The notes beneath the pieces were generated by a model. The model ran no database searches. It saw only the letters and a list, made by a program, of their open reading frames with translations, and was not told where the DNA came from. The translations under genes and the position numbers were made by a program. DNA of 64,000 nt from a virus, in IMG/VR virus record IMGVR_UViG_3300046694_000223, positions 1-64,000 of that record; one strand, given 5' to 3'. This document shows positions 1-64,000 of this stretch, piece after piece (positions within the stretch are counted from its first letter, which is position 1; each line of letters begins with the position of its first letter).

Positions 1-80
1 TCTGAGCGACAATAAGCCCTTTACTAATATGTTCTTTAAAATAGGCGAATTTTAATTACATAATTTTTAAAAATAATTCT

Positions 81-111
81 AAGTCACTCCCCCTCTCAGA
101 GTGGCTTTTTT
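81..111 (+). terminator. Intrinsic terminator upstream of the tape measure gene
   Basis: aagtcactc-loop-gagtggctt followed by a T run. Confidence 0.6.
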
Positions 112-208
112 GTATGGTTTTTAATAACTAAATATATCCGTATTTAAGAAGCATTCATTTGAATCGCTTCTTTTTTGTTTGCCCATAAAGTAAGTAAAAG
201 GAAGTGAT

Positions 209-3200
209 TTGAATATAATGGCTGATAATATGAAGATATTGATAAGTGCTGCACTCGATTTAAGCCGCGCAGAAAAAGATATCAATAAGTCGATTGAACA
301 ACTGAGCAAGCATCCTTCTCTTCAAAAGTTGAAGTTGAATATAACTATTAATGATGATTTTATTAAGAACCTCTCCTCATTCTCGAAGAACCTTAATCTA
401 ATTACATCACAAATTAATCAGCAGAGTTCAGCTAACAATACTCTTAATAATGGATTAAACAGTACTACAAAAAGCATTAACGAACAAATTAAGGTAACAA
501 ATGAAGCTATTGCTGCTGAAAAAAAATGGCAGATTGAACGCGAGAAAACAAATAGTAAAGGAATTAAAACCACTACATATGGAAGCACAGAAACAAATGC
601 AAAACAGGTAGTTACCACCCTTCCTGATGGCTCCATTAAGAATATAGATAATATACAGAATCAAATAAAAGATGCAAAAGAACTTCAGTCTTTAATTAAC
701 AAAATGGCTGAGGGTAGAATTGCCTCTGAATCAAGAGTTCGCGACTTTCAGCGACAATGGAATCAAAATCAATTAAATGAAATTACAAAAAACTCTAAAG
801 CAGAATTGGCATTAGCTGAACAAATGGCTCAAGGAAGAATTGCTGCTGAATCTAAGACTAGAGATTTTGAGCGTCAATGGAATGAGAGTCAACAAAGAGC
901 AATCCAAAATAACGCCGATCTTGAAAGAGCCGAGATAGCTCGTACTCAACAAACAAGAAAGGCATACGAAGATTGGTATTTAAAAGCCATTCGTGAAAGA
1001 GAAATTCAAGATGCTAAGACTTACACAAATTTAAACAGTAAATTATCTACAAGCAAAACAACCGCTGTTACTGGCGTTGAGAACACAAAAGCTCTAGATT
1101 TACTTAATCGTAAATATGATGAGGTTGCGCAAAGAATTGCAATGATTCAATCATCTGGTCGGCAACTTACGGATAGTGAATTGAATGGTATCAATCGTAG
1201 AATAAAGGCTTTAAATGATCTTGCCTCTAGACAAATGAAGGCTGAACAAGAACTGATAACGATTCAAGCCAAAGCTGAACAAAAAGTGACAAGTCTAAGT
1301 AGCGCTTATTCTAAAATTGACACCACAAAGCTAAATTTGTTGTTAACTCAATTGAAAAATCTAACTACTTCAACTGAGAATTACAAGGGTAAAGCCGCTC
1401 AATTAGTTGCCGAAATACGTCAAATTGGTGACGAAGCTAAAGCGACATCTGGACACACTCGCACATTTGGAGATAGTTTAAAATCTGCAATGTCAAATAT
1501 CCTACTCTACTCTGGTGTGGGAAGTGTGTTCTTTGGAATAACTAGTGCGCTAAAAGAAATGACGCGAACAATTATCGATGTTGACAGTCAAATTACTCAA
1601 TTAAAGCGAGTAATGGATGAGGATACAGATTTTGAACAAATGTTGTCTAACAGTATTGAACTGGCAAACTCCTTGGGACGTTCAATTTCTGAAGTCAACC
1701 AGAATATGATCGGCTTCGCCAGAATGGGTTTTGACGAATCACAAACAACTGCCTTGGCTAAAACAGCCACACTATTCCAAAACATCTCAGATCTAACTCC
1801 AGACGAGGCGGTAGACACTCTAACATCTGCAATGACCGTCTTTAATATTGAAGCTGGGAAAAGTATAGAAGTAGCAAATAAAATTAATGAAGTAGATAAC
1901 AACTTCGCCGTCAGTTCACAGAACCTAGCCCTCGGAATTACAAAGGCAGGTGCCACTGCAAAGACTTTTGGTGTAACAATGGAAGAACTAATTGGGAATA
2001 TCACCTCCATTAGCACTGCAACGCGTGAAAGTGGTTCGATCGTAGGTAACTCACTAAAAACTATTTACTCACGTTTAACCACTATGCCTAAGTCTGAATC
2101 ACTCCTTAAGGCGGCCGGAGTCGAAATGAGAGATTTAAGCGGTGAGGTAAAAGATGCTTATCCACTCCTTAATGAATTGGCGGCAAACTGGAACAATCTC
2201 AGCCAGGAGGTTCAGCAGTCAACGGCCGTAGGACTGGCAGGTCGCCAGCAACTATCCCGTTTTTTGGCTATGATGCAAAATTGGCAGATATCTCTAAACG
2301 CAACAGAAACAGCATTGCACTCTCAGGGTTCGGCCGTTTCAGAAAACGAAAAGTATATGCAATCCTTGGAAGCTAGAATTCAAAAGATGAAGACAGCCTG
2401 GGACACTCTCTCCCTCTCTGTTGGTAACTCTCTCATTTCTGATTCAATCGTTGTCCTCACTTCCCTTATGTCTGGTTTGGGTAGCGCACTAACGAAAACA
2501 GTTGATACATTTGGCGCTCTTCCTGTAATTTTTGGGGTTATTGCTTCCGGTGTATATCTTCTCAATGCTTCGTTTAAAGCATTCATCATTAATCTATTTG
2601 GTATAACCACTTCTGCTTCTGCTGCATCTGGAGCGCTCAGTAGGATGGCTGTAGTTCTTGGTGCAGTTAAAATTGGCCTTAGAGCTTTGCTGGTCAGTAG
2701 TTTAGTTGGAGTTGCATTTGCTGGATTAGGGTTTATACTCGAAAAAGTCATTGGTCATTTCTCTAATGCTTCTGAAGTTATAGATGATACAGGGACCAGC
2801 TTAGATAAACTTAAAGATAAAACCGGGAGTTTAAAAGAACTACAAGAACTATCTAGTGAATACGTTAATCTAACCAGAAAAATGACTTTAAACACTGAAG
2901 AGAAGATAAGATTAGCAAGTGTAGAATCTGATCTAGCAACCAAACATAATATTACCATGAGTACGGTTAAAGATCAGACAATGGCGGTCAAAGAAAATAC
3001 GTTTGCTATCGGAGACAGAATTAAAGCGCTCAAAGAAGAGGCGGCAATTGAACAACAAAAGGCATTAGATGAATATAAGGCCAACAAAACAGCAATTAAT
3101 TCTGAGATTGAGAGACAACAGGCAAAAAAGAATTCTACACAAGCCGAAATTGATTCTTTATCTAAAATGCAAGAACAACTTGAGACTAGCATCGCAAACA

Positions 3201-6200
3201 AACAGACAATTAAAAATGATCAGGGACAGCTTGGTAAATTTGCTCCTTACCAACTTGAAGTCAACCCTTCTGATTATGATACTTCTGGGTTGGATATCAT
3301 TTCAGAATCAATAGCACAGGCTATTCTTGATGCAAAAGACAAGTTTGATGCCGCTGGAACCGAGTTTGACAAAGCAGTAAGCAAACGTGAACAAGCGTTT
3401 AAGGCTCAATTTAGTGCTTATGCTGATACTGTTGAAGCTGGTGGCACAGAGGTCAAGGCATCCACAAGAGTCTTAGCTGATGGATTCGCCTCTATCATGG
3501 CAACCGCTAAAACTGATGATTTGGATATACTTGCAAAATATAAAAATGAAGTTTTCAGTATTTTCCAGAATACAAAAGTAGATAGTATGGATGATGCAGT
3601 AGCTTCACTTGAAAAATTTGCTGGATCTGCGAAATTAACAAAAGATCAATTCAACATTCTTCAGACTGCGATTAGCCAGTTAAATTTCCAAGGGGTTAAC
3701 GATGGGGCTGATGGCGCAGCCGATTCTTTGGGTGGCACTGAAGACAAGATATTATCTTTATCTGAAGCAATGGTTATTCTGGACGATGCCATTGACGGCT
3801 CAACCTCTCAAATGGATGCCTTTAGTAAATCTGTTGCTAATGGTAAAAACGAAATTAATCTCATCAATACCGCGCAAGGAGAATTGGCTGATAAGGGATA
3901 TTTATCTGTTGAGACTTTAGCCAAATTAACTGAAACTTTTGGTGACTTCACTAGCGTTGTTGGTTTAGGCAAAGACGCTATTGTAGCATATATGAGAAAA
4001 AAGGAACAAGAACGAGTTTCCTCAATTAATTCTGAAATTGATAAGACTAAGAATCTCATTAAAAATGCTACAGATAGAATTGCAACAATGGAAGCCGAAA
4101 TGAGAGCTATTGATAAGCTCAGAAATGCTTATGGAGCTTTGGTCAACAGTGGAGAAATGACTGATCTTGAAGCTGAACGAAGATTGGGAACTATCGCCAA
4201 AGATAAAAGTGATTCAATTGGGTTGACTGCCGAAAAACAGACCTTGGCTGGCCTTCAGGCAAAACTTGGATTGTTGAATTATATTTCGGCTGATTACACT
4301 GCTACGGCGGCTGAAACTGGATCATCAAAAGATAAAGAAAAATCATCAAAAGACAAAACTAAGTCAGAAAAAGATAAAGACTTGGCGGAGTTTAAGGATG
4401 CTACCGAACAGCGTATTAATGCCATAAACGCCGAAGCAGATGCTCAATCTAAACTTAATGCTCTGTACAAGGAAAAGTCATCTGGATATGAGTCAGATAG
4501 AAATTATCCTGCCGCCATTGAACAAACAACCAATCTACTTAAAGGACAAAAGTTAGAGACCACAAAACTTCAACAAGCCAATACGAAACTAATTGCGGCC
4601 AGAGATGAAGTTCAAGCCAAATCAAAGCAATACAATATGATTTCATGGATAGATGCTAATGGAGAAGCCTCCACTTCATTTACTAACCTATATAACTCCA
4701 TGAAATCTAAAACGGCACAAGAAGCGCTGCAAAAACAGTTTGATCAGTTTCAGATGTACACAAAAGCCATCAGAGAAAATAAGACAGCCATAACTGAAAA
4801 CATTGCAGCGCAGAAGGAATCACAAAAAACATTAGATAGTCAGAGACTTGAGAATACAAATGTATGGCTTGATAAGATGAGTAAGTCATATGAGAAGATT
4901 CAAGATAAAGTCGATGATTCCAAAGATGTACAAAGTCTACTTAATGAAGAATCTGCTAACTATCGCAGTGAACTTAAGAAGCAGATTGACTTATACAAGG
5001 AAAAGTTGGCAGCTGTTGAAAAAGATACTGAATCCATTAAGGCTAGAATTAAGCAGAGTGAAAATGCGAAGACAGCGGACAAATTAACCACAGAGCAATT
5101 AGAAGCCCTAAACGCACAATTAAAGGCTAATAATGATACTTGGTATGATACATCCCTTGCAATCAGAGAGGCGACTAGGGCGGCAATCGACTTCTCCTCC
5201 AAAGCCCTCTCTTCCCTATTTGACACTCTCAAATCTTCAATTGGTCCTGACTCTCTTCTCGATCTATCTGAATTTTCTGATTCAATCGATTCCATAATAG
5301 CCACTCTAGATGAAGCAGATAAAAAGTATCTCACCAATGTTTCATTTGTAGATACCGCCTCTTCCACTCGTTCCGACTTATCTGATTATGCTTCCAAGGT
5401 AAAAGATATTGCAGCTCAAGTCAAATCTGCTCTCAATTACTATCAAGACATGGATAACGTCTCATTTAGTAATCTTTCTTCTCTCTCTGCTCAAATTAAC
5501 TCTCAAGTTGCTCTCATCTCTTCTCTCAAAACTAAACTTGATGAGATCAACAACACGGTTCGTGACACTGAACTTCGTTACTCCAAGGAGGAAGCTGCAC
5601 TATCTGAACTTATTAAAACTCGTGAGAAATATTACGATTCTCAAATCGAAGCACAACAGACTGTTCTTGATAACTTAGATGATCAGATTGAAAAAGAAGA
5701 TCGTTTAAAAGAACTTCAGGATATCAATGACGAGTTGAATAAAGTTAAGAATGATAAGCGCTTTGAGTATGTTACAGAGTCTGGTGAACTAATCCTTACC
5801 TATGATAAAGCCAGAGTAGATGAGTTAGAGAAGCAGAAAGATGATCTTGTCAAGCAGTATGAACGTGAAGATGTAAAATCTGCTATCCAAGATGAAATTG
5901 ATCGTCTGCAAAAAGCTAAAGATTCTGAAGTTGAAATTCTAAATGAGAATCTGGAGAAGACCAAAGTAATCCATCAAGCTGATCTAGAAGCGCTGAAATT
6001 GTATCAGTCTTCTCTCTCCTCTCTCTATGATCAAACTGTTACAGATACTCAGAATAAACTTGATCAGTTCCAAGCAGCAATTCAACAAGGTTTAGAGGAT
6101 GGTACGATTACTGCTGCTCAAGCTACTTCTCTTCTCGAAGGTGTGGTAAATAACTGGCAAAACTTATCTTTGAGTAATTGGGATACTTATATTAATCAAG

Positions 6201-6772
6201 TCATCTCTAAACTTGAGAAGTTAAAGCAACTATATGCAGAAATGGCTAATGCTGCGAATGCCGCAATGTCACAATCCTCCTCTTCATCTTCGTCTTCTTC
6301 CAATGTAGATCCAAATAGTCCTAACTATTATGTTCTATCCCCAGAAGAAATTGCCAAAATGCAAGCAGAACAAGATAAAGTTATCTCAACTCCAGTCATG
6401 GAGCAAATGCAGGAAGCAGTTAAGGGTAAGCATTGGGATGGTCATCAATGGGTTTATCACACAGGAGGCACAGCAGGGAAAGAACCTCTTAAATCGAATG
6501 AGGTTCCAGCGATTCTTGAAGATGGGGAACTCGTGTTGACAAAGAATCATCAAGATATTCTCAAAAATATGTTCTCTCGTTCTAGAGATATTGTTGGCTC
6601 TGTTATGAGCAATCTTTCTGGAGCAATGTCTGGTATATCATTTAATAAGTCCACTACTGCTGTTGCTGGTGGACCTAGTTATACATTTACTGGTCCAATT
6701 ACAGTCAAGGCAGACAATCCAACCGAATTCTTTACTGGGTTGGAGCATCTTATCACAAGTCAAAGAAGATAA
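209..6772 (+). CDS. Phage tail tape measure protein (TP901/PhageMin_Tail-type core)
   Basis: 2187 aa, helical/coiled-coil. Core segment LKRVMD...NEVDNNFAVSS...TRESGSIVGNSLKTIYSRL, central hydrophobic TM stretch, C-terminal HTGG...EVPAILEDGELVL. RBS aaaggaag before TTG. Confidence 0.92.
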   Translation: MNIMADNMKILISAALDLSRAEKDINKSIEQLSKHPSLQKLKLNITINDDFIKNLSSFSKNLNLITSQINQQSSANNTLNNGLNSTTKSINEQIKVTNEAIAAEKKWQIEREKTNSKGIKTTTYGSTETNAKQVVTTLPDGSIKNIDNIQNQIKDAKELQSLINKMAEGRIASESRVRDFQRQWNQNQLNEITKNSKAELALAEQMAQGRIAAESKTRDFERQWNESQQRAIQNNADLERAEIARTQQTRKAYEDWYLKAIREREIQDAKTYTNLNSKLSTSKTTAVTGVENTKALDLLNRKYDEVAQRIAMIQSSGRQLTDSELNGINRRIKALNDLASRQMKAEQELITIQAKAEQKVTSLSSAYSKIDTTKLNLLLTQLKNLTTSTENYKGKAAQLVAEIRQIGDEAKATSGHTRTFGDSLKSAMSNILLYSGVGSVFFGITSALKEMTRTIIDVDSQITQLKRVMDEDTDFEQMLSNSIELANSLGRSISEVNQNMIGFARMGFDESQTTALAKTATLFQNISDLTPDEAVDTLTSAMTVFNIEAGKSIEVANKINEVDNNFAVSSQNLALGITKAGATAKTFGVTMEELIGNITSISTATRESGSIVGNSLKTIYSRLTTMPKSESLLKAAGVEMRDLSGEVKDAYPLLNELAANWNNLSQEVQQSTAVGLAGRQQLSRFLAMMQNWQISLNATETALHSQGSAVSENEKYMQSLEARIQKMKTAWDTLSLSVGNSLISDSIVVLTSLMSGLGSALTKTVDTFGALPVIFGVIASGVYLLNASFKAFIINLFGITTSASAASGALSRMAVVLGAVKIGLRALLVSSLVGVAFAGLGFILEKVIGHFSNASEVIDDTGTSLDKLKDKTGSLKELQELSSEYVNLTRKMTLNTEEKIRLASVESDLATKHNITMSTVKDQTMAVKENTFAIGDRIKALKEEAAIEQQKALDEYKANKTAINSEIERQQAKKNSTQAEIDSLSKMQEQLETSIANKQTIKNDQGQLGKFAPYQLEVNPSDYDTSGLDIISESIAQAILDAKDKFDAAGTEFDKAVSKREQAFKAQFSAYADTVEAGGTEVKASTRVLADGFASIMATAKTDDLDILAKYKNEVFSIFQNTKVDSMDDAVASLEKFAGSAKLTKDQFNILQTAISQLNFQGVNDGADGAADSLGGTEDKILSLSEAMVILDDAIDGSTSQMDAFSKSVANGKNEINLINTAQGELADKGYLSVETLAKLTETFGDFTSVVGLGKDAIVAYMRKKEQERVSSINSEIDKTKNLIKNATDRIATMEAEMRAIDKLRNAYGALVNSGEMTDLEAERRLGTIAKDKSDSIGLTAEKQTLAGLQAKLGLLNYISADYTATAAETGSSKDKEKSSKDKTKSEKDKDLAEFKDATEQRINAINAEADAQSKLNALYKEKSSGYESDRNYPAAIEQTTNLLKGQKLETTKLQQANTKLIAARDEVQAKSKQYNMISWIDANGEASTSFTNLYNSMKSKTAQEALQKQFDQFQMYTKAIRENKTAITENIAAQKESQKTLDSQRLENTNVWLDKMSKSYEKIQDKVDDSKDVQSLLNEESANYRSELKKQIDLYKEKLAAVEKDTESIKARIKQSENAKTADKLTTEQLEALNAQLKANNDTWYDTSLAIREATRAAIDFSSKALSSLFDTLKSSIGPDSLLDLSEFSDSIDSIIATLDEADKKYLTNVSFVDTASSTRSDLSDYASKVKDIAAQVKSALNYYQDMDNVSFSNLSSLSAQINSQVALISSLKTKLDEINNTVRDTELRYSKEEAALSELIKTREKYYDSQIEAQQTVLDNLDDQIEKEDRLKELQDINDELNKVKNDKRFEYVTESGELILTYDKARVDELEKQKDDLVKQYEREDVKSAIQDEIDRLQKAKDSEVEILNENLEKTKVIHQADLEALKLYQSSLSSLYDQTVTDTQNKLDQFQAAIQQGLEDGTITAAQATSLLEGVVNNWQNLSLSNWDTYINQVISKLEKLKQLYAEMANAANAAMSQSSSSSSSSSNVDPNSPNYYVLSPEEIAKMQAEQDKVISTPVMEQMQEAVKGKHWDGHQWVYHTGGTAGKEPLKSNEVPAILEDGELVLTKNHQDILKNMFSRSRDIVGSVMSNLSGAMSGISFNKSTTAVAGGPSYTFTGPITVKADNPTEFFTGLEHLITSQRR

Positions 6773-6781
6773 TTAAAACCT

Positions 6782-6822
6782 ATTAAGACGACATTAATCT
6801 CATAATGTGATGTCGTCTTAAT
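6782..6822. other. Perfect 13-bp inverted repeat (RNA hairpin, no U-tract)
   Basis: attaagacgacat-N15-atgtcgtcttaat between the TMP stop and the next RBS. Confidence 0.7.
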
Positions 6823-6823
6823 T

Positions 6824-8104
6824 ATGGAGGTGATTCAAATCATACAAAAACCATATAGTCTTTCCCTCAAAGGCTTAACTATTGATGCGGCTGAAGTAAA
6901 CGTAGTTACATGGAAAATATCGGGAGATGTCCAGTACTCATATGCTCTAACGATAAAAAATAATACAACTGATGCTACTGTTTACACCGTCTCGAAAACA
7001 TCATCATATTCATCATCGCATTCTATTCCTGCAAGCACTTTATCAAATAATAACCAATATAAGATATCGATTCAAGTATGGAGTAGCGGAGATAGTTCTA
7101 CTGCAACATCTGACTATGAAGTGTTTGTGGCATCGGCTAGACCTGTTATCGCATTGAGTAGCACCCCGACTGTAGCCAGTTCCTCATATACATTTTCAGC
7201 AACATATTTTCAAGCTCAATCTATAGCTATTAAATCTTGGATTGCCTATTTGTATAACGATGGCTCCGCTCTCATTTCCCAATCCGGGATACAATCAACT
7301 CCCCCATTGAGTTACACTGTGGACAATCTATCTAGTGGTTCATCGTACTTCATTGAGTTTCAGGCCACAAGCAACAATAGTCTAACAGGCACTTCAGGCA
7401 AAATTCCATTTAGTACGTTCTACTCTACTCCTAACCTCAATGTCAACCTAACCATTGAAAGTGTTGATCCGGCAGGAATGCAACTATCTTGGGACGTTAC
7501 TCAAATTATTGGTGAATCCAACAATCCTATTTATATATCTGGAGAAGAACTTGATACAAGGACAAATGACAAGGCGTGGTTTGATACTGGGTACTCTGTA
7601 GAAAGCGATTTTACATTAAAGTCCTGGTTTAGAGGTCTTACTAACAATCATATATCTGACGATGGGCAGATTATTAGATCTGCATCTACTCCAACAAATA
7701 TTAATGCTTTATGGTTACCAGATACCCTACAAACAACTCCCATCAACATACAAATGTCTGTACGGAATATCGCCCCAACAAACAATAAAAATCTTTGGAT
7801 TCAAGATTCTACTCAAACAACCGAAAAACTTCTCAGCTTATACATTGGCGACACAGAACCCAACTCATCTTTTGTTTGGATTAACCAAGAATCATTCATT
7901 TCAAATTCTAAAATTCTAAATCTGGTCGGTGATGATGGTCGACTAGCTCTTGAATACTATAGCGGAAAGTTTTATTTATCATCATATGACCTATCAAATG
8001 TTAAAACACCAATAACATCGGTATCTGCCACTGGCAATAGTTTTTATGTTTATATTCAACAAATAGGAGATACATATACTCTTGGGGTAACAGTCGCATC
8101 ATAA
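6824..8104 (+). CDS. Tail/baseplate protein with Ig/Fn3-like beta domains
   Basis: Ser/Thr-rich beta-type sequence directly after TMP. True start may be a non-ATG codon near 6839-6842 after GGAGG. Confidence 0.65.
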   Translation: MEVIQIIQKPYSLSLKGLTIDAAEVNVVTWKISGDVQYSYALTIKNNTTDATVYTVSKTSSYSSSHSIPASTLSNNNQYKISIQVWSSGDSSTATSDYEVFVASARPVIALSSTPTVASSSYTFSATYFQAQSIAIKSWIAYLYNDGSALISQSGIQSTPPLSYTVDNLSSGSSYFIEFQATSNNSLTGTSGKIPFSTFYSTPNLNVNLTIESVDPAGMQLSWDVTQIIGESNNPIYISGEELDTRTNDKAWFDTGYSVESDFTLKSWFRGLTNNHISDDGQIIRSASTPTNINALWLPDTLQTTPINIQMSVRNIAPTNNKNLWIQDSTQTTEKLLSLYIGDTEPNSSFVWINQESFISNSKILNLVGDDGRLALEYYSGKFYLSSYDLSNVKTPITSVSATGNSFYVYIQQIGDTYTLGVTVAS

Positions 8105-8116
8105 GGAGGTGATTTT

Positions 8117-8923
8117 TTGAGTATAACAAATATTAACAATGTTGAAATATCCAATTGTATTATAGATGAATTACATGTTAGGTCTGCTGTCGATGGAACA
8201 GTCAACCTGACATCTAGTAAAGATGATTGGCAAATAGATACCTATTTTCTTGCTAAGTTTCAAGGTAATTTGGAGGCCGGGAATATTTCCAATGAAGGCT
8301 ATAAAATTGCTAAGTTTGTGATTAAGCGCAGAAAAGTAAATGAATTGAATTCGCTAACCATTGGTAATGTTGATTATATTGAAGGAGAAACATTTACATT
8401 CACAGATTACACTCAAGCTAATGATACATACATCTACGGAGTTTATCCTGTAGGAGAAAATGGTATTGAAGGTTCTCCAAATGAGATCGTAGGCATTTCT
8501 GATTTCACTGGATATTTCATTGTTGATAAAGATACCAATCAAGTATTGTCATTTGATAAAACAATGGACAGTGGCCCTATGGTTGATATGCAACTTAACC
8601 AAGGTAGATATTCCATTGAGACTTTTAGTAAATATCCATCTGTATATTATAACGAAACGCTTTATCACACCTTTACATTAAGTGCGGTTATGGTTCCAGA
8701 TGATTTAACTAAATCAGGGGATACATATTTGAATATTTTGAACAAGTTCATCATTGAACACAAACCTATGATTGTTAAATCGGGTAACGGTGAAGTATAT
8801 GTTTGTGATTTAAGCAATCTCAGAAAATCATCCCCTCTAAATACATGGAATGGGTATGATTATTTAGAGATTTCAATTGACTGTCAGGAAATTGATGATT
8901 ATGACACGTTTATTGAGAGTTGA
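8117..8923 (+). CDS. Distal tail/baseplate protein
   Basis: Position in tail operon; strong RBS aaggaggt; Fn3-like segment FTDYT...YIYGVYPV. Confidence 0.6.
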   Translation: MSITNINNVEISNCIIDELHVRSAVDGTVNLTSSKDDWQIDTYFLAKFQGNLEAGNISNEGYKIAKFVIKRRKVNELNSLTIGNVDYIEGETFTFTDYTQANDTYIYGVYPVGENGIEGSPNEIVGISDFTGYFIVDKDTNQVLSFDKTMDSGPMVDMQLNQGRYSIETFSKYPSVYYNETLYHTFTLSAVMVPDDLTKSGDTYLNILNKFIIEHKPMIVKSGNGEVYVCDLSNLRKSSPLNTWNGYDYLEISIDCQEIDDYDTFIES

Positions 8924-8932
8924 GGTGAGAAT

Positions 8933-10114
8933 GTGGCGATAATGTGCAGTGATGATTTTTTAAAAGCAATGAAGGCATCAGTTAAATTCGTATTCATAAA
9001 AATAGAAATCTATGACAGCCAGATGAACTTTATTAAAGAGTTAACGAAAGACGTAACAAGAGAAGATATTGGATCGATATCTGTTGATGCAAGCCGTCCT
9101 ATTCGTAGAAGCTTTTCATTTTCTTTGAAGAATTTAAACAATGAATATGATTGGTCTGACTCCTCTCTTTTCTGGCTAGATAAAAGAATTAAGTTATTTA
9201 TCGGTTTGAAGTTACCAAATGGAACAATTGAATACATCCCCCAAGGCGTTTTTATCCTTACAGAACCATCAGACAGCCATACCCTTGATGGAAAAATTGC
9301 AACTATTCAAGGCCAGGATAAGGCTTATATGTTGACTGATCGTAGAGGGAAGTTTATCAATACTACTACAATTGAAACTGGAGCGAATATTGCTCAAGCC
9401 ATTAAAACAATTGCTGGTGGCGCTGGAGAAACGCTATTTAACTTTGACACAGTTACAGAAACAGTACCTTATCAGTTAGTGTATGAGGCTGGAACTAGCC
9501 GATGGGAAGCTATATCTGAACTAGCCATACTTGCAAAGTGTACAATTTATTATGATGTATATGGATATCTGCGTTTAAGAAATATTGATCTAAATGAATT
9601 CAGTACATTTCCTACTGTGTGGAGTTTTAATTACGATCAAAAAGACAGATTCTATGCAGGGAATACTAGAAAGTTAGAAGATACAATCTGCAATAGAATT
9701 ATCGTTCTTGGTGGCTCCGGGCAAACAGCAACTCAAAGATATGAACTTGTAATAACAGATTCAGATTCTCGTTGGACTGGAAGTCCATATACAATAGAAA
9801 AAATAGGTGACATCTTATATTACCACAATGATGGAAATCCAGATCCTCTACTTGGCGGAACCGACAATGGGCCTGTGTTTTGGAGAGCTAAATATGAAAT
9901 GATGAAGAGGCTATCATTCACTGAACGTTTATCGCTGTCTAGTGCTCCACTCTATATATTAGATGCTAATGATATTGTGGGCGTTGAAGATTCCAGTAAT
10001 TCAGTAACCGGAAAATACCTAATAGAATCCTTCTCTCTCCCCATTACCCCTCAATTAATGGATTTTGACTGCATTAAATATAATAAAGTTTTGAATGATT
10101 GGGACTTTGTTTAA
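8933..10114 (+). CDS. Baseplate hub/Tal-like tail protein
   Basis: GSISVDASRPIRRS, YIPQGVF and YYDVYGYL motifs typical of siphophage hub proteins; position. Confidence 0.65.
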   Translation: MAIMCSDDFLKAMKASVKFVFIKIEIYDSQMNFIKELTKDVTREDIGSISVDASRPIRRSFSFSLKNLNNEYDWSDSSLFWLDKRIKLFIGLKLPNGTIEYIPQGVFILTEPSDSHTLDGKIATIQGQDKAYMLTDRRGKFINTTTIETGANIAQAIKTIAGGAGETLFNFDTVTETVPYQLVYEAGTSRWEAISELAILAKCTIYYDVYGYLRLRNIDLNEFSTFPTVWSFNYDQKDRFYAGNTRKLEDTICNRIIVLGGSGQTATQRYELVITDSDSRWTGSPYTIEKIGDILYYHNDGNPDPLLGGTDNGPVFWRAKYEMMKRLSFTERLSLSSAPLYILDANDIVGVEDSSNSVTGKYLIESFSLPITPQLMDFDCIKYNKVLNDWDFV

Positions 10115-10127
10115 AGGCTGTGAAAAA

Positions 10128-10631
10128 ATGAGTGACAAAGAAATACTTCTAGAACTAATAAAATCTGTTGTAAATATGGAATTAAATAATAGAAATCTTA
10201 TCGGTGGAGATTACCATGTAGGAACTGTCGAGTCAGTTATCTCAAGATATGCAGTAAAGGTATATTTAAATGGTATAACAGATACCTCATATAGTGTTCC
10301 TTGCAATCCAAATATTATATTTGTTGCCGGAGATGAGGTTTGGGTACATTACGTAAATGGTGATCCCAATAATAAATTCATTCCATATAAAAGAGCAACA
10401 GGAACTGAAGCTTATGACTCAGGAGGTGGAGATTATGAAACATACACTCATAATCAAATATCTCCATCGGCAACGTGGAATATAGTCCATAATTTAAGCA
10501 GATATCCAAACGTCAGTATTGTTGATAGTGGAGGAAATTTGCTAACGGGCGATGTGCAATATACATCACCAGATACAATCAAATTATCATTCACTGCTGC
10601 ATTTTCAGGAAAAGCATATGTAGGACAATAG
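10128..10631 (+). CDS. Tail-tip protein (OB-fold spike-like N-terminus, W-x-I-x-HNL C-terminal module)
   Basis: VGTVESV...AGDEVWV; WNIVHNLSRYPNVSIVD. Confidence 0.55.
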   Translation: MSDKEILLELIKSVVNMELNNRNLIGGDYHVGTVESVISRYAVKVYLNGITDTSYSVPCNPNIIFVAGDEVWVHYVNGDPNNKFIPYKRATGTEAYDSGGGDYETYTHNQISPSATWNIVHNLSRYPNVSIVDSGGNLLTGDVQYTSPDTIKLSFTAAFSGKAYVGQ

Positions 10632-10644
10632 TAAATATATATCG

Positions 10645-12912
10645 TTGAACTCCTCAATGATATTGAAAGGAGTTTTTTATCTGAAACATGTTTCTAATTT
10701 AGACATGGCCCAAAATGAAATACAAAATGCCAGACTTCAGAATCTAGCAACTGCTCCATCAAGCCCTGTCAGTGGTCAGGCTTATTTTAATACTACTGTT
10801 AATAAAGCATTTATGTGGAACGGAACCGTATGGGTTGAATTAACCAGTGTTGGAACGATCACATCTATTGTTGGTACTGCCCCTATTGGAGCCTCATTAA
10901 GTGGATCAACAGTAACAGTAAACATCTCTCCAGCCTCTGGTTTTGCCGCAGGATCGATGAGTTCAGCTGATTTTACAAAGTTGGCTGGAGTAGCTACGGG
11001 AGCCAATAACTATGTGCATCCAAATCATACTGGAGATGTTACTTCAACGGGCGACGGAGTTACTGCAATTACTGCTGGAGTTATCGTAGATGCAGACGTA
11101 AATAGTGCAGCAGCAATTGGATGGACTAAAATATCGAAAACAGGTTCATCACTTGCTGATTTAGCAACAAGGTCTGCTGGAGATTTATCAAGCGGAACAC
11201 TACTTGCTGCACGACTTCCTGCCCTTACTGGTGATGTTACCATGACAGCAGGGACAAATACGGTTGCAATTACTGCTGGCGCAATTATTGATGCAGATGT
11301 AAATACTTCTGCGAACATTGATATTACTAAGCTTGGTACAGGAATAGTAACAACAACTGAATTTAATTATCTGGACGGAGTCACAAGCGCAATCCAAACT
11401 CAGTTAAATGCTAAAGCTCCTATAAACAATCCGGCATTTACTGGAACTGTTACTCTAGCAGCCGACCCAACTTTGGCTCTACACGCAGCAACAAAACAAT
11501 ATGTCGATGCTTACAAGCAAGGCTTAGACTTTAAAGAATCTGTTAGAGTTGCGACTACTGTAAATATTACCTTAAGTGGCACACAAACCATTGATGGAGT
11601 TACTTTAGTTGCTGGAGACCGTGTATTGGTTAAGGATCAGACTACGGGTTCTCAAAACGGTATTTATGTTGTTGCCTCTGGTTCATGGACTCGTGCAACA
11701 GACGCAGATACTTCTGCAAAAGTTACATCTGGCTTGTTTACTTTTGTTGAATCTGGAACGGTCAACGACAACAATGGTTTTGTTCTAACCACAAATAATC
11801 CAATAACCCTTGGGACAACAGCATTAGTATTTACCCAATTTAGTGGTGCGGGTCAAATTATAACGGGTGCAGGATTAACTAAAAGCGGAAATACAATTTC
11901 TGTTATTCCTGCAACCACTACAACATTAGGTGGAATAATTGCAGGAACAAATTTATCCATTGACGGTAGTGGTGTTTTATCTGCGGACAATAATGCTGTT
12001 GATACTAACTATGTTATTAAGTATGAAGCATTTGTTGCTACAGAAAGTCAGACGGTATTTACATTAACAACTGGTACATACGTTCCCAATAAACATCGTG
12101 TCGATGTCAGACTGGCTAATTTATGGCAGGATGAAGATGCATATACCGAAACCTCTTCTACTGTTGTAACCTTAAATGCTGGTATTTCTGCTGGAACAAA
12201 AGTTGTAATTAAATATATTCAAGCATACTCTGGCACTCCATACCCCATTCATGGTAGTGACCATGTAACAGGCGGAATTGATGTCATTCCCGATGCTGTT
12301 GCTGGTGGTAATTCTGGATTAATGTCTGGAGCTATGCTAACTAAGCTTAATGGTATCGCTACTGGTGCAACTTTGGTAACTAATCCAGCAACTAATGGTG
12401 TTATCACCATTAATGGAGTTAACCAAACAGTCTATACTCATCCTTCGGGAGATGGCAATCTTCATGTACCTGCAAATGGTACAGGTAACGCTAATAAGAC
12501 TCTTAAGGCAACAGCCACAGCAGGAAGTTATATATGGGGTAGTGTGGCCTATTCAGAACTAACAGGATCAGGCTCTACAAACATTACAACATTAGGTACT
12601 GTCACCACAGGAACATGGAATGGTACAGCCATAGCTGTCGCTAATGGTGGTACTGGTGGCACAACTGTTGCGACAGCAAAGACGAACTTAGGGTTTATGA
12701 CAAGAGTTGCTGCTACTATTGGTAATGGAACACTCACATCAATTCCCGTAACTCATAATTTGGGAACTAGAGATATTCAAGTAGCTGTTTATGATGCGAC
12801 TACTTTTGAACTGGTGATTCCAGATATTACAATGACAAGTACAACGGTTGTGACAATAGATTTTGCTGTGGCCCCCACTACAAATCAATATAGAGTTGTG
12901 GTTATGGGATAA
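10645..12912 (+). CDS. Tail fibre protein
   Basis: Gly/Thr/Ala-rich; HAATKQYVD and KESVRVATT...GDRVLVKDQ..QNGIY fibre motifs. Probable CTG start at 10681 after aaaggag. Confidence 0.8.
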   Translation: MNSSMILKGVFYLKHVSNLDMAQNEIQNARLQNLATAPSSPVSGQAYFNTTVNKAFMWNGTVWVELTSVGTITSIVGTAPIGASLSGSTVTVNISPASGFAAGSMSSADFTKLAGVATGANNYVHPNHTGDVTSTGDGVTAITAGVIVDADVNSAAAIGWTKISKTGSSLADLATRSAGDLSSGTLLAARLPALTGDVTMTAGTNTVAITAGAIIDADVNTSANIDITKLGTGIVTTTEFNYLDGVTSAIQTQLNAKAPINNPAFTGTVTLAADPTLALHAATKQYVDAYKQGLDFKESVRVATTVNITLSGTQTIDGVTLVAGDRVLVKDQTTGSQNGIYVVASGSWTRATDADTSAKVTSGLFTFVESGTVNDNNGFVLTTNNPITLGTTALVFTQFSGAGQIITGAGLTKSGNTISVIPATTTTLGGIIAGTNLSIDGSGVLSADNNAVDTNYVIKYEAFVATESQTVFTLTTGTYVPNKHRVDVRLANLWQDEDAYTETSSTVVTLNAGISAGTKVVIKYIQAYSGTPYPIHGSDHVTGGIDVIPDAVAGGNSGLMSGAMLTKLNGIATGATLVTNPATNGVITINGVNQTVYTHPSGDGNLHVPANGTGNANKTLKATATAGSYIWGSVAYSELTGSGSTNITTLGTVTTGTWNGTAIAVANGGTGGTTVATAKTNLGFMTRVAATIGNGTLTSIPVTHNLGTRDIQVAVYDATTFELVIPDITMTSTTVVTIDFAVAPTTNQYRVVVMG

Positions 12913-12939
12913 ATATATTAAAGGGAGATTTAAATATAT

Positions 12940-13251
12940 ATGAGATATCAATTTAATGATCAACAATTGGATAATTTCAAGAAGATTTCTGACATTTCAC
13001 TAAGATATTCGGGGTACGGAAGACTTGAACAAATTATTCATATTGTAAACATATTAAATAAAAATGAAGAAGGTATTTGCCAGTTTACTAATATTGATAT
13101 GACAATCTTGGAGCAAATTTTTGATGCTGCAATCAAATCAAACGGACTAGGCGTTGCAGATGCAATACTTGAATTGACAAATGTTCTTCGTTCTCCAATT
13201 CAAGATGAGGTAAAAAAGGAAGAAGAAAAAATAATTGATATTGAAAGTTAA
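12940..13251 (+). CDS. Hypothetical protein, possible fibre chaperone
   Basis: Small ORF with RBS between two fibre genes. Confidence 0.5.
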   Translation: MRYQFNDQQLDNFKKISDISLRYSGYGRLEQIIHIVNILNKNEEGICQFTNIDMTILEQIFDAAIKSNGLGVADAILELTNVLRSPIQDEVKKEEEKIIDIES

Positions 13252-13263
13252 GGAGGCGATTCT

Positions 13264-14178
13264 TTGAAGTCTTTAGATGCCTCAATTTTTACGGATGCTA
13301 CAATAACAAGTTTAACAGCAAGCAGAGCATTGGTTACAGACGCAAATAAAAAAATTGTATCTTCAACAACTACAGCGGTGGAAGTTGGATATTTAAGTGG
13401 AGTTACTTCGCTAATCCAAGGTCAGATTAATGGTAAGCAATCCACCTCAGAGAAGGGTGCTGCTAATGGATATGCTCCACTTGACTCAAGCGGATTTCTT
13501 CCTGGAGCCTATTCTGAGGCATTAACGGGTGATATTACTTCTGCTGCTGGCAGTAGTGTAACTGCTATCAGTGCTGGAGTAATAGTTGATGCCGATATAA
13601 ATTCATCGGCTGCTATTGGATGGACTAAAATAAGTAAAACAGGTTCATCTCTTCTTGACTTAGCAACTAGATCAGCATCTGATCTGTCTAGCGGAACACT
13701 TCTGGCAGCTAGACTCCCAGCATTATCTGGAGATATTACAATGGCGGCTGGCACTAGTACAGCAGCGATTACGGCGGGAGTTATTGTTGATGCAGATATC
13801 AATGCTTCTGCCGCAATAACATGGACCAAGATTTCAAAGACTGGTTCATCTTTGGCTGACTTAATTACTCGTTCGGCAGGCGATTTGAGTAGTGGTACTC
13901 TATTAGCTGCTCGTATGCCAGCGTTAACTGGCGATATAACAATGACCGCTGGAACCACTACAACTGCTATAGCAGCGGGAGTTATTGTAAATGCCGATAT
14001 TAACGCATCGGCACAAATAGACGCTACTAAGATTGGTACGGCAGGAATCACCAATACTGAGTTTGGATATTTAGATGGAGTTACAAGTAATATACAGACC
14101 CAATTAAATAGTAAAAATGGTTTATACATAGGAACAACAGCACCAACAAACACGTCATTTTTGTGGCAGCAAATATAA
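13264..14178 (+). CDS. Short tail fibre with tandem 67-aa repeats
   Basis: Repeat ALxGDIT...WTKISKTGSSL...GTLLAARxP; EKGAANGYAPLD fibre motif. Confidence 0.75.
   Translation: MKSLDASIFTDATITSLTASRALVTDANKKIVSSTTTAVEVGYLSGVTSLIQGQINGKQSTSEKGAANGYAPLDSSGFLPGAYSEALTGDITSAAGSSVTAISAGVIVDADINSSAAIGWTKISKTGSSLLDLATRSASDLSSGTLLAARLPALSGDITMAAGTSTAAITAGVIVDADINASAAITWTKISKTGSSLADLITRSAGDLSSGTLLAARMPALTGDITMTAGTTTTAIAAGVIVNADINASAQIDATKIGTAGITNTEFGYLDGVTSNIQTQLNSKNGLYIGTTAPTNTSFLWQQI
13519..14110 (+). repeat. 201-bp (67-codon) tandem coding repeat, about 2.5 units
   Basis: Units start at 13519, 13720 and 13921; a homologous unit lies at about 11026-11415. Confidence 0.85.
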
Positions 14179-14218
14179 ATAAATATAATGTTTTATATTA
14201 AGGAGTGAAGAAATATAA

Positions 14219-15742
14219 ATGGCAAATCAACCACTAAAAAGATATGATACGGCTACTTCAACATGGGTGGGGATAACGTCTGGATCAGTTTCAGACGGAA
14301 CAACAGAGTATACAGTAAGCGATATTACTGCCATAAATACACAACTCGCTTTAGCCGTAAAAAAAGGAGATTTATTTTTTAACATTAAAGATTATGGAGC
14401 GCTTAGCAACGGGACTGATGCCACCTCTTTTGTTCAAAGCGTGGTTAACGCAGCCCCCTATGGTAGCACAATATGGATTCCTACCGGAACCTTTAAAATT
14501 TCTCAAATTAATATATCAAGTAAGTTAGGGCTTACATTTACTGGAGTAGGAGAATTAAAGTCTAGAGCAGATGTTCTATCTGGAGTTACAAGTATTAACG
14601 CTATGTTTAACATTTCTTCTTCGAATGATATAACAATCGAAAAACTAAAGATAAGCGGAATGAGATCAGGCATTGATGATCGTGCTATTTGGATTACCGA
14701 CTCGTCAAATATCAATATAAGAGAAAACAGAATTACAAATTTTGGACAAGAAGCAATGATGTTGTGGGGATCAAACAGTGCAACTGAACCAACTAACCAC
14801 ATATATGATAATTATTTCTATTCGAATAATTACGCGATTAAGTTGCAAACCAATGCAGAATATTATCACATTCATCGCAATAAATTCATCAGTAATACAT
14901 GGGGCATTATTGGTTCATTTAGCAATTGTAGGTTTGATAATAACATGGCTTTACTAAATGATTATGGAGTATATCTCGATAGTAGTATGGGTTCTAATCC
15001 AGATCATACTTCGTTTAGTGGGAATGTTATTAACCATAACAAGATTATTGGGGCTTTAATTGCAAACACCGTAAATGGCATGCAAGTTGTAGACAATCAA
15101 TTTCTTTCAACAGTTGGTGGTACTTGGCCCACAACTGGTAAAGCCCACTCACTGGTTCTTATTAATGTCAAAGATATATCATTCATAGGAAATCGTGTCG
15201 ATGCTGATGCATCAACAAGCAGCTATATCTATGTAAGTGGTCATAGTGAATGTAGATATATTGGGAATACTTTTTTTGGTGGGAATTTCAAAGAAGTAAC
15301 TGTTGCTACCGGAATCAACGTTTTTACTGGTAATAGATTCTTAACAGGAAGCTCTTTAGCATTATATGCTTCATCTCCTAAACCACTAAGAATGGGAGAT
15401 ATTGAAGGTTCAGTTTTCATAAACGATACATCTAGTGCGTTATCAATCATAACTCTAACCAAACAAGGTGGTTGGGTTAATGTATCCGGTTTTGATACTC
15501 TTAAGGCATGGAAAGATTCTGATGGAATGGTTCACATTCAAGGAAGTGTTATGAGTGGAGCTGTGGGTTCCTATATTGCAACGCTACCGTCTAATCTTTG
15601 GCCTGCCGCAATAATAGATATTGCCTGTAGCGCCAATAATACTGGAGATAATGCTTCAGTTCGTGTGTATACGAATGGGAATATCCAGCATCTTTCCGGT
15701 GGAAACACGTTAGTATCAATTAATGGTTCATTTAGGCCATAA
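14219..15742 (+). CDS. Tail spike/receptor-binding protein, right-handed beta-helix (pectate-lyase-like)
   Basis: FNIKDYGA..G.D.T motif, many Asn-rich beta-helix turns, C-terminal GMVHIQG..IATLP..P module. Confidence 0.8.
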   Translation: MANQPLKRYDTATSTWVGITSGSVSDGTTEYTVSDITAINTQLALAVKKGDLFFNIKDYGALSNGTDATSFVQSVVNAAPYGSTIWIPTGTFKISQINISSKLGLTFTGVGELKSRADVLSGVTSINAMFNISSSNDITIEKLKISGMRSGIDDRAIWITDSSNINIRENRITNFGQEAMMLWGSNSATEPTNHIYDNYFYSNNYAIKLQTNAEYYHIHRNKFISNTWGIIGSFSNCRFDNNMALLNDYGVYLDSSMGSNPDHTSFSGNVINHNKIIGALIANTVNGMQVVDNQFLSTVGGTWPTTGKAHSLVLINVKDISFIGNRVDADASTSSYIYVSGHSECRYIGNTFFGGNFKEVTVATGINVFTGNRFLTGSSLALYASSPKPLRMGDIEGSVFINDTSSALSIITLTKQGGWVNVSGFDTLKAWKDSDGMVHIQGSVMSGAVGSYIATLPSNLWPAAIIDIACSANNTGDNASVRVYTNGNIQHLSGGNTLVSINGSFRP

Positions 15743-15866
15743 TAAACATAAATACATATAGTATTATAAAATAGGAATTTCATAAGGAAATACGTCAAAA
15801 AAGTCCGCATAAACACTGGGTTTTTTGAGAGGTAAAATCAGAAAAATCGAATATTTGAGTAAAAGT

Positions 15867-15894
15867 GAGGGACGCAGGAATGTGTCTCTTTTTT
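15867..15894 (+). terminator. Intrinsic terminator after the tail operon
   Basis: gagggacgca-ggaa-tgtgtctctt followed by a T run. Confidence 0.6.
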
Positions 15895-15945
15895 GTTTGG
15901 AAAAATATCACTTATATGCAATATATAAGGCTGGAGGACGTTAAT

Positions 15946-16476
15946 GTGTATGATGTATTAAAGAAATTAGGAATAGCATTCGGTGGATCAGTTATCACCT
16001 ATGCTTTCGGAGGTTGGAGTGATGCTCTGGGACTGTTAGCAATGTTAACAATTTTTGACTACATTACCGGGGTGTCTGCCTCTATCTACGAACGTATGAA
16101 GAATCCCAATGATCCAACCAAGGGGTTGAATTCAAACAAAGGGTTTTGGGGAATATTCAAAAAGTTCTTAATGTTCATGGTCATTGCCGTAATGTATAGA
16201 TTTGATATGTTACTTGGGTTAACGGGAAACTTAGGATTTATGATCGGGGCTGTTTATTTTTATATGCTCAATGAACTGATCTCATTAGTTGAAAATCTTG
16301 GACGTATGGATGTGAAAATGCCAGCACAAGTTAAGATGATTATCGGCGTACTGAATACTAAGAGTAATACAGCTCCAGACATTGCAAAAGAGAATGACGA
16401 ATCCACTCCCTCCACCCCCACTTTAACCGTTGTCCCTGACCCAGAGGTAAATAATAATGAAGAAACTACGGCATAA
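15946..16476 (+). CDS. Holin (toxin secretion/phage lysis holin family)
   Basis: FGGW...DYITGV...LNSNKGFWGIFKK...NELISLVENLGRM; GTG start after ggagg. Confidence 0.9.
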   Translation: MYDVLKKLGIAFGGSVITYAFGGWSDALGLLAMLTIFDYITGVSASIYERMKNPNDPTKGLNSNKGFWGIFKKFLMFMVIAVMYRFDMLLGLTGNLGFMIGAVYFYMLNELISLVENLGRMDVKMPAQVKMIIGVLNTKSNTAPDIAKENDESTPSTPTLTVVPDPEVNNNEETTA

Positions 16477-16571
16477 AAAAGACGACTGTATTGTATCGCC
16501 CTGCTTGAGCATCAACAATGAAATCGTCTCAAATGCATCATAACATAAATATGAAGAGGAGTGTGTGATAA

Positions 16572-17294
16572 ATGTTAACGTTAGAACAGTTAATGAATAA
16601 ATCTGCTTCTAGAATTGCAGGTCTGCATCCTGTATTGCAAGAAGCCACAAAAGTGCTTATTGAGAATTGTTATAGAAAAGGTATTTGTATTCAGATTACT
16701 CAGGGACTTCGCACAATTGCCGAACAAGATGCTCTCTACGCTCAAGGAAGAACTAAACCAGGAAACATTGTGACGAATGCCAAAGGTGGAACCAGTTTTC
16801 ATAACTTTGGCGTAGCTATTGATTTCGTACTTATTCTTCCTGATGGTAAAAATGTAACTTGGGATTTAAAAACAGACTTCAATAGTAACAATGTTAAAGA
16901 TTGGACTGAAGTTGTTGACGAAGCTAAAAAGTTGGGATTTGAATGGGGTGGAGATTGGGTTTCTATCAAAGATTATCCACATTTTCAAATGACTTTTGGT
17001 CTCTCCACTTCTCAATACAGATCAGGTAAAACTCCAACTCAGAAACAAATTAATGATGCTTTGGCAGTAATTAATAAATATAAGTACGTTACACCAGCAG
17101 TAACTCCTCCACAACCAACAGTAAAGGATGATGATCAAGTGGAAAAAGTAAAGATTGTCTACACAAAAGATAATACTCTTGTTGATGGATTCATGAAAGA
17201 TGGCACGAACTATGTATCTGTTGCCGCACTAAAAGAATTGGGACTTATTAAAGCTACTTGGGACAATGTTAATAAGAAACTCTACATCAATTAA
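16572..17294 (+). CDS. Endolysin, M15 family L-Ala-D-Glu peptidase
   Basis: GLRTIAEQDALYAQGRT, SFHNFGVAID and WGGDW...DYPHFQ motifs. Confidence 0.93.
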   Translation: MLTLEQLMNKSASRIAGLHPVLQEATKVLIENCYRKGICIQITQGLRTIAEQDALYAQGRTKPGNIVTNAKGGTSFHNFGVAIDFVLILPDGKNVTWDLKTDFNSNNVKDWTEVVDEAKKLGFEWGGDWVSIKDYPHFQMTFGLSTSQYRSGKTPTQKQINDALAVINKYKYVTPAVTPPQPTVKDDDQVEKVKIVYTKDNTLVDGFMKDGTNYVSVAALKELGLIKATWDNVNKKLYIN

Positions 17295-17325
17295 TTTAAA
17301 TAACTAAATATATGGAGGAATCATA

Positions 17326-17724
17326 ATGAATGACTTATACATCATTGCTGGAGTCACCCTACTCGTTGTTGCCGGATTCTTCGTCATTCCCTGGGTGAAT
17401 AAAAAGGGATGGATCACAATCAAGAATGTTGAGACTGTTCTGAGTCTGACCAATATCGAACGTTTAGTTGTAGACATCCTTCCTATCGCAGATAAGTATA
17501 AAGAGAAAGCTAATTTTGTACTTGATGTTGCTGCTGAGACAGTTGAATACGTGAATACATATGCTAATGACACACTATCAGAAGATGATAAACTCGTACT
17601 TTCATTGAGTGTTATTGATGGTATTTGTGAACATTTTGGAGTCAAACCTAATGTTCAGGAAAAGAAATTGATCGGAATCTTGGTAAAACAGGGATTGGAG
17701 TTTGCCGGAAAAGTAAATCAGTAA
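17326..17724 (+). CDS. Second holin-like membrane protein
   Basis: Single N-terminal TM helix; follows the endolysin. Confidence 0.5.
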   Translation: MNDLYIIAGVTLLVVAGFFVIPWVNKKGWITIKNVETVLSLTNIERLVVDILPIADKYKEKANFVLDVAAETVEYVNTYANDTLSEDDKLVLSLSVIDGICEHFGVKPNVQEKKLIGILVKQGLEFAGKVNQ

Positions 17725-17802
17725 ATATAGTTAATATAATTATTTTGGTGAGAGGAGATATATTCTCCTCCACTGAACCCAACACAAGGAGATGAAAGAA
17801 AA

Positions 17803-18081
17803 ATGGCAGGAAAGTATGCAGGATATAATGGAGATCGTCAAGTGAGCACAGAAAATCAAGAAATCCTTACAATTATTGACCCAAGTTTAACATTCCCGAG
17901 AGGCATTTATCATGAATTCTCATTTCTAAACAACGAGGCATGTACTGTGAAAATTAACAACAGTTCCCCTATCCCACTTGATGCCGACCAAGGAGTACAA
18001 ATAAACAGAGATGATACCAAATTATATTCCTTTATTATTGTTGAATCTGGGATCAATTATAAATGGTTTGGAAAATACTAA
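17803..18081 (+). CDS. Hypothetical beta-rich protein
   Basis: ORF with RBS aaggag. Confidence 0.55.
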   Translation: MAGKYAGYNGDRQVSTENQEILTIIDPSLTFPRGIYHEFSFLNNEACTVKINNSSPIPLDADQGVQINRDDTKLYSFIIVESGINYKWFGKY

Positions 18082-18103
18082 AACTTGAAAGTGTGGTGAA
18101 AAC

Positions 18104-18490
18104 ATGTTTGAGAATAGTCTAAGAACAGTTCAGAAGGTCACAGTTATCGGCGGTTCAACAAATCCCCCCTCGTCTCCAGTATCCTTTACTCTTGTTAATG
18201 CAGCAACTTCTACAACAACAGGAACATATTCTATTAATGGAAAATCGTCTATCACAATTGAAATATACGGAACGGCAACTAGCGCTACAGTTGATTTTAA
18301 ATGTGTGTCAGAAAGCGGAGCACAGATTCCCATCTCTGGATACAGAGTATCTGATTTTGAAATTGGCACATCTGGTGGAATGAATGAAATTTGGACGTTC
18401 ACAAACACGGAAAACCTTGTATCATTTATTGTCAGTTTGTCCTCTGTTACGGGTGGAAACGTAAGTATCAAAGGAAGGACTGGTGGATAA
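18104..18490 (+). CDS. Hypothetical, probable virion-associated beta-sandwich protein
   Basis: Ser/Thr-rich; coupled to the downstream SGNH gene. Confidence 0.5.
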   Translation: MFENSLRTVQKVTVIGGSTNPPSSPVSFTLVNAATSTTTGTYSINGKSSITIEIYGTATSATVDFKCVSESGAQIPISGYRVSDFEIGTSGGMNEIWTFTNTENLVSFIVSLSSVTGGNVSIKGRTGG

Positions 18491-18492
18491 TC

Positions 18493-19608
18493 ATGGATGC
18501 AGTATCATTAGCGGCAGCAAAAAAATGGGCCGATCAACAAAACCAAGCCTTCGGATATAACATGAAGGATTCACTTATTGATTATCGTATTGGCTTGTCT
18601 GAAAGAGCATCTACTCCATGTAAAATATATTGTATTGGAGATTCGATTACCAGAGGAGAATTTACGTCTGACGAACCTAATACGGCATGGGCTTGTGTAT
18701 TGAGAAAGTCTCTTCAAGCAAAGTATGGCAATGCTGGTGAAGGATTCATTAATGTGTATGAAGGCACTCTACCTGCGGGATCGCACTCACGAGTTACTTT
18801 TGGAGCAGGTTGGGCATTGTCTCCTGGTTCCAAGTCGGGATTTGGTGGTTGTTACGCCAATTCTACAGGAGCTACTACTCCGCTAACGATTAACTTTACT
18901 GGCGACAAATTCACGATTATCTACACAAAAGGCCCAACAGGTGGTAATGCAGATGTAAAAATAGATGGAACATCGATTGGCACACTTAGTTGTACAGGAG
19001 CAACAATTACTTTTAATAATTATCAAACATTTACAGGATTAACGGTAGGTGCTCATGTATTAACTATTGTCCCAGCAAATACTACTCAAGTTTGGGTGCA
19101 AGGAATACTTGCAGAAATATCAGCTACAGGAGTTCAAGTACACAGAATTGGATACTCTGGTTATGTTTCTGGAGATTGGAATAATGCGAATACTAAAGCG
19201 TCTTGGGCTGGTAAGCCACCTCATCTCGCTATAATTGCACTAGGAATAAATGATGGCGGAACAGGTGTTAGCTTAACAACATATAAAAATAATATGGAAG
19301 CCTTGGTTCAACACTTTATAAGTGTAGGTTCAAGCGTTATTCTACTTCCTTATATGACATCTGGATCAGGATGGGCAACTGCTTGGCCTAACTACGTAAA
19401 GGTAAATTATGAATTGAGTAAAAAATATAATACTGGATTGATAGATATATATCAAGCTTGGGGAAAGTCATATACTTTTGCCCAAACAAGAGGACTGTAT
19501 GGTCCAGCCACTAATGATTTTACAGGTGCAAGTGGTTCAAATACTGCACATCCAGGAGACAAGGGTCATAGATACATTGCAAGTATTGTTGAGAAGAATT
19601 TGATTTAG
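18493..19608 (+). CDS. SGNH/GDSL hydrolase (esterase/deacetylase-like)
   Basis: IGDSIT (block I), LGIND (block III), HPGDKGH (block V). Confidence 0.85.
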   Translation: MDAVSLAAAKKWADQQNQAFGYNMKDSLIDYRIGLSERASTPCKIYCIGDSITRGEFTSDEPNTAWACVLRKSLQAKYGNAGEGFINVYEGTLPAGSHSRVTFGAGWALSPGSKSGFGGCYANSTGATTPLTINFTGDKFTIIYTKGPTGGNADVKIDGTSIGTLSCTGATITFNNYQTFTGLTVGAHVLTIVPANTTQVWVQGILAEISATGVQVHRIGYSGYVSGDWNNANTKASWAGKPPHLAIIALGINDGGTGVSLTTYKNNMEALVQHFISVGSSVILLPYMTSGSGWATAWPNYVKVNYELSKKYNTGLIDIYQAWGKSYTFAQTRGLYGPATNDFTGASGSNTAHPGDKGHRYIASIVEKNLI

Positions 19609-19646
19609 GTTTTTTGGGATGGATAAAGATATATTGAATGTTATGG

Positions 19647-19673
19647 AGAGGTGCAGAAATGCGCCTCTTTTTT
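19647..19673 (+). terminator. Intrinsic terminator
   Basis: agaggtgca-gaaa-tgcgcctct followed by a T run. Confidence 0.8.
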
Positions 19674-19726
19674 GTGTTTTAAAAATTTAACAAAGAATAA
19701 ATATTTCAATGGAGGCTAACTGCTTT

Positions 19727-19912
19727 ATGAAGAATAATCACGATTTATTTTATTGCTACAATCCAAAACTTGCTAGATTTTTAAAGTGCAAAGACGGAAC
19801 CACATTTTTAACCAAGGCTAGACATTTAGAGACGAACAACATATTTTATTTATTTGTTGTTAATGACAAACTTCAACACGCTTTAGAAGAGTTTAAGGCA
19901 GTTAGTCAATAA
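19727..19912 (+). CDS. Small protein (DUF5659-like)
   Basis: FYCYNPKLARFL...FYLF...LQHALEEF pattern; RBS ggagg. Confidence 0.5.
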   Translation: MKNNHDLFYCYNPKLARFLKCKDGTTFLTKARHLETNNIFYLFVVNDKLQHALEEFKAVSQ

Positions 19913-19913
19913 T

Positions 19914-21395
19914 ATGGAGAATAATAATCATAGAAGTTTAATCAAAGAATTAAATGATCTTTATTTTATTCAAAGAGGTCATTACCTAATCCAATACAAA
20001 GACGGATACAGCCAATTTACAGCAGGACAACTTAATAAAAACGGCAAGAAAATTAAATCTATAATGGATTGGCATTTTGAAAATCATCTACTAGGTGAAT
20101 TTACGGTTGGTACATTTGGCGGCAAGGTTATGTCTAAGTTTATGACCTTCGATGTGGATTTCCATGATCTAGAAATGGCGAAATGGATTACATATAAACT
20201 CACCAACACATTAAATAGCGTAGGCATCAATTCATACTATATAAGTTTTAGTGGATCAAAAGGATACCACATTGATATATTTTTCAATGATTTAATCCAA
20301 ATATCTGACGCTGAAAAATTCTTTAACCACGTAATTCATAAATCAGATGTCACTCCCTATTCAGATGAAGGTAATAAAGTTGAGTTTAGAGTAACTGATA
20401 AACAAGGAGTGAAATTACCACTTGGCATTCACCAGAAAACGGGGAATTATTGTGGGTTCTGTCTAATCGAAAATGGGTTAAAGGTAATGAGCAAAAAAGA
20501 AAGTGAACAATATCTATTTTCTATTAAGAAAATTAGTCATACAGAAATATTAAATATAATCGAAGAACATGATGGTATCGAGCTAGTCGATAAGAAAGAA
20601 TTGATAAAAGTTGAAGACGCAATTAGTCCACACACACGATTAAAGAGTTATGAACAGTCTGAAGATTACTCAATTAGTCTAGCCATGGACATCTTACAGA
20701 ATGGCTTAAAGGTTCAAGGAAGCAGACATAAATCTATTTTGCTAATTGGTATGTATTTAAAGTATTCTGGTGTGGAGCAGAATCAATGCAAAGAAGAATT
20801 ACATGCTTGGATGGAATGGCAGGATACAAATACATATACTACTCCTCTACTCAATTGCCACAAAGATATAGACCAGACAGTAAAAGATATTTATGAACGA
20901 AATTACAATTTAAGTTCAAATACTAAGGATATCACAGTTACATATGACGAAATTAAATGGATCATAGAGAACTGTCCTGAGAAGAATCAAAAACTAATTA
21001 CGTATGCAATGTTGATCCACTCTAAACGTCACGCAAATTTAAAAGGTATTTTCTACATGCCATTTAAAGATATTCAAGAAGCAACTGGTCTCTACAATGA
21101 AGCCGTTCAAAATCAAGTAAATAAACTAAGCAAGATGAATGTAATAGAAATTGTAGAAAGAAATAGAAAACCAAAGGGTACTGGATTACAAAAGAAATTG
21201 CCGAATCTTTATAGAATAAATTTCGGTAACATCGAGGAATCACATGAATTAATATCGAAAGTGTCAATCAACAAAGATGACTTATACAAGACTAATGTTT
21301 TAAATAATATTGATTTATGTATGAGGTTTTACTTCACTGATAAAGAGTTAAAGAAGATGCTGACTAGGAATCAGTACACAAGTATTGTTGGTTAA
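19914..21395 (+). CDS. Archaeo-eukaryotic primase (AEP)-type protein with PriCT-like and winged-helix regions, Rep-like
   Basis: FDVD (motif I), SFSGSKGYH (motif II), VKLPLGIHQKTG, GSRH; C-terminal wHTH-like IQEATGL...NKLSKMNVIEI. Confidence 0.75.
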   Translation: MENNNHRSLIKELNDLYFIQRGHYLIQYKDGYSQFTAGQLNKNGKKIKSIMDWHFENHLLGEFTVGTFGGKVMSKFMTFDVDFHDLEMAKWITYKLTNTLNSVGINSYYISFSGSKGYHIDIFFNDLIQISDAEKFFNHVIHKSDVTPYSDEGNKVEFRVTDKQGVKLPLGIHQKTGNYCGFCLIENGLKVMSKKESEQYLFSIKKISHTEILNIIEEHDGIELVDKKELIKVEDAISPHTRLKSYEQSEDYSISLAMDILQNGLKVQGSRHKSILLIGMYLKYSGVEQNQCKEELHAWMEWQDTNTYTTPLLNCHKDIDQTVKDIYERNYNLSSNTKDITVTYDEIKWIIENCPEKNQKLITYAMLIHSKRHANLKGIFYMPFKDIQEATGLYNEAVQNQVNKLSKMNVIEIVERNRKPKGTGLQKKLPNLYRINFGNIEESHELISKVSINKDDLYKTNVLNNIDLCMRFYFTDKELKKMLTRNQYTSIVG

Positions 21396-21463
21396 CAATA
21401 TATATAATCTATTAATACCGATTTGGAACACTTTTTATCATAGAATACAAAGTCAACACAACA

Positions 21464-21505
21464 AACCCCCATTTGGAGATTAATCCATTTGGGGGTTATT
21501 TTTTT
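21464..21505. terminator. Hairpin terminator between convergent late and early units
   Basis: aaccccc...gggggtt followed by a T run. Confidence 0.7.
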
Positions 21506-21581
21506 CTGAGTGGTCTGAAGATGTAATATTAGAGTTGTCATAATAAGCAATAATTATACGCTTTTTCTATAACTCATATGC

Positions 21582-23075
21582 TCAGACCTTTGTATCAATT
21601 ATTAAAGTGATGCTGCCGTCCAATTCTCTTTCGTAATAAACGCGCTCAATGATGATTTTCAATAAACGATTAATCTCCTTAATATCATCAGATTTTCTAA
21701 TTCTGTCTAGTATCGTGAACCTGTTCTTCATTTGAATATTTAAAGCTTCAGGGTTATCTATATTTATTTGCGTCTTAATCTCCGAAATAGATTTATCTAT
21801 ATTCGTAATTTCATCCATAATTGCTTTTTTATTTTCCAGGAATTCAGACTTCTCGAATAATCCATCTAGGAAGCCATCAGATAATTTCTTTAACCGTGAA
21901 GTATATTTAATTCTATTCGCTTCCAAGTCAATCAATTTTTCATTAAGGTCGGTTGTAACATTAGAATCGATACTTCCATTTGAAACCCTGTCCCATTCTT
22001 CTCTCCAATATAATTCTGTGAATCCTAATTCATCATAAAACCTATCTCTAAGAGTTGGTTCAATTACCCCCCTATTACCACACTCACATTTCTTAATAAC
22101 CAGCACATCTTTTCGTTTGGCACTGGATGTATAACCTGTTTTACTATTACACACATTGCAAAATACAAGATCTTTGAGAATTGTTCTGACCATTCCTCTA
22201 GAGCGTGTTCGAGTATCCATGTCACCACTTAAACGACCCTTAATTGCAAGTTGAACTCGGATAAATTGTTCAATGGAGACCAATGCAGGAAATGCATTAT
22301 GTGTTTCAATAATTTCTGAAACTTCCTTTGTATATTTATCTTTGAGTTGAACAACTAAAATACCAAGATATTGTTTGTTATTTAGAATATGGTGAATGGT
22401 TCTAATATACCACTTATTTCCGTAGGCAGACCTGATTCCTCTCTGATCCAACTCTGCCTTGATGTCTCTGAGCGAGTATCCTTCTTCTGCCATCTGAAAC
22501 ATGAGTTGCGCATATTTTGCTTGTTCGTTTGGTACAAGAGTTCTGTGTTTTCTTTTTATAACATCATCCCATACAGCGTCATAACCAAATGGCCCCTGAG
22601 CCGAAACGTAATGCCCAGCCTTGGCTTTATTAATGTATCCATCTCTCATACGGTTGTCTGTTGTTTTAAGCTCGTACACGCCAAGAGAAGAGACCATATC
22701 ATACATTAACCTATGTTCCTTATTCCGTAAATCATACGTTTGAGTTGGTGTAACAATTAAACAGTTTGCTTTTTCAAGTACATCGGCTATCATTTGAGAT
22801 AGGTGTCCTGACCTTGCTAGACGCTGAAGTTCTACTACGACAACCGCATGATATAGACCCGATTCAATATCTCGTAGCATTCGTAATAATTCCGTTCTCT
22901 CTTCAAACTTAGTCCCACCGGACAGGATTTCTTCATAAGTTGAGGATTTGGTATATCTAACGCCTATACGTTTACACAGATCGGTTGTAATAGTGCGGTG
23001 ATTCGTTAGTGTAGAATCGGTATCTCCATCCGACCTAGACTTTCTGTTAAAGATACATACAAGTTCATTTGCCAC
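21582..23075 (-). CDS. Large serine recombinase (integrase, SprA-like position)
   Basis: N-terminal RKS catalytic motif, ELQRLAR, PFGY, recombinase domain ILNNKQYLG, zinc ribbon CNVC...CECG, coiled coil. Confidence 0.92.
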   Translation of the reverse strand: MANELVCIFNRKSRSDGDTDSTLTNHRTITTDLCKRIGVRYTKSSTYEEILSGGTKFEERTELLRMLRDIESGLYHAVVVVELQRLARSGHLSQMIADVLEKANCLIVTPTQTYDLRNKEHRLMYDMVSSLGVYELKTTDNRMRDGYINKAKAGHYVSAQGPFGYDAVWDDVIKRKHRTLVPNEQAKYAQLMFQMAEEGYSLRDIKAELDQRGIRSAYGNKWYIRTIHHILNNKQYLGILVVQLKDKYTKEVSEIIETHNAFPALVSIEQFIRVQLAIKGRLSGDMDTRTRSRGMVRTILKDLVFCNVCNSKTGYTSSAKRKDVLVIKKCECGNRGVIEPTLRDRFYDELGFTELYWREEWDRVSNGSIDSNVTTDLNEKLIDLEANRIKYTSRLKKLSDGFLDGLFEKSEFLENKKAIMDEITNIDKSISEIKTQINIDNPEALNIQMKNRFTILDRIRKSDDIKEINRLLKIIIERVYYERELDGSITLIIDTKV

Positions 23076-23120
23076 TTTTATTCACTCTCCAAAAATATCT
23101 ATGAATCTATTCTATCAAAA

Positions 23121-23164
23121 ACTTACGTAAGTGTATATGGTGGAGCAAATAATTTTACATAAGT
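23121..23164. other. Candidate attP site
   Basis: acttacgtaa-N24-ttacataagt imperfect inverted repeat (9/10) just upstream of the integrase. Confidence 0.55.
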
Positions 23165-23182
23165 CTTGAAGTAACATAAATA

Positions 23183-23208
23183 AAGCCCTACTCTCTAGGA
23201 GTAAGGCA
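23183..23208 (-). terminator. Terminator ending the early/replication transcript
   Basis: Minus strand gccttactc-ctaga-gagtagggc then tttattt. Confidence 0.65.
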
Positions 23209-23346
23209 ATAAATCTTAACTAGTATTTCTTTTGATTCTTTTCCACGTCCCTTTTCTTTGACTACCTTCTTGAATTCATCCCATAGATTTTTAATAATCG
23301 GATTAAACTCATATTTTTTGAGACTATCAATCTTTTTTACATCCAT
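23188..23346 (-). CDS. 52-aa protein not in the ORF track; candidate recombination directionality factor
   Basis: GGAGG RBS, MDVKKIDSLKKYEFNPIIKNLWDEFKKVVKEK...; last gene before the candidate attP. Confidence 0.5.
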   Translation of the reverse strand: MDVKKIDSLKKYEFNPIIKNLWDEFKKVVKEKGRGKESKEILVKIYCLTPRE

Positions 23347-23890
23347 ATGTATCAATAGCCTCCGTAATAAACTCCTTCATATGATAGTGATAATTTACTT
23401 GCTTCTTAAATCCTTTAATTTCAATTCCAATCTCTTCACAGATACCAATCGGAATACTTGATTTATTAATTTTATTTATATATTTATTCTCTTTAATTTG
23501 ATTTTGTGCTACATTTTGATACTCTACGAACTCTTTAATTGGGATAAAGAAAACTCGATTTGACGGTTCTCTAAAATTCATTACAAAACCAGAGATAACA
23601 TTTTCATATGTATTTGCCTCTAACAACTTATCAATCTGATGTTGCTTAATAATACTTTTATCAAAACTGAATCGGTTCTCTTTTGTTGATTTTAACTCAA
23701 GCGTAAATAAATGAGATCGAGCGAACATCATGCAGTCATAATCATTCTTGGTTACTCTAACTCTTTGGCGAAGGTCAGGTGGTATAAAGGTATCTTTAAT
23801 TCTTATAAATAATATCTTTTCGTCACATTGCTTAACTGATTCTTGAAGATTATCCTCGAATACCTTGCCTGGATTCTTTTTTACAACCAT
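23327..23890 (-). CDS. recU: RecU-like Holliday junction resolvase
   Basis: GKVFE, DCMMF...LELKST and IKQHQI PD-(D/E)xK pattern. Confidence 0.8.
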   Translation of the reverse strand: MVVKKNPGKVFEDNLQESVKQCDEKILFIRIKDTFIPPDLRQRVRVTKNDYDCMMFARSHLFTLELKSTKENRFSFDKSIIKQHQIDKLLEANTYENVISGFVMNFREPSNRVFFIPIKEFVEYQNVAQNQIKENKYINKINKSSIPIGICEEIGIEIKGFKKQVNYHYHMKEFITEAIDTYGCKKD

Positions 23891-23905
23891 TTATGTATTA
23901 GTCTC

Positions 23906-24163
23906 CTATTCCTCATTAACAATCTCGTCTAAAGTCACAACTCTCGCTTGCACAGCATCCTTGATACACTGCCTATCATCATGTACACACATGCCATAAA
24001 TATCTAAAATTTCACCTTCAGCAACATCGCTCAATGAAACTTCTTCCCCACATCCTGCACAGGTAGAATAATTAGTCACCTCCTTATCTTGTGGGTCAGG
24101 GAACGATAACTTGTGATATAGAGTTTCAAATCTATCAAAATTGTTCATTTTGTTCATCCTCAA
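23906..24163 (-). CDS. Small Cys-containing hypothetical protein
   Basis: DPQD...CAGCGEE...CVHDD..C. Confidence 0.55.
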   Translation of the reverse strand: MRMNKMNNFDRFETLYHKLSFPDPQDKEVTNYSTCAGCGEEVSLSDVAEGEILDIYGMCVHDDRQCIKDAVQARVVTLDEIVNEE

Positions 24164-24297
24164 GAATTAGAGACAGAGCATAGGTTACCATCTCTTTATA
24201 TTCTTCTGTAGAAACGTTGCGTTCGAGTATTGATTCAATGTGTTTTTTATCTAGCGGATTGTCCATTCTTATTCATCCTTTTTAATATATTTATTAC

Positions 24298-27200
24298 TTA
24301 ATTTATTTTTTTTCTTTCGGTTTCAACTTTTATCGAACCGTCCTTACCAATTGCAGTTATAAGCATTGTTGTGTGCTTAACATTGGTATCTTTGTATCGA
24401 TGTGGCTTAAACTGTGCTCCTCTACGGTATCCACATAACACCAGTTTATTTCCCCTAGCAAACCAAGTCTTTTCTACAATCTGCTTTCCTCCATCGGGTT
24501 TTGGTTTAGACACTTGCTTATTGTAGTACGCAAATTCACCATCAGAAAATTTAAGTGTCACTACTCCATCAGTTGTTAGAAGGGCTACAGTGTGTTTGTT
24601 CTTGTCCTTGTCTAATACGGTTCCGGTAATAAAATCAAGTTTGAACTTAGGTCTGCTATTACCATTTCTAAATGTCATCGTTGAAGCAACTATTGGTTCT
24701 TCAGGCAGATCTCCAAATTTACTGATTCCATAACGTGTATAGTCGATGTGTTCAAGTTCATGTTCTGTATAATAGAATGACAATGAATCCATTTCCCACT
24801 TGCTAACTGTGCCTTCGGCAACTGATTCCCATTCCATTTCATATTGCTTGGTATTAAATTGCTCTAGGGTTTCAGGAAGTGACAGCCACTCTCTAATTCC
24901 ATCCATTTTCTTATCGTATTCTTTTTTAAATACATTCTCGCTGATCACTGGGAAGTTGCCACTGTACTCTTTAATTCCCTGGTCAGAGAAATTCTCATAA
25001 TAAAATGGAGTAGAAATCTTATCTAGTGCATAATACTTGTCTTTATCAACTTTTCTATGTATTTTCTTCATTACATACTTTCTGAAATTGAAGAGCTTAG
25101 AATACTGTTGCATCTCTTGAGGGATAAGCCCACATTCAATTACAGCGTTCAGGTTCTGAAGATTTAGTTTTTCTTTTGGTATGTAGAGTTTGTTTACAAA
25201 AGTCTTCATTACTGAAATACGATCCCCGAATGTCTCGAAACACCCTGCTTTAATTAGTTGAATTAACTGAGCTTTCTTGATAATGGAAGTATCATACATT
25301 CGTACCAAGAAATCATCAAATGAAGTGTATGGACGATTCTGAATAATATGCTGTACGACATCATCTCCAATACCATTAATACCTTTTAATCCAAAAATGA
25401 TTTGATCCTCTACTAAGTCAGGTTTAAATCCGAAATGTGCTTTATTGATATTGGGTAAACCAATCTTAACTCCATGACTTTGCATACTGCCAATTGCTGA
25501 AGCAATCTTTCCATAGTTGGTGGATTGAGATTTAGAATCTTCGTCTTCGTCATCTATTGATGCTGAGTTAACTGTGAGACATGCGGTTCTCCAATAGATA
25601 GGATCATAATTAATGTTGAGATTGGCTTCTTGTAGCGCGATTACAGAATATGCAAGTGTATGCAAAATACTAAACGAATATCCAAGCTGTCGTACTATTT
25701 GAACATTCCATACATAATCCAGCATCTCAACACGATTGCCTAGTTCTAATCCTTTTTTGTAAAACTTCGCTTTGATTTCTTCAATTTCTTCAGCTTTCTT
25801 CTTCGCAATAATTTTACGTAATTTGTTTGCTTCTTGAATAGAAAATCCAGCAATAGCCTTATCCATTGACAGAAGCATAATAGATTCTTGTGTGTCGGCA
25901 ACTCCATTGAGTGAAAGTAAATGTTTCTCTAAAACTTTGATTTCTTCATCGCTTAAGTTGTGCTTATGCATCTCTTCATACCATAGTGAGATGTCATTTT
26001 TAAATCTTATAAAACTGTCAATTGGAGTTTCCATCCCATGACCGCCACCCATTAGTCTCATCAATGAATTGGCAGATGCAAGTTCAATTAGATTGGCTGG
26101 TTTGGTTCGCTTAACAGTTTGAATGCCAATTTCTGTTGAAAATTGAAACAAATCAGTAATACTATCGGAACCAATTAAGTCGTAAACGTGTGGGCTTTTT
26201 ATATCTATTACAGTGGGATGTAGATACTTGTTATATGTTTTTCGTATTGTTCCTTGCCACTCAATTAAGTTATCTTCTAGAAGCATATCTAACGCCACAC
26301 GAATTTTATCTAGGCCTTCTATCGTCAAAAGATCAAATTTCATGTTGGACACAGCTTCACAATCTTCAAGACTAAACTGAGTAACATGTGTTCCATTGGG
26401 TGCTGTCATAATAGCGTTTGTTTTGTAGTACTCTTCGTTAAAAAGAATAGCACCACTGGCATGTATACTCCGCTTATTAACAAGTCCTTCAATCTTCATG
26501 GAAACATTAAGCCAGTTCTCGTGCTTATTTATTCCATCAATAAACTCTTGTACTGGTTTACGTTCTTTTTCTTCATTACCATTTACACAATCAGATAGAG
26601 TCCAGTTACTACCACGTTCAAATGGTATAAGGCCTGATATATGCATTGCAGTATCGTTATCAATGCCAAGACCTCTAGCAGCACTTTGAACGGCAGACTT
26701 GGAAGCCTCTGTTCCGAATGTACAAACCTGCAATACTCTGTCTTCGCCAAAGTGCTTTTTTAATTGTCTAAATATTTGTCCTCGTTTTGCGGCTTCAGTG
26801 TCAATATCAATATCGGGAAATTCGGGTCTTTCTGCTGTTAAGTGTCTCCAGTGAGGCATTTCAATCCCATACTCCAGTGGATTGATTTGAGTTATTCCCA
26901 TCAGGAAACATACAATCCATCCAGCCGAAGAACCACGGGAAGGGCCAACCAAACTATCTCCACATTCATCGTCCCATATTACATTAACAATCTCACGAAC
27001 CGTTATGTAGTAACTCGCTACAGATTGATTGACTACTTGTGATGTCTTCCACAATTCGCCTAATTCAATATCAATTCGAGCAGCAACTTGATGAAGTTTT
27101 TCTTTAGAATATGTATTATAAGGCAGTAATTCGTAAAACCCATCTTCGATCAATTTGACTATGTATCTATCTTGTGAGTTATCAGAATGAGCCATCTTAT

Positions 27201-28239
27201 TTATGTATTCGTATTTATCATAGATTGATTTAAACAATCCCCTAAGTTCAAATTCAGGCAGTTCGATTTTGGGAATAATAGTTGGCTTTAGTAGTGTGTA
27301 TTCTTCAATCTTGTTTCCAATTTCCATTGTATTGTCTAATGCAATTTTGATTACGTCATGATCCAAGTAACTTAAACGTTCTGTGATTTCTTCTTTAGTT
27401 TGAACAAATGTTGCTTCATAAAATGAATCGACTTCACGTTCAGCGTCTTTTGCATTGAGAAATGCTCTGTGAACAACTCGATCATCTGGACGTAAGAAAT
27501 GGCTATCTGTTGTGATTATGTATTTGAGATTATAAATCGCTGCAAGCTTAAGTAATTCTTTATTACAAAAAATTTGTTCGTCTGAATATGCTGGTTGAAG
27601 CTCCAGATAGAAGTCTTCTCTTCCAAATACACCAATACACCAGTCAGTGAAATCACACGCTTTTTTATAGCTTTCGTCTGCTTTATTTTTATCATTGTTT
27701 TCTAGATGAATTTTCATTTCAAGTAAATAAATACAATGAGGAGAACCAAGACATGCGCTTGAAGCGATCAAATGTCCCGGATCTCTTTTGGTGATGGATT
27801 CAACCAAACGGCGTTCGGTAGGTGTTCTTAACATTGGCCCTGTGTAAAACGAACTAATCCATGCCTGAGAACTCATATAGCGAATTTGCTCATGCCCGAT
27901 TTCATCCTTGGCAAGCAAAAGAAAATGTGGAAATTTTGTGACTCCAGATTTATAGTTATTTTTACTGTCTTCTGTGCTTTCAACTAAATAAATCTCATTT
28001 CCCAAGATGAGTTTAAAGTCTTCTGATATCTTACCTTTTTCTTTTAAATTGGTGACTGTCTGGATAGCCTTTACGTGGGCGCTTATGGACTCATGATCTG
28101 TTATGGCTACTCCCTTATGACCCATATCGTATGCAGTTTGTATAAGCCCTTCTACAGTGTTTGTGGTATCACGTAGCTTGAGGTTTGATCCTCTATCGAT
28201 ATGATTATGAAGTAAAATTGAATCACATTGGTTACACAA
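24298..28239 (-). CDS. dnaE: DNA polymerase III alpha subunit (phage DnaE, YorL-like)
   Basis: PHP domain (AITDHE, TTDSH), RGSSAG, PDIDID, SIHASG, KFDLL, YSFSILH; uninterrupted 1313 aa. Confidence 0.96.
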   Translation of the reverse strand: MCNQCDSILLHNHIDRGSNLKLRDTTNTVEGLIQTAYDMGHKGVAITDHESISAHVKAIQTVTNLKEKGKISEDFKLILGNEIYLVESTEDSKNNYKSGVTKFPHFLLLAKDEIGHEQIRYMSSQAWISSFYTGPMLRTPTERRLVESITKRDPGHLIASSACLGSPHCIYLLEMKIHLENNDKNKADESYKKACDFTDWCIGVFGREDFYLELQPAYSDEQIFCNKELLKLAAIYNLKYIITTDSHFLRPDDRVVHRAFLNAKDAEREVDSFYEATFVQTKEEITERLSYLDHDVIKIALDNTMEIGNKIEEYTLLKPTIIPKIELPEFELRGLFKSIYDKYEYINKMAHSDNSQDRYIVKLIEDGFYELLPYNTYSKEKLHQVAARIDIELGELWKTSQVVNQSVASYYITVREIVNVIWDDECGDSLVGPSRGSSAGWIVCFLMGITQINPLEYGIEMPHWRHLTAERPEFPDIDIDTEAAKRGQIFRQLKKHFGEDRVLQVCTFGTEASKSAVQSAARGLGIDNDTAMHISGLIPFERGSNWTLSDCVNGNEEKERKPVQEFIDGINKHENWLNVSMKIEGLVNKRSIHASGAILFNEEYYKTNAIMTAPNGTHVTQFSLEDCEAVSNMKFDLLTIEGLDKIRVALDMLLEDNLIEWQGTIRKTYNKYLHPTVIDIKSPHVYDLIGSDSITDLFQFSTEIGIQTVKRTKPANLIELASANSLMRLMGGGHGMETPIDSFIRFKNDISLWYEEMHKHNLSDEEIKVLEKHLLSLNGVADTQESIMLLSMDKAIAGFSIQEANKLRKIIAKKKAEEIEEIKAKFYKKGLELGNRVEMLDYVWNVQIVRQLGYSFSILHTLAYSVIALQEANLNINYDPIYWRTACLTVNSASIDDEDEDSKSQSTNYGKIASAIGSMQSHGVKIGLPNINKAHFGFKPDLVEDQIIFGLKGINGIGDDVVQHIIQNRPYTSFDDFLVRMYDTSIIKKAQLIQLIKAGCFETFGDRISVMKTFVNKLYIPKEKLNLQNLNAVIECGLIPQEMQQYSKLFNFRKYVMKKIHRKVDKDKYYALDKISTPFYYENFSDQGIKEYSGNFPVISENVFKKEYDKKMDGIREWLSLPETLEQFNTKQYEMEWESVAEGTVSKWEMDSLSFYYTEHELEHIDYTRYGISKFGDLPEEPIVASTMTFRNGNSRPKFKLDFITGTVLDKDKNKHTVALLTTDGVVTLKFSDGEFAYYNKQVSKPKPDGGKQIVEKTWFARGNKLVLCGYRRGAQFKPHRYKDTNVKHTTMLITAIGKDGSIKVETERKKIN

Positions 28240-28253
28240 TTATTGATCATCTC

Positions 28254-29059
28254 CTACTTTTCAAATTTCTCTTCTTGCTCGTTGTGTGCCAACATCTGTT
28301 CAATAGCAGTTTTAAGTTGTTTAAGTTCTCCCTCCTCAAGAAACATCTGAGTCATTTGATATTCTCCATCAAAATTTTGAATTCCGTCTCTTCTGAGGGA
28401 GAGCACGTATTTTCTTGTTGATTTGTCTTTTAGTTTTTGTTCAACCAAGAATAAGTTATCTTTATTAGAACTGAAATTTAACTTTCCTTTTTTATATGTA
28501 TGGTTATTCCCTCCTGTTTTCTCAAGGGTAAGTAGGGTTTTTCTAATCGATTAAGTTTTAAATTTATACTAAACATAACATTTCTCCTCTCGTTTCTTCA
28601 TCAAATATTGATATTATCAAAAATTACAGCGATCATTTTTTCTACTCTCTAACAACCCATTCACCAATAGAGAAATAACCTTCATAATCTTGATAATAGC
28701 TCGGATTTTTATATTTACTCTGTAATTCATATGCAAGAGTTCTTTTACATTTAATAGCCGAAATTTCAGAAGAAAAAATACCTCTAATCTCTTTGTGTGT
28801 ATCATCTATCCACTTATAAACGATATGCACTTTATTCATAAAACACCTCTTTCATTTGTTATTTTTTATATTCATTATTAAACTTGTGAATCAATTCAAG
28901 CCATGTATTATCTTCGATAAAAAATATATCTTGATTTTTATACACACAATTAATGTTAGTAATTAGTTGCCCAAGTCTTAAATCAGGGAATTCACTCCAG
29001 CATTCTGCTAAGGCGGTGCATATTCTTTCTATTCTTTCTATTCTTTCTGGATCTCGCAT
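28254..29059 (-). CDS. Cluster of three small hypothetical genes (ending at 28254, 28642 and 28859)
   Basis: Each has an RBS; MRDPERI...PDLRLGQL is a recurrent small phage protein pattern. Confidence 0.55.
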
Positions 29060-29115
29060 TCAATATCATCTCCTTTTTTATTTTGATTGATTTATATGTA
29101 TCAAGTAGGCATAGC

Positions 29116-29412
29116 CTACTCGGTAATAAACTTATTTAGCGCTGCTTCTAGTTCATCCTCATCGTCAGTCTCTATCTTCTCTAGTTGAACTTTTTGATCA
29201 ATTGTTACTGCAACTTCACTATTTTCTTCTTCGACCAATACCTGACTTCCAAGTAATTGTGGAACTCTTCCTTTGTGACCAAACAGAAATTGTCTTAATG
29301 CTTCTCTGAGGATATCGCTCTCATCATAATACGAAGGTAAGTTACTAAGGGCCTTCTTTATGTCTTCATCCTTTTTGGGTCTCAGCCTAGCCATTACAAC
29401 TTTTACCCCCAT
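29116..29412 (-). CDS. ParR-like ribbon-helix-helix adaptor
   Basis: ARLR..KDEDIKKAL...SDILREALRQF with acidic tail; overlaps the stop of the actin-like gene. Confidence 0.65.
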   Translation of the reverse strand: MGVKVVMARLRPKKDEDIKKALSNLPSYYDESDILREALRQFLFGHKGRVPQLLGSQVLVEEENSEVAVTIDQKVQLEKIETDDEDELEAALNKFITE

Positions 29413-30362
29413 AATCTCACCCCAACATTCTCGTACCCTTCAATCTGAGCAAGTTGACCAAACAACATCTTATTGTTTAGAGTGAGCAGATCGTATATGT
29501 GCTTTGATGCGCCACCACCGATAAAATAATGGTCAAAGTTGATATTTAATCCTTCAACTTCATTTTGAATTTGAATGGCTAATGCCTGGAACGCTTTTCT
29601 AATTAAAGGTTTGATATTGTATCCCTCATACGATCCTGATCTTACGTACTGATCCAGCTCATAAATCGATGGAGATTTCCCCACATGTTCTATGAGGTAT
29701 TTTCTAAGCAACTTATAAGCCTTTTCAACACCCAATAATAGGCTAGTTGATTCTTTCATGATGTCTAACTTATCAAGTCCCAATAAATTCAGTGTGTAGA
29801 AACCTATATCTATAACGAGTATCTTTTTTCTTGCAACAAATGTGTTAATGAGTTTGCCTTGTTTATCTAAAAGAAAACTCATTGCAATCCCATATCCCTG
29901 CGGATATATTTTATATTTATTTATATTGAGATTTATATCGTTTATTTCTCGATTTCCTTTTTTAATACTATATGTACTTTGGTCTGATAAGGAATCAAGC
30001 AACTTCTCCATGTCTACCATTTGTTTAAAGTAGAACAAAACAGGTAATCCAGTGATCATATTAAATGGTTTGCTTTTGTTGAGATAACCAAGTGCAGTTT
30101 TCAGTAGAACGTCTGAAGTCATCGCTTCACTTTTATTGTCCTTAAGCGAGAAATACTTGATGTCGCTATAATGTTGTGCCAATTCTCCAATAAATAGCTC
30201 ATCATTGTATGAGAAGTAATTAGATTTGATATTCTGCTCAAACATGGGTTGTGGTTCACCAGTTATTGAAGGTTGAAGATAGACCGTCTTGCCTTTCTTG
30301 GCCTTCGTGTAGCTAAATCCTAAATCGATCACGCTTAGTTCAGGTGTTACAATTAAAGACAT
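29403..30362 (-). CDS. parM: ParM/StbA-family actin-like ATPase
   Basis: IDLGFSYTK (phosphate 1), TGLP, PQG, VIDIGFYT (phosphate 2), IGGGA (adenosine). Confidence 0.88.
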   Translation of the reverse strand: MSLIVTPELSVIDLGFSYTKAKKGKTVYLQPSITGEPQPMFEQNIKSNYFSYNDELFIGELAQHYSDIKYFSLKDNKSEAMTSDVLLKTALGYLNKSKPFNMITGLPVLFYFKQMVDMEKLLDSLSDQSTYSIKKGNREINDINLNINKYKIYPQGYGIAMSFLLDKQGKLINTFVARKKILVIDIGFYTLNLLGLDKLDIMKESTSLLLGVEKAYKLLRKYLIEHVGKSPSIYELDQYVRSGSYEGYNIKPLIRKAFQALAIQIQNEVEGLNINFDHYFIGGGASKHIYDLLTLNNKMLFGQLAQIEGYENVGVRLWG

Positions 30363-30435
30363 GATATAACCTCCTCATATGCTTAATGCAAAGTAAATCA
30401 TTTTGATGTACTTGTCATACAAACCTTATAAGTTG

Positions 30436-30444
30436 ATTATATCA
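30436..30444 (-). promoter_or_regulatory. Extended -10 promoter for parM-parR
   Basis: Minus strand TGATATAAT about 75 bp upstream of parM. Confidence 0.5.
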
Positions 30445-30527
30445 TGTATATGGTTATCTGTATATATTTATTCATTAAATATTATTCCTCATGAAATGGT
30501 TCTTTTAATTAGTAATAACTTGGGACT

Positions 30528-32000
30528 CTAAGAGTCTATAAGTCCCAAGTTGATTGCTGCAAATCTTGTTCTTGCTTTCAAAGTATCGACATTATCTCTG
30601 CCTATTAATTGCGTCTTGATAGAAACTTGAACAATTCCAAGTGTCGCATGGTCAATGTGAGAAGTGCAAGCCAAAACAATATCTGCGCGCTTCACCATAT
30701 TTTTTAATACATCGTAGCTTTCTTCGTAAGGATTATGTGTTTCAACATTGCCGTTCGCCTTCAAAAGTGCTTCTTTGTATTTTGTTAAATTTCTAGAACC
30801 AACAATTAAAACATTTGCTCCTTTAAGATCGAAGGTAAAAATATCCTTTTCGTCCTCTTCTTTGTTGTTTTCTTCATCAGGAACGAATTTTTTTTCGATG
30901 TCCTCTCCGGTTTTTTCAATGGGCTTATCCCCCTCAGTCTTAGTTGGATCAAGATTATAAAGTAGTCGAATGATGTATGCTGTGTCGCCAAATAATAGGG
31001 CTTCGCAAGGAATATCTACTTTTAATTTAACGCCACTCGCAAAAATTCTATAAGAAGTTCCGTCAATATCTGAAAAGTAAAGCGTTTCTCCTCTATCTAG
31101 AATAAAGCCATATCTCGTTTCACGCTCACTCTGTTTATACAAATCTCTTCTAATATCTGTTCCTTTTGAGGTTAACTTTTTGTGAGTTTGTTGTAACTTT
31201 TTAAATCTGTAGTAAATTTTAGATATCCCTTCAAATAGATCAAAATTTTCAATATTGATTTTTCTTCCTATAATATCTATTGTTCTTTGGATATCAAGAT
31301 TATTTTCTAATTCTTCACATCTATTCTTATATACTTTCATTTCTTTAGTAATATTTACTAACGATCTATTAAGATCAACTATTTGTTCTTGTAATTCTTC
31401 ATTTTTTAAATGGACATTCATTACTTCTTTCTCTTTTAATGCAATTTTTAATTTACTGTTTACTTCTTTGATCTGCAGTATCTCATTGTTTTTAGAAGCA
31501 ATGTTCCCCTTCATCTTTTTTATTTCTGCTTTGAGAATTGATATTTGCTCAAGAAGTACATTTTCAGATAAATCAAATATGCTATTATTTAATTCTTCAA
31601 TCTTATTGTTTTTTTCATTTAATTCATTTTGCAGTAACTTATTCTCGGACTGGATCTCGTTGATGCAAACGTTACTGTTAAAAGACAAATCTTCCATCTT
31701 TTTTATCTCATTTTTTAAATCTCGGACTTCTTTTCTTAAGCTAATTTCATTTTCATTCTTAATTATCGTTTTTTTCATTAACTTATCTTTGCTTGTTTTC
31801 ATTTCTCTGTAAAGTTTTTTGTAGTCTATAGAAGCTGTTTTGGTTTTATTTTGTGTGACTGTGTGAGTAGAAACAACTTCTTTGTGTTTGGTTTTAAGTT
31901 TTTCAATCAACTTATTCTTATGATCCCTACTAGAGTCTATATCATTATTTCTTTTCTGTTTTAATGAGTCTAGATTTCTGTTCATGTTCATTATTATCAC
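30528..32000 (-). CDS. Coiled-coil protein with C-terminal DUF2325-like domain
   Basis: Long heptad region; VLIVGS...RADIVLACTSHIDH. Confidence 0.7.
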   Translation of the reverse strand: MIIMNMNRNLDSLKQKRNNDIDSSRDHKNKLIEKLKTKHKEVVSTHTVTQNKTKTASIDYKKLYREMKTSKDKLMKKTIIKNENEISLRKEVRDLKNEIKKMEDLSFNSNVCINEIQSENKLLQNELNEKNNKIEELNNSIFDLSENVLLEQISILKAEIKKMKGNIASKNNEILQIKEVNSKLKIALKEKEVMNVHLKNEELQEQIVDLNRSLVNITKEMKVYKNRCEELENNLDIQRTIDIIGRKINIENFDLFEGISKIYYRFKKLQQTHKKLTSKGTDIRRDLYKQSERETRYGFILDRGETLYFSDIDGTSYRIFASGVKLKVDIPCEALLFGDTAYIIRLLYNLDPTKTEGDKPIEKTGEDIEKKFVPDEENNKEEDEKDIFTFDLKGANVLIVGSRNLTKYKEALLKANGNVETHNPYEESYDVLKNMVKRADIVLACTSHIDHATLGIVQVSIKTQLIGRDNVDTLKARTRFAAINLGLIDS

Positions 32001-32249
32001 CCAATAACATTATACATTAAAATTAACGAATTCAAAACTCAGAAACAATCTTATAAAACTAACGTTTTACGTAAATAAATTATTTATCACTTCCACACCA
32101 TCTTCTTCGACAGTGAAGACGCTGCAAATTTTATCATCGATCCTCATATCATAAATGTATTCCTTGCTATAGCTTCCAATGTAATTAAAGGAGAGCTTGA
32201 TTTTTACATTGCCGATATTAATCCTTCCCTTCTTAATGAAATCTGGATT

Positions 32250-33026
32250 TTAAGACAATCTTGATAAACCGAACCGTTCAATGTCATCACGAGTAAGAAC
32301 GATTCCTTCCGAATTAGCATTATATGTTCCCGTATCGTCTTTAATCTTTTCTGCTGCCACATCTAAAGCTTCTTGTAGCTCACCAATAATATGCCGTGCA
32401 TTAGAATAAGCTTCGTCATGTAGGTCATCCGTTGCATTTTCTAAAATACTCTCTGCGTCAAACGAGGCACTACACGTTGATGTTCCGTAGATTTTAATAT
32501 TCAGAATTTGTTCAATTATATCTTCTTCAGTATCATCTTTCATATTATCATCTAACCAATATTCAATTTCTTCTGCTAAAGAATCCGTATCAATGTATTT
32601 GTTCCAATCATCTACAAATATCATCTTGTATTTATTGAGTGATTCCGAATATGATATCTTATTTGCCTTTTCCCAATTGGCTTTCTCGATTTGCCAAGAT
32701 GCTACGCCCCGTTCTTCTTTACTGCGTTCACATTGACATTCAACCCATCTCTTATCGACCAGATCATTACAATGTTTACAACGCTTACGGACACCGTTGT
32801 AGCAACTTGAACACCACACAATAGATTCTTTATTAAAAGGAAACCCACTACCTCCCAAGCTCTTACCGTTTACGGTCAATCCATATCTTGCATCATAGAT
32901 ATGAATTCCAAGCCCTTTACAATCATTACAAATTTCTTCGTTTAATTTCATATCTTTCTTTAGTTTGAAATCAACGTGTAAATCTATGTATTCTGTTTTA
33001 ATATGATCCTCAATATTCTCGCTCAT
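32250..33026 (-). CDS. Hypothetical protein with DnaJ-like zinc-finger motifs
   Basis: CNDCKGLG, CSSCYNG, CKHC. Confidence 0.6.
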   Translation of the reverse strand: MSENIEDHIKTEYIDLHVDFKLKKDMKLNEEICNDCKGLGIHIYDARYGLTVNGKSLGGSGFPFNKESIVWCSSCYNGVRKRCKHCNDLVDKRWVECQCERSKEERGVASWQIEKANWEKANKISYSESLNKYKMIFVDDWNKYIDTDSLAEEIEYWLDDNMKDDTEEDIIEQILNIKIYGTSTCSASFDAESILENATDDLHDEAYSNARHIIGELQEALDVAAEKIKDDTGTYNANSEGIVLTRDDIERFGLSRLS

Positions 33027-33062
33027 TTTCTTTTCTCCTCTTTTAATGAAATTTATGTTTTA

Positions 33063-33479
33063 TCAGATTATTTCTTTATTACAAAACAAACTTTCAAACC
33101 AGTTAGAATTTAGTTCAAATAAGAACTCCTTTGTACTACTTAAAATTCTCCAGATATTATTTTGTTCTTCTTCTTCAATTTCTTTAATTAAATAATAGTC
33201 ATAATGCTGCTTTAACCATCCCCATGTGTGATCAACGAATTTGCCATCTTTGGTTTTATTAATAAAGTGAACAACGATTGCATTCTTATCACTCTTATCT
33301 ACAGCAACACAAGAGTAGACTTTCTCAGCCTTTCTCTCATGAACCTTTTGTACTGCATTGAGATGACATCTTTGAGTGTAATTTATCTCCCCAAGATCAA
33401 ATTGTGATGAGTCTAATTTTTCAAAATTTGAAATGACGTATTGGTATATTTTATTTTTGACTCGTTTTTCTGCCTTCAT
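33063..33479 (-). CDS. Hypothetical protein
   Basis: ORF track; coupled to the upstream gene. Confidence 0.6.
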   Translation of the reverse strand: MKAEKRVKNKIYQYVISNFEKLDSSQFDLGEINYTQRCHLNAVQKVHERKAEKVYSCVAVDKSDKNAIVVHFINKTKDGKFVDHTWGWLKQHYDYYLIKEIEEEEQNNIWRILSSTKEFLFELNSNWFESLFCNKEII

Positions 33480-33950
33480 TTATTTTGCTCCTATGCATTT
33501 ACTGTATTCCTTGGATAACTCCTCAAACCACTTTCTATCGCCCATTACTAAAGCCATATCGATCATTTCCATATAATCTTCTGGTTTTAGAAATGTCTTA
33601 CCATAGTCAATAATTGTCCTGAATATTGCATGATCTTTTAGTTGTTCAAAAACACTATCATCATCTGGAAAATCTATGTATACGTCCAATTTAACTTCTG
33701 CACAAGAATATTCGTTTCTTAAAATTTTTTTAATTTCTTTTATGGTTAGTCTTCTTTGAATATCTCCTTCGAATTGAAAAACTACAATATGCTGTTTGAA
33801 GTGAAGCTGTCGTGTAATAAAGTTATAGTCAGCCCTATTAGGACTTAGAGATAATTCAATCCTTGGCTCGCCTTCAAACTCATGATACGTTTTCTTCAGG
33901 ACTTTAACGATAACATCAAATACTTGCTGTTTATTAAGTTCGAACATCAA
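33480..33950 (-). CDS. IDEAL-domain protein
   Basis: C-terminal MIDMALVMGDRKWFEELS. Confidence 0.7.
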   Translation of the reverse strand: MMFELNKQQVFDVIVKVLKKTYHEFEGEPRIELSLSPNRADYNFITRQLHFKQHIVVFQFEGDIQRRLTIKEIKKILRNEYSCAEVKLDVYIDFPDDDSVFEQLKDHAIFRTIIDYGKTFLKPEDYMEMIDMALVMGDRKWFEELSKEYSKCIGAK

Positions 33951-33963
33951 TTGTCCTCAATGA

Positions 33964-34407
33964 TCAATATGGATCATCTTTACTTTCATAATATTCGTAA
34001 TCATATGTATCGTATTGTTTCATATATTTATTCTTTAGAGCCATTTTCTTTTGATTCCATTCCCATTCAAAGTCATTGGATTTGGTTATCTCATCTTTCT
34101 TCATTAGTTTAATTTCATTAAAAATTGTAAACTTTTTACCCAAAGAGACTTGATGCTCATAAATCACAAACATAATCAAGTCAATACTGTCAGCATATCC
34201 AATTACAGAAATTATATCAGCATTACCATTGAGACCACTTTTATTAATATCATCCGTAACAATATATTTATCATTTACTTTATGATACACCGCAACCCAC
34301 TGTTCAAAATGTTTGGTGACTATCTTTCTTCCTAGATCATCAAATGATCGTTGAGGGCTGTTAATGATTTTTACATCGACTAATCTGTCGTAGTAAACTC
34401 GTGACAT
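33964..34407 (-). CDS. Hypothetical protein
   Basis: RBS ggagagg. Confidence 0.6.
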   Translation of the reverse strand: MSRVYYDRLVDVKIINSPQRSFDDLGRKIVTKHFEQWVAVYHKVNDKYIVTDDINKSGLNGNADIISVIGYADSIDLIMFVIYEHQVSLGKKFTIFNEIKLMKKDEITKSNDFEWEWNQKKMALKNKYMKQYDTYDYEYYESKDDPY

Positions 34408-34437
34408 TTTAATCCTCTCCTTATTATAGTTTGGTTT

Positions 34438-34626
34438 TCAAATACTCGATAGTTTTTCAAAAAAGATGCTTTCGCATTCGTCACATGGAGATGGTACGGA
34501 TACCTCTTCTGCAAACTCATAAATCCGATTACACTTTGAGCACTTCCATTTTTTCGATACCATTCTCAATCCTCCGATTTTGTCAGGGAATCTACCCATA
34601 TGTCTGATTACATCATGCTCATTCAT
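34438..34626 (-). CDS. Small zinc-ribbon protein
   Basis: WKCSKC...PCDEC. Confidence 0.55.
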   Translation of the reverse strand: MNEHDVIRHMGRFPDKIGGLRMVSKKWKCSKCNRIYEFAEEVSVPSPCDECESIFFEKLSSI

Positions 34627-34829
34627 TTATTACTATCATCTCCTATAAATCTTCATTTAATAAAAAGCACACTCTTTTCGCATAGTCTTCATTATAAAAT
34701 TTAGCAATTATCAAGTCCTGTATACTATGACCATAGAAGTCTCCGTCTTCTTCTAATAGATATGTTTCTTTCGTTGCTTCATTCGTCTTTAAAAAGAATC
34801 TTTCCATTGCGCAACCCCTTTTTTTTATA

Positions 34830-35222
34830 TTAGTCATCCTCCAGCAACTTATCTTTCAATGCCTTTTGTAACAACCGAGAAAAGTTAATCCCTCTTTTTT
34901 CTGCTTCCTCATTTAGATCTTCTGGGATGGTTAGCGTTTTCTTAACGTATTTAATTTTACTTGAAGCTGTATAAGAAGCTAACGCAGTAAATTGTCCTTT
35001 GCTTAGTATAACTTGCTCAATTGGCGTTGGTTCTGGTATTTGTTCTCCATCGTCTAGACGACTCTGTATAGTTAGTTTAAGTACTTCATTCGCTCTTTTG
35101 AACGCTACAGATAAGGTGTCTGCTTGAGACAGAGCCTCTTCTAGGTCTGGGAAGGAAATCTCTATATGGCTTTCGTTACAATCCAGCAATGCAACATATG
35201 TATATATCGTTTCATTAATCAT
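34830..35222 (-). CDS. hicB: HicB-family antitoxin (orphan)
   Basis: ISFPDL..A.SQADT...IPEPT plus RHH tail VKKTLTIPEDL..EAEKRGINFSRLLQKALK. Confidence 0.88.
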   Translation of the reverse strand: MINETIYTYVALLDCNESHIEISFPDLEEALSQADTLSVAFKRANEVLKLTIQSRLDDGEQIPEPTPIEQVILSKGQFTALASYTASSKIKYVKKTLTIPEDLNEEAEKRGINFSRLLQKALKDKLLEDD

Positions 35223-35250
35223 TGTTATCCCCCTTTAACTTGTCAGGGAT

Positions 35251-35279
35251 ACTATAGCACGTATCAAGCACGTGTTCAA
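35251..35279 (-). promoter_or_regulatory. SigA-type promoter of hicB with repeated operator-like boxes
   Basis: TTGAAC-N17-TATAGT; acgtgct occurs twice, 11 bp apart, across the spacer. Confidence 0.7.
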
Positions 35280-35347
35280 GGCAAGTCTTCATAAAAGTAA
35301 AGTTTTATCAACTTTTAGCAATGAAAATACCCAATGTTAGTGCGGTT

Positions 35348-35560
35348 TTATTTAAGCCAATAATGATTTCTAATGTCTTCAATGTCTTCTTCGGACAGTT
35401 CTTGAATCCAGCTCTCATATTTTCTCATCATTCCATCATTACCCTCGTTAAAATTCCACTTGGCTCCTTGCAATTCATATTGAAAAAATGTTCCCAACAT
35501 CCAATGAGTTTCGCAATGTCCACTATATTTTGATTCGTTACCGCAGTAATTACATTTCAT
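35348..35560 (-). CDS. Hypothetical protein
   Basis: ORF track; overlaps the upstream stop. Confidence 0.55.
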   Translation of the reverse strand: MKCNYCGNESKYSGHCETHWMLGTFFQYELQGAKWNFNEGNDGMMRKYESWIQELSEEDIEDIRNHYWLK

Positions 35561-36122
35561 TATTAGACCTACTCTCTTCTCTTAGTCTCAACACTTCCAG
35601 TTTTCTAATTTTCAACTCATCTAAAATCACTTCTTCAGGAATCAAATTACCGAATCCAACTTTTTCTCTAGTAAAATCACTGTCTACGCCCACATTAATT
35701 TGATTAATCAACCTCGATGGACGTTCGTGAATATGCCCATGGATCGAGTAAGCATTAGGCGTGAGACCAATCTCAATTGGATAATGGAACAGAAATAGAT
35801 GTTGCTTATCAATTTTCTTTTCAATCATCGGTTCTATGGATTGAAAATATTGAGCCATTTTATTTACAACTTTACGGTCATCATGATTACCAAAGATGAG
35901 ATGAATTTTGCCCCTTAGTCTGTCGAGAGTTTCTTCACACTTAGTTACTCCGCCAAGGGCGAAGTCTCCCAGATGATATACTGTATCATGTGACTTTACT
36001 TTACTGTTCCAATTATCAATAAACTTCTCATTCATTTCTTCAATTGAGTCAAATGGTCTATTGGATAATCGGATAACATTCTTATGATGAAAATGAGTAT
36101 CTGCTGTATAATAAGTTGCCAA
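35550..36122 (-). CDS. Calcineurin-like metallophosphoesterase
   Basis: ADTHF, HLGDF, GNHD, HYP and HGHIH motifs. Confidence 0.9.
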   Translation of the reverse strand: MATYYTADTHFHHKNVIRLSNRPFDSIEEMNEKFIDNWNSKVKSHDTVYHLGDFALGGVTKCEETLDRLRGKIHLIFGNHDDRKVVNKMAQYFQSIEPMIEKKIDKQHLFLFHYPIEIGLTPNAYSIHGHIHERPSRLINQINVGVDSDFTREKVGFGNLIPEEVILDELKIRKLEVLRLREESRSNNEM

Positions 36123-36137
36123 ATTAATCTTCTCCTT

Positions 36138-37901
36138 TTATGATTTAATGGCACTCCTTAGTTTGGTCATAATTTCTTCAACGACCTCACCTGTTCCACA
36201 TTCATATGTCCATTCGTCTTCAAATTTCTTTTCTATCCAATTTAAAACTTTAGATGCTCTTCCTAGTTTTTTCTCTAATGATTCATAGATATTTATGTAT
36301 TCATGTTTTGTATGGACTCCCCAACTCTGCATATAGCCAATATTTTCAAATATCATTGAATCGATCTCGTCTCTAAATACAGAAGGTTTTACTGGAGTTT
36401 TTAGTCCAATTGAGACAAACAATTCATGCTCCGTCGTTAAGTTATCATCATTCATAATGGCTCCCCTTTATTCATGAAATTCAGTTTTCATCATCCATTT
36501 CTCTTATAACTTCATTGTGCAATCTGTCTAATTCCTCTTCTTCGCATTTAATACTACATAATGGTTTCCATAGCCAAAAATTATATAATTTTGTTATCCT
36601 GCCGCATACTTCGCAAAACACGCCCTCATCCTTTAAGTGAATTAACAATTAAAATACTTCTCCTTTCCAAATAAAAGTCTCATTTGATTAAAACTCTTCA
36701 GTCACATCGTACACGTTTCTCCTTAAAATGACGATGTTCTTTATCTTCGGATTATTTTGAAGTGTCCTCAAACGAGTGACAACTTCATCGTAATTGTTCC
36801 AATCCATATATTTGGGCTCATACTCTCCAGACGAAGACCTTTTGAGATACTGAATTTTATAGTGTGACTTCAAATGTGTTCCTGTTTCGTAACTCATCAA
36901 AGTGCTCCTCTCTTAATTCAATTCAATTTCTTTAATGCTTAACTCAATAGGATATCTGTCGTACTCTTCATATTCATAACTCGATCTTTCCCAGTACCAA
37001 ACAGTCTCGGTCTTTATCTTGCTTTTATCACCTAGTAGAAATTCTTCCTTTTCATTATGTTCCTCTGGATCAACAATGTTTTCAGTTTTATTGATATGTA
37101 GTAGTCGATCTTCAAAATCTTGATCAGCATTATTCTTGTCACTAAAATATTTTTCGTAGGCGGGATAACCCATATAATCGATTTGCTCAACCTTATAAAT
37201 CATTATCATATGTATAAATCCTCCTCTAATCTATTTTGTACTAACTTCAATCTCTCTTTGTAACATGTCTCTAACTTCACGAAGCTCTGATTGATCTTTT
37301 TTGAGATTGTTGATGTGATAGACAATTTCTTTAGTTTGTTCCAGTTTCTCATAGTCTTTAATTTTAAATTGCAATGAAAATAATTTATCCTCAATAGTCT
37401 GAAATAATGTTGTTCTTTGTCCGTTTGTCAATTCCATTTAACTTCTCCTTTCTGATAAAAGCAGCCTTTTAACGTAAGTCTAAATATTTTACATAGCCCA
37501 CAATATCATTGTCAGACATGTATTTGCTTCCGATTTTCTTTGCAAATTTGATTTCTGCTATATTTTCAGTTTCGCTTAAATCAGCAGCAAACAAATGCCA
37601 ATCATCGTTTAACCTAAGCTCTGTTCGTCCACGCTTTTCCAGTCGTTGCCAAAGATTCATCCTATATTTCTCCTTCCCATGTTTTCATTGCATCTTTGTA
37701 TTCAACTCCCATATTGCCAGACAATAAAAACAATAATTCAAACTCATTATCTACAAAGTAAGATTGATTCCTTTCCGTATTCATCAATTGATAGTAGTTG
37801 TTTTGGAATTTGGGATGTATTTTTAATTCAGCATCAAATATTTCTCCCACAACATCTTTGTACCAATGACCATCTTTTGCGCTTATTATTTTTATTATCA
37901 T
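36138..37901 (-). CDS. Run of small hypothetical genes (36138-36455, about 36483-36650, 36688-36900, 36913-37209, 37231-37437, 37469-37660, 37662-37901)
   Basis: Co-oriented short ORFs, most with a GGAG-type RBS. Confidence 0.6.
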
Positions 37902-37924
37902 GTGTAATTCCTCCTAAGAGCTAA

Positions 37925-38101
37925 TTACTTCTCATGCTGTCGCTTCTTGCATAATTGTATGTATGAATCTATTGTGATGAGTATGAATGCTAATGTTATG
38001 CATAACCATCCGTTAGTTTTGGGCAAGTCGGTTAAAATTGAATATATGTATATAATGATAAACCAGAGTGTTATTGATGCTGTTATGGTGAATTTGTTTA
38101 T
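37925..38101 (-). CDS. 58-aa two-TM membrane protein with ATA start, not in the ORF track
   Basis: GGAGG RBS then (M)NKFTITASITLWFIIIYIYSILTDLPKTNGWLCITLAFILITIDSYIQLCKKRQHEK. Confidence 0.55.
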   Translation of the reverse strand: MNKFTITASITLWFIIIYIYSILTDLPKTNGWLCITLAFILITIDSYIQLCKKRQHEK

Positions 38102-38415
38102 ATGGGAGACCTCCTTGGAATCAATTTTATTACATTTATTTATATATGTATATATTTATTTATTAAATCAATTTTGAATCATTTTTAAAACAAAACATAG
38201 TTTTCGTTTGGTTTAATCGGTTGCCACACCTTTAATGATATTCAGTTCGTTTTTGAGTTGAAGAATTTCATCATCTTTCTCTTTTAGTTCCTTCTGGTAA
38301 TATTCAATTTCACATCCGATACATTGACTGTAGATGTACGCTGGTTCTATTTGGTGTCTTTTACATACTTTAGTTGTCATCTTTAATCTCCTTATGAAAT
38401 AGATATTTGATTTGG

Positions 38416-40192
38416 TTAATTAACTTTAATTGTAATTTCAAAATGATGCTTTTCATTTGGTTCAACCAATCCATCTAATAAATCATTTGGATAGATCTGA
38501 TATAGTCCTTTATTGAAAACAGATTTCTCAAATTTGCTCGGTACTCTTCCAGTGATATTCTTAAAATCCTCCTTGGTAACATCAAAACAAAATGACTCAT
38601 GGTCTCCACTCGATATTCCATTGAATTGATATGTTTTTTCTTTCATAATATCCATCCTTTCTTGATAAAACAGGTATTTCAAACGATATTGCTATGCTTT
38701 TCAAGAAAAGCTTTTGCCTCATCTAGCTTTTTTTGAAGCTCAATCTCTTCTTTTTCATTTTTCAATTGATTTCTTTTGACTACATTTTCTTCAGCTTTGC
38801 TTTCAAGGTCGTTATATTGATCTTGATCATAAAGGAGCGATAGAGGAATGAATTTATCAAAGTATTCATCTCCCCACCCGTTTATGTAGTGACTCACTTT
38901 GATGTTAAGACCTTTGTAAACAGCATCAACACTGGTGATTTCATAGTACTTATTATCGATATCTCCATAAAAAGAAATTATACTTTCAATTACTTTCTCA
39001 ATTCTATTGTGATGCTTATGATAAAATTCTATAATTTCTTGATTAATCATCTACTCCGCTCCTTTATAAATTTTAATGAAACTCGCCTTTCGTGATAATA
39101 TTCATATATAATTATCTGCGATATACAACCCATTCTCTGCAATTCAGTTTATTCTGTGCTTCTTCTTGTGTGACCGATCTTCCAGATCCATCAGCATATA
39201 TAACTCTTATTTTTCCCCATCCCTCACTATCTACAGCACTATCCCAAGAGACCAACATGTGTCCAAGGATACGACTAAATACGAATTCACACCCATCAAT
39301 ATCATGAATCTGAAATCCATCTAACTCTGTCATTGGTTATGTCTCCTTCATGATTTCTTTTTTAAACAACAATATTATAATATTTACACTCATGCACAAC
39401 TTTCCGATATTCATCTACTTGGTAATAATCATCATTCTTTTCCATATCAATAACCGTATTCTCTTTATCTCCAATCTCAACCGTGAATCTCAGGTTGAAA
39501 TATTGAATCACTCTACATGGATATGTATAAACCACTTTCCCTAAATCAACAGCACGTTTGATTTTATAATCAATCTCTTCATATGTATCGCACTTCATTG
39601 TACTAACTGGACACAACTCCATATATTTATCTCTTACATATTGGCTAATTTTCATAAGTTCCCTCCAAAGTGTTAAAATGTTGAGCGACAATCTCATCGT
39701 GTTGTCCCTGATCATAAGCCATTTTATAATGATGTTCTCTGATTGTGTCGAAAGAATTTGACCAGAATAAACGAACAATGACATTAGTCTTCAGTCTCCG
39801 AAAATATTTAATCATTTAATAATCGCTCCTCCAGTGATATTTACAAAATCTCCATTACGATAAAGCTTGATTGGTCTGTTGTTATCATCTTCTTGATACT
39901 TAACGAGTTCTTCATATGTATTATTTGTGGGCTTAAAACTCAAACCATCTCTTGTTGTGTATTCATGCTTACCATCGACAATAAAACTTGTGCATCTTCG
40001 TTCATCATTTTCTCCCCAACATAGTGAAAGGATTGCCTGGATATCTGAGTTGAGTTTCTGATTTGCTTTGGATTCTTTTTTAATATGTATCGTCTCCTTA
40101 GAAATAAAATAAAGTACAGGCGTGTTTCTTAACCTGTACTCATCATAACATATATTATTATGTTTGTATATATATTTATTTATTAAATTCAT
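38416..40192 (-). CDS. Run of small hypothetical genes (38416-38646, 38679-39050, 39112-39333, 39362-39655, 39812-40192)
   Basis: Co-oriented ORFs; starts adjusted to RBS or stop overlap. Confidence 0.6.
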
Positions 40193-40929
40193 TCGAAGTA
40201 CTTTTCTAACCAAGGATCAACTTCTAGGATAGATGATTTGATGCCTTCGGCTAGTTGAGTAATCTCAAACTGAGCACCTTTTCCCGGCTTTCGTTTAGAG
40301 TAAAAATCAAGGAGCGTACGAAGATTTCCTGTCATGATGATGTTTGTAGTTGCTGCTTGTGGTATCACTGCTCTCGCATCCTCTTGTGGGACTCCAGCCG
40401 CACGTAGTTGATCATAAGCGCCCTGAGCATATTTCATCGCTTCCTCAAAGATATCTCTTGCTGTTTGCATCTCTGAGAACTCACGTTCATTGACTTTTTC
40501 AGGCACAATATAATTAAACCCTTTTGATTTACTCTCTGTACTCATAGGAACATACCTCATTGATTGAATGCTAAAGGATAGATGTCTATGACGAGTAAGT
40601 TGAGCCATAAGAGCACGACTTACGCTCTCAATAGCAAATGTATAGTTAAGGTGCTCTAACGTGGAAGTGTGGCCCGAACCAGTGATATGGCGGAATAGAC
40701 GGTCTGCCTCCGTTCCACTTTCACCATCTGTGGCCTTATTACCAAAATACTTCTTTCCCTCCAAAGAGAAAATATCAGTAGGCTTATTTGCGCTATAACA
40801 ATTACGAATAGCCACCAGAGAAATAATTTGACCATCTTTGGGACTAGGAGATATCTCTTGCAATTCCGGCAAGAGTGTTCGGTAGAATTCATAAGATAAC
40901 TGTGTGTGTGCGATGAGCTGAATATTCAT
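40189..40929 (-). CDS. thyX: Flavin-dependent thymidylate synthase
   Basis: GHTSTLEH, SRALMAQLTRHRHLSFSIQSMRY (RHRx7S), EDARAV. Confidence 0.95.
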   Translation of the reverse strand: MNIQLIAHTQLSYEFYRTLLPELQEISPSPKDGQIISLVAIRNCYSANKPTDIFSLEGKKYFGNKATDGESGTEADRLFRHITGSGHTSTLEHLNYTFAIESVSRALMAQLTRHRHLSFSIQSMRYVPMSTESKSKGFNYIVPEKVNEREFSEMQTARDIFEEAMKYAQGAYDQLRAAGVPQEDARAVIPQAATTNIIMTGNLRTLLDFYSKRKPGKGAQFEITQLAEGIKSSILEVDPWLEKYFE

Positions 40930-40958
40930 TAATTAACTCCCTTAAATTTATTTTAGTT

Positions 40959-40984
40959 AAAAAGGCGATGGATTAACCACCGCC
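40959..40984 (-). terminator. Terminator after dut
   Basis: Minus strand ggcggtgg-ttaat-ccatcgcc then ttttt. Confidence 0.7.
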
Positions 40985-40999
40985 AGATATATTTATTTG

Positions 41000-41524
41000 C
41001 TATTTGCCCGTATGACCAAACCCGCCCGATCCTCGTTCTGTTTCGTCTAGTTCATCAACTTCGACAAATTTAACTGGTGGAACCTTGGCAACGACTCCTT
41101 GAGCAATGCGTTCTCCGTGCTTAACAGTAAATGACTCTTGCCCGTGGTTGATAAGAAGTACTTTAACTTCCCCTCGAAAATCGCTATCCACTGTTCCGGG
41201 AGTATTTAGCACCGTAATTCCATACTTATAAGCCAATCCGCTTCTTGGGCGAATCTGAAGCTCTTTGTTAAGCGGAATTGCAAAAGAAAGTCCTGTTGGA
41301 ATCAGTGCTCGTTGTCCTGGTTTAAGTATAATGGGTTCGCCCTCAATTGCTGCGTGGAAATCAAATCCGGCTGCTCCATTGCTTTGATATGATGGGATAG
41401 TCGCCAGTTCACTGAGTTTTTTTACTTTAATATTAGTAGTAAGATGCAATCTAACCCATTCACGCTGCATATCCTCATTCATAATCACTTCTTCTTGAAA
41501 TGGTTGTTTTATCATGTCTGTCAT
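41000..41524 (-). CDS. dut: Trimeric dUTPase
   Basis: AGFDF, RPRSG, GTVDSDFRGE, RIAQ and RGSGGFGHTG motifs. Confidence 0.96.
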   Translation of the reverse strand: MTDMIKQPFQEEVIMNEDMQREWVRLHLTTNIKVKKLSELATIPSYQSNGAAGFDFHAAIEGEPIILKPGQRALIPTGLSFAIPLNKELQIRPRSGLAYKYGITVLNTPGTVDSDFRGEVKVLLINHGQESFTVKHGERIAQGVVAKVPPVKFVEVDELDETERGSGGFGHTGK

Positions 41525-41557
41525 TTTTGGTTGATTTCTCCCTTATTATGTTTATTT

Positions 41558-42262
41558 TTATTGGTTTGTAAAGTAAAATGTCCATCCTTTATAGGTGGGT
41601 GTTTTACCATTTAAACAATCAGAAACAGAAGATCTATTTAAATGGGGAAATTCTCTACAAAACTCCTTTAGACCAGTTCTTGGGTATTTTACTCCTTCTG
41701 GCGACATTGCTATAAATTCAAACTTACGCTTTTCATCGTCACGAAATTTATTGTTTATTTCTCTACTCACAAAGATACAAGTATCAAAAGAATAAATTTT
41801 GTTTGAGCGCCCCAATTGTTTGATATCTTTATCTAAAAAGATTTCGCCTTGTTTAAATAGTTTTTCGTCGTATCCTTCTATGGCAACCATATCTTTTAGA
41901 AAGTTAGAGAACGTCTTCCAGTGTTCAGAAACAGTCACTCCGTTGCCGCCATAGTTCGGATATGCTTTACACTTTGGCTCATAACATCTCTCTAACATAT
42001 CACTCCAAAGATTGTACTCTTTCTTACAATTAACCATCTTAATTTCACCCAAGGAACCGACCCCAAATACAGATGGGGTCAACTTATCCTTAATTTTGCC
42101 TCTTTTTATTTCAACCTTTTCAATATCACGTTCATAACCTGTTTTATTGAATCTAATACGATATACTTTATTCTTATTGGGTTTAATTCTGGATATATAA
42201 AGGACTTGGTACTCTTGATCAGAGTTATTTTTAAATATCATACCTATGAGTTCATCATCCAT
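41558..42262 (-). CDS. Free-standing homing-endonuclease-like protein with C-terminal NUMOD-like HTH
   Basis: PSVFGVG, W.DML.RCY, YPNYGG.G.TV, LDKD...YS..TC.FV; start overlaps the nrdF stop. Confidence 0.7.
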
Positions 42263-43232
42263 TAAAATAAAAATCCTCATCTTTTAGTGCCTCTGTTACC
42301 GCCTTTTGATATGAATTACCTTTTAGTGAGAAGAAGTCCATAGACTTTGTTTTAGTGTCAAGGCCATTAATTACAACCGGATTGATTTCTTCATCTTCAA
42401 AATAAGTTTCTAACCCAAGGTTCTGCAAGGCTTTATTGGCATTATATCTAAGAAACTTTTTTACATCATGAGTCAATCCAAGATCATCGTACAGTTGTTC
42501 AGTATAAGTAAGTTCATTGTCATAAAGTCTCTTTAGAAGTTCAATAGAAAACTTGGTCAGCTCCTGTTTGATCGCATCTGATTGTTTGTTATACATCTCC
42601 TGTGCCAAGAGTCCGATGTAAACTCCATGAATAGATTCGTCTCTCAAAATCAAGTTAATAATCTCTCCACTTTGCATCATTCTTCCTTGTCCATAACAGA
42701 GTAAAGGATAATAGAAGCCACTATAAAACAGAAAACTTTCGAGATAAACAGACGCTACCATTGCTTTATACAATGAAATATCATCATTATCTTTTACATC
42801 ATTATAAATATTAACAATAGCACTGGCTTTCTTTTGAAGATATTTATTGTCTTTCACCCACTGGAATAACTCTTTGATTTCTTCGCTTGGGGCCAAGGTC
42901 ATGAAGATATTAGAATAAGACTTAGCATGTACTGCATTTTCCATCATAGCCATGAAATTAAGAACTGCTTTACGTTGATGTCCTTTAACCTGAGCAGCAA
43001 TCAATGGCATTCCTGTATTACCTTGCTCTGTATCAAGTAGGGTAAGCCCCGCTAGAGCCTTCTTATATGTATCCTTCTCTGGAATACTCATTGACTTCCA
43101 CATTAGCAAGTCTGAATTAAGAGAAATCTCTTCGGGCAACCAGAACTGTTTTACATTTTGATTATAGAACATCTGAGTGAATGAATCTTCTTCTGAAGAC
43201 CAATCTGCGGCATCATAGATTTTAGTAGTCAA
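42255..43232 (-). CDS. nrdF: Class Ib ribonucleotide reductase beta subunit
   Basis: [39 protein letters not shown]. Confidence 0.97.
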
Positions 43233-43250
43233 TAGATCAATCCTCCTTTT

Positions 43251-45347
43251 TTAAACTGAGCAAGACAGGCAAGTTTCACGAGAAGTGTCTTTTGTTCTCA
43301 TATAATATAGTGTTTTGATGCCTTTATGATGAGCATATAAGTCAATTCGATTCAAATCTCTGGTTGTGTGTGTATCCTTCAGGAATAGAGTAAAACTAAT
43401 CCCTTGGTCTACATGTTGCTGAATCGTAGCGATCATGTCTACAACTTTGAACATATCCATATCATATGCTTCTTTATAGAAGAACCATGTCTCAGGAGAC
43501 AGGTAGGGCATCGGATAATAGGTCTTGGAGTTACCATATGTTCGTTCTTCAATGCGTTCCATAATAGGCATTACGGAAGCCGTAGATGATTGCACATAGG
43601 AGATACTTCCTGTAGGTGCGATTGCTAGACGATATGAATGTCGAAGGCCATACTTCATAGTTTGAATCTTCAATTGTTCCCAATCTGTAGGGGAAGGAAT
43701 CATCATTCCATCAAAGAGAGTTTTGATTTTATCAAATTTTGGAGAGTAATCATTCTCAAGATACCTGTCAAAGTATTTACCAGAGGCATAATCACTATCT
43801 TCAAATCGATAAAACTTTTTACCAGACTCTTTAGCAATCTCCATCGAACGCTTAATAGAATAGTAGTTAACCATCATAAAGAACGTATTTGCAAAGTCTC
43901 TTCCCTGTTCGCTTTCATACGAAATCTTATTCTTTGCCAAGTATCCATGTAAATTCATTGCGCCAAGTCCAATAGAGGCCATCAATTTATTAGCCTTGCT
44001 AACCGCTGGAGCATTTTTTATATCTGTTTTTTCAGAAACAACAGTCAAGGCATCCACGCCAATCTCAACTGTTTCTGCTAGAGATTTATTCTCCATTACA
44101 TTAACAATATTGATTGAGCTAAGGTTGCAGGATACATCAAGTCCAAGAATATCTTCTTCCTTGTAGTCTGTGTAATTAGAAACATCGGTCAATTGAAGTA
44201 TTTCGACACATAAATTTGAGAATTTAACTTTGCCAATTTCCTTGAGTGCATGAACAGCATTAACATTGTCTTCAAACATGATGTATGGATATCCAGATTC
44301 AAATCTTAATGCAGCCATCTTCTCAAGTAGTTTACGTGGGTTAATTTTATCTTTTCTCACATTTGGATTCTGAGCTAATTCATCGTACATTTTGCCCATG
44401 TCCATATCATCAAGATGTTGACCATATTCCTTATAAACTGTATAGGGATAGAAAATATAAGCATCTTTATCTTCTCTTGCTAATTCGATAAATTTATCTG
44501 GAATAACTACGCCGATGGATAGAGTTTTAACACGAACATCTTCATCTGCGCTAATTTTTTTAGTATCGATAAAATCATTAATATCTGCATGAAACACATT
44601 TAGGTATGTTGCTCCAGATCCTTGTCTTTGCCCCATCTGATCCGCATAACGAAAGGCGTTATCCAAGAGCTTCATTACACCCACAACACCCTTAGTGGCA
44701 TTCTCAATTCCTTTGATGGCTTCTCCTTTTGCTCTAATTTTAGAGAGATTTAGTGAAACTCCACCACCAACTTTACTAAGCTGCATAGACATATCCACTG
44801 CTTTGGAGATATCATTTAGTGAATCATTAACCTCCATCAAGAAGCAGCTTACCAGCTCTCCCCTACGCTTACGTCCAGCATTTAAGAATGAAGGTGTACT
44901 TGGCTGAATTTCTTGATTAATAAGTGCCTTAACGAGTTTCTGAGCTTTAATATAATCACCATCTGCTAAGTAAAGGGCAACAATTGATACCCGATCCTCA
45001 TAACGTTCCAGGATCTTCTTTTTATCGTTTGTCTTGAGCGCGTAATCATTATAGAATTTAAATGCGCTCATAAATGATGGGAATCGAAATTTCTTAGAAT
45101 AGGCAATATCGAATACATATTTAATCTGATCATATGTATATTTACTTAGAAACTCTTCTTCGTAATAATCATTTTCAATAAGATAATCTAACTTTTCCTT
45201 TAGATTGTGAAAGAACACTGTATTCTGGTTAATATGATCAATAAAATAACTCTTTACAGCATCCTTATCCTTATCGAATTGATACTGTCCATTTTGTTGA
45301 ATCATGATCTCATTGTTCAAACTAATATATTTTTTTGTGTTAGACAA
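43251..45347 (-). CDS. nrdE: Class Ib ribonucleotide reductase alpha subunit
   Basis: PSTPSFLNAG, VSCFL, SNLCVEI, IAPTGSIS, KTLYY, C-terminal CLSC. Confidence 0.97.
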   Translation of the reverse strand: MSNTKKYISLNNEIMIQQNGQYQFDKDKDAVKSYFIDHINQNTVFFHNLKEKLDYLIENDYYEEEFLSKYTYDQIKYVFDIAYSKKFRFPSFMSAFKFYNDYALKTNDKKKILERYEDRVSIVALYLADGDYIKAQKLVKALINQEIQPSTPSFLNAGRKRRGELVSCFLMEVNDSLNDISKAVDMSMQLSKVGGGVSLNLSKIRAKGEAIKGIENATKGVVGVMKLLDNAFRYADQMGQRQGSGATYLNVFHADINDFIDTKKISADEDVRVKTLSIGVVIPDKFIELAREDKDAYIFYPYTVYKEYGQHLDDMDMGKMYDELAQNPNVRKDKINPRKLLEKMAALRFESGYPYIMFEDNVNAVHALKEIGKVKFSNLCVEILQLTDVSNYTDYKEEDILGLDVSCNLSSINIVNVMENKSLAETVEIGVDALTVVSEKTDIKNAPAVSKANKLMASIGLGAMNLHGYLAKNKISYESEQGRDFANTFFMMVNYYSIKRSMEIAKESGKKFYRFEDSDYASGKYFDRYLENDYSPKFDKIKTLFDGMMIPSPTDWEQLKIQTMKYGLRHSYRLAIAPTGSISYVQSSTASVMPIMERIEERTYGNSKTYYPMPYLSPETWFFYKEAYDMDMFKVVDMIATIQQHVDQGISFTLFLKDTHTTRDLNRIDLYAHHKGIKTLYYMRTKDTSRETCLSCSV

Positions 45348-45702
45348 TATTCAATACCTCCTGTTTTATCTTTTCTATGTCATTTTTATTTCCAGATAGT
45401 TCAAACTTATGTAATAGAGGCACATTATATTGTTTCGATATTTTTTCTGCTGCTCCGCAGTAATGCTGGCCCCAGTTGATGTTCCCACTTCCTATTACAC
45501 CTTTTATGTTTGTGTGATTATAAGCTAGGAAAAGATTAACTGATTTTGGCACTTCTCCAAATCCAGTCGTGTATGTAATTAATACATACGGTTCATTAAT
45601 AATTAAATCGGGAGTTATTTTTATACTTCTCATTTCTAATTTATCAATAAACCTTTGAACATTCCCTGTTAATGAATCATATACAACAAGCAATTTAACC
45701 AC
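45340..45702 (-). CDS. nrdI: NrdI flavodoxin
   Basis: YDSLTGNVQRF, YTTGFGEVP, SGNINWG, KFELSG. Confidence 0.95.
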   Translation of the reverse strand: MVKLLVVYDSLTGNVQRFIDKLEMRSIKITPDLIINEPYVLITYTTGFGEVPKSVNLFLAYNHTNIKGVIGSGNINWGQHYCGAAEKISKQYNVPLLHKFELSGNKNDIEKIKQEVLNIV

Positions 45703-45707
45703 CTCCT

Positions 45708-46220
45708 TTACTCATTTAAGGGTAGAAGAATTTCCTTTCCGCATTTTATACTTTCTTGAATTAAAATCACATTTTGGTTGCTACTGCCCCTGTGGGCTAA
45801 ATTGAGATTTTTTAATTCCCCAACAAATTTCCCATCAACGAGCACATCACAATATTTTAATATATTCAATTTTGAATCATCAGATATGATTTGTTGATAT
45901 GTGTAACCACTCCATACCCATATCTGTTTTTCATCTCCATATTCTTTTTTGATTCTAACTAGCAACTTCTCTAACATTGGATCACTAGAACTTTCAATTG
46001 GATCTCCACCTAGCAAACAAAAAGAAGAAATATAATCTGGAGATAGTGCTTCGATAATTTCATCAATTGTGTCATCGGTAAACAATTTGCCAAATTTAAA
46101 GTTCCATGTTTCTGGGTTAAAACATCCAGGACACATGTGACGGCATCCGCTTATGAATGTCGTCACAGAAAATCCTTTAGAATTAATTACATCATATTTA
46201 TATATTGCGCTGTAATACAT
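45708..46220 (-). CDS. nrdG: Anaerobic RNR activase (radical SAM)
   Basis: GCRHMCPGCFNPETW, LGGDP, RGSSNQ. Confidence 0.95.
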   Translation of the reverse strand: MYYSAIYKYDVINSKGFSVTTFISGCRHMCPGCFNPETWNFKFGKLFTDDTIDEIIEALSPDYISSFCLLGGDPIESSSDPMLEKLLVRIKKEYGDEKQIWVWSGYTYQQIISDDSKLNILKYCDVLVDGKFVGELKNLNLAHRGSSNQNVILIQESIKCGKEILLPLNE

Positions 46221-46221
46221 A

Positions 46222-48363
46222 TCATTTTTGTCCTTTATAGTGTTTAACTCTGCTATGTATTTCCTTCATTTTTCCATCAATTGTGGCTCTTTCGGCAAAG
46301 GAACCTAGATATCCAGAAACTCTTCGAACAATACTGAGCATAGTTTTCTCGCTATTGCCGCACTGAGGACAAACATAATCATTCTTATTTACTGTCTGTG
46401 GTTCAATTTCACCCTTATATCCACATGACAAGCACACATCAGAAGATACGTTTACTCCAAAATAATGTGTTTTGTCATAAGCGTATCGAATGATTGTTTC
46501 CAGTGCTTCGACATTGTGAATCATATTGCCAAACTGTACATATTGAATTGCTCCACCGCTTGCAATTTTCGAGAAATTGGCCTCAGTATCAATTTTATCA
46601 AATGGAGAAATGTCATATGTTGCTGGTACATGGAATGAGTTTTCATAATATCCAAGGTTTGTTACGCCGTTGATAATGCCAAAATCCTCAGAATCTTTCT
46701 TACACGCTTTTGTGGCATACACCTCGGCAGGAGTACTATAAATTGAGAAACCAATTCCTGTTTCAGTTTTCAGTTTATCGGCATAATCTCTCATGTATTG
46801 AATTATCTTTACTCCCTTTTGAAGCATCTCATCATTGGATAAAAATGAATCTCCATATAGAGCATTCATACAATTGTACAATCCGAGATATCCAATACTT
46901 GCGGTAGAATAACTATTATCAAGCAGATGATCAATTGTTTCTTCGGGTTCCAGTCTAGCCACCGCACCGCTACAATATAGGATAGGAGCCTGTTTTGCTT
47001 TGACTCCCTTCAGCAGTCCTCTTCGGAACATCAAAACATCCTTAGTTAATTCAAGATATTTATCCAGGAGTTTATAGAAACCCTTTTCGTCTCCTTCAGA
47101 TTTCAATGCCAATCTCGTTAAATTGATTGTAACAACACCGAAATTAAATCTTCCAAGTGTTTTGTCATTCCCAAATTCATCAATAAATCGTGGTAAAAAT
47201 GATCTACAGCTCATTGGGGCCTTATGACTTCCTGTTGTCTCAACCAGCTTATCGTAGTTGATGTAATCAGGATAAAGCCGTTTAGAAGAACATCTTGTTG
47301 CTAATTTAAAAATGTCATAATTCTTATCACTAGGATCAAGGTTTAATCCTCTTTTTAAGGTGTATACGATTTTTGGGAATACGGGAGTAACATCACCCTC
47401 AAATCCCCGAAGTCTGATATTCAAAAAAGACTTTTGAATTAGTCTACAGAACTCACTCTCGCCCAATCCAAACTCAACAGTGACGAAAGGCACTTCTCCC
47501 CGAGAATTGGTCAATGTTTGGATTTCGTATTCGAATGCTTGTGCTGCGTCATAGACTTCTTTTTCGAGGCGTTCCCAAGCATAGTCTCTTGCTGGCTCTT
47601 CGGTCTTAAGCCACTTGAGTCCGACTTCATAATGTTTGTTATATGATTTAATTGCGTATGGTTCAAGTCCAGTACACAGAGAAGGTAATGTTACACCGCC
47701 ATAGCAATTAGAACTTACGTGGGCCACGATCTGGGAAAGTAAAGCGATAGCCGTTGTAATCCCTTTTGGAGTGCTTATTTTAGTGTTTCCCACCTCAAAT
47801 CCATTCTCTAACATGTCAATCCAATTGATGAGAGTACAATTGAAGAATGGAATTGCCATGTAATTGTAATCGTGAATATAAATGCTTCCCTCTTCGTGAG
47901 CATCATTAAAACGTCCAGGAACAATTCTACGCTTTGCATAATCTTTACAAGCAATATCAGCAATCATTGCTCGATATGTTTGAAATTTATCTCCAGCCTT
48001 GTTTGCGTTATTGACAACTTCCTCAGAAGTCATATCAAACAATCCTTGGATTTCTCTATCTATATTGTTAACACTATTTCTTTCTTCGTTCCGTTTAAAC
48101 CGATATCTTATGTATTCTTGTGCTACGTCTTTCCTATTAGACAACATCAGATGCAACTCTACACTGTTCTGGATCATCTCGATGTCGTGTGGCTCTTTTT
48201 CTTTGGATAGTTTATGTTCAACTTTATTTGCTACATTCTCAGCAACTTCTTCATCAATGCCCTTTTCAGTCCTTGCCATAGCCTTCAGGATTGCATTTAC
48301 AATCTTCTGCTTATCAAACTGAACAACGGTTCCATCTCTCTTTGTAACTTGCGTATGCGTCAT
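46222..48363 (-). CDS. nrdD: Class III anaerobic ribonucleotide reductase
   Basis: ATP cone (VTKRDG), IYIHD, MSCRS, zinc site CLSC...CPQC, glycyl-radical loop RRVSGYL. Confidence 0.96.
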   Translation of the reverse strand: MTHTQVTKRDGTVVQFDKQKIVNAILKAMARTEKGIDEEVAENVANKVEHKLSKEKEPHDIEMIQNSVELHLMLSNRKDVAQEYIRYRFKRNEERNSVNNIDREIQGLFDMTSEEVVNNANKAGDKFQTYRAMIADIACKDYAKRRIVPGRFNDAHEEGSIYIHDYNYMAIPFFNCTLINWIDMLENGFEVGNTKISTPKGITTAIALLSQIVAHVSSNCYGGVTLPSLCTGLEPYAIKSYNKHYEVGLKWLKTEEPARDYAWERLEKEVYDAAQAFEYEIQTLTNSRGEVPFVTVEFGLGESEFCRLIQKSFLNIRLRGFEGDVTPVFPKIVYTLKRGLNLDPSDKNYDIFKLATRCSSKRLYPDYINYDKLVETTGSHKAPMSCRSFLPRFIDEFGNDKTLGRFNFGVVTINLTRLALKSEGDEKGFYKLLDKYLELTKDVLMFRRGLLKGVKAKQAPILYCSGAVARLEPEETIDHLLDNSYSTASIGYLGLYNCMNALYGDSFLSNDEMLQKGVKIIQYMRDYADKLKTETGIGFSIYSTPAEVYATKACKKDSEDFGIINGVTNLGYYENSFHVPATYDISPFDKIDTEANFSKIASGGAIQYVQFGNMIHNVEALETIIRYAYDKTHYFGVNVSSDVCLSCGYKGEIEPQTVNKNDYVCPQCGNSEKTMLSIVRRVSGYLGSFAERATIDGKMKEIHSRVKHYKGQK

Positions 48364-48374
48364 CTCCTAGTGTC

Positions 48375-48614
48375 TTAATCAATCCCTAAAATCACAAATC
48401 CCTCTTTTACATAATTCGGATCATCGAAAACATAAATTACTTCTCGTTCAAACCAGTCTCCCGCATATATTTCTTCGTCGGGAATCCATTCGTGTAAAAC
48501 TAAAATGTCGCCAACTTCATAATCTCGATCATTTCTTCTTACTTCAAATGGCTTGAATCGATGCTTTACTTGAGAGAAATAAGGCTGAACTAGTTTGAGA
48601 TCAATCCGCTTCAT
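48375..48614 (-). CDS. DUF3850/ASCH-like protein
   Basis: LK..PYF......K.FEVRRNDRDYEVGD.L.L.E. Confidence 0.8.
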   Translation of the reverse strand: MKRIDLKLVQPYFSQVKHRFKPFEVRRNDRDYEVGDILVLHEWIPDEEIYAGDWFEREVIYVFDDPNYVKEGFVILGID

Positions 48615-50083
48615 TACACCAACTCTGATTTCTTCTTATAATTAACAACGATTTCAACATAGTCGCCATCTTGTAATTGATAGAAATGGTTTCGGTGATA
48701 CATTGCACCATCAATTCCCTCTAATAAATCCGAAGAGTTCTCCAGATTATTATTTTCGTCTTTAATATACCATCGTTCGCTTTGTTCGACTAAAGTTCCT
48801 TTTATGATAATATTATTCAACCTACGCACCCTTTCTTGATAAAATATTATTTTTATTAATTATTTTTTACTCTTGGAATCCTTCATTGTAAAACTGTAAA
48901 AACATTTGCGATAAGCTCAACAACGTTTCTTTTTTAATCTCTGCTACTTTCTCTCCATCAATAATGAAAGAAACTGTTTTTGGATCAATGGATTCAAGCA
49001 TATATTCTGCAAACGAAAGTGGTGTACGACCTTCTGAGTTTAGATTCTCTTTGTCCATAGTGTAGATACAAATTGCTTTCTTCGTGAATGTTGTCATTTA
49101 TTTATTCTCCTATTTTCATATTTTTATTAATTATTCAATACCTTACATCTGCAACCTCAATCATCTCTCCCACTCTCAGCACATTGCCTTGATCAAAGAA
49201 TTTATCCATCGCATATTTAACAGCCATCTCTTCCATCTGTCCAATATCAATCTCTTCTTCATCCGAAGAAACCTCCAGACAGTCACTCGCATCAACGAAT
49301 ACATTAAAATTAAATTTACTATCCAACACTCCACTATCTTTATATGTAGCAAGTTCTACAGTAAACAGAATTCCCGTATCCACTCTACTCCTCCTTTCCC
49401 ATTTGATCATAATAAATTCTCATATCAAATTCTCTCCAGGCTTCATACCAAACTTTTTCATCTAAAGCATCCATCTTTTTAAATTCCTTTGCTCCAATAA
49501 AATCTCTGAGCCTCTTCTTCACATAAACATCTTCATGTAATTGAGATTCATTATCTGTTCCAACATCACTTTTGAAACAATCGTATAATGCATCTCCCAA
49601 ACTTATGTATGTTTTATTCAACTCTTCTTAATAACACCTCCATATTCTCCGACCTCATAACCATCTGGAAGATCAACGATGTCCCACTGAGATAGGATAG
49701 CATCTAGTCTGTTACCCAATACTTTACCAAATGCTCCACTTTCATCAAAAAAGTGTACTGATCCGCCGAACATAGAATATTCAAGTGTTCCAAGAGTCCC
49801 ATCTTCTTTGTGCTTAAGAATTGTCTTCAACTTCTAACCTCCTATATTATCATTATATTTATTATTTAAATATTTGTCAACATGTTTCGTAATCAATTAT
49901 GTAATTGCCATCTTCGCTAAAATATAATTCACTTGTCGCCACAAACACACATTTACCATCATGTGAAACCGGAGCGATATTATCAAACATTCTAAAGCAA
50001 TCACCTTGTTTTAGATTATAAAATAGTGTTGGCTCCCATTTACCATTGACCAGTTTTTGAGTTGTTCTGATTACTCTACTCAC
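48614..50083 (-). CDS. Run of small hypothetical genes (48614, 48867, 49135, 49385, 49618, 49877)
   Basis: Co-oriented short ORFs. Confidence 0.6.
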
Positions 50084-50490
50084 TTCAAAAACTTCTCAAT
50101 CTCATTAATTTCAAGCTCAACCTTTTTGTCGTCAGATAATAGTTGATCCAGTTTGACTTCCATTGCTTTTAGCTTTGTTTCTTCTTCTTTCTTACCAAGA
50201 ATATTAAGTTTTGATTTAAGATCAGCAATCCAATCCATAACATTGTATCCGCTAAGATTATAATCCTCTAACACACCTAGTTCATTTGCCGAAATAGCAT
50301 AAGAATTAAGTTTAACCATTAACAATAGAATCTGTTCCTTGCTAAGAACATTGATATTATGTCTAATGCCATCAATTTCAATAGAACAATTAGTGACTGG
50401 AGTAAACTTCTGCAACTTACCAACTTGCTTCTTTTTGTCTTCAATCTGCTTCTTAAGTTCTAGAATTTTTTGATCATTGTTATTTGCCAT
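50080..50490 (-). CDS. Hypothetical helical protein coupled to the upstream gene
   Basis: ATG after ggagg. Confidence 0.6.
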   Translation of the reverse strand: MANNNDQKILELKKQIEDKKKQVGKLQKFTPVTNCSIEIDGIRHNINVLSKEQILLLMVKLNSYAISANELGVLEDYNLSGYNVMDWIADLKSKLNILGKKEEETKLKAMEVKLDQLLSDDKKVELEINEIEKFLK

Positions 50491-50491
50491 C

Positions 50492-51616
50492 TTAACCAAT
50501 CCTCCGATATAGTTTTCCATTTTCTAAATACTCGTTCTTGTACATTGGTGAATAAAGTTCATAAACAGTGTGGATATCACCAATATAAATTCTCTCATAT
50601 TCACGATTGGTAGCAACATAGTTACCATCTTTGTAGAACTGGCTTGTATTTATATCATAGTGAACTCGTTCAGTCTTATCTGGTTCAATATATAGGTCAA
50701 CAACACTTCCCCAGTGGGTATCTTTGAATTCTTTGTTTTTAATATATTCCTCAAAATCACTCAATGAATAAAGCATCCACTCGTCTTTTGACTTATCTCT
50801 ATGAGAATATTCAGTCTGTCTTTCTACCCAATCAAACCATTCAGCATAATCCTCTGCACATTCGCTTGAAACAACTTCGATGAATCTATCTCCTAGTGAC
50901 TTGATTGTTGATAATGTTTTATACTTCTCTCCATGAGTATATTCTGATTCTTTCACAAAGAAATGATGCTTCCCCTTTGAAATGTTGTGATAGACATATG
51001 TATACTGCGGAGAACTCCAGTAACCACTCGATTTACCCGTTAAAATCTGTTCAGACTTAGTATCCTTCAGATCGAATCTGCCCATGTAAATCCACTCTTG
51101 ATTATCTTTAGATTTATAAGTAGCCCCAATAATCAAATCTTTAGCTTTTACAAAATTCTTCTCATGTAGAATTTTATTGAATGAGCTTATCTCTTGGTAG
51201 TCTGGAGATTCTACGGGTAGTAAAACCAATTCCTTTCCATCCCAAGCATAAACGAACTCCCCTTCGAGTCCTTTACCTTTAATTGAGTTTGCATTTTCCA
51301 GGATATAAAGTAAGTTCTCGATAGTTATCTCAAATTCGAAATTGCGCTCGTCGTATATTCTGACGTAGGCCTGCCGATGATTCCAATCGGACGTATAATC
51401 TCCTACCTTTTTATTCATCACAAATCCAGACGTAGGTAGATTTATATATTCTTCTGTTTCTATATCTTTATCTATCCAATTAATCCATGATTTTTCTTTT
51501 CGTAGGACTCCTTTATGATCATAATAGATGACATATGCTAACTTGCCTGTGTAAGTATTGTCTCTTTTTTGAAATCCCACCTTTATTTTTTGTGGTATAA
51601 AAATAGAACTTTTCAT
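50492..51616 (-). CDS. Phage hypothetical protein, apparent target of the adjacent endonuclease insertion
   Basis: Start MKSSIFIPQKIKVGFQ after aggaggg RBS. Confidence 0.7.
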   Translation of the reverse strand: MKSSIFIPQKIKVGFQKRDNTYTGKLAYVIYYDHKGVLRKEKSWINWIDKDIETEEYINLPTSGFVMNKKVGDYTSDWNHRQAYVRIYDERNFEFEITIENLLYILENANSIKGKGLEGEFVYAWDGKELVLLPVESPDYQEISSFNKILHEKNFVKAKDLIIGATYKSKDNQEWIYMGRFDLKDTKSEQILTGKSSGYWSSPQYTYVYHNISKGKHHFFVKESEYTHGEKYKTLSTIKSLGDRFIEVVSSECAEDYAEWFDWVERQTEYSHRDKSKDEWMLYSLSDFEEYIKNKEFKDTHWGSVVDLYIEPDKTERVHYDINTSQFYKDGNYVATNREYERIYIGDIHTVYELYSPMYKNEYLENGKLYRRIG

Positions 51617-51626
51617 ATTTGCCCTC

Positions 51627-52394
51627 CTAGTCATTCATTTCTACTTCATAATTTAATAATGCTTGATATAATTTATAAGGAATTTTGCTTTTATACTTCT
51701 CAACGACCTCTTTAATATGTGATTCCTTGCATAACTTATAACAGTCAAAAGCTTCCACTTCTTCGTTCAGCTCAAAAACGCCAATGCAAATTCTTTTGTT
51801 TGTGATTTGGTTTGTGTATTGTACTTTTAATTTATTTGCCCTTGGGTCAAAGTGGACTCCGATAGGATAACTCCCTCTTCTTGTATTGCACTTATTAAGT
51901 ATTGAATTAATATTGTGTGGTACGAATATACATGTCTCCGGCGAATAAACTTTATTGCCTTTGACAAGTAAATCTTTATCTAATTCGAGTTGTTCATTGT
52001 TGATATTGTAATAATTTTCTTCGCACCACTTTGCGAAATTTTGATAGTTGTGCCACTCTTCGCAAACTGTGCAACCTACATAAGATATATTGTTTTTAGT
52101 CTGATCTCCATAACATCTATTTAGCATATTAACCCACTTAGAATAAAACAAAGATTTTTGTCCATTGTATCTTGATTTATATGTCCCGCTGCCCATATAA
52201 CCCACGCCGCATACAAAAGGAAAATATGAATTCTTTATAGAGCCTGATTTTACCTGATTCCATTTCACATTCTTTTCATAACCAAAAATATCTAAAAATT
52301 TAATTCTAATATTTCGTGTATTAGTATAACTAATTATTGTAAATTTACTTCCCTGTGTATTTGTATAAATCTTTTTTTCTCTTTCGTTTAACAT
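51627..52394 (-). CDS. Free-standing homing-endonuclease-like protein (same family as 41558-42262)
   Basis: P.VCGVGY, W.NML.RCY, TVCEEWHNYQNF, LDKD...YSPETCIFVP; AP2-like C-terminus PIGVHF. Confidence 0.75.
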   Translation of the reverse strand: MLNEREKKIYTNTQGSKFTIISYTNTRNIRIKFLDIFGYEKNVKWNQVKSGSIKNSYFPFVCGVGYMGSGTYKSRYNGQKSLFYSKWVNMLNRCYGDQTKNNISYVGCTVCEEWHNYQNFAKWCEENYYNINNEQLELDKDLLVKGNKVYSPETCIFVPHNINSILNKCNTRRGSYPIGVHFDPRANKLKVQYTNQITNKRICIGVFELNEEVEAFDCYKLCKESHIKEVVEKYKSKIPYKLYQALLNYEVEMND

Positions 52395-52405
52395 ATGATT
52401 ATCCT

Positions 52406-52489
52406 CTATGCCAATTTCTTCGTATATGTATCGTTGCGATCCTGGAAACCAACTTTAATCTTTTGTGGTACAAATATATTTGTTTTAAT
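52406..52489 (-). pseudogene. Orphaned 5' fragment (27 codons) of the 50492-51616 gene
   Basis: IKTNIFVPQKIKVGFQDRNDTYTKKLA* versus MKSSIFIPQKIKVGFQKRDNTYTGKLAY. Confidence 0.85.
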
Positions 52490-52531
52490 ATTTATTCACC
52501 CTTTCAATTTTTTCATTTATAGCACATTTAC

Positions 52532-52765
52532 TTAATAGCTCTCCTTCTCATACGAGGCAATTCCTATTTCTCCATTTTCATCAATAAAGGCAATTGCATA
52601 GCAATCAATATCATATCCAGGACTTTCATATCCTCCAACGTAGTCAAAAGTACATTTTGTTTTAAATTTATATCTAACGTCTTCACATAATTGATGTAAA
52701 TTTAACTCATCTTCGTTTTGTTCATGATTCTCAATTATTTCATTGATATAATCTTTGATATTCAT
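52532..52765 (-). CDS. Hypothetical acidic protein
   Basis: ORF with RBS. Confidence 0.55.
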   Translation of the reverse strand: MNIKDYINEIIENHEQNEDELNLHQLCEDVRYKFKTKCTFDYVGGYESPGYDIDCYAIAFIDENGEIGIASYEKESY

Positions 52766-52878
52766 TTTTATATTTCCCTTTCTTTTCTTGATAAAAGTTA
52801 CATTTTATGAGGTTTTATACACTATATATAGATATACTATTAATGTTAAACACTATATATAGTATATAAAATGTATAT

Positions 52879-53196
52879 TTATAGACTAACCAACTTATTT
52901 TCATATTTAAAACCGTCATTGGTCATTATTGGCACTTCTTCCATGAGCACATCTGGCACAAAAGTCAATGCTTCGGCTACAGCGTAGCTTCCATCTGGAT
53001 TTCGTTGTTGCGTAGATACTTGAACCAGACATCCATTGGGTAAATTGCATACTTTAGTTGATTTCATCCATCCTTGAGTTTCAGAACTTGCTTTGCAAAG
53101 TAAGGCAAATGTATCTCCATTTCCCACAACTTTAATATCTGATACTTTTTTCTTTGCGTCCTCAATATTTTCAACTGACAAATTCTTTTCTTCCAT
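52879..53196 (-). CDS. Small phage protein of unknown function
   Basis: KASS..QGWMKSTK...GCLVQVSTQQ.NPDGS..VAEAL.FVP; RBS aaggag. Confidence 0.6.
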   Translation of the reverse strand: MEEKNLSVENIEDAKKKVSDIKVVGNGDTFALLCKASSETQGWMKSTKVCNLPNGCLVQVSTQQRNPDGSYAVAEALTFVPDVLMEEVPIMTNDGFKYENKLVSL

Positions 53197-53247
53197 TGTT
53201 AATCATTCTCCTTATTTTTAATTTGTGAAATGTGCATTTCATCTCAC

Positions 53248-55770
53248 TTACCACCAAATAACTAATTTTATCCAACCATATTCATCGGCTAGTGGATGCA
53301 ACACGGTATTCCATTTTTCTAGAATCATTCTTTGCCAATCATTTGGCTGTATTTTTAATTTCTTATAATCAATTCCTTCTTCTGTTCCAACGTAAATAGA
53401 ATTGGCACTATCGTTACGCACATCTCTTCTAAATACCGCTTTTAATTGATAGTGCCAATAATCGCAATATTCGAATTCTTCTTCACGATAATAAGAACTC
53501 TTTGAAATATCGAATCCCAGTTTTACAAGATCCTTTTCGCAGCCTCTTGTATCAAACCCTAATGAATGTTCGATTATGTTATTTAGTTCAAAATAATCAT
53601 ATCTATTTTCTTCGTTTGACACACTTTTAAGACTTTTTATATCTATTATTGTCTTTCTTTCATCACCGTAATGTAGATTATATTTATTAAATATACTCAT
53701 AAGACCTCCTTTAATTTCCTAATGAAATTTGACATTCATACACTTCAAAAATATTTATATTCTTTATGTTCTTGCTCATAGAAATTTGCAATACGTTTTA
53801 CTGTTTCTGATAGTTCCGATATCTTAATTGGTTCAAACTTAATTTCAGAATTTTTGGTAGGAGAAATAATGGTTGTTGGAGTCAATGATTTTAACCCGTC
53901 ATATAAAGCCAATAACTCTCCATATGAAAAGCGATAGTTATATGTGATTCTGTTATTATCATTTATGTATCCAAATACTTCGCCACTTTCCTTTAGGACT
54001 ATTCCAATCAACGCTAGTTTGCGCTTTATGGTTTCTTTAAATGAATATCCTTCCCCGTATTCATCAAACACAATTTTAACTGGCTGTTCATGGAGGATAT
54101 TCAGAACAACCTCATCTGCATATGTTTCAAAATACAAACCCTTCAAAGTTTTTGGTTGTTTATATTTTCCTTCTTTGAAATCAACTTTTTGAATAACCAC
54201 TTGATTTGGATTTCTTTCAATTCCAATGATCCAAAGCATAATCAGAACTCCTCCATTTCATTTTTAATCTCAGTAATTTTCTTGTTATAATATTTCAATT
54301 TTGATTCTTTTGCTGTTTCAAATTTATCAATAATTCCTTCGCACTGTTTCTTATAGTGTTTTACACATTCTTTCTCATCATTGAAAATATTAAGCGACTC
54401 ACCAGTATAAGAGCGATACCCAGTATTATCATATGGAGCAATTACTTGTGCCAGTGGTTTGCCGTTCTTGCCAAACGGTCTAAAGTGAAATTCGGAATAA
54501 TATACAGTTTTATTACTTGGTAATTCTTCATTGCTTACAACCATAACTTTTGTTGGTTTAACATGACGGATGGGCTGATTGTCAATATCATTAAAACGAT
54601 AATCGCAAATCCAGACTTCTTCACCAATCTTAATTGCCTCTTTGTATTCGGCGTGGTTCAATTAATAAGCCCTCCCCAATTTATAATCATCGGCATGTTC
54701 CCATTGTCGATACCACTCAGAAGCATGAGCCATAAATACATCATTATGTTCCTGGTTATTGTTTACCATCCATGTTTTAGATTCAACTGTATAGTCGCCT
54801 ACATCTAAAGATTCGTATTGTCCATAGTCAACCAGTCTCATTCTGTTTACTTTCCAACGTGTCGTAAAGGGCCAAAACTCTGCTTCAGCTTTTGTTCCCC
54901 CTGTTTTCCAGTTCTCAATTTTACCGTCTAGCAATAGAACATTTGCGTGTAGTTCGTGAGGATATGTATCAGACCAGTGCATTAGTTTCCTCCTTCGAGT
55001 TTTTTAAGCAGTACATCAATTTCCGATTTACAATATACTCTCCAGTTGGGCATATGATCATCAAGCAGCTCAAAATAATTTAGAAACAATTCGACATATG
55101 TAATTGCCAAACTTTTTCTATTGTCGTTTAATCTACCTACCTCATCAATCAATTCGCAGATAAGCAAAGAGTCTCCATCGGACAGAAATTGTCTCTTATG
55201 CTTAATCTCTTTGAGTTGTTTGAGCGTAAATTTCAATTACATTCCCTCCTTTTCTTGATCAAATACGCCTTTTATCCACTGTGTCTTTTACTCCACTCTT
55301 TATAGATATCTTCCCAACAACCATCCGCTCCTTCGGATGACAGATAGTCTGGAATGAGGTATGAATCTTCAATTCCATATTGACCAAGTTCAACTATATA
55401 GTGACCATTAGTTACTTTTTCTTTTACCCATTCTGCATGCTCAATATTTTTCTCTTTATCTGTTAATTTGCTCCACAGGTCATATAGTTCTTGTGCTGTA
55501 TCAATGTAATTCAATCTAAGTTTTGAATTCATGCTTGAGTCTCCTTCCTTATGAAATATATCTTTCACTGTACTTTTACTCATTCGGCGCATAAGACATA
55601 TCTGAATCATATCTTTGATTGGCTTTATCCCAGGCTTCATCATAGTCTAATTCATTCACCTGGATAAACAGATCGATTAGTTGAAGAATGTTTGAATACT
55701 CTTCAGTCAACTCTTCAAATTTTCGTTGCTTTTCTTCGCTTAATTGGTCAAAAGTAATTTCTTTATTCAT
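53248..55770 (-). CDS. Run of hypothetical genes (53248, 53745, 54242, 54662, 54982, 55272-55532, 55576)
   Basis: Co-oriented ORFs with RBS or stop-start coupling. Confidence 0.6.
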
Positions 55771-55820
55771 AAAATATATTGCCTCCTTTCTTTTTATTTC
55801 TCATAAAAGCATTATTTCTT

Positions 55821-56456
55821 TTAGTTGTCAAAGAAGAATACCAATCGAATATCTTCTTCTCTTGTCTGATACTTGGGAACATCATGATCCTTCAAATACT
55901 TTTTCATTTTATCAATTGTTTCATTGTAAAACTCACTGCATAGTTCTTTTATATCGGTTTTATAAAATACCTTATACCCGAAATTAGTATCTTCGTGTCT
56001 AAGATATTTCTCGCCATACTTATCCTTTGCTTCTCTTAGTCTCTCTTCATTAAACGCAAAGTCAGTTCCCTCTTCTTCTTTATTCCACCCTGCATACTCT
56101 AGGATTTCCTTTAGGGTTAGATAGGAGTGCGAATGTCCGTCACAACCGTAATCATCTGATTGCTGTTTAGTTTCATCGGATACATCTACAGGCAATCCTT
56201 TCGGGTTACTGATTGGTTTAATTTCATCCCAGTAATTACGAACATTTGCCAACACTGCGAACAAACAATAATTCCGTCCACTGTAGATTCGATCATCATA
56301 GTCAATATGAAATCTATTTGGGTAGTCCTCGGGGTATTGAATATGACTCTCATCTACCGTCCATTTATCTGCGTTTACCCAAATTCCATTTTCTCTCTTA
56401 TCATCATCATAAGAATATCTCTTAACTTCCAAGTAAGCGTGAATATCACAGCCCAT
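55821..56456 (-). CDS. Phage protein of the MGCDIH...RLVFFFDN type, function unknown
   Basis: MGCDIH, RNY.LFA.LA.VRN, GLP.D, HSHSYLTL.E. Confidence 0.65.
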   Translation of the reverse strand: MGCDIHAYLEVKRYSYDDDKRENGIWVNADKWTVDESHIQYPEDYPNRFHIDYDDRIYSGRNYCLFAVLANVRNYWDEIKPISNPKGLPVDVSDETKQQSDDYGCDGHSHSYLTLKEILEYAGWNKEEEGTDFAFNEERLREAKDKYGEKYLRHEDTNFGYKVFYKTDIKELCSEFYNETIDKMKKYLKDHDVPKYQTREEDIRLVFFFDN

Positions 56457-56509
56457 AATTACACCTCTTTATATATATTTTTATTTGAATTGATAAAACC
56501 ACTATTTCG

Positions 56510-57270
56510 TTATTCTTTTTCAGAATAAAATCCAATTAATTTATAGTGCTCATGATCGCTGTCAATATACTCCCTTTTGATTTCTTCGCTATAAATATCG
56601 AAATCATCTAGTGCTTCAATATACCCCGCAATTCTTCCAGAAATACTATCGTGATATTGATCTCCTTTTACCAAGACTTCTTTTGTGTCAAGATCGAACA
56701 ATGCCTTCTCGTCTTCAAATTCATCATTTACATAAACTACTAACTTCATTTTTAAAACTCCTTTTATTTTTATTTTGATAAAAACTCAATTTCATCAGAT
56801 TATTACCTTCAAAAAACTCAATGTTTTCGCGGTTTTTCTAAATCGAATTCCTTCAGTGTGTCGGCAATTTCATCGCTTGACGCAAAGCTTGGCTTCTTTA
56901 AATCAACTTTTCCACTCAGTAATTTTATGTATTCAACATTTTTATTTGTGATTGACTCTGGTGCTACATAAACTGTCTCATTCTTCAATTCAAGCACTCC
57001 TTAAAGGAATAGGCCTTCCATTATAGAAGACCTATTTATATTTACTAATTACCGTTTGTTATTAGATTGCTGACGCTGCTTCGCGTATTTTGTTAACGTT
57101 GATCCTCCTTTAGCCGTATTCTTCTCTGGCAATACACTCCCAAAGATCAATCCTTGTTTCTTGCAATAAGCTTTTGCTTCATTTTCTACGCCAATTCGAT
57201 CTGTTGCTGTGAATTCCTTGATTACTACACTTGCTCCGCTTTGGGTTGTTGCTAGGCCGTAAAATGTCAT
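56510..57270 (-). CDS. Small hypothetical genes (56510-56749, 57049-57270 and a short ORF between them)
   Basis: ORFs with RBS. Confidence 0.55.
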
Positions 57271-57326
57271 ATGTATTGTTCTCCCTTATTATATAATGTA
57301 TTTTGGTATTTGTATATATTTATTTA

Positions 57327-58973
57327 TTAAATATTTTCCCGATAATCATCAATGAAAAGTTGCAGTGTTTTGGTGATTTTAAACTTGGGTTTATAAACTT
57401 TCCAGATATTAATGTTGAGCGATCCAATAGCTTCAATCTCTGAAAACACCGGGACAGAATTAAAATATTGCTCATCTGTCTTAAACTTCATTAACTGAAT
57501 CTTATCACAGTCAACCTTCACTGTGTTTGCGGATTTACCCATAAGCTTTTTATCAGAGACGAATAACCCTCTAATGAGAAACTTTCCCTGCTTGAATTTG
57601 TTTCCTGTTATCCGGTAAAACTCATTTAGATAATTGACTAAGTTTTCATTAACATCAGACAAGTTAAACTCTAGATCATAATACAGAGAATCATCTGCTT
57701 CAAAGTTGGTCAATTTTTTGTTCAGTTCATACTGGAGTTTGCCTAGATTGACTTTGAGCAACTGTACTCCTCCAGCACCTGGATGACCTCCTGTATAAAA
57801 AACATTGTCACAGTCAGCAAGTAAATCCAACATTGAGAAATCTTCAAGTCCTCGGAAGCTTCCTGCGTATGCATCTTCGGTGTCGCCTTCACCCAATACA
57901 ATTGCTGGCCTATTAAATGTTCTAGATAGCTCTTGCGCTACAAGCCCCATCATCCCTTTTCCAAGTGATGGATCAACAACGATAATTGTCTTATTTGATT
58001 CGTCTATTGTTGGTTTCAACCGTTGCAAAGCTTCAGCTTGAACCTCCTTACGCTTCTCGTTAGCCTTTACCAACTCTTTAGCCAATCCTTTAATGTCGTC
58101 TGAGTCGTCTACGCACATCAGAAAGTCAATTGCTAACTGAATATTATCGGCTCGTGTAGCAGCCGTTACAGCAGGACTCACGCCGTACAAGAAGTCTGTC
58201 GCAGATAGGTTTAATAGATCATAATTCATTGCTTGAAACAACGCCTTAAGTCCTGCATGATGTAGATTTTTTAATGACTGCTTTGCGTAATATCTATTCT
58301 CTAATTCCAACATAGACATCATATCAGCCATAAGTGCAAATCCGGGCAGATCATCGAGCTTGTTTGAATAATATGTATTCATGTAATCATCAATGACTTG
58401 ACAAACTTTAAAGACCAACAATCCTCCGCAAGCATTTTTATTAGGGTAGGAGCATCCCTCTTGCTGGGGATTGACTAAAATAGCATACGGATTATCTACT
58501 GTAACCGTATGATGGTCGATTATTAAACAGTCAATTCCTTTTGATGATAGTAATTTCATTGTTTCAACGTCATTTGATGAACTGTCTACTGCAATCAGTA
58601 CCTTTGTCGATTCAGGAATTGTTTCAACTAGTCCATTAATATTATGCCCCTCAGAGCGTTCATTGCACACGTAATATACTTCGTCGGTGAAATTAAGTAG
58701 ATACTTATACATTGTCACCAACGAAGTTACACCGTCATAGTCTAGCTAATCAGGGTCGCCAGTAATTGTAATAGGCTCACGGTTCCGAATTGCAAGGATG
58801 ATTCGTGTAGCCAATTCGTTAATATTCTTAAGTAGATAGGAATCACAAATTACATTAGACAGTGGATTCAGGAATTGATCAATGTTTGTGATTCCGTTTA
58901 ATTTTGCAAGCATAGAATATGTATTATCATATGATTCAAATGGAATGACAGGTGTTTTTTGTTTCCATTTCAT
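57327..58973 (-). CDS. recJ: RecJ-like DHH exonuclease (YorK-like) with one in-frame TAG at 58746-58748
   Basis: The two track ORFs share a frame: ITGDPD*LDYDGVTS, then IAVDSS, IIDHH, ADMM, GSFR, GGHPGAGG. Confidence 0.9.
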
Positions 58974-59001
58974 TTATAAATACCACTCCCATTATATTTA
59001 T

Positions 59002-59175
59002 TTACTCTTCAATCAGCGCTGTCAACACTTCAATTCTTTCGTCTTTGTTAAGATTAACCCAAAGTTCAGTAACATCATTGAAGATTTCTTTTACGTCACG
59101 AGATTCACCATTATCATCCTTAAGATTGATACCAAAATCACTAAGCATATCTACTACGACATTATTTTTATTCAT
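59002..59175 (-). CDS. 57-aa protein resembling a tape-measure core segment
   Basis: aaggaggtga RBS; LSDFGINLKDDNGESRDVKEIFNDVTELWVNL. Confidence 0.65.
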   Translation of the reverse strand: MNKNNVVVDMLSDFGINLKDDNGESRDVKEIFNDVTELWVNLNKDERIEVLTALIEE

Positions 59176-59222
59176 TAATATCACCTCCTTGATTTGATAA
59201 AAGATAAGTTTTATCAACTTTT

Positions 59223-59740
59223 TTACTCATTGATTAGATGGTCGGCAACTCGTACTTTTGGAAGCCTCATAACTACAAAGGCACCAAAATCAGACAATGC
59301 ATTTTCTCCTTTAATAGCATCTTCAGGGATTAAAATTTCAGTATTAATGCGGAAGTAACCCTTATATTTACCTGATTTTGCTGGAGCGTAAGTTTTTAGT
59401 TGTCCAGAAAATGGAGCAAGCACTAAAATACTATCGTTATATTTATCCTTAATCTGTCCCGCTAACTCGGAAACCGTTTCTTTGTTGACGTCAAATATTA
59501 CATCTCTGCTCATTGATCAATTCTCCCTCAAATTTAATTTTAAATCACTACCAATTATTTAAAGAAATTATTCAGCTCTCCGCTATGATCACTAATTCGT
59601 TCAATCAAATTAATGATGTCTTCTTTTGTTGATTCGCCATCAGGGACATGCTCAAAAATTTCATCCCAACTATACAATTCCAAATTTCTAACTGCATCCA
59701 CCAGTTTACTCGCTTCACTTGCTGCATCATTAATTGACAT
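59223..59740 (-). CDS. Two small hypothetical genes (59223-59513, 59555-59740)
   Basis: RBS present. Confidence 0.6.
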
Positions 59741-59755
59741 TTTATATCAATCCTC

Positions 59756-60070
59756 CTAATATTCTTTTACTTCTAAGCCATTCTCTCGACTAAACATTTT
59801 TCCATCTTTCGCAAACCATCCGTCTTTTCCAGTGCCAACACAATCAGGGCAAGTGTAGCCAGTATCATATTCATGCTCTCGATAATATCCTCCACCATTA
59901 CACCACTTACAATCAGGTAATCGGAACCAACGTTCTTCTTCTGCTGTTGGCATATCGCCTAATTTAATTGCTTTCTGAAGGTGCTTCTTGGTTTTACGCG
60001 ATACACCTTCAATGTGAAACCTGTTCTTGTTGTAATATTTCCAGTGCCTACTCATCCATAATGGTTTCAT
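59756..60070 (-). CDS. Small protein with DnaJ-type zinc finger
   Basis: CKWCNGGG and CPDCVGTG. Confidence 0.65.
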   Translation of the reverse strand: MKPLWMSRHWKYYNKNRFHIEGVSRKTKKHLQKAIKLGDMPTAEEERWFRLPDCKWCNGGGYYREHEYDTGYTCPDCVGTGKDGWFAKDGKMFSRENGLEVKEY

Positions 60071-60075
60071 ATGTA

Positions 60076-62072
60076 TTAACTCTCCATAATCATATTTGCT
60101 TCATCAATCAGATCGTCCAGAATATCACGAATCTGGTTCGCTTGCTTATTCCAGCTCTCAATTTGATCATCTGTGAATACCGTGTTGGGATTCTGAAAAA
60201 TTGAGAATAGCAGTGATACATCCATTGGGAATAGTTTTGTTCTAAAGATAAAATTGTTTTCTTCTTGGCTCATATATTTTTGTCTCCTCTCTTTAGAACT
60301 GCTCAACATATGTACTTTCTGGTCTTACACTCCACCATCTTGGTTCATCGACAGTTACGATCTGGCATTCTCCATCATACATTTCTGCCAAAAAGCCGTT
60401 ATCATTCCATACAGTCAGAAACCAATCGTCTTTATCGACATAATCAAGATTTGTTTCAACCGCATACTCTTTGCCTTTAGTAAGACCCCAACTTAGGTGA
60501 TGTTCGGCAGTATATTTAACTACTGTAAATTCTTTTTGTAACATTATTTATTCATTCTCCCTTTTTGTTTTCTTCAATTCTTCAAGATACTTTTCTTGAT
60601 ATTCAATGTCTGTGATAGGAATAACCAATCCCTTTGATCGTTCTTCTAAGTTGAAATTTGTCTCATAATAAATATCGTGTTCGCTTGATTTAAAACTCTT
60701 CATTGTTTCTCCTTGAAACCTCATAACACCGTAACAAAAATTGATATGTCCTAAGCTTTCAAATCCATTTAGTCCACATTCTTCAATGATGTTCTTGTAA
60801 GCAGTCAATACTTCTTTTGCTTTTTTTGAGTTGGCTCTTAGTGAACCATCTTTTTTGAATATTTTTTTATTTTCTTCTTTCGTGATTTCCGAAAGGTCGA
60901 TCTGTAAGTAACTAGAAGCGTGAACCAACAGTGTGATTTTCTCATCTAGCAATTCACTTAGTTTTCCGTAAACCTGTTTCCAATTTGGCAACATATTCAA
61001 ATGCTTCTTAACTGCCAAATCGAAATCCGTACCATTCTTAATCTTAAAATATTGCAAGGTCATTTTTATTTCTCCTCTTAATATATTTTTTATAAAACCC
61101 TTTTCTTCAAAAAATATGTTCTATCCTAACTACGCCACCAATCTTGCTGATCATCTGCATACTCTTCCATGTGATAATACTTTTTGTAATTGTTCCAATC
61201 ATCTAAATCTAGTCCTTGTTGTTTTGCGTCTTCATAATCTTCATCTGAGTATGGTTTAGATGCCTCACTACATAATTCAATGCCTTCTTGAGACATATAT
61301 TCATCAGATATTTTTGTTTTTACCCATTGATCATAAATTCTATTAAGGCATTTTCTCATTCTTTCCAAACTTTCAAGATCATCAAAAACAATTGTCATAT
61401 CATGGCCCGGAATATCTGCGTTACAAGGATGTTTTTCAACGATGTCTTGCGCCCATTCTTCTGTTCCAGTCGCAAAAACAACACTATCTGTGTGTCCAGT
61501 CTCTTCATTAATTCCTGAAAAGATCGCTGTTCTTGATTCATTTGTAGTGCTTTTAATATGATATGTATTCATAATTCGCTCCTTTGTTTATATTTATTTC
61601 TTCATGAAAGTATGTATTTATCATCAATTACAATCCTAGCTTATACCGACCGAACAAACTTTTCTTTGCCATAACTGGCTCATCATCTTTAGTGAGAAAA
61701 ATAACATCAACAATAATGCTTTTAAATTTTCCTCTCTTTTCGGGATCAATCGTGTACATAATGTTGCGTGTTTTTGTTTTAATGTATAGAACTTCATCAT
61801 AATCTTCTTTTACGACTCCATACTCCCACCAAGTAGCAAGTTCTTCGTTTTCGCCTTTATAACTTATTTGAACTAATTGCCCTTTTAGCATGTTATTTTT
61901 CTCTCCTCTTGTTTCAATAAAACTATTCTTTCGTGTGGTCTTAGTTAAGTGAATCAATAATGACTTGAACAAATTCATCCAGCTCGTGTGCAGTTTCAAT
62001 ATCATTGGTTCGTTCAGCAATTTGGTTCAATTTATCAGCTACTGCTATAAGAAATTCATTGTCAGCTTTCAT
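60076..62072 (-). CDS. Run of hypothetical genes (60076, 60293, 60548, 61126, 61628-61891, about 61945-62072)
   Basis: Co-oriented ORFs. Confidence 0.6.
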
Positions 62073-62075
62073 TTA

Positions 62076-62270
62076 CTATCCCCCCTGTTCCTCAATTTCA
62101 ATGGCCTTGTATGAACAACCCAATCTTTCAGCATAAAAACTAGCCTCTGACTTGCTAAAATGTTCAGCATTTTTTGGATCATCGATGACACTACATTCTC
62201 TGCTGCTTAAGTCAAGACTATCAACATATTAACTCTCATTAAAATACAAAACGTAAACTGTAACTGCCAT
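62076..62270 (-). pseudogene. Small gene with an internal in-frame TAA at codon 14
   Basis: GGAGG RBS; MAVTVYVLYFNES*YVDSLDLSSRECSVIDDPKNAEHF...EEQGG*. Confidence 0.6.
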
Positions 62271-62312
62271 TATTTAACCTCCATTCATGATCAAACTCTT
62301 ATTTTACAAAGA

Positions 62313-63965
62313 CTATTCTTCGTACTTCTTCCATGAAATCATATCTCCGCAATCATTTGCAGTTATCTCTATAATGAATTCGCCCTTATATAACATTTTA
62401 ATTTGATCTCTAGTTTCCCACACCAAGCCCTCTTCAGCCTCTTCTGTCCAACAATCAGGATCGCTGTCACTGTTTAAAAATAAAGTTCTACCGTCTGTTA
62501 TTTTTGTTGCGATACCATAGTAAGTACTCATATATTATTCCTCCCTTTCGTATTATCTCGAAATTCTAATTTCATTAGCCTGTGATTACCGACTCATCTT
62601 CTGTCATATGATAAACTGATGAGACATTAACCTTTTCAGGCTTATCGCTCTTACTAATTGTTATTTTCATATCCTCAACTAGCATTCTTCCAACTTCTCT
62701 GGCAATGATTCCGCGCACGTTAGCTTCAAAGTCGCTTCCAAACCCTCTTCCATAAGTTTTACCAACACGATGACTTATGTCTGCTTCAACCAGATGATCA
62801 ATATAGTTTGAATTAATAAGCTTTTTAAATTCATCTTGTACTAACTCTTTGATAATTTCTTGAACATATTCTTTTGTAATTCCCAGCTCATTATGTAAGT
62901 GATTTTTAACTTCTTGATAATTACTCCGATAAACTCCTGGCTCTTTTTTCATTTTTATTTAATCCTCCTTCAAGATATTCCTTAGTCCAATCTACGTATG
63001 TCTCATGGCTTGATACGTGATCCTTGAAAAATATTTTCAGCGCTGAAATAGATTTACCATCACCTTCGATATTATCCAATAGTTTATCCGCTTGTAGAAT
63101 GTGCTCGTATGCTTTTTGAATGTGCGTTGCAATTTCATTCATACTTTTCTACTCCTTATAAAACACAAATTTCATTAGCTATTTACTCTTAAACTGCCTT
63201 GCCATTATCCGATCTAGTTAATGTATCAATTAAGAGTAAACGTTGTTCTTCGCTTAATTTTCTTGATACGAAAGTTTCACCCTTATCGTTAACCATTTCA
63301 ACATGTACGCCATCTTTTGCATTTCCGTAAAAATCAACTCTGCGATTACTGCCCATTGGGATTTGCATTTTTAGTCTCCTTTGGCCCATATTCGACTATA
63401 ATAAATTCGTTTTTCTCTTCTTCAATCGTTCTGTTTCTATACTCACTATCAAGTTCATACCAATAAGGTCTTCCAGGAAACTTTGGCGACATCCAATCAT
63501 AGTTACGTTCTGCCTCACGTTTTGCCTCTTTGGTAATCACTCCATTTGCGGCGCTTATGGATGTATATACGAGCTTTCGTCCATCCCCATCATAAGGAAT
63601 ACCGTTTTTGTAAATCACATAAACCGTTTCATTTTCAATTTTTAGTGACATTTATGGCCTCCTTTTCTTTACGAACTCCAACTTTTATCAAATCATATGT
63701 ATTATGCATTTTTAAGATATGCAACGGTTAATCCTTTTTTCTTTAGTTTGGTAATCGTTCTAATATCATCTGCCCTACTCACAAATTTCTCGTTACTCTT
63801 TCGCTTGCCCTCTTCTTCAAGTGGGAATGTATTGGTTATACCTGAAACAATATCTTTCGCCAACTTGATAACCAAGGATAGCCTCGTATTTTGCAAAACA
63901 AAATGTTCCATAAATCCACCTACGTTTACAACTCCGCAAAGTGAGTAATCACCGACTTCGATCAA
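62313..63965 (-). CDS. Run of hypothetical genes (62313, 62575, 62921, 63189, 63346, 63702; the last may start further upstream)
   Basis: Co-oriented ORFs, most with RBS. Confidence 0.55.
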
Positions 63966-64000
63966 ATCCTTACCGACACCAGCTCCAGGCTTGAGACTCC

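Follow-up and report, generated by a model that had tools for sequence, protein, structure and literature searches.

The stretch of DNA analysed here (the window, 64,000 nucleotides long) belongs to a 166.6-kb SPbeta-like phage, G000. Between positions 28618 and 63670 it carries early genes on the minus strand, mostly small and of unknown function, lying in slots bounded by an imperfect palindrome, ATRAAA-N6-TTTYAT. Allowing up to one mismatch, the window holds 30 copies of this motif, against 5.76 ± 2.83 in 100 shuffles, none of which reaches 30; the motif of a preliminary description is thus real. Genome-wide, exact matches number 27 at a 6-bp spacer and 0–2 at each other spacer in the range 0–12, that is, the inverted arms and fixed 6-bp spacer of tyrosine-recombinase geometry. 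Each 6-bp core occurs once per genome (no within-genome duplicates in nine genomes, with 6.0 expected); the core is, as had been stated, always of this length and different in every copy. The symmetric arms have six strong and two to three weak positions each, giving a conserved arm of 6–8 bp, shorter than the 11–13 bp of Cre/lox (loxP) and Xer/dif sites. About 75 copies populate the early arm, the array extending past the window to genome position ~125 kb, with a median slot length of 784 bp across the arm. Their location at gene boundaries near the upstream stop also held: 76/78 early-arm sites are at gene ends, in an arm of which deep coding sequence makes up 69%. The majority overlap or come after a stop codon, and in most cases the next minus-strand start lies 14–40 bp beyond the site.

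All 29 copies initially listed exist at the positions given, and 27 of their cores recur collinearly in relatives, but the list had missed three sites, at 15766, 28838 and 41495. The first, a perfect match in the late arm (taggaa, 15766–15783), is conserved: the nearest phage, G014, has the same core, with the right flank common and the left replaced. In the early arm, tattga (28600–28617) is collinear in G014 and in the distant phage G001, and the perfect match cacctc (28838–28855) also has its core in G014, where unrelated DNA occupies the slot between these two sites (28600–28838). Further along, tggttc (30491–30508) shares core and left flank with G014, the right flank being replaced; ctaacg (32053–32070) and gtaaag (35291–35308) are collinear in G014, and tctgga (32236–32253) in L277; tttatg (33046–33063) keeps core and right flank in G014 with the left replaced; ttcagt (36474–36491) is found in G014 and L277 between unrelated flanks. 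The core of gtctca (36671–36688) is common to G014 together with its right flank and that of catagt (38190–38207) with its left; gcagcc (37455–37472) occurs in G014, G001 and L277, and tagata (38394–38411) matches the motif with a core absent from the relatives examined. A one-gene slot, entirely common to G014, is bounded on the left by caggta (38665–38682; core in G014, G001, G016 and L278) and on the right by ctcgcc (39076–39093; core and left flank in G014). The site tggttg (41495–41512), whose core and right flank are found in G014 and G001, lies just upstream of the dUTPase gene, inside the nucleotide-metabolism block, and the earlier statement that no copy separates these core genes is therefore inexact.

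Beyond this block, tattat (48839–48856) is present in G014 and G001 with unrelated flanks, and at the position of the perfect match gttaca (52791–52808) G001 has a core that differs by one base; in run X2, which is a small share, run X1 being the probable source, a contig joint at 50073–52532 is away from the sites. The core tgtgca (53225–53242) is shared with G014 and with the Paenibacillus dendrobii prophage L140, tttgac (53722–53739) with G014, G001, G016 and L140, and both tacgcc (55258–55275) and tatatc (55551–55568) with G001, G016 and L140. Next come gcatta (55803–55820; G014, G001), ccacta (56493–56510; G014, G016), actcaa (56778–56795; core and right flank common with G014, left replaced) and gataag (59197–59214; G014, G001), the last of which is overlapped by loose contig ends of run X2 at 59184–59214. 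The remaining sites are gtatgt (61604–61621; G014, G001, L140), ctattc (61917–61934; G001, and G014 with one mismatch), ctctta (62290–62307; G014), ttctaa (62558–62575; G001), cacaaa (63158–63175; G014) and tccaac (63671–63688), whose core is in L140; at this site G014 retains the two flanks and a core with one mismatch.

Taken over whole genomes, the cores behave as ordered addresses. G000 and G014 have 54 identical cores, 53 of them collinear (null 4.1, maximum 10), and all 34 cores identical in G001 are collinear, 33 of them without either 50-bp flank being alignable. In G002, SPbeta, E3 and Perkons the motif is present and address sharing with G000 is not above chance. When sites of G000 and G014 were paired by one flank only (32 cases), the core was identical in 26, had one mismatch in 5 and was unrelated in 1, with an even division between left-kept and right-kept cases. 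Between consecutive shared addresses, 15/38 slots contain wholly non-homologous DNA. In the comparison of breakpoints that had been called for, homology ends on the motif at 30/31 evaluable junctions with a site, against 45/88 junctions without one (odds ratio 28.7, p 2e-6), half of the site-less junctions thus being breakpoints as well. As had been surmised, the sites do bound units that can be exchanged, each of one or a few genes. In 84 one-sided pairs from five Spbetavirus genomes, the core is exact in 72, and arm mismatches amount to 6/504 near the kept flank and 44/504 in the far arm. The near arm therefore follows the kept flank and the far arm the new gene, which places the crossover in the core. 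As at the core sites of tyrosine recombinases, the partners share the spacer and the switch point falls within it. Natural genomes show ordered unique cores, with breakpoints at the core.

Published laboratory hybrids provide a second view of these sites. In the SPR x phi3T hybrids of Garb et al. (File S1, 10.1101/2021.12.14.472415), of which 3/32 were readable and were inspected only at the sites, all five crossovers lie within perfect-identity islands of 20–42 bp that are the sites, bearing in mind that two of the three hybrids may be siblings. At the address tgcata (34-bp island), the parent switches in hybrid j16 and in the third hybrid; tttgtc (42-bp island within ~2.5 kb of homology) is the switch point in j17 and in the third; and j17 switches once more at tattcc (20-bp island), so that a single SPR slot in j17 is bounded by sites on either side. 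These site-bearing islands account for 21/649 identity runs and 2.4% of run bases, and kilobase blocks 95–97% identical lie near the islands used for crossover. In the same hybrids there was no crossover at ttctaa, tgttga, tcggtc, tctgta, ctaata, gaatac, tatctc, tcgtac, gatgca, gatcaa, ttcaat or gtttta. SPbeta x phi3Ts junctions are listed by Dragos et al. (Suppl. Table 1, 10.1101/2020.05.06.055103). Their junction 7, of '30 bp', is the tgcata site. The lone 'non-homologous' junction has its SPbeta end at the first base of the tattcc site, its phi3Ts end being 14 bp short of the site. Both addresses have thus served as junctions in two independent studies. The ends of the phi3T to phi3Ts swap are not at sites, and the phi3Ts-SPbeta hybrids Hyb1–3 and PP526179 were uninformative, their switches falling within long identical blocks. 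Since the laboratory crossovers lie within 20–42 bp of perfect identity, strand exchange is placed by them in the site, and not specifically within its core.

These observations lead us to favour, with a probability of about 0.7, the view that the palindromes form, across the genome, an ordered series of recombination sites incompatible with one another, and that slots are exchanged at them between co-infecting phages when the cores match. We infer a site-specific recombinase as the agent. It is also probable, if slightly less so, that this represents a natural genome-wide form of recombinase-mediated cassette exchange, in which a dedicated phage tyrosine recombinase provides SPbeta-like phages with homology-independent, slot-by-slot 'sex'; with similar likelihood, such 'sex' would take in accessory and anti-defence genes and involve prophages as well as co-infecting phages. 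Two protomers of a tyrosine-type recombinase would bind the arms of one site, and strand exchange would take place in the 6-bp core, requiring a matching core in the partner, as with Cre or XerCD. Because no core is repeated within a genome, the array neither deletes nor inverts itself, and since the ordered series of cores is common to relatives, one crossover at an address, or a pair of them at two, swaps the genes of one or more slots. The exchange would take place between a superinfecting phage and either a co-infecting one or a prophage resident in the host, and gene homology would not be needed. The stop codon and ribosome site being left intact, the incoming genes would be expressed from the operon promoter. 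New addresses and occasional slot moves may arise from rare mismatched-core or illegitimate events.

The window encodes no tyrosine recombinase, as had been noted. Elsewhere, the genome has two that look intact, with XerA and Cre as nearest folds, and one MrpR-like gene; integration is covered by a serine integrase (window 21582–23075), which leaves the two recombinases without an obvious job. The YomM-like candidate (G000 160033–161115, plus strand) has a XerA/Cre-like fold and retains R182, K213, H284, H310/311 and Y320 across 85 homologues, the position of the second catalytic Arg being Lys, a replacement that may reduce recombinase activity. The YopP-like candidate (G000 134818–135885, minus strand) retains the full set R166, K194, H258, R261, H279 and Y288. 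Co-occurrence and arm variants did not separate YomM from YopP as the enzyme. Against a link of either enzyme to the sites, Lactococcus phage AM1 encodes both recombinases and lacks the motif, and in Tsamsa and FADO the motif is unchanged though YomM is only ~30% identical. Given a site-specific recombinase, the YomM-like protein would account for a little over half of the probability and the YopP-like protein for about a third.

A homology-based origin of the same slot exchange between the same addresses appears unlikely, but several observations speak for it. Here, a protein bound to the palindrome or to its A/T tracts would cause a break or stall, and a Sak4-like annealase or RecA would join the ends over 18–40 bp of identity, so that the sites would be dedicated linkers rather than targets of site-specific recombination. 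The phage encodes a Sak4-like protein, a RecD-like helicase and RecU, the laboratory crossovers all fall in short islands of perfect identity, and PeSL shuffling in T4-type phages is ascribed to homologous recombination (PMC2839356). Against this, the cores are kept over long distances while the arms drift, the spacer is strictly 6 bp, and the site islands were used despite the 95–97% identical kilobase blocks nearby.

In a further reading, the palindromes would serve a dimeric protein of MrpR/SroF or ParB type as operators or as nucleoid/partition sites, breakpoints gathering there merely because genes begin and end there. This would fit a dyad with a free spacer in many copies, and the genome has both an MrpR-like gene and one for an actin-like protein. 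A close parallel is SPBRE, the repeated intergenic element of MrpR/SroF in SPbeta and phi3T, that is, in the same phage family, which is bound by a recombinase-fold protein; yet SPBRE is a fixed sequence in ~9 copies with monomer binding, SroF reading 24 bp (PMC10516654; 10.1101/2025.11.27.690993). Instead of a fixed 15–24-bp operator at early promoters, our sites have a core that differs in each copy, and it is a separate fixed 20-bp repeat, with 18 intergenic copies, that is the SPBRE equivalent and the better candidate for the repressor operators earlier considered. Operators also give no reason for keeping a spacer specific to its position when the DNA on either side has been replaced, for avoiding duplicate spacers, for the far more frequent breaks at site junctions than at site-less ones, or for laboratory crossovers located in sites. 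This explanation is largely refuted, and we regard it as very improbable.

Equally hard to sustain are integron-like or Tn916-like cassettes, which would leave their site as circles and enter at any other irrespective of its core. As in integrons (IntI, attI, attC), there are arrays of small promoterless genes with recombination sites between them, the units of one to a few genes being bounded by repeats, and rare genes are flanked by different addresses in distant relatives. Unlike integrons, these arrays have no attC-like stem (covariation is absent and folding weak), no single entry site, no reordering and a required core match; the address order is conserved and slots are only replaced. 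The tyrosine recombinases lie 10 and 35 kb past the last arm site, not beside the array as in integrons. The non-matching coupling sequences tolerated by Tn916/Tn1549 predict core sharing in at most half of the one-sided cases, against 31/32 seen, and with a fixed crossover point the core would be shared on just one of the two sides, whereas it is shared on both. G000 and G014 do not differ by any simple gain or loss of a cassette between sites. Of the cassettes initially proposed, the tyrosine-recombinase geometry is supported; non-matching cores, insertion, excision and shuffling are not.

Finally, mRNA hairpins or processing sites, suggested by the position of the inverted arms, after a stop codon and ahead of a ribosome site within a single transcribed strand, are hardly credible: they fail the covariation test, the variation at paired arm positions being independent (p 0.45), the mRNA strand has fewer G-U pairs than the opposite one, the mean folding energy is -1.8 kcal/mol, and the breakpoints are left unexplained.

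How phages exchange unrelated genes exactly where one gene ends and the next begins, and whether they possess dedicated linkers for the purpose, is the long-standing mosaicism question of the modular theory. In this phage group linkers are visible and individually addressed, and because SPbeta, phi3T and SPR, model phages for which crosses are routine, carry them, the question is directly testable. What we have described looks like an undescribed built-in gene-exchange system: no description of the motif was found in the openly searchable literature, and a review of SPbeta does not mention it. Core-matched exchange would account for the turnover of accessory genes with gene order kept and would assign a role to the conserved orphan recombinases YomM and YopP. 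Alternative alleles, anti-defence genes among them, could be catalogued by slot, and the system might offer genome engineering a recombinase together with many natural 18-bp sites that are orthogonal.

Two further natural systems come close. Like the pdif (pXerC/D) sites of dif modules in Acinetobacter plasmids, the phage sites are several imperfect palindromes with a 6-bp spacer bounding gene modules, and they agree with pdif in that active pairs share an identical spacer (PMC9947245). A plasmid has a handful of pdif sites with two different 11-bp arms, acted upon by host XerC/XerD with inversions and fusions within and between plasmids (PMC9947245), whereas the phage has ~75 sites with one symmetric 6–8-bp arm and cores all unique and ordered, and the outcome is allelic replacement between phages. 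The PeSLs of T4-type phages are likewise repeats of hyperplastic early regions serving as crossover points for small unknown genes, but they are near-identical promoter and stem-loop repeats that recombine within a genome, giving mini-circles by homologous recombination (PMC2839356); our sites have no promoter, no stem and no duplicate cores, being built not to match each other. As for mini-circles, among contigs, which drop rare forms, there was no joint at a site.

Heterospecific lox/FRT sites, with the same arms and incompatible spacers, are used in recombinase-mediated cassette exchange to swap DNA between two matched sites; they are engineered and number two or three. We know of no natural genome-wide version. 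The slot replaced in hybrid j17 has exactly this form, a replacement between two matched sites.

The palindrome ATRAAA-N6-TTTYAT is a real feature of this DNA: all 29 copies listed in the preliminary description were found at the positions given for them, and the window holds 30 where 5.8 are expected. Only the 6-bp spacer, or core, is favoured, with 27 exact copies genome-wide against 0–2 for other spacer lengths. A weight matrix (score ≥12) finds 73 copies, mostly between 28.6 and 125 kb, in the early-gene arm on the minus strand, and 76 of the 78 early-arm sites lie at gene ends. The motif is present throughout the family, in SPbeta, phi3T, SPR, Goe13, Geobacillus E3 and Perkons, and also in a staphylococcal SPbeta-like phage, Tsamsa and FADO. 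It is absent from Lactococcus phage AM1 (L251–L257), which has an enriched palindrome of its own, ATTAT-N3-ATAAT, in 14 copies. Inside the window, the DNA carried between sites is almost all of unknown function; one such slot is occupied by an actin-like (ALP/ParM-type) protein (29403–30362, minus strand).

Three related whole genomes were compared with the phage, the nearest being G014, with shared blocks about 80–87% identical. As gene gain and loss occur at gene boundaries anyway, junctions without a site served as control. Breakpoints relative to G014 fall on 30 of 31 junctions with a site and on 45 of 88 without (odds ratio 28.7, p = 2e-6); relative to the more distant G001, the figures are 25 of 26 and 40 of 63 (p = 0.001). 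Exchange independent of the sites is also seen at site-less junctions, in a contig of sequencing run X2 and between phi3T and phi3Ts. The X2 contig lacks a three-gene block (50073–52532) whose ends lie away from every site, and the phi3Ts/phi3T swap (L171/L135, 101429–102694) is bounded by gene ends, not sites.

Homology blocks shared with G014 begin and end at sites. When sites of the two genomes were paired by flank alone, ignoring the core, 27 cases were one-sided (13 left, 14 right), with one flank kept and the other replaced, and nearly all had the core in common; no simple insertion between sites was found among these flank-paired sites. With a looser flank threshold, the core was identical in 26 cases, differed by one mismatch in 5 and was unrelated in 1. 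The sharing of the core in one-sided cases led us to predict that cores would also be found again in places where neither flank is shared, as was then observed. G014 shares 54 identical cores, 53 of them in order (null 4.1); G001 shares 34, all in order and 33 with no alignable flank; and in the Paenibacillus dendrobii prophage all 8 shared cores are in order. Among the 29 cores of the preliminary description, 27 are found again, in collinear position, in one or more relatives. Between consecutive addresses shared with G014, 15 of 38 slots are filled with unrelated DNA, of lengths differing between the two phages. The cores are thus addresses, each specific to one position, and none is repeated inside one genome, against 6.0 expected (nine genomes, not all independent). 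Some genes occupy other addresses in distant relatives, so mismatched events do happen over long time scales. The genes at 52879–53196 and 55272–55532, which lie between different addresses in G001, are cases of rare relocation across an address.

Five Spbetavirus genomes provided 84 one-sided pairs, selected by flank only and including some off-register or redundant ones. Across these pairs the arm next to the kept flank has 6 mismatches and the far arm 44, and the core is exact in 72 pairs, which indicates that the near arm goes with the kept gene and the far arm with the new one, the core being common to both kept and incoming sides. This signature matches strand exchange in a homology-checked spacer, as in Cre, lambda Int and XerCD. 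An annealing-based route at the same sites is a less likely alternative. Under coupling of the Tn916 type or a fixed crossover of the integron type, no more than half of cases, or those on one side only, would have a shared core. Of the preliminary interpretation, the reading of the sites as limits of exchangeable gene blocks stands, while the integron and Tn916 identities both fall on defining tests. The sites resemble pdif modules in requiring a shared spacer, engineered heterospecific-lox exchange in their mode of working and the PeSLs of T4-type phages in the role filled, but fail defining tests of each. No description of such a system was found in the literature searched, and, if the mechanism holds, it would belong to no known kind and be new.

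Crosses within the SPbeta group have been published in two studies (10.1101/2020.05.06.055103; 10.1101/2021.12.14.472415). In the first (Dragos et al., Suppl. Table 1), whose coordinates we calibrated before matching, most junctions lie inside long shared blocks. The '30 bp' homology of junction 7 is the site with core tgcata, and the only 'non-homologous' junction has its SPbeta end on base 1 of the tattcc site; the flanks of both sites are unrelated between the two parents. Because the published phi3Ts end of the latter junction stops 14 bp before reaching the site, this second match is suggestive only. In the second study (Garb et al., File S1), three SPR × phi3T hybrids were readable. Two of them, j16 and the third hybrid, switch parent at tgcata (a 34-bp island), and j17 and the third switch within 42 bp around tttgtc, despite about 2.5 kb of surrounding homology at 90–92%. 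At tattcc, where the two parents have 20 bp in common, j17 switches back, and it therefore contains a single foreign slot bounded by a site at each end. About 3% of identity runs are site-bearing islands, and 5 crossovers at them out of at least 10 give p of about 1e-5, the total being a lower bound because the hybrids were inspected at sites only; discounting siblings and allowing for unseen crossovers (3 of 20), p is about 0.03. The two studies crossed different pairs of phages, and the addresses tgcata and tattcc occur in each.

Three genes of recombinase fold lie in the genome outside the window. The MrpR-like protein has no catalytic set, as is also the case for the SPbeta repressor (PMC10516654). 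A fixed, oriented 20-bp repeat containing ATTTA-N5-TAAAT has 18 intergenic copies, in the window at 30466, 38154, 40174, 49857 and 57318, with 13 more elsewhere, up to 136070. It is shared with G014 (MrpR-like protein 95% identical) and not with G001; by analogy with SPBRE in SPbeta it is likely the operator of the MrpR-like protein, and more broadly it is probably either a repressor operator like SPBRE or an element of early promoters. The YomM-like protein, 59–63% identical throughout Spbetavirus, has a fold resembling XerA and Cre, and its 85 homologues keep R182, K213, H284, H310/311 and Y320, with Lys, not Arg, at 287. Its gene (160033–161115; L087:16033–17115) occupies the slot between sites 159798 and 161407 and, being 64% identical to G014 yet 75–80% to more distant phages, has itself been exchanged. 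In this phage the catalytic set of the YopP-like protein is complete, and the protein is only 26–34% identical to those of named phages. Co-occurrence across phages did not separate these two, and we infer that one or the other acts on the sites.

The phage record, of which the window is bases 1–64,000, is complete (166,580 bp, direct terminal repeats, 34% G+C), and the DNA polymerase it encodes shares 54% identity with YorL of SPbeta. A large serine integrase (21582–23075, minus strand) lies beside RecU, the same arrangement as in SPbeta, and is neighboured by a small ORF (23188–23346) in the SprB position. Since the closest named relatives are Paenibacillus prophages, the host is probably Paenibacillus. 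At the late-arm end, an AEP-TOTE primase-domain protein (19914–21395, plus strand) is absent from G014 at the DNA level. In the recJ-like gene (58973–57327, minus strand), an in-frame stop near 58746 interrupts DHH motif I; a sequencing error is unlikely, as tblastn splits the gene at this very position in G014 and G001 too, and not in a further relative, G016.

What the first reader, a model, noticed from the sequence alone, without database searches (positions are those of the whole stretch)
50492..52505. Endonuclease gene inserted into its target and carrying a recoded replacement 5' end
Upstream of the endonuclease is an RBS (aaagggtga) and a 27-codon stub, IKTNIFVPQKIKVGFQDRNDTYTKKLA* (52489-52406). 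Downstream, with a new RBS, the full gene restarts as MKSSIFIPQKIKVGFQKRDNTYTGKLAY (51616). The peptides match closely while many codons differ (aag att aaa gtt ggt ttc cag versus aaa ata aag gtg gga ttt caa). The stub ends gca taG where the intact gene has gca taT, which marks the insertion point. The stub's stop runs into the endonuclease RBS (tagagga). Inference: intron-less homing in which the element repairs the gene it breaks with a diverged, cleavage-resistant copy and uses the stub for translational coupling.
Basis: partly seen in the sequence, partly recalled or inferred. Interest (0 to 1): 0.72.

Follow-up and report, generated by a model that had tools for sequence, protein, structure and literature searches.

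The report
Homing endonuclease cassette replacing a gene start
A selfish endonuclease gene sits 27 codons into a conserved phage gene, has brought about 400 bases of a foreign copy of that gene's start, and has left the phage's own start as a dead stub; this is the mirror image of a design known from fungal mitochondria.

Summary
On the minus strand lie a ribosome-binding site plus a 27-codon stub (52489-52406), a 255-aa endonuclease gene (HEG, 52394-51627), and the complete 374-aa target gene (51616-50492).

An endonuclease-free relative (L011) has one uninterrupted gene. It starts with the stub-type sequence, including the rare ATT start: 77/83 bases match the stub, against 57/83 for the replacement copy.

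The replaced piece is not 27 codons but about 400 nt of a foreign allele. The breakpoint is at nt 397, with 67% identity before it and 85% after (0/1000 permutations).

Endonuclease orthologues (70-75% identical, dN/dS 0.08-0.27) lie directly upstream of the same gene in five other contexts. Three of these carry their own lineage-specific stubs and two have none. A 44%-identical paralogue shows the same layout in a thyX-like gene.

The enzyme belongs to the divergent HNH-AP2 ("IPA-HNH") homing endonucleases. It lacks the canonical catalytic His, so nuclease activity, resistance of the new allele and translational coupling are all inferred.

Closest precedents are the fungal mitochondrial mORF gene hybrids, which do the same at the 3' end, and T4 intronless homing. 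Unchecked notes from this scan report the same design in at least 10 other genomes. I rate it a new variant of a known kind, of moderate interest.

The parts
52490..52516 (-). Resident upstream leader with RBS AAAGGGTGA of the original gene start
   Evidence: Homology to endonuclease-free relative L011 begins at 52516. Window 52516-52407 against L011 3968-4077 is 90.9% identical over 110 nt. Further upstream the two phages carry different genes.
52406..52489 (-). Stub: the resident 5' end of the target gene (ATT start, 27 codons, TAG)
   Evidence: 77/83 nt identical to the start of L011's uninterrupted gene, with 5 synonymous and 1 non-synonymous codon differences. Only 55/83 identical to the copy downstream. 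Second-best match of the target protein in the genome, E 3.6e-7.
52400..52405 (-). Left junction of the cassette (ATAGAGGA): the stub stop TAG runs into the endonuclease Shine-Dalgarno GAGGA
   Evidence: Homology to L011 ends after GCATA. The same ATAG(G/A)AGG left end precedes the endonuclease in L014, L048, L044 and L045.
51627..52394 (-). Homing endonuclease gene, 255 aa, divergent HNH-AP2 (IPA-HNH) type
   Evidence: PHROG 953 'HNH endonuclease', E 2e-60; no Pfam or NCBIfam hit. Model pLDDT 91.5. Domains: SH3-like barrel aa 1-52; beta-beta-alpha unit aa 136-166 with invariant K140, D141, N147, N163 and a weak PacI match, Z 4.5; AP2 domain aa 170-255, Z 6.6 to WRI1 and 6.3 to ERF1. Full-length homologue of the ICP1 gene beside its DNA polymerase, E 1e-25. 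dN/dS 0.08-0.27 against five orthologues.
51623..51629 (-). Endonuclease stop TAG overlapping the RBS (AGGAGG) of the replacement gene start
   Evidence: GAT/GAC TAG GAGG followed 5-7 nt later by ATG is conserved in all six endonuclease-linked loci.
51220..51616 (-). Foreign (donor-derived) 5' tract of the target gene, nt 1-397, now the functional gene start
   Evidence: 67.0% nt identity to L011 here against 85.3% in the rest of the gene. Third codon positions: 39% against 68%. Maximum chi-square breakpoint at nt 397, 0/1000 permutations (profile). In a tree of nt 4-396 it groups with endonuclease-linked alleles (85/90 support).
50492..51219 (-). Resident 3' part of the target gene (phrog_2475, function unknown)
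   Evidence: Groups with L011 and L012 at 99% SH-aLRT; 85% nt identity to L011. PHROG 2475, E 2e-105.
50080..50490 (-). Conserved downstream partner gene (136 aa, phrog_2574), context only
   Evidence: Follows the target gene in the window, L011, L012, L013, L014, L044 and L045. PHROG 2574, E 3e-43.

Best explanation
This is a free-standing homing endonuclease cassette that invades the 5' end of a conserved phage gene and needs no splicing.

The mobile unit is the endonuclease gene with its own RBS (left end ATAG-GAGG) plus the start of a linked allele of the target gene, which lies directly downstream.

Proposed sequence of events:
1. The enzyme cuts endonuclease-free alleles around codons 21-28. 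This stretch encodes the invariant residues T-Y-T-x-K-L-A-Y.
2. The break is repaired from a co-infecting donor. On the right side, repair is by homologous recombination inside the gene. Here the crossover lay near nt 397, so about 400 nt of foreign sequence came in.
3. On the left side, the recipient's own first 78-83 nt stay in place ahead of the endonuclease as a stub.
4. The insertion splits the recognition region in the stub, and the linked allele differs there. The invaded genome is then presumably immune.
5. In later rounds the stub probably serves as the upstream homology arm. That would explain why the junction is inherited while the body of each stub matches its own phage lineage.

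Shown: the anatomy; the uninvaded state in a relative; the recombination breakpoint; the recurrence of endonuclease plus linked allele in six contexts; purifying selection on the endonuclease.

Inferred: nuclease activity, position of the cut, immunity of the linked allele, and the role of the stub.
For: 1. Uninvaded state. L011 has no endonuclease and one intact gene. Its start, RBS and ATT codon match the stub at 77/83 nt, against 57/83 for the replacement copy.

2. Breakpoint. It lies at nt 397: 67% identity before it and 85% after, 0/1000 permutations.

3. Tree incongruence. The 3' part groups with L011 and L012 (99% support). The 5' part groups with endonuclease-linked alleles (85/90 support).

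4. Recurrence. Orthologous endonucleases, 70-75% identical, lie directly upstream of the same gene in L014, L044, L048, L045 and L051, always with TAG overlapping GGAGG. L014, L044 and L048 carry stubs of 25, 21 and 26 target-derived codons.

5. Allele clustering. Linked alleles resemble each other (72-85% over nt 4-63). Each stub is only 62-73% identical to its own linked allele and is closest to an endonuclease-free allele (window stub to L011, 93%).

6. Stub divergence. Stubs differ from one another with dN 0.13-0.18 and dS from 0.8 to saturation, so they diverged while they were coding sequence.

7. Inherited junction. L014 and L048 share the same junction, although stub dS is 1.72 and endonuclease dS is 0.35.

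8. Same layout elsewhere. A 44%-identical paralogue in L061 sits in a thyX-like gene behind a 41-codon stub.

9. Nature of the protein. PHROG HNH E 2e-60; AP2 fold Z 6.6; homologue of an ICP1 IPA-HNH-type gene E 1e-25; dN/dS 0.08-0.27.

10. Target site. The junction falls in codons for invariant residues T21, Y22, T23, L26, A27, Y28, as is usual for homing targets.

11. Known mechanisms. Co-conversion and one-sided homing with illegitimate repair are described in T4 (PMC2988022). Foreign gene ends carried by endonuclease ORFs, leaving a native relic, are described in fungal mitochondria (PMC3630166).
Against: - No close donor was found. All other cassettes are only about 74% identical in nucleotides to the window's.
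- The AU test does not reject placing the window's 5' tract with L011-L013 (p 0.17).
- The 5' end of this gene is mosaic even among endonuclease-free relatives (L012 against L011 and L013). Exchange there therefore does not always leave an endonuclease behind.
- The nuclease domain has no Pfam hit and only a weak structural match to an HNH enzyme (PacI, Z 4.5). It has Lys where HNH enzymes have the general-base His.
- One orthologue (L045) sits upstream of a TYTKK-type allele with no stub. GK and KK alleles are both common in the family, so the proposed immunity determinant is weak.
- Stub lengths differ (63-83 nt). The single-origin reading needs later small deletions to explain that.
Confidence: 0.8

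Rival explanations
1. The homing is the same, but the stub is only a scar. The endonuclease normally lives between genes, upstream of its target. Where the donor's and recipient's upstream regions are not homologous, the left break end is joined by illegitimate or microhomology repair. Each such event leaves a fresh stub with no later role.
For: The region upstream of the target differs between the window and L011. Two orthologues, L045 and L051, have no stub. Stub ends vary between nt 64 and nt 83. A 3-nt ATA overlap exists at the window junction. One-sided homing with junctions at microhomologies is documented in T4 (PMC2988022).
Against: The donor-side junction is the same point, immediately before ATAG-GAGG, in five contexts. 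L014 and L048 share the whole junction while their stub bodies are saturated at synonymous sites. Independent illegitimate joins should land at varied donor positions.
Confidence: 0.3
2. The 255-aa protein is not a nuclease but a DNA-binding protein (SH3-like plus AP2 domains). The stub and the foreign 5' tract come from ordinary mosaic recombination between phages, with this gene as a passenger.
For: There is no Pfam or NCBIfam nuclease hit and the canonical catalytic His is absent. Structural neighbours of the middle domain include DUF723 proteins. The 5' end of the target is mosaic in endonuclease-free phages too.
Against: PHROG HNH families match at E 2e-60 to 1e-40. The protein is homologous to ICP1 genes that HHsearch assigned to HNH (PMC10448857). 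The beta-beta-alpha unit has invariant D/K/D, N and N. The same core is joined to a different DNA-binding tail in the paralogue at 41558-42280. The gene shows presence/absence polymorphism exactly at a conserved coding site in six contexts, and again in thyX.
Confidence: 0.08
3. A local tandem duplication of the gene's 5' end arose within this phage and the copies then diverged in place. The endonuclease landed between them by coincidence.
For: Two copies of the same 27 codons lie 870 nt apart on the same strand.
Against: The stub is 93% identical to the orthologue in L011 but 66% identical to its neighbour copy. The divergent tract runs to nt 397, well beyond the duplicated 83 nt. The neighbour copy groups with endonuclease-linked alleles of other phages.
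Confidence: 0.03
4. A metagenome assembly chimera joining two strains.
For: The record is an uncultivated-virus contig.
Against: The same layout occurs in four independent assemblies, one of them a contig of the NCBI genome assembly GCA_018998565.1, named Paenibacillus oleatilyticus. The contig has terminal repeats and 100% estimated completeness.
Confidence: 0.01

Closest known systems
Mobile endonuclease ORFs (mORFs) of fungal mitochondria that create gene hybrids: Allomyces macrogynus atp6; Glomus sp. atp6, atp9, cox2, nad3 (PMC3630166; C-terminal duplications also in PMC6279837)
   Same: An endonuclease ORF enters a coding gene together with a foreign copy of the displaced gene end. The native end is left next to it as a relic. 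The native relic is close to the sister species (91% in Glomus, 93% here) and far from the inserted copy (63.5% in Glomus, 66% here). No splicing is involved.
   Different: In fungi the 3' end (C-terminus) is replaced, the relic lies downstream, and the enzymes are LAGLIDADG or GIY-YIG. Here the 5' end is replaced, the relic lies upstream and keeps the promoter side, RBS and start codon, the enzyme is HNH-AP2 type, and the host is a phage.
Intronless homing by free-standing endonucleases of T4-like phages (SegB, SegF, SegG, MobE), with co-conversion and marker exclusion (PMC2988022, PMC2330249, PMC2790892)
   Same: A free-standing endonuclease gene next to its target. The cut is in the endonuclease-free allele. 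Flanking donor sequence is co-converted, and the result is a mosaic target gene.
   Different: In the T4 cases covered by that review the endonuclease sits between intact genes with homology on both sides. The review does not use the word 'duplicat' at all.
MobA / gene 60 and MobE / nrdA (Aeh1) insertions into coding regions (PMC2988022)
   Same: An HNH-type free-standing endonuclease inserted inside a conserved coding region of a phage gene.
   Different: Those insertions split the gene into two polypeptides that reassemble (or need ribosomal bypassing). Here the gene stays whole because a full replacement start is supplied.
IPA-HNH (HNH-AP2) homing endonucleases of ICP1, Barbaviruses and Flaumdraviruses (Barth, Dunham & Seed 2023, PMC10448857)
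   Same: A divergent HNH-like core that the Pfam HNH_3 profile does not detect, with a C-terminal AP2 domain. Located beside essential genes and at boundaries of genetic exchange. The window protein matches an ICP1 gene beside DNA polymerase over its full length (E 1e-25). The taxon spread of hits matches that paper (Vibrio 823, Rheinheimera 115, Pseudomonas 59).
   Different: A term search of that paper found no mention of stub-plus-replacement architecture. It treats these endonucleases as mostly free-standing.

Membership tests
IPA-HNH / HNH-AP2 homing endonucleases | C-terminal AP2 DNA-binding domain | tested here: met
   Model residues 170-255 align to the WRI1 and ERF1 AP2 domains: Z 6.6 (rmsd 2.5, 63 aligned) and Z 6.3 (rmsd 2.2, 59 aligned). 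The profile hit to WRI1 AP2 is weak, E 0.14. Many relatives carry PF00847.
IPA-HNH / HNH-AP2 homing endonucleases | Divergent HNH-like core missed by Pfam HNH profiles but homologous to ICP1 gp59/gp209-type proteins | tested here: met
   No Pfam hit even at E 10. tblastn to ICP1_2001_A 27261-28010 covers residues 1-250, E 1e-25, at the gene after DNA polymerase. PHROG 953 'HNH endonuclease', E 2e-60.
HNH (beta-beta-alpha-Me) nuclease superfamily | Beta-beta-alpha metal finger fold | tested here: inconclusive
   The model has strand 136-139, strand 156-159 and helix 160-166. The only HNH-type structural match is PacI: Z 4.5, rmsd 4.0, 96 aligned, which is within background.
HNH (beta-beta-alpha-Me) nuclease superfamily | Catalytic His (general base) at the end of strand 1, plus Asn and Asn/His | tested here: not met
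   Across 31 family members the invariant residues are K140, D141, N147 and N163 (motif LDKD...N...N). No His occupies the general-base position. The Asn positions are present.
Homing endonuclease gene (functional definition) | Presence/absence polymorphism at a fixed site in a conserved target, with flanking conversion | tested here: met
   Absent in L003-L013; present at the same site in the window, L014, L044, L048, L045 and L051. Conversion tract to nt 397.
Homing endonuclease gene (functional definition) | Site-specific cleavage of the endonuclease-free allele and resistance of the endonuclease-bearing allele | not testable with these tools
   Needs enzyme assays. The only indirect hint is TYTKK in stubs against TYTGK in 5 of 6 linked alleles.
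mORF-type gene-end replacement cassette | Native gene end kept as a relic that matches close relatives, while the inserted end is foreign | tested here: met
   Stub 93% identical to L011; inserted copy 69% to L011 and 66% to the stub. Trees.

The most novel reading that the evidence does not exclude
Phage endonucleases of several families use a general third route into coding sequences, beside introns and inteins, that the papers I searched do not describe for phages: a 'gene-head replacement' cassette. In this reading the stub is a working part. It would serve as the upstream homology arm for the next round of homing. It would also deliver ribosomes and transcription to the endonuclease. The linked head would provide immunity. 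Repeated sweeps of such cassettes would then explain why the 5' end of this gene is mosaic even in phages that now lack the endonuclease.
Probability: 0.4. Interest if true: 0.7.

Novelty: new variant of a known kind. Interest (0 to 1): 0.55.

Why it matters
Homing endonucleases are thought to need an intron, an intein or an intergenic site in order to live beside essential genes without killing the host.

This locus and its relatives show a fourth arrangement in phages. The element enters the reading frame itself and pays for the damage with a spare gene start.

It gives a compact, testable system: a 255-aa enzyme, an 80-nt stub, and natural sensitive and linked alleles. With it one can ask how much homology homing needs, how co-conversion tracts shape the mosaic structure of phage genes, and how immunity alleles arise.

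For annotation it is also a practical warning. Short 'orphan' ORFs upstream of endonuclease genes may be decapitated gene starts. ATT-initiated genes can be mis-called: the ATG/GTG/TTG ORF list used here started L011's gene 25 codons late.

Tried and rejected
- Near-identical DNA in GenBank phages: nothing closer than 72%.
- Search for the actual donor: viral contigs, a 5.8-billion-protein search restricted to the N-terminal 134 aa, and metagenome contigs. No allele is closer than about 75% nt or 84% aa, so the donor lineage remains unsampled.
- Fold of the target protein (pLDDT 87): no meaningful PDB match. Foldseek best E 0.016; VIA best Z 5.2, only an SH3-like barrel at aa 154-272. Function stays unknown.
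- Pfam and NCBIfam for the endonuclease and the target: no hits.
- PDB sequence profile for the endonuclease: only a weak AP2 hit.
- AU test of the 5' tree: does not reject the alternative placement (p 0.17). I therefore rest the recombination claim on the breakpoint test, not on the tree.
- Screen of 57 loci with paralogous endonucleases for stubs of the downstream gene. Outside the orthologue group only L061 was positive. The apparent weak signal in the L025 group (z 3-4) turned out to be a spurious alignment.
- Genome-wide search for other stub-like duplicates in this phage: none near the second endonuclease at 41558-42280.
- K24G as the immunity determinant: downgraded after I found that GK and KK are both common in the family.
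Full report
**What is in the sequence.** All genes in this part of the window run on the minus strand. From upstream to downstream they are:
- a 77-aa ORF (52765-52532);
- the leader AAAGGGTGA, then 7 nt, then ATT at 52489, opening a 27-codon frame that stops at TAG (52408-52406);
- GAGGA, 7 nt before the ATG at 52394 of a 255-aa ORF, which ends with TAG at 51629-51627;
- AGGAGG (51628-51623), overlapping that stop;
- the ATG at 51616 of a 374-aa ORF ending at 50492;
- a 136-aa ORF (50490-50080).

The 27-codon frame repeats the first 27 codons of the 374-aa gene. 55 of 83 nt are identical, with 14 synonymous and 8 non-synonymous codon differences. A protein search of the whole 166.6-kb genome finds it as the only second match of that gene (E 3.6e-7). 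The genome is an IMG/VR virus record with terminal repeats.

**The uninvaded state exists.** A related 174.5-kb viral contig (L011) is 80-88% identical in nucleotides in the flanking genes and has no endonuclease here. Its single uninterrupted gene begins with the same RBS, the same spacing and the same ATT codon. Its first 83 nt match the stub at 77 positions, with 5 synonymous and 1 non-synonymous codon changes. They match the window's functional copy at only 57 positions. Where the stub reads GCA TAG, L011 reads GCA TAT GTA.

**How much DNA came in.** The window's functional gene is 67.0% identical to L011 over nt 1-397 and 85.3% afterwards. At third codon positions the figures are 39% and 68%. 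A maximum chi-square scan puts the breakpoint at nt 397 (window about 51219), and 0 of 1000 permutations reach the observed value. Stretches with identical amino acids, such as codons 106-120, are also only 73% identical in nucleotides. The 'recoding' is therefore the ordinary divergence of a foreign allele, not a designed patch. In trees, the 3' part groups with L011 and L012 (99% support). The 5' part groups with alleles that lie next to an endonuclease in other phages (85/90 support). An AU test does not reject the alternative placement (p 0.17), so I rely on the breakpoint test.

**The endonuclease and its linked gene head recur.** Orthologues of the 255-aa protein, 70-75% identical, occur in five further contexts:
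- L014 and the near-identical L041-L043;
- L044, a contig of the NCBI genome assembly GCA_018998565.1, named Paenibacillus oleatilyticus;
- L045, L048 and L051.

In each they lie directly upstream of the same target gene, with their TAG stop overlapping its GGAGG. L014, L048 and L044 have stubs of 25, 26 and 21 target-derived codons. L045 and L051 have none. A 58%-identical relative (L050) is in an unrelated context.

Over nt 4-63 the linked gene heads resemble one another at 72-85%. Each stub is only 62-73% identical to its own linked head and is closest to some endonuclease-free allele.

Stubs differ from one another with dN 0.13-0.18 and dS from 0.8 to saturation. They therefore diverged while they were parts of working genes in different lineages.

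L014 and L048 share the same stub/endonuclease junction (AAATTR followed by ATAG-GAGG), and L044 ends its stub in the same TTR|ATAG way. Yet the L014 and L048 stubs have dS 1.72 while their endonucleases have dS 0.35. The window's junction differs by two or three bases (TTGGC then ATAG).

A junction that is inherited, next to a stub body that is lineage-specific, is what one expects if the stub serves as the upstream homology arm in later homing rounds. I hold this part at about even odds against the simpler view that each stub is a scar of one-sided, illegitimate repair. That process is documented for T4 intron homing (PMC2988022).

**Generality.** I screened 57 loci that carry paralogous endonucleases for a copy of the downstream gene's start lying upstream of the endonuclease. 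Outside the orthologue group there was one clear further case. In L061 a 44%-identical paralogue sits behind a 41-codon stub of a thyX-like gene and ahead of the complete gene. The endonuclease ATG lies right at the junction. The window's second paralogue (41558-42280, between nrdF and dUTPase) has no stub.

**What the protein is.**
- PHROG families annotated as HNH endonuclease match at E 2e-60 to 1e-40. Pfam and NCBIfam give nothing.
- A confident model (pLDDT 91.5) shows three parts: an SH3-like barrel (aa 1-52); a middle domain with a beta-beta-alpha unit (aa 136-166); and a C-terminal AP2 domain (Z 6.6 to WRI1, Z 6.3 to ERF1).
- The only HNH-type structural match, PacI at Z 4.5, is within background.
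- Across 31 relatives the invariant residues of the beta-beta-alpha unit are K140, D141, N147 and N163. Lys stands where canonical HNH enzymes have the general-base His.
- The protein matches, over its full length (E 1e-25), the ICP1 gene next to that phage's DNA polymerase. Its hits are concentrated in Vibrio, Rheinheimera and Pseudomonas phages.
- This is the 'IPA-HNH' family of Barth, Dunham and Seed. They describe it as too divergent for the Pfam HNH_3 profile, assign it to HNH by HHsearch, and find it at boundaries of genetic exchange (PMC10448857).
- dN/dS of 0.08-0.27 among the six orthologues shows a protein kept by selection.

Nuclease activity itself is inferred.

**The target.** The 374-aa protein (phrog_2475) has no known function. 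Neither sequence profiles nor fold searches gave a usable match. Its N-terminal 140 residues are unusually conserved: the 120 best of more than 3,800 matching proteins are 72-84% identical. The junction falls in the codons for invariant T21, Y22, T23, L26, A27 and Y28. That is the kind of immutable site that homing endonucleases favour.

Five of six linked alleles read TYTGK there. All three stubs that reach this point read TYTKK. But GK and KK are both frequent in the family (62 against 39 of 120), and L045 is an exception. The proposed immunity difference is therefore only a lead.

**Translational coupling.** The only promoter-like site on this strand upstream lies at 52849-52821. The stub, the endonuclease and the target are thus probably co-transcribed. 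The stub keeps its RBS and start. Its frame closes 9 nt before the endonuclease ATG in the window, and overlaps the ATG in L048 (ATGA) and in L061. But the window's endonuclease has its own well-spaced GAGGA, and short fresh stubs would stay open by default. Coupling is possible but untested.

**Comparison with what is known.** The closest precedent is a mirror image. In fungal mitochondria, mobile endonuclease ORFs carry a foreign C-terminal gene end and leave the native C-terminus downstream as a relic. The identity pattern is almost the same: native relic 91% to the sister species and 63.5% to the insert (PMC3630166; also PMC6279837). T4 intronless homing supplies the mechanism, namely cleavage of the endonuclease-free allele and co-conversion (PMC2988022, PMC2790892). 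The MobA and MobE insertions show HNH-type genes inside coding regions, but there the gene is split rather than repaired. My literature searches found no description of the 5'-end version in phages. Earlier unchecked notes of this scan report the same design in at least ten other genomes with other endonuclease families.

**Verdict.** This is a real homing-type cassette, well supported by comparison with relatives. I rate it a new variant of a known kind. The biochemical steps remain to be shown.

Noticed in passing
window 52489-52487 (-) and L011:3995-3997: The target gene's native start codon in this lineage is ATT. It lies 7 nt after AAAGGGTGA, with an in-frame TGA three codons upstream. 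It is conserved in the window's stub and in L011's intact gene. Relatives use TTG or ATG, and the incoming allele brings ATG with a stronger AGGAGG. An ATG/GTG/TTG ORF list starts the L011 gene 25 codons late (349 aa).
   Followed up: partly
window 41558-42280 (-): A second endonuclease paralogue (240 aa, 36% identical, same LDKD...N...N core) carries a different C-terminal tail, with a weak I-HmuI NUMOD-like hit (E 0.003). It lies between nrdF (42255-43232) and dUTPase (41000-41524), and its start overlaps the end of nrdF. There is no stub of a neighbouring gene.
   Followed up: partly
L011, L012, L013 (target gene nt 1-400): The 5' end of the target gene is mosaic even among endonuclease-free relatives. 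L012 equals L013 at 96% in nt 1-75, but equals L011 at 99-100% in nt 451-600 and only 64-76% in nt 1-300. This could be the trace of earlier endonuclease-driven sweeps, or of general recombination.
   Followed up: partly
L061:1217-2270: A 44%-identical paralogous endonuclease in another metagenome contig shows the same stub/endonuclease/full-gene layout in a thyX-like gene. The stub has 41 codons and the endonuclease ATG sits exactly at the junction, with no obvious Shine-Dalgarno.
   Followed up: partly
window 52813-52871 (-): A promoter-like site TTAACA-17-TATAGT (52849-52821) lies inside a pair of 19-nt inverted repeats (95% complementary) containing ACACTATATATAG twice. Another first-stage note reads these as NrdR boxes. 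It is the only promoter-like site on this strand upstream of the stub, the endonuclease and the target.
   Followed up: no
window 50492-51616 (-), residues 1-140: The N-terminal domain of the target protein is 72-84% identical among the 120 best of more than 3,800 matching proteins, from Bacillus, Paenibacillus, Brevibacillus and many uncultured phages. It has about 60 invariant residues in a 40-sequence alignment. Yet it has no Pfam family, no PDB fold match and no known function. A 136-aa partner gene always follows it.
   Followed up: partly

Follow-up and report, generated by a model that had tools for sequence, protein, structure and literature searches.

A candidate minimal translational bypass in the catalytic motif of a Paenibacillus phage recJ gene

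Results

Nine extra nucleotides interrupt DHH motif I of recJ

The window, by which we mean the whole 64,000-nt stretch of DNA that was analysed (positions 1 to 64,000 of IMG/VR record IMGVR_UViG_3300046694_000223), belongs to a complete, AT-rich virus genome of 166,580 bp with terminal repeats, an SPbeta-like Paenibacillus phage. A 1,313-codon open frame on the minus strand (24298-28239) encodes a DNA polymerase III alpha-type enzyme, with Pfam matches to DNA_pol3_alpha, finger, and HHH_6; it fits an SPbeta-like replication module.

A RecJ-type gene, recJ, occupies minus-strand positions 58973-57327 (Table 1). From its ATG at 58973 to the TAA at 57329-57327 it forms one frame whose sole internal stop is a TAG (58748-58746), and DHH motif I is broken at this point as G-D-P-D, TAG, Leu, Asp, Y-D-G. 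The minus-strand letters run GGC GAC CCT GAT TAG CTA GAC TAT GAC GGT, exactly the GAT-TAG-CTA-GAC break (58751-58740) that a sequence-only reading of this DNA had described; 75 codons flank the 9 nt on the 5' side and 470 on the 3' side. The same reading had held that removal of the 9 nt would give GDPDYDGVTS. An intact relative, locus L031, carries that very motif, and it is colinear and gap-free with motif I of a solved RecJ, 8y30 (GDYDADGVTA). The 9 nt in the window are therefore extra, and a three-residue insertion would sit among the metal ligands, as had been supposed for simple read-through.

A Pfam search with the downstream part gave DHH and RecJ_OB above the cut-off and DHHA1 just below it; the DHH match opens only at profile position 20 and so does not include motif I. 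An intact homologue matched RecJ in the PDB with E = 5e-35. The domains are those of a RecJ-like DHH phosphoesterase, with motif I (DxDxDG) complete only after the hop that we propose below.

Table 1. Features of recJ in window coordinates, and candidate recoding layouts at motif I of diverged recJ-like genes in locus coordinates.
Feature	Position	Strand	Observations
recJ part 1, ATG to putative take-off Asp codon, 75 codons, ends G-D-P-D	58749..58973	-	18 homologous 75-aa fragments end at the same residue; dN/dS 0.03-0.15 among interrupted alleles
Putative take-off codon GAT, second Asp of motif I	58749..58751	-	GAT in 11/11 distinct interrupted alleles
TAG stop, predicted in the A site at take-off	58746..58748	-	Invariant in interrupted alleles despite saturated synonymous sites
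Predicted untranslated gap, 6 nt (TAG + CTA)	58743..58748	-	5, 6, or 7 nt in relatives; middle bases differ
CTA codon within the gap	58743..58745	-	Direct reading
Putative landing codon GAC (Asp), first GAY triplet in any frame past the take-off	58740..58742	-	GAT or GAC in every allele, always abutting (Y/F)DG
Predicted resume codon TAT	58737..58739	-	Direct reading
recJ part 2, resume TAT (Y-D-G-V-T-S...) to last sense codon, 470 codons; DHH, DHHA1, and RecJ OB domains	57330..58739	-	Intact in 11/11 alleles; dN/dS ~0.05 against L027 at dS 1.39
recJ stop codon TAA	57327..57329	-	Direct reading
Candidate Val stop-hop, GTT-TGA-GTA, 6-nt shift; endonuclease upstream	L072:3430-3460		Would join D-T-D-V to D-G
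Candidate Tyr hop, TAT-TAG-T-TAT, 7 nt	L146:2005-2030		Past the Tyr codon
Candidate +1 shift, CCC_TGA_C	L008:2470-2482; L147:1965-1985; L207 (about 6137)	- (L207)	Past the first Asp-Pro
Candidate +1 shift, CCC_TGA_C; endonuclease upstream	L071:3570-3580		Past the second Asp-Pro
Candidate +1 shift, CTT_TGA_C, prfB heptamer	L070:270-285		Would join D-K-D-L to D-G

The same codon is interrupted in relatives, at three lengths

Megablast against phage GenBank records returned no DNA-level match to recJ, and tblastn against the same records gave matches to RecJ-type genes in large phages of the Bacillus group, none above 38% identity. Closer relatives came from Paenibacillus phages and prophages in IMG/VR, isolate genomes, and a large protein collection, in which many homologous proteins start just past motif I. 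The 75-residue N-terminal fragment, used as a query, identified 18 protein clusters with 76-97% identity, all ending in G-D-P-D and including several complete P. polymyxa genomes, P. donghaensis, P. odorifer, and P. spiritus. The insert lies at the identical codon in 11 distinct relatives (69-90% identical), and the window's own TAG-CTA gap recurs in L064, from a second sample, at a contig edge. Since the site is broken in these 11 relatives and 18 clusters, from independent isolates and metagenomes, it reflects neither chance nor an assembly slip, and the assembly error that had been listed as an alternative can be dropped.

All 11 distinct interrupted alleles share the take-off GAT, the adjoining TAG, and a landing GAT or GAC followed by (Tyr/Phe)-Asp-Gly. 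One tRNA reads both members of the pair, which is GAT to GAC in the window and GAT to either GAT or GAC across the 11 alleles. Between these fixed points the gap is TAGCA, TAGCAA, TAGCTA, TAGTTA, TAGTTAG, TAGTTGG, TAGTTCA, or TAGTTAA. If recJ were bypassed, phage homologues had been expected to carry Asp-stop-Nx-Asp gaps of differing length; they do, with a predicted P-site shift of 8, 9, or 10 nt. A further 17 distinct alleles are intact, with G-D-P-D-(Y/F/M)-D-G or similar at motif I.

One intact recJ, in a P. dendrobii prophage (L003:2740-2810, the same as L044 and L004), has a TAA two codons 5' of the position aligned to the window ATG, and the first ATG, GTG, or TTG comes 17 codons later. 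An ATC that has a strong AAGGAGG 8 nt to its 5' side may serve as the initiation codon.

Both halves of recJ are maintained as coding sequence

Searches with tblastn found the N- and C-terminal parts full-length and stop-free in every interrupted allele, in keeping with the earlier description of two intact halves (11/11 alleles, dN/dS 0.03-0.15). These ratios are pairwise Nei-Gojobori estimates, and dS is saturated in most comparisons; the N-terminal part gave the range just cited among interrupted alleles, and the C-terminal part gave about 0.05-0.08 where dS was measurable, the window and L027 being separated by a dS of 1.39. Insertions and deletions have occurred several times inside the gap and nowhere else: across ~1,635 flanking coding nucleotides, no allele has an indel, a stop, or a frameshift.

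These observations bear on whether recJ is simply dead, its insert a recurrent recent scar (from endonuclease cutting and repair, for example) and its intact flanks a sign of youth. On a quick IQ-TREE maximum-likelihood tree, interrupted alleles intermingle with intact ones, and no fewer than six changes are required by supported branches, as recurrent scarring would have it, and endonuclease genes lie near some of the alleles. The same tree, however, places 14 interrupted alleles in one 17-row clade. Synonymous sites are saturated between the interrupted alleles, yet dN/dS does not exceed 0.15 and the coding sequence outside the gap is clean; indels fall only inside it, and the TAG and the landing Asp are kept while the other gap bases drift in sequence and length. 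We consider a dead gene very improbable.

Gene callers annotate two ORFs at this locus, and split enzymes beside homing endonucleases are known (T4 genes 39/60 and nrdA, for example), which would accord with a 75-residue N-terminal fragment and an independently started C-terminal fragment that assemble into an active enzyme. No start codon lies at or near the landing site, however, and no ribosome-binding site was seen there; the sequence-only reading had likewise noticed no clear one for the downstream half. In the L054-type alleles the first in-frame ATG, GTG, or TTG is more than 20 codons past the landing site, and the YDGVTSLV codons immediately 3' of that site show synonymous changes only, so that the second half cannot be started on its own. 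Two polypeptides would also mean that neither the third Asp nor the Gly in motif I is translated. We therefore rate this arrangement as extremely unlikely.

Frame relations among the alleles argue against read-through and frameshifting

TAG terminates 15 of the 99 ORFs of at least 150 aa in the phage genome, which shows the genetic code to be standard, and no tRNA genes, suppressor or unusual ones included, were found in its 166.6 kb. Stop-codon reassignment and suppressor read-through were rejected on these two grounds. Decoding of the TAG in the in-frame 9-nt allele by a near-cognate tRNA would produce RecJ with X-Leu-Asp added in motif I. The window insert is indeed a multiple of three, and the difference between L062 and the window at the gap codon (TTA against CTA) is synonymous, both encoding Leu. 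The gap codon is nevertheless not conserved, being CAA in another in-frame allele, the phage has no suppressor tRNA, the added residues would land among the metal ligands, and the 10- and 8-nt versions carried by the nearest relatives could not be rescued in this way. Near-cognate read-through thus seems quite improbable for the window, and the 8- and 10-nt alleles rule out both read-through and single frameshifts as a general mechanism.

A prfB-type single-nucleotide frameshift was rejected in its own right, as the window insert is 9 nt and a second TAG closes the +1 frame in the 10-nt alleles. The 10-nt allele that occurs most often has no frame that stays open through the site. The gap thus has the property expected of undecoded sequence in a bypass, a length that is free of frame (8, 9, or 10 nt) between flanks that jointly encode one conserved protein.

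The 9 nt might instead be lost before translation, either through RNA processing or through frequent, precise DNA deletion between short Asp-codon repeats. Short direct repeats do border the gap, intact alleles nested among interrupted ones suggest precise loss over evolutionary time, and L067 has a true group I intron here, as described below. The repeat in the window, however, is GA only, with the third base unmatched, and 9 nt are too short for a self-splicing intron and matched no Rfam family. A group I intron in the window's recJ was likewise rejected, the insert being only 9 nt and a catalytic core being found only in the distant L067. To our knowledge, no bacterial system excises 8-10 nt from mRNA. 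We regard removal before translation as exceedingly improbable.

A matched-codon hop is the preferred reading

We propose that recJ encodes one 545-residue RecJ-type DHH exonuclease by way of a short translational bypass, a reading to which the comparative evidence leads us to give a probability of roughly 0.78. The ribosome would decode GAT, the second Asp codon of motif I, and hold peptidyl-tRNA-Asp in the P site as the TAG enters the A site. In some ribosomes the tRNA would unpair from GAT, the mRNA would slip by 9 nt, and the tRNA would re-pair on GAC; decoding would restart at TAT, restoring G-D-P-D-Y-D-G. Other ribosomes would terminate and release a 75-residue fragment. A matched-Asp hop of peptidyl-tRNA-Asp alone fits all three frame relations. 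A bypass had been put forward as a candidate from the window by itself; the invariant take-off, stop, and landing Asp, together with purifying selection on both halves, now lend it support. We infer the hop from features that were observed directly, namely, the anatomy of the junction, its conservation at variable length, that selection, and the lack of a usable start.

We looked around the site for signals that might promote hopping. RNAalifold (consensus, -4 kcal/mol), single folds, and a comparison with all possible gap fillers revealed no conserved RNA structure at the site, and the window's own fold was no better than those of shuffled sequences (z = +0.7); on these figures, a T4-type take-off stem-loop holding the take-off codon and stop was rejected. 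An 8-bp mini-hairpin, the TAG falling in its loop, is strong in L054 and L055 alone; in other alleles it does not outdo random gap fillers. The upstream peptide is conserved, but alike in interrupted and intact alleles, with no hop-specific residue; the final 17 residues of the intact P0016 and the interrupted L055 are identical. A Shine-Dalgarno-like GGAG 5' of the site was rejected as a signal, for it occurs in many alleles, intact ones too, and the window is without it. The hop thus looks signal-poor and may be inefficient: with neither a stimulatory RNA structure nor a hop-specific nascent peptide found, its efficiency is probably low, and since hops that are not programmed are reported to be low-level, the yield from recJ may be small.

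A genome-wide heuristic, which required a stop followed within 18 nt by a matched codon and after that by a long open frame, produced 26 hits and no second hop candidate in the phage genome. The hits other than recJ were overlapping frames or ordinary starts with a ribosome-binding site and ATG, one false hit lying inside the DNA polymerase III alpha ORF. A pattern scan of the metagenome gave 14 hits, two of them recJ (both already known) and the others due to chance.

Very few natural cases of translational bypassing are known, and we found no paper on recoding in recJ. The gene for the large terminase in Streptomyces phage Hau3 contains a candidate 10-nt (and 7-nt) bypass with mass-spectrometry support in E. 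coli (PMC10732093). Like recJ, it is a phage gene interrupted in a conserved region by 8-10 nt that cannot be translated, and its frame can be restored by bypass alone. In Hau3, however, UUA, a rare sense codon and a proposed regulatory sensor of tRNA supply, takes the A-site position, whereas in recJ a stop does; no endonuclease link is reported for Hau3, and in recJ the many natural variants of gap length show frame independence by comparison. Synthetic "stop-hops" made in E. coli (Weiss et al. 1987), as cited in later accounts (PMC5009743; PMC10732093), were laboratory constructs of low yield in which peptidyl-tRNA leaves a codon beside a stop to pair anew with a matched codon close by, without special signals. 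The recJ site resembles them in this respect, and it differs in being a natural and conserved layout with 1-4 further bases between stop and landing codon. According to a review, no natural in-frame stop-hop was known, although short matched-codon bypass had long been presumed (PMC5009743). The byps of Magnusiomyces capitatus mitochondria (27-55 nt, 81 per genome) are likewise short inserts in coding sequence, mobile or recurrent, that are skipped in translation; they have relaxed pairing rules and an unused sense codon in the A site (PMC5009743), in contrast to recJ, a single site in its genome with strict Asp-Asp matching.

Set beside these systems, the predicted recJ hop quite probably represents a new, minimal, natural form of translational bypassing. 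The family would offer a hop reduced to a codon, a stop, 2-4 bases, and a matched codon, with a natural mutant series of gap lengths and sequences; cultivable Paenibacillus prophages carry the series, which makes the ribosome's requirements for such a hop directly testable. It would also serve as a warning for annotation, in that phage genes called "split" or "pseudogene" at catalytic motifs may be functional.

LAGLIDADG endonucleases are linked to the motif I site

A LAGLIDADG ORF of ~300 residues overlaps the start of recJ in 4 of 11 interrupted alleles (the L054 type, L055, L059, and L062) and in 0 of 17 intact ones, and the endonucleases are 39-58% identical to one another. The hypergeometric p value is ~0.016 with kinship ignored, for loci that are few and phylogenetically related. 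No endonuclease gene was found beside recJ in the window. A search of IMG/VR with these endonucleases led to L067, where a 49%-identical LAGLIDADG ORF lies inside a 1.26-kb insertion (L067:2412-3680) that splits a distant recJ-like gene at the same spot in motif I, between ...Y-D-V-D and L-D-G.... This insertion holds a group I intron core (RF00028, 77 bits, E = 1.6e-19), which was missed when six loci were searched together at the Rfam gathering threshold and found in E-value mode on the insert alone. The presence of both a LAGLIDADG gene and a group I intron at motif I of L067 points to motif-I DNA as a probable homing site of this family of endonucleases.

Toward the 3' end of the L067 insert, the Ser-Tyr-Asp codons that close exon 1 recur, though with another codon for Ser. 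The motif-restoring junction is without the usual U(-1) and terminal G, which makes it no more than a candidate for the splice.

Comparison of L054, which has both endonuclease and insert, with the intact L029 gave 75-81% identity upstream of the site and mostly 94-98% downstream of it, with 85-88% in two windows of the alignment; such a step would be expected if transfer took the endonuclease gene together with recJ part 1 and the gap. In P. polymyxa CP049598 (L053:1628-2535), the LAGLIDADG gene 5' of recJ is frameshifted (275 + 32 residues), and it is apparently decaying while the insert is kept.

The gap in T4 gene 60 is reported to protect against nicking by MobA and to persist after loss of the endonuclease (10.1101/2022.08.31.505936; PMC5462505; PMC5009743). 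By analogy, we put it at somewhat better than an even chance that the recJ insert interrupts the target of a LAGLIDADG enzyme homing to motif I and so confers immunity to cutting; in the window phage, the endonuclease gene would have been lost and the gap left behind. The mobile-element scar that the sequence-only reading had offered as an alternative to bypassing thus gains ground as the origin of the gap, given the intron element at this site in L067 and the endonuclease genes that flank some interrupted alleles, and loses it as a rival to the hop. The two systems share a UAG directly past the take-off codon, an insert in the metal-binding motif of a DNA enzyme, a link to homing endonucleases (for recJ a probable one), and a gap that is kept where the endonuclease is absent. 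They differ in scale, T4 gene 60 having a 47-nt gap and a shift of 50 and recJ a gap of 5-7 nt and a shift of 8-10, and in signals, since T4 gene 60, whose bypass efficiency is about 40-50%, has the take-off stem-loop and nascent-peptide signal of which neither was found for recJ. The tRNA is Gly in T4 and Asp in recJ, and the endonucleases are HNH and LAGLIDADG, respectively; unlike in T4, the recJ host is Gram-positive and the endonuclease ORF does not divide the gene. The idea of a bypass gap as endonuclease immunity, developed for T4, would thereby extend to another endonuclease family, gene, and host phylum.

Other interruptions fall within the same 12 nucleotides of motif I

Diverged recJ-like genes carry other interruptions inside the same 12 nt (Table 1). 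In five of these loci (L008, L147, L207, L071, and L070), a 1-nt insertion forms CCC_TGA_C or CTT_TGA_C, classic +1 shifty-stop heptamers. Both ORFs are intact in L008, L070, L071, L072, L146, and L147, the loci in which both sides could be read.

Motif I of phage RecJ might be a recoding hot spot produced by homing-endonuclease pressure, where at least five ribosomal devices that break the target and keep the enzyme have become fixed, in separate lineages, within 12 nt; we see the odds on this as evenly balanced. The count comprises the Asp hops of 8-10 nt, the Tyr hop of 7 nt, Val-stop-Val, CCC_TGA_C, and CTT_TGA_C, with a group I intron in another lineage. If this is true, recoding sites generally have a source in selfish endonucleases over the course of evolution, and natural stop-hops that are poor in signals are common among phages.

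Three further recJ-like genes lie directly 3' of LAGLIDADG genes (L126:3160-3180, L121:3283-3300, and L068:3263-3520). Two of them start with Met at motif I (M-C-D-A-D-G) and have no in-frame 75-residue N-terminal part; the other is intact, its motif containing an additional residue (Y-D-A-A-D-C-D-G).
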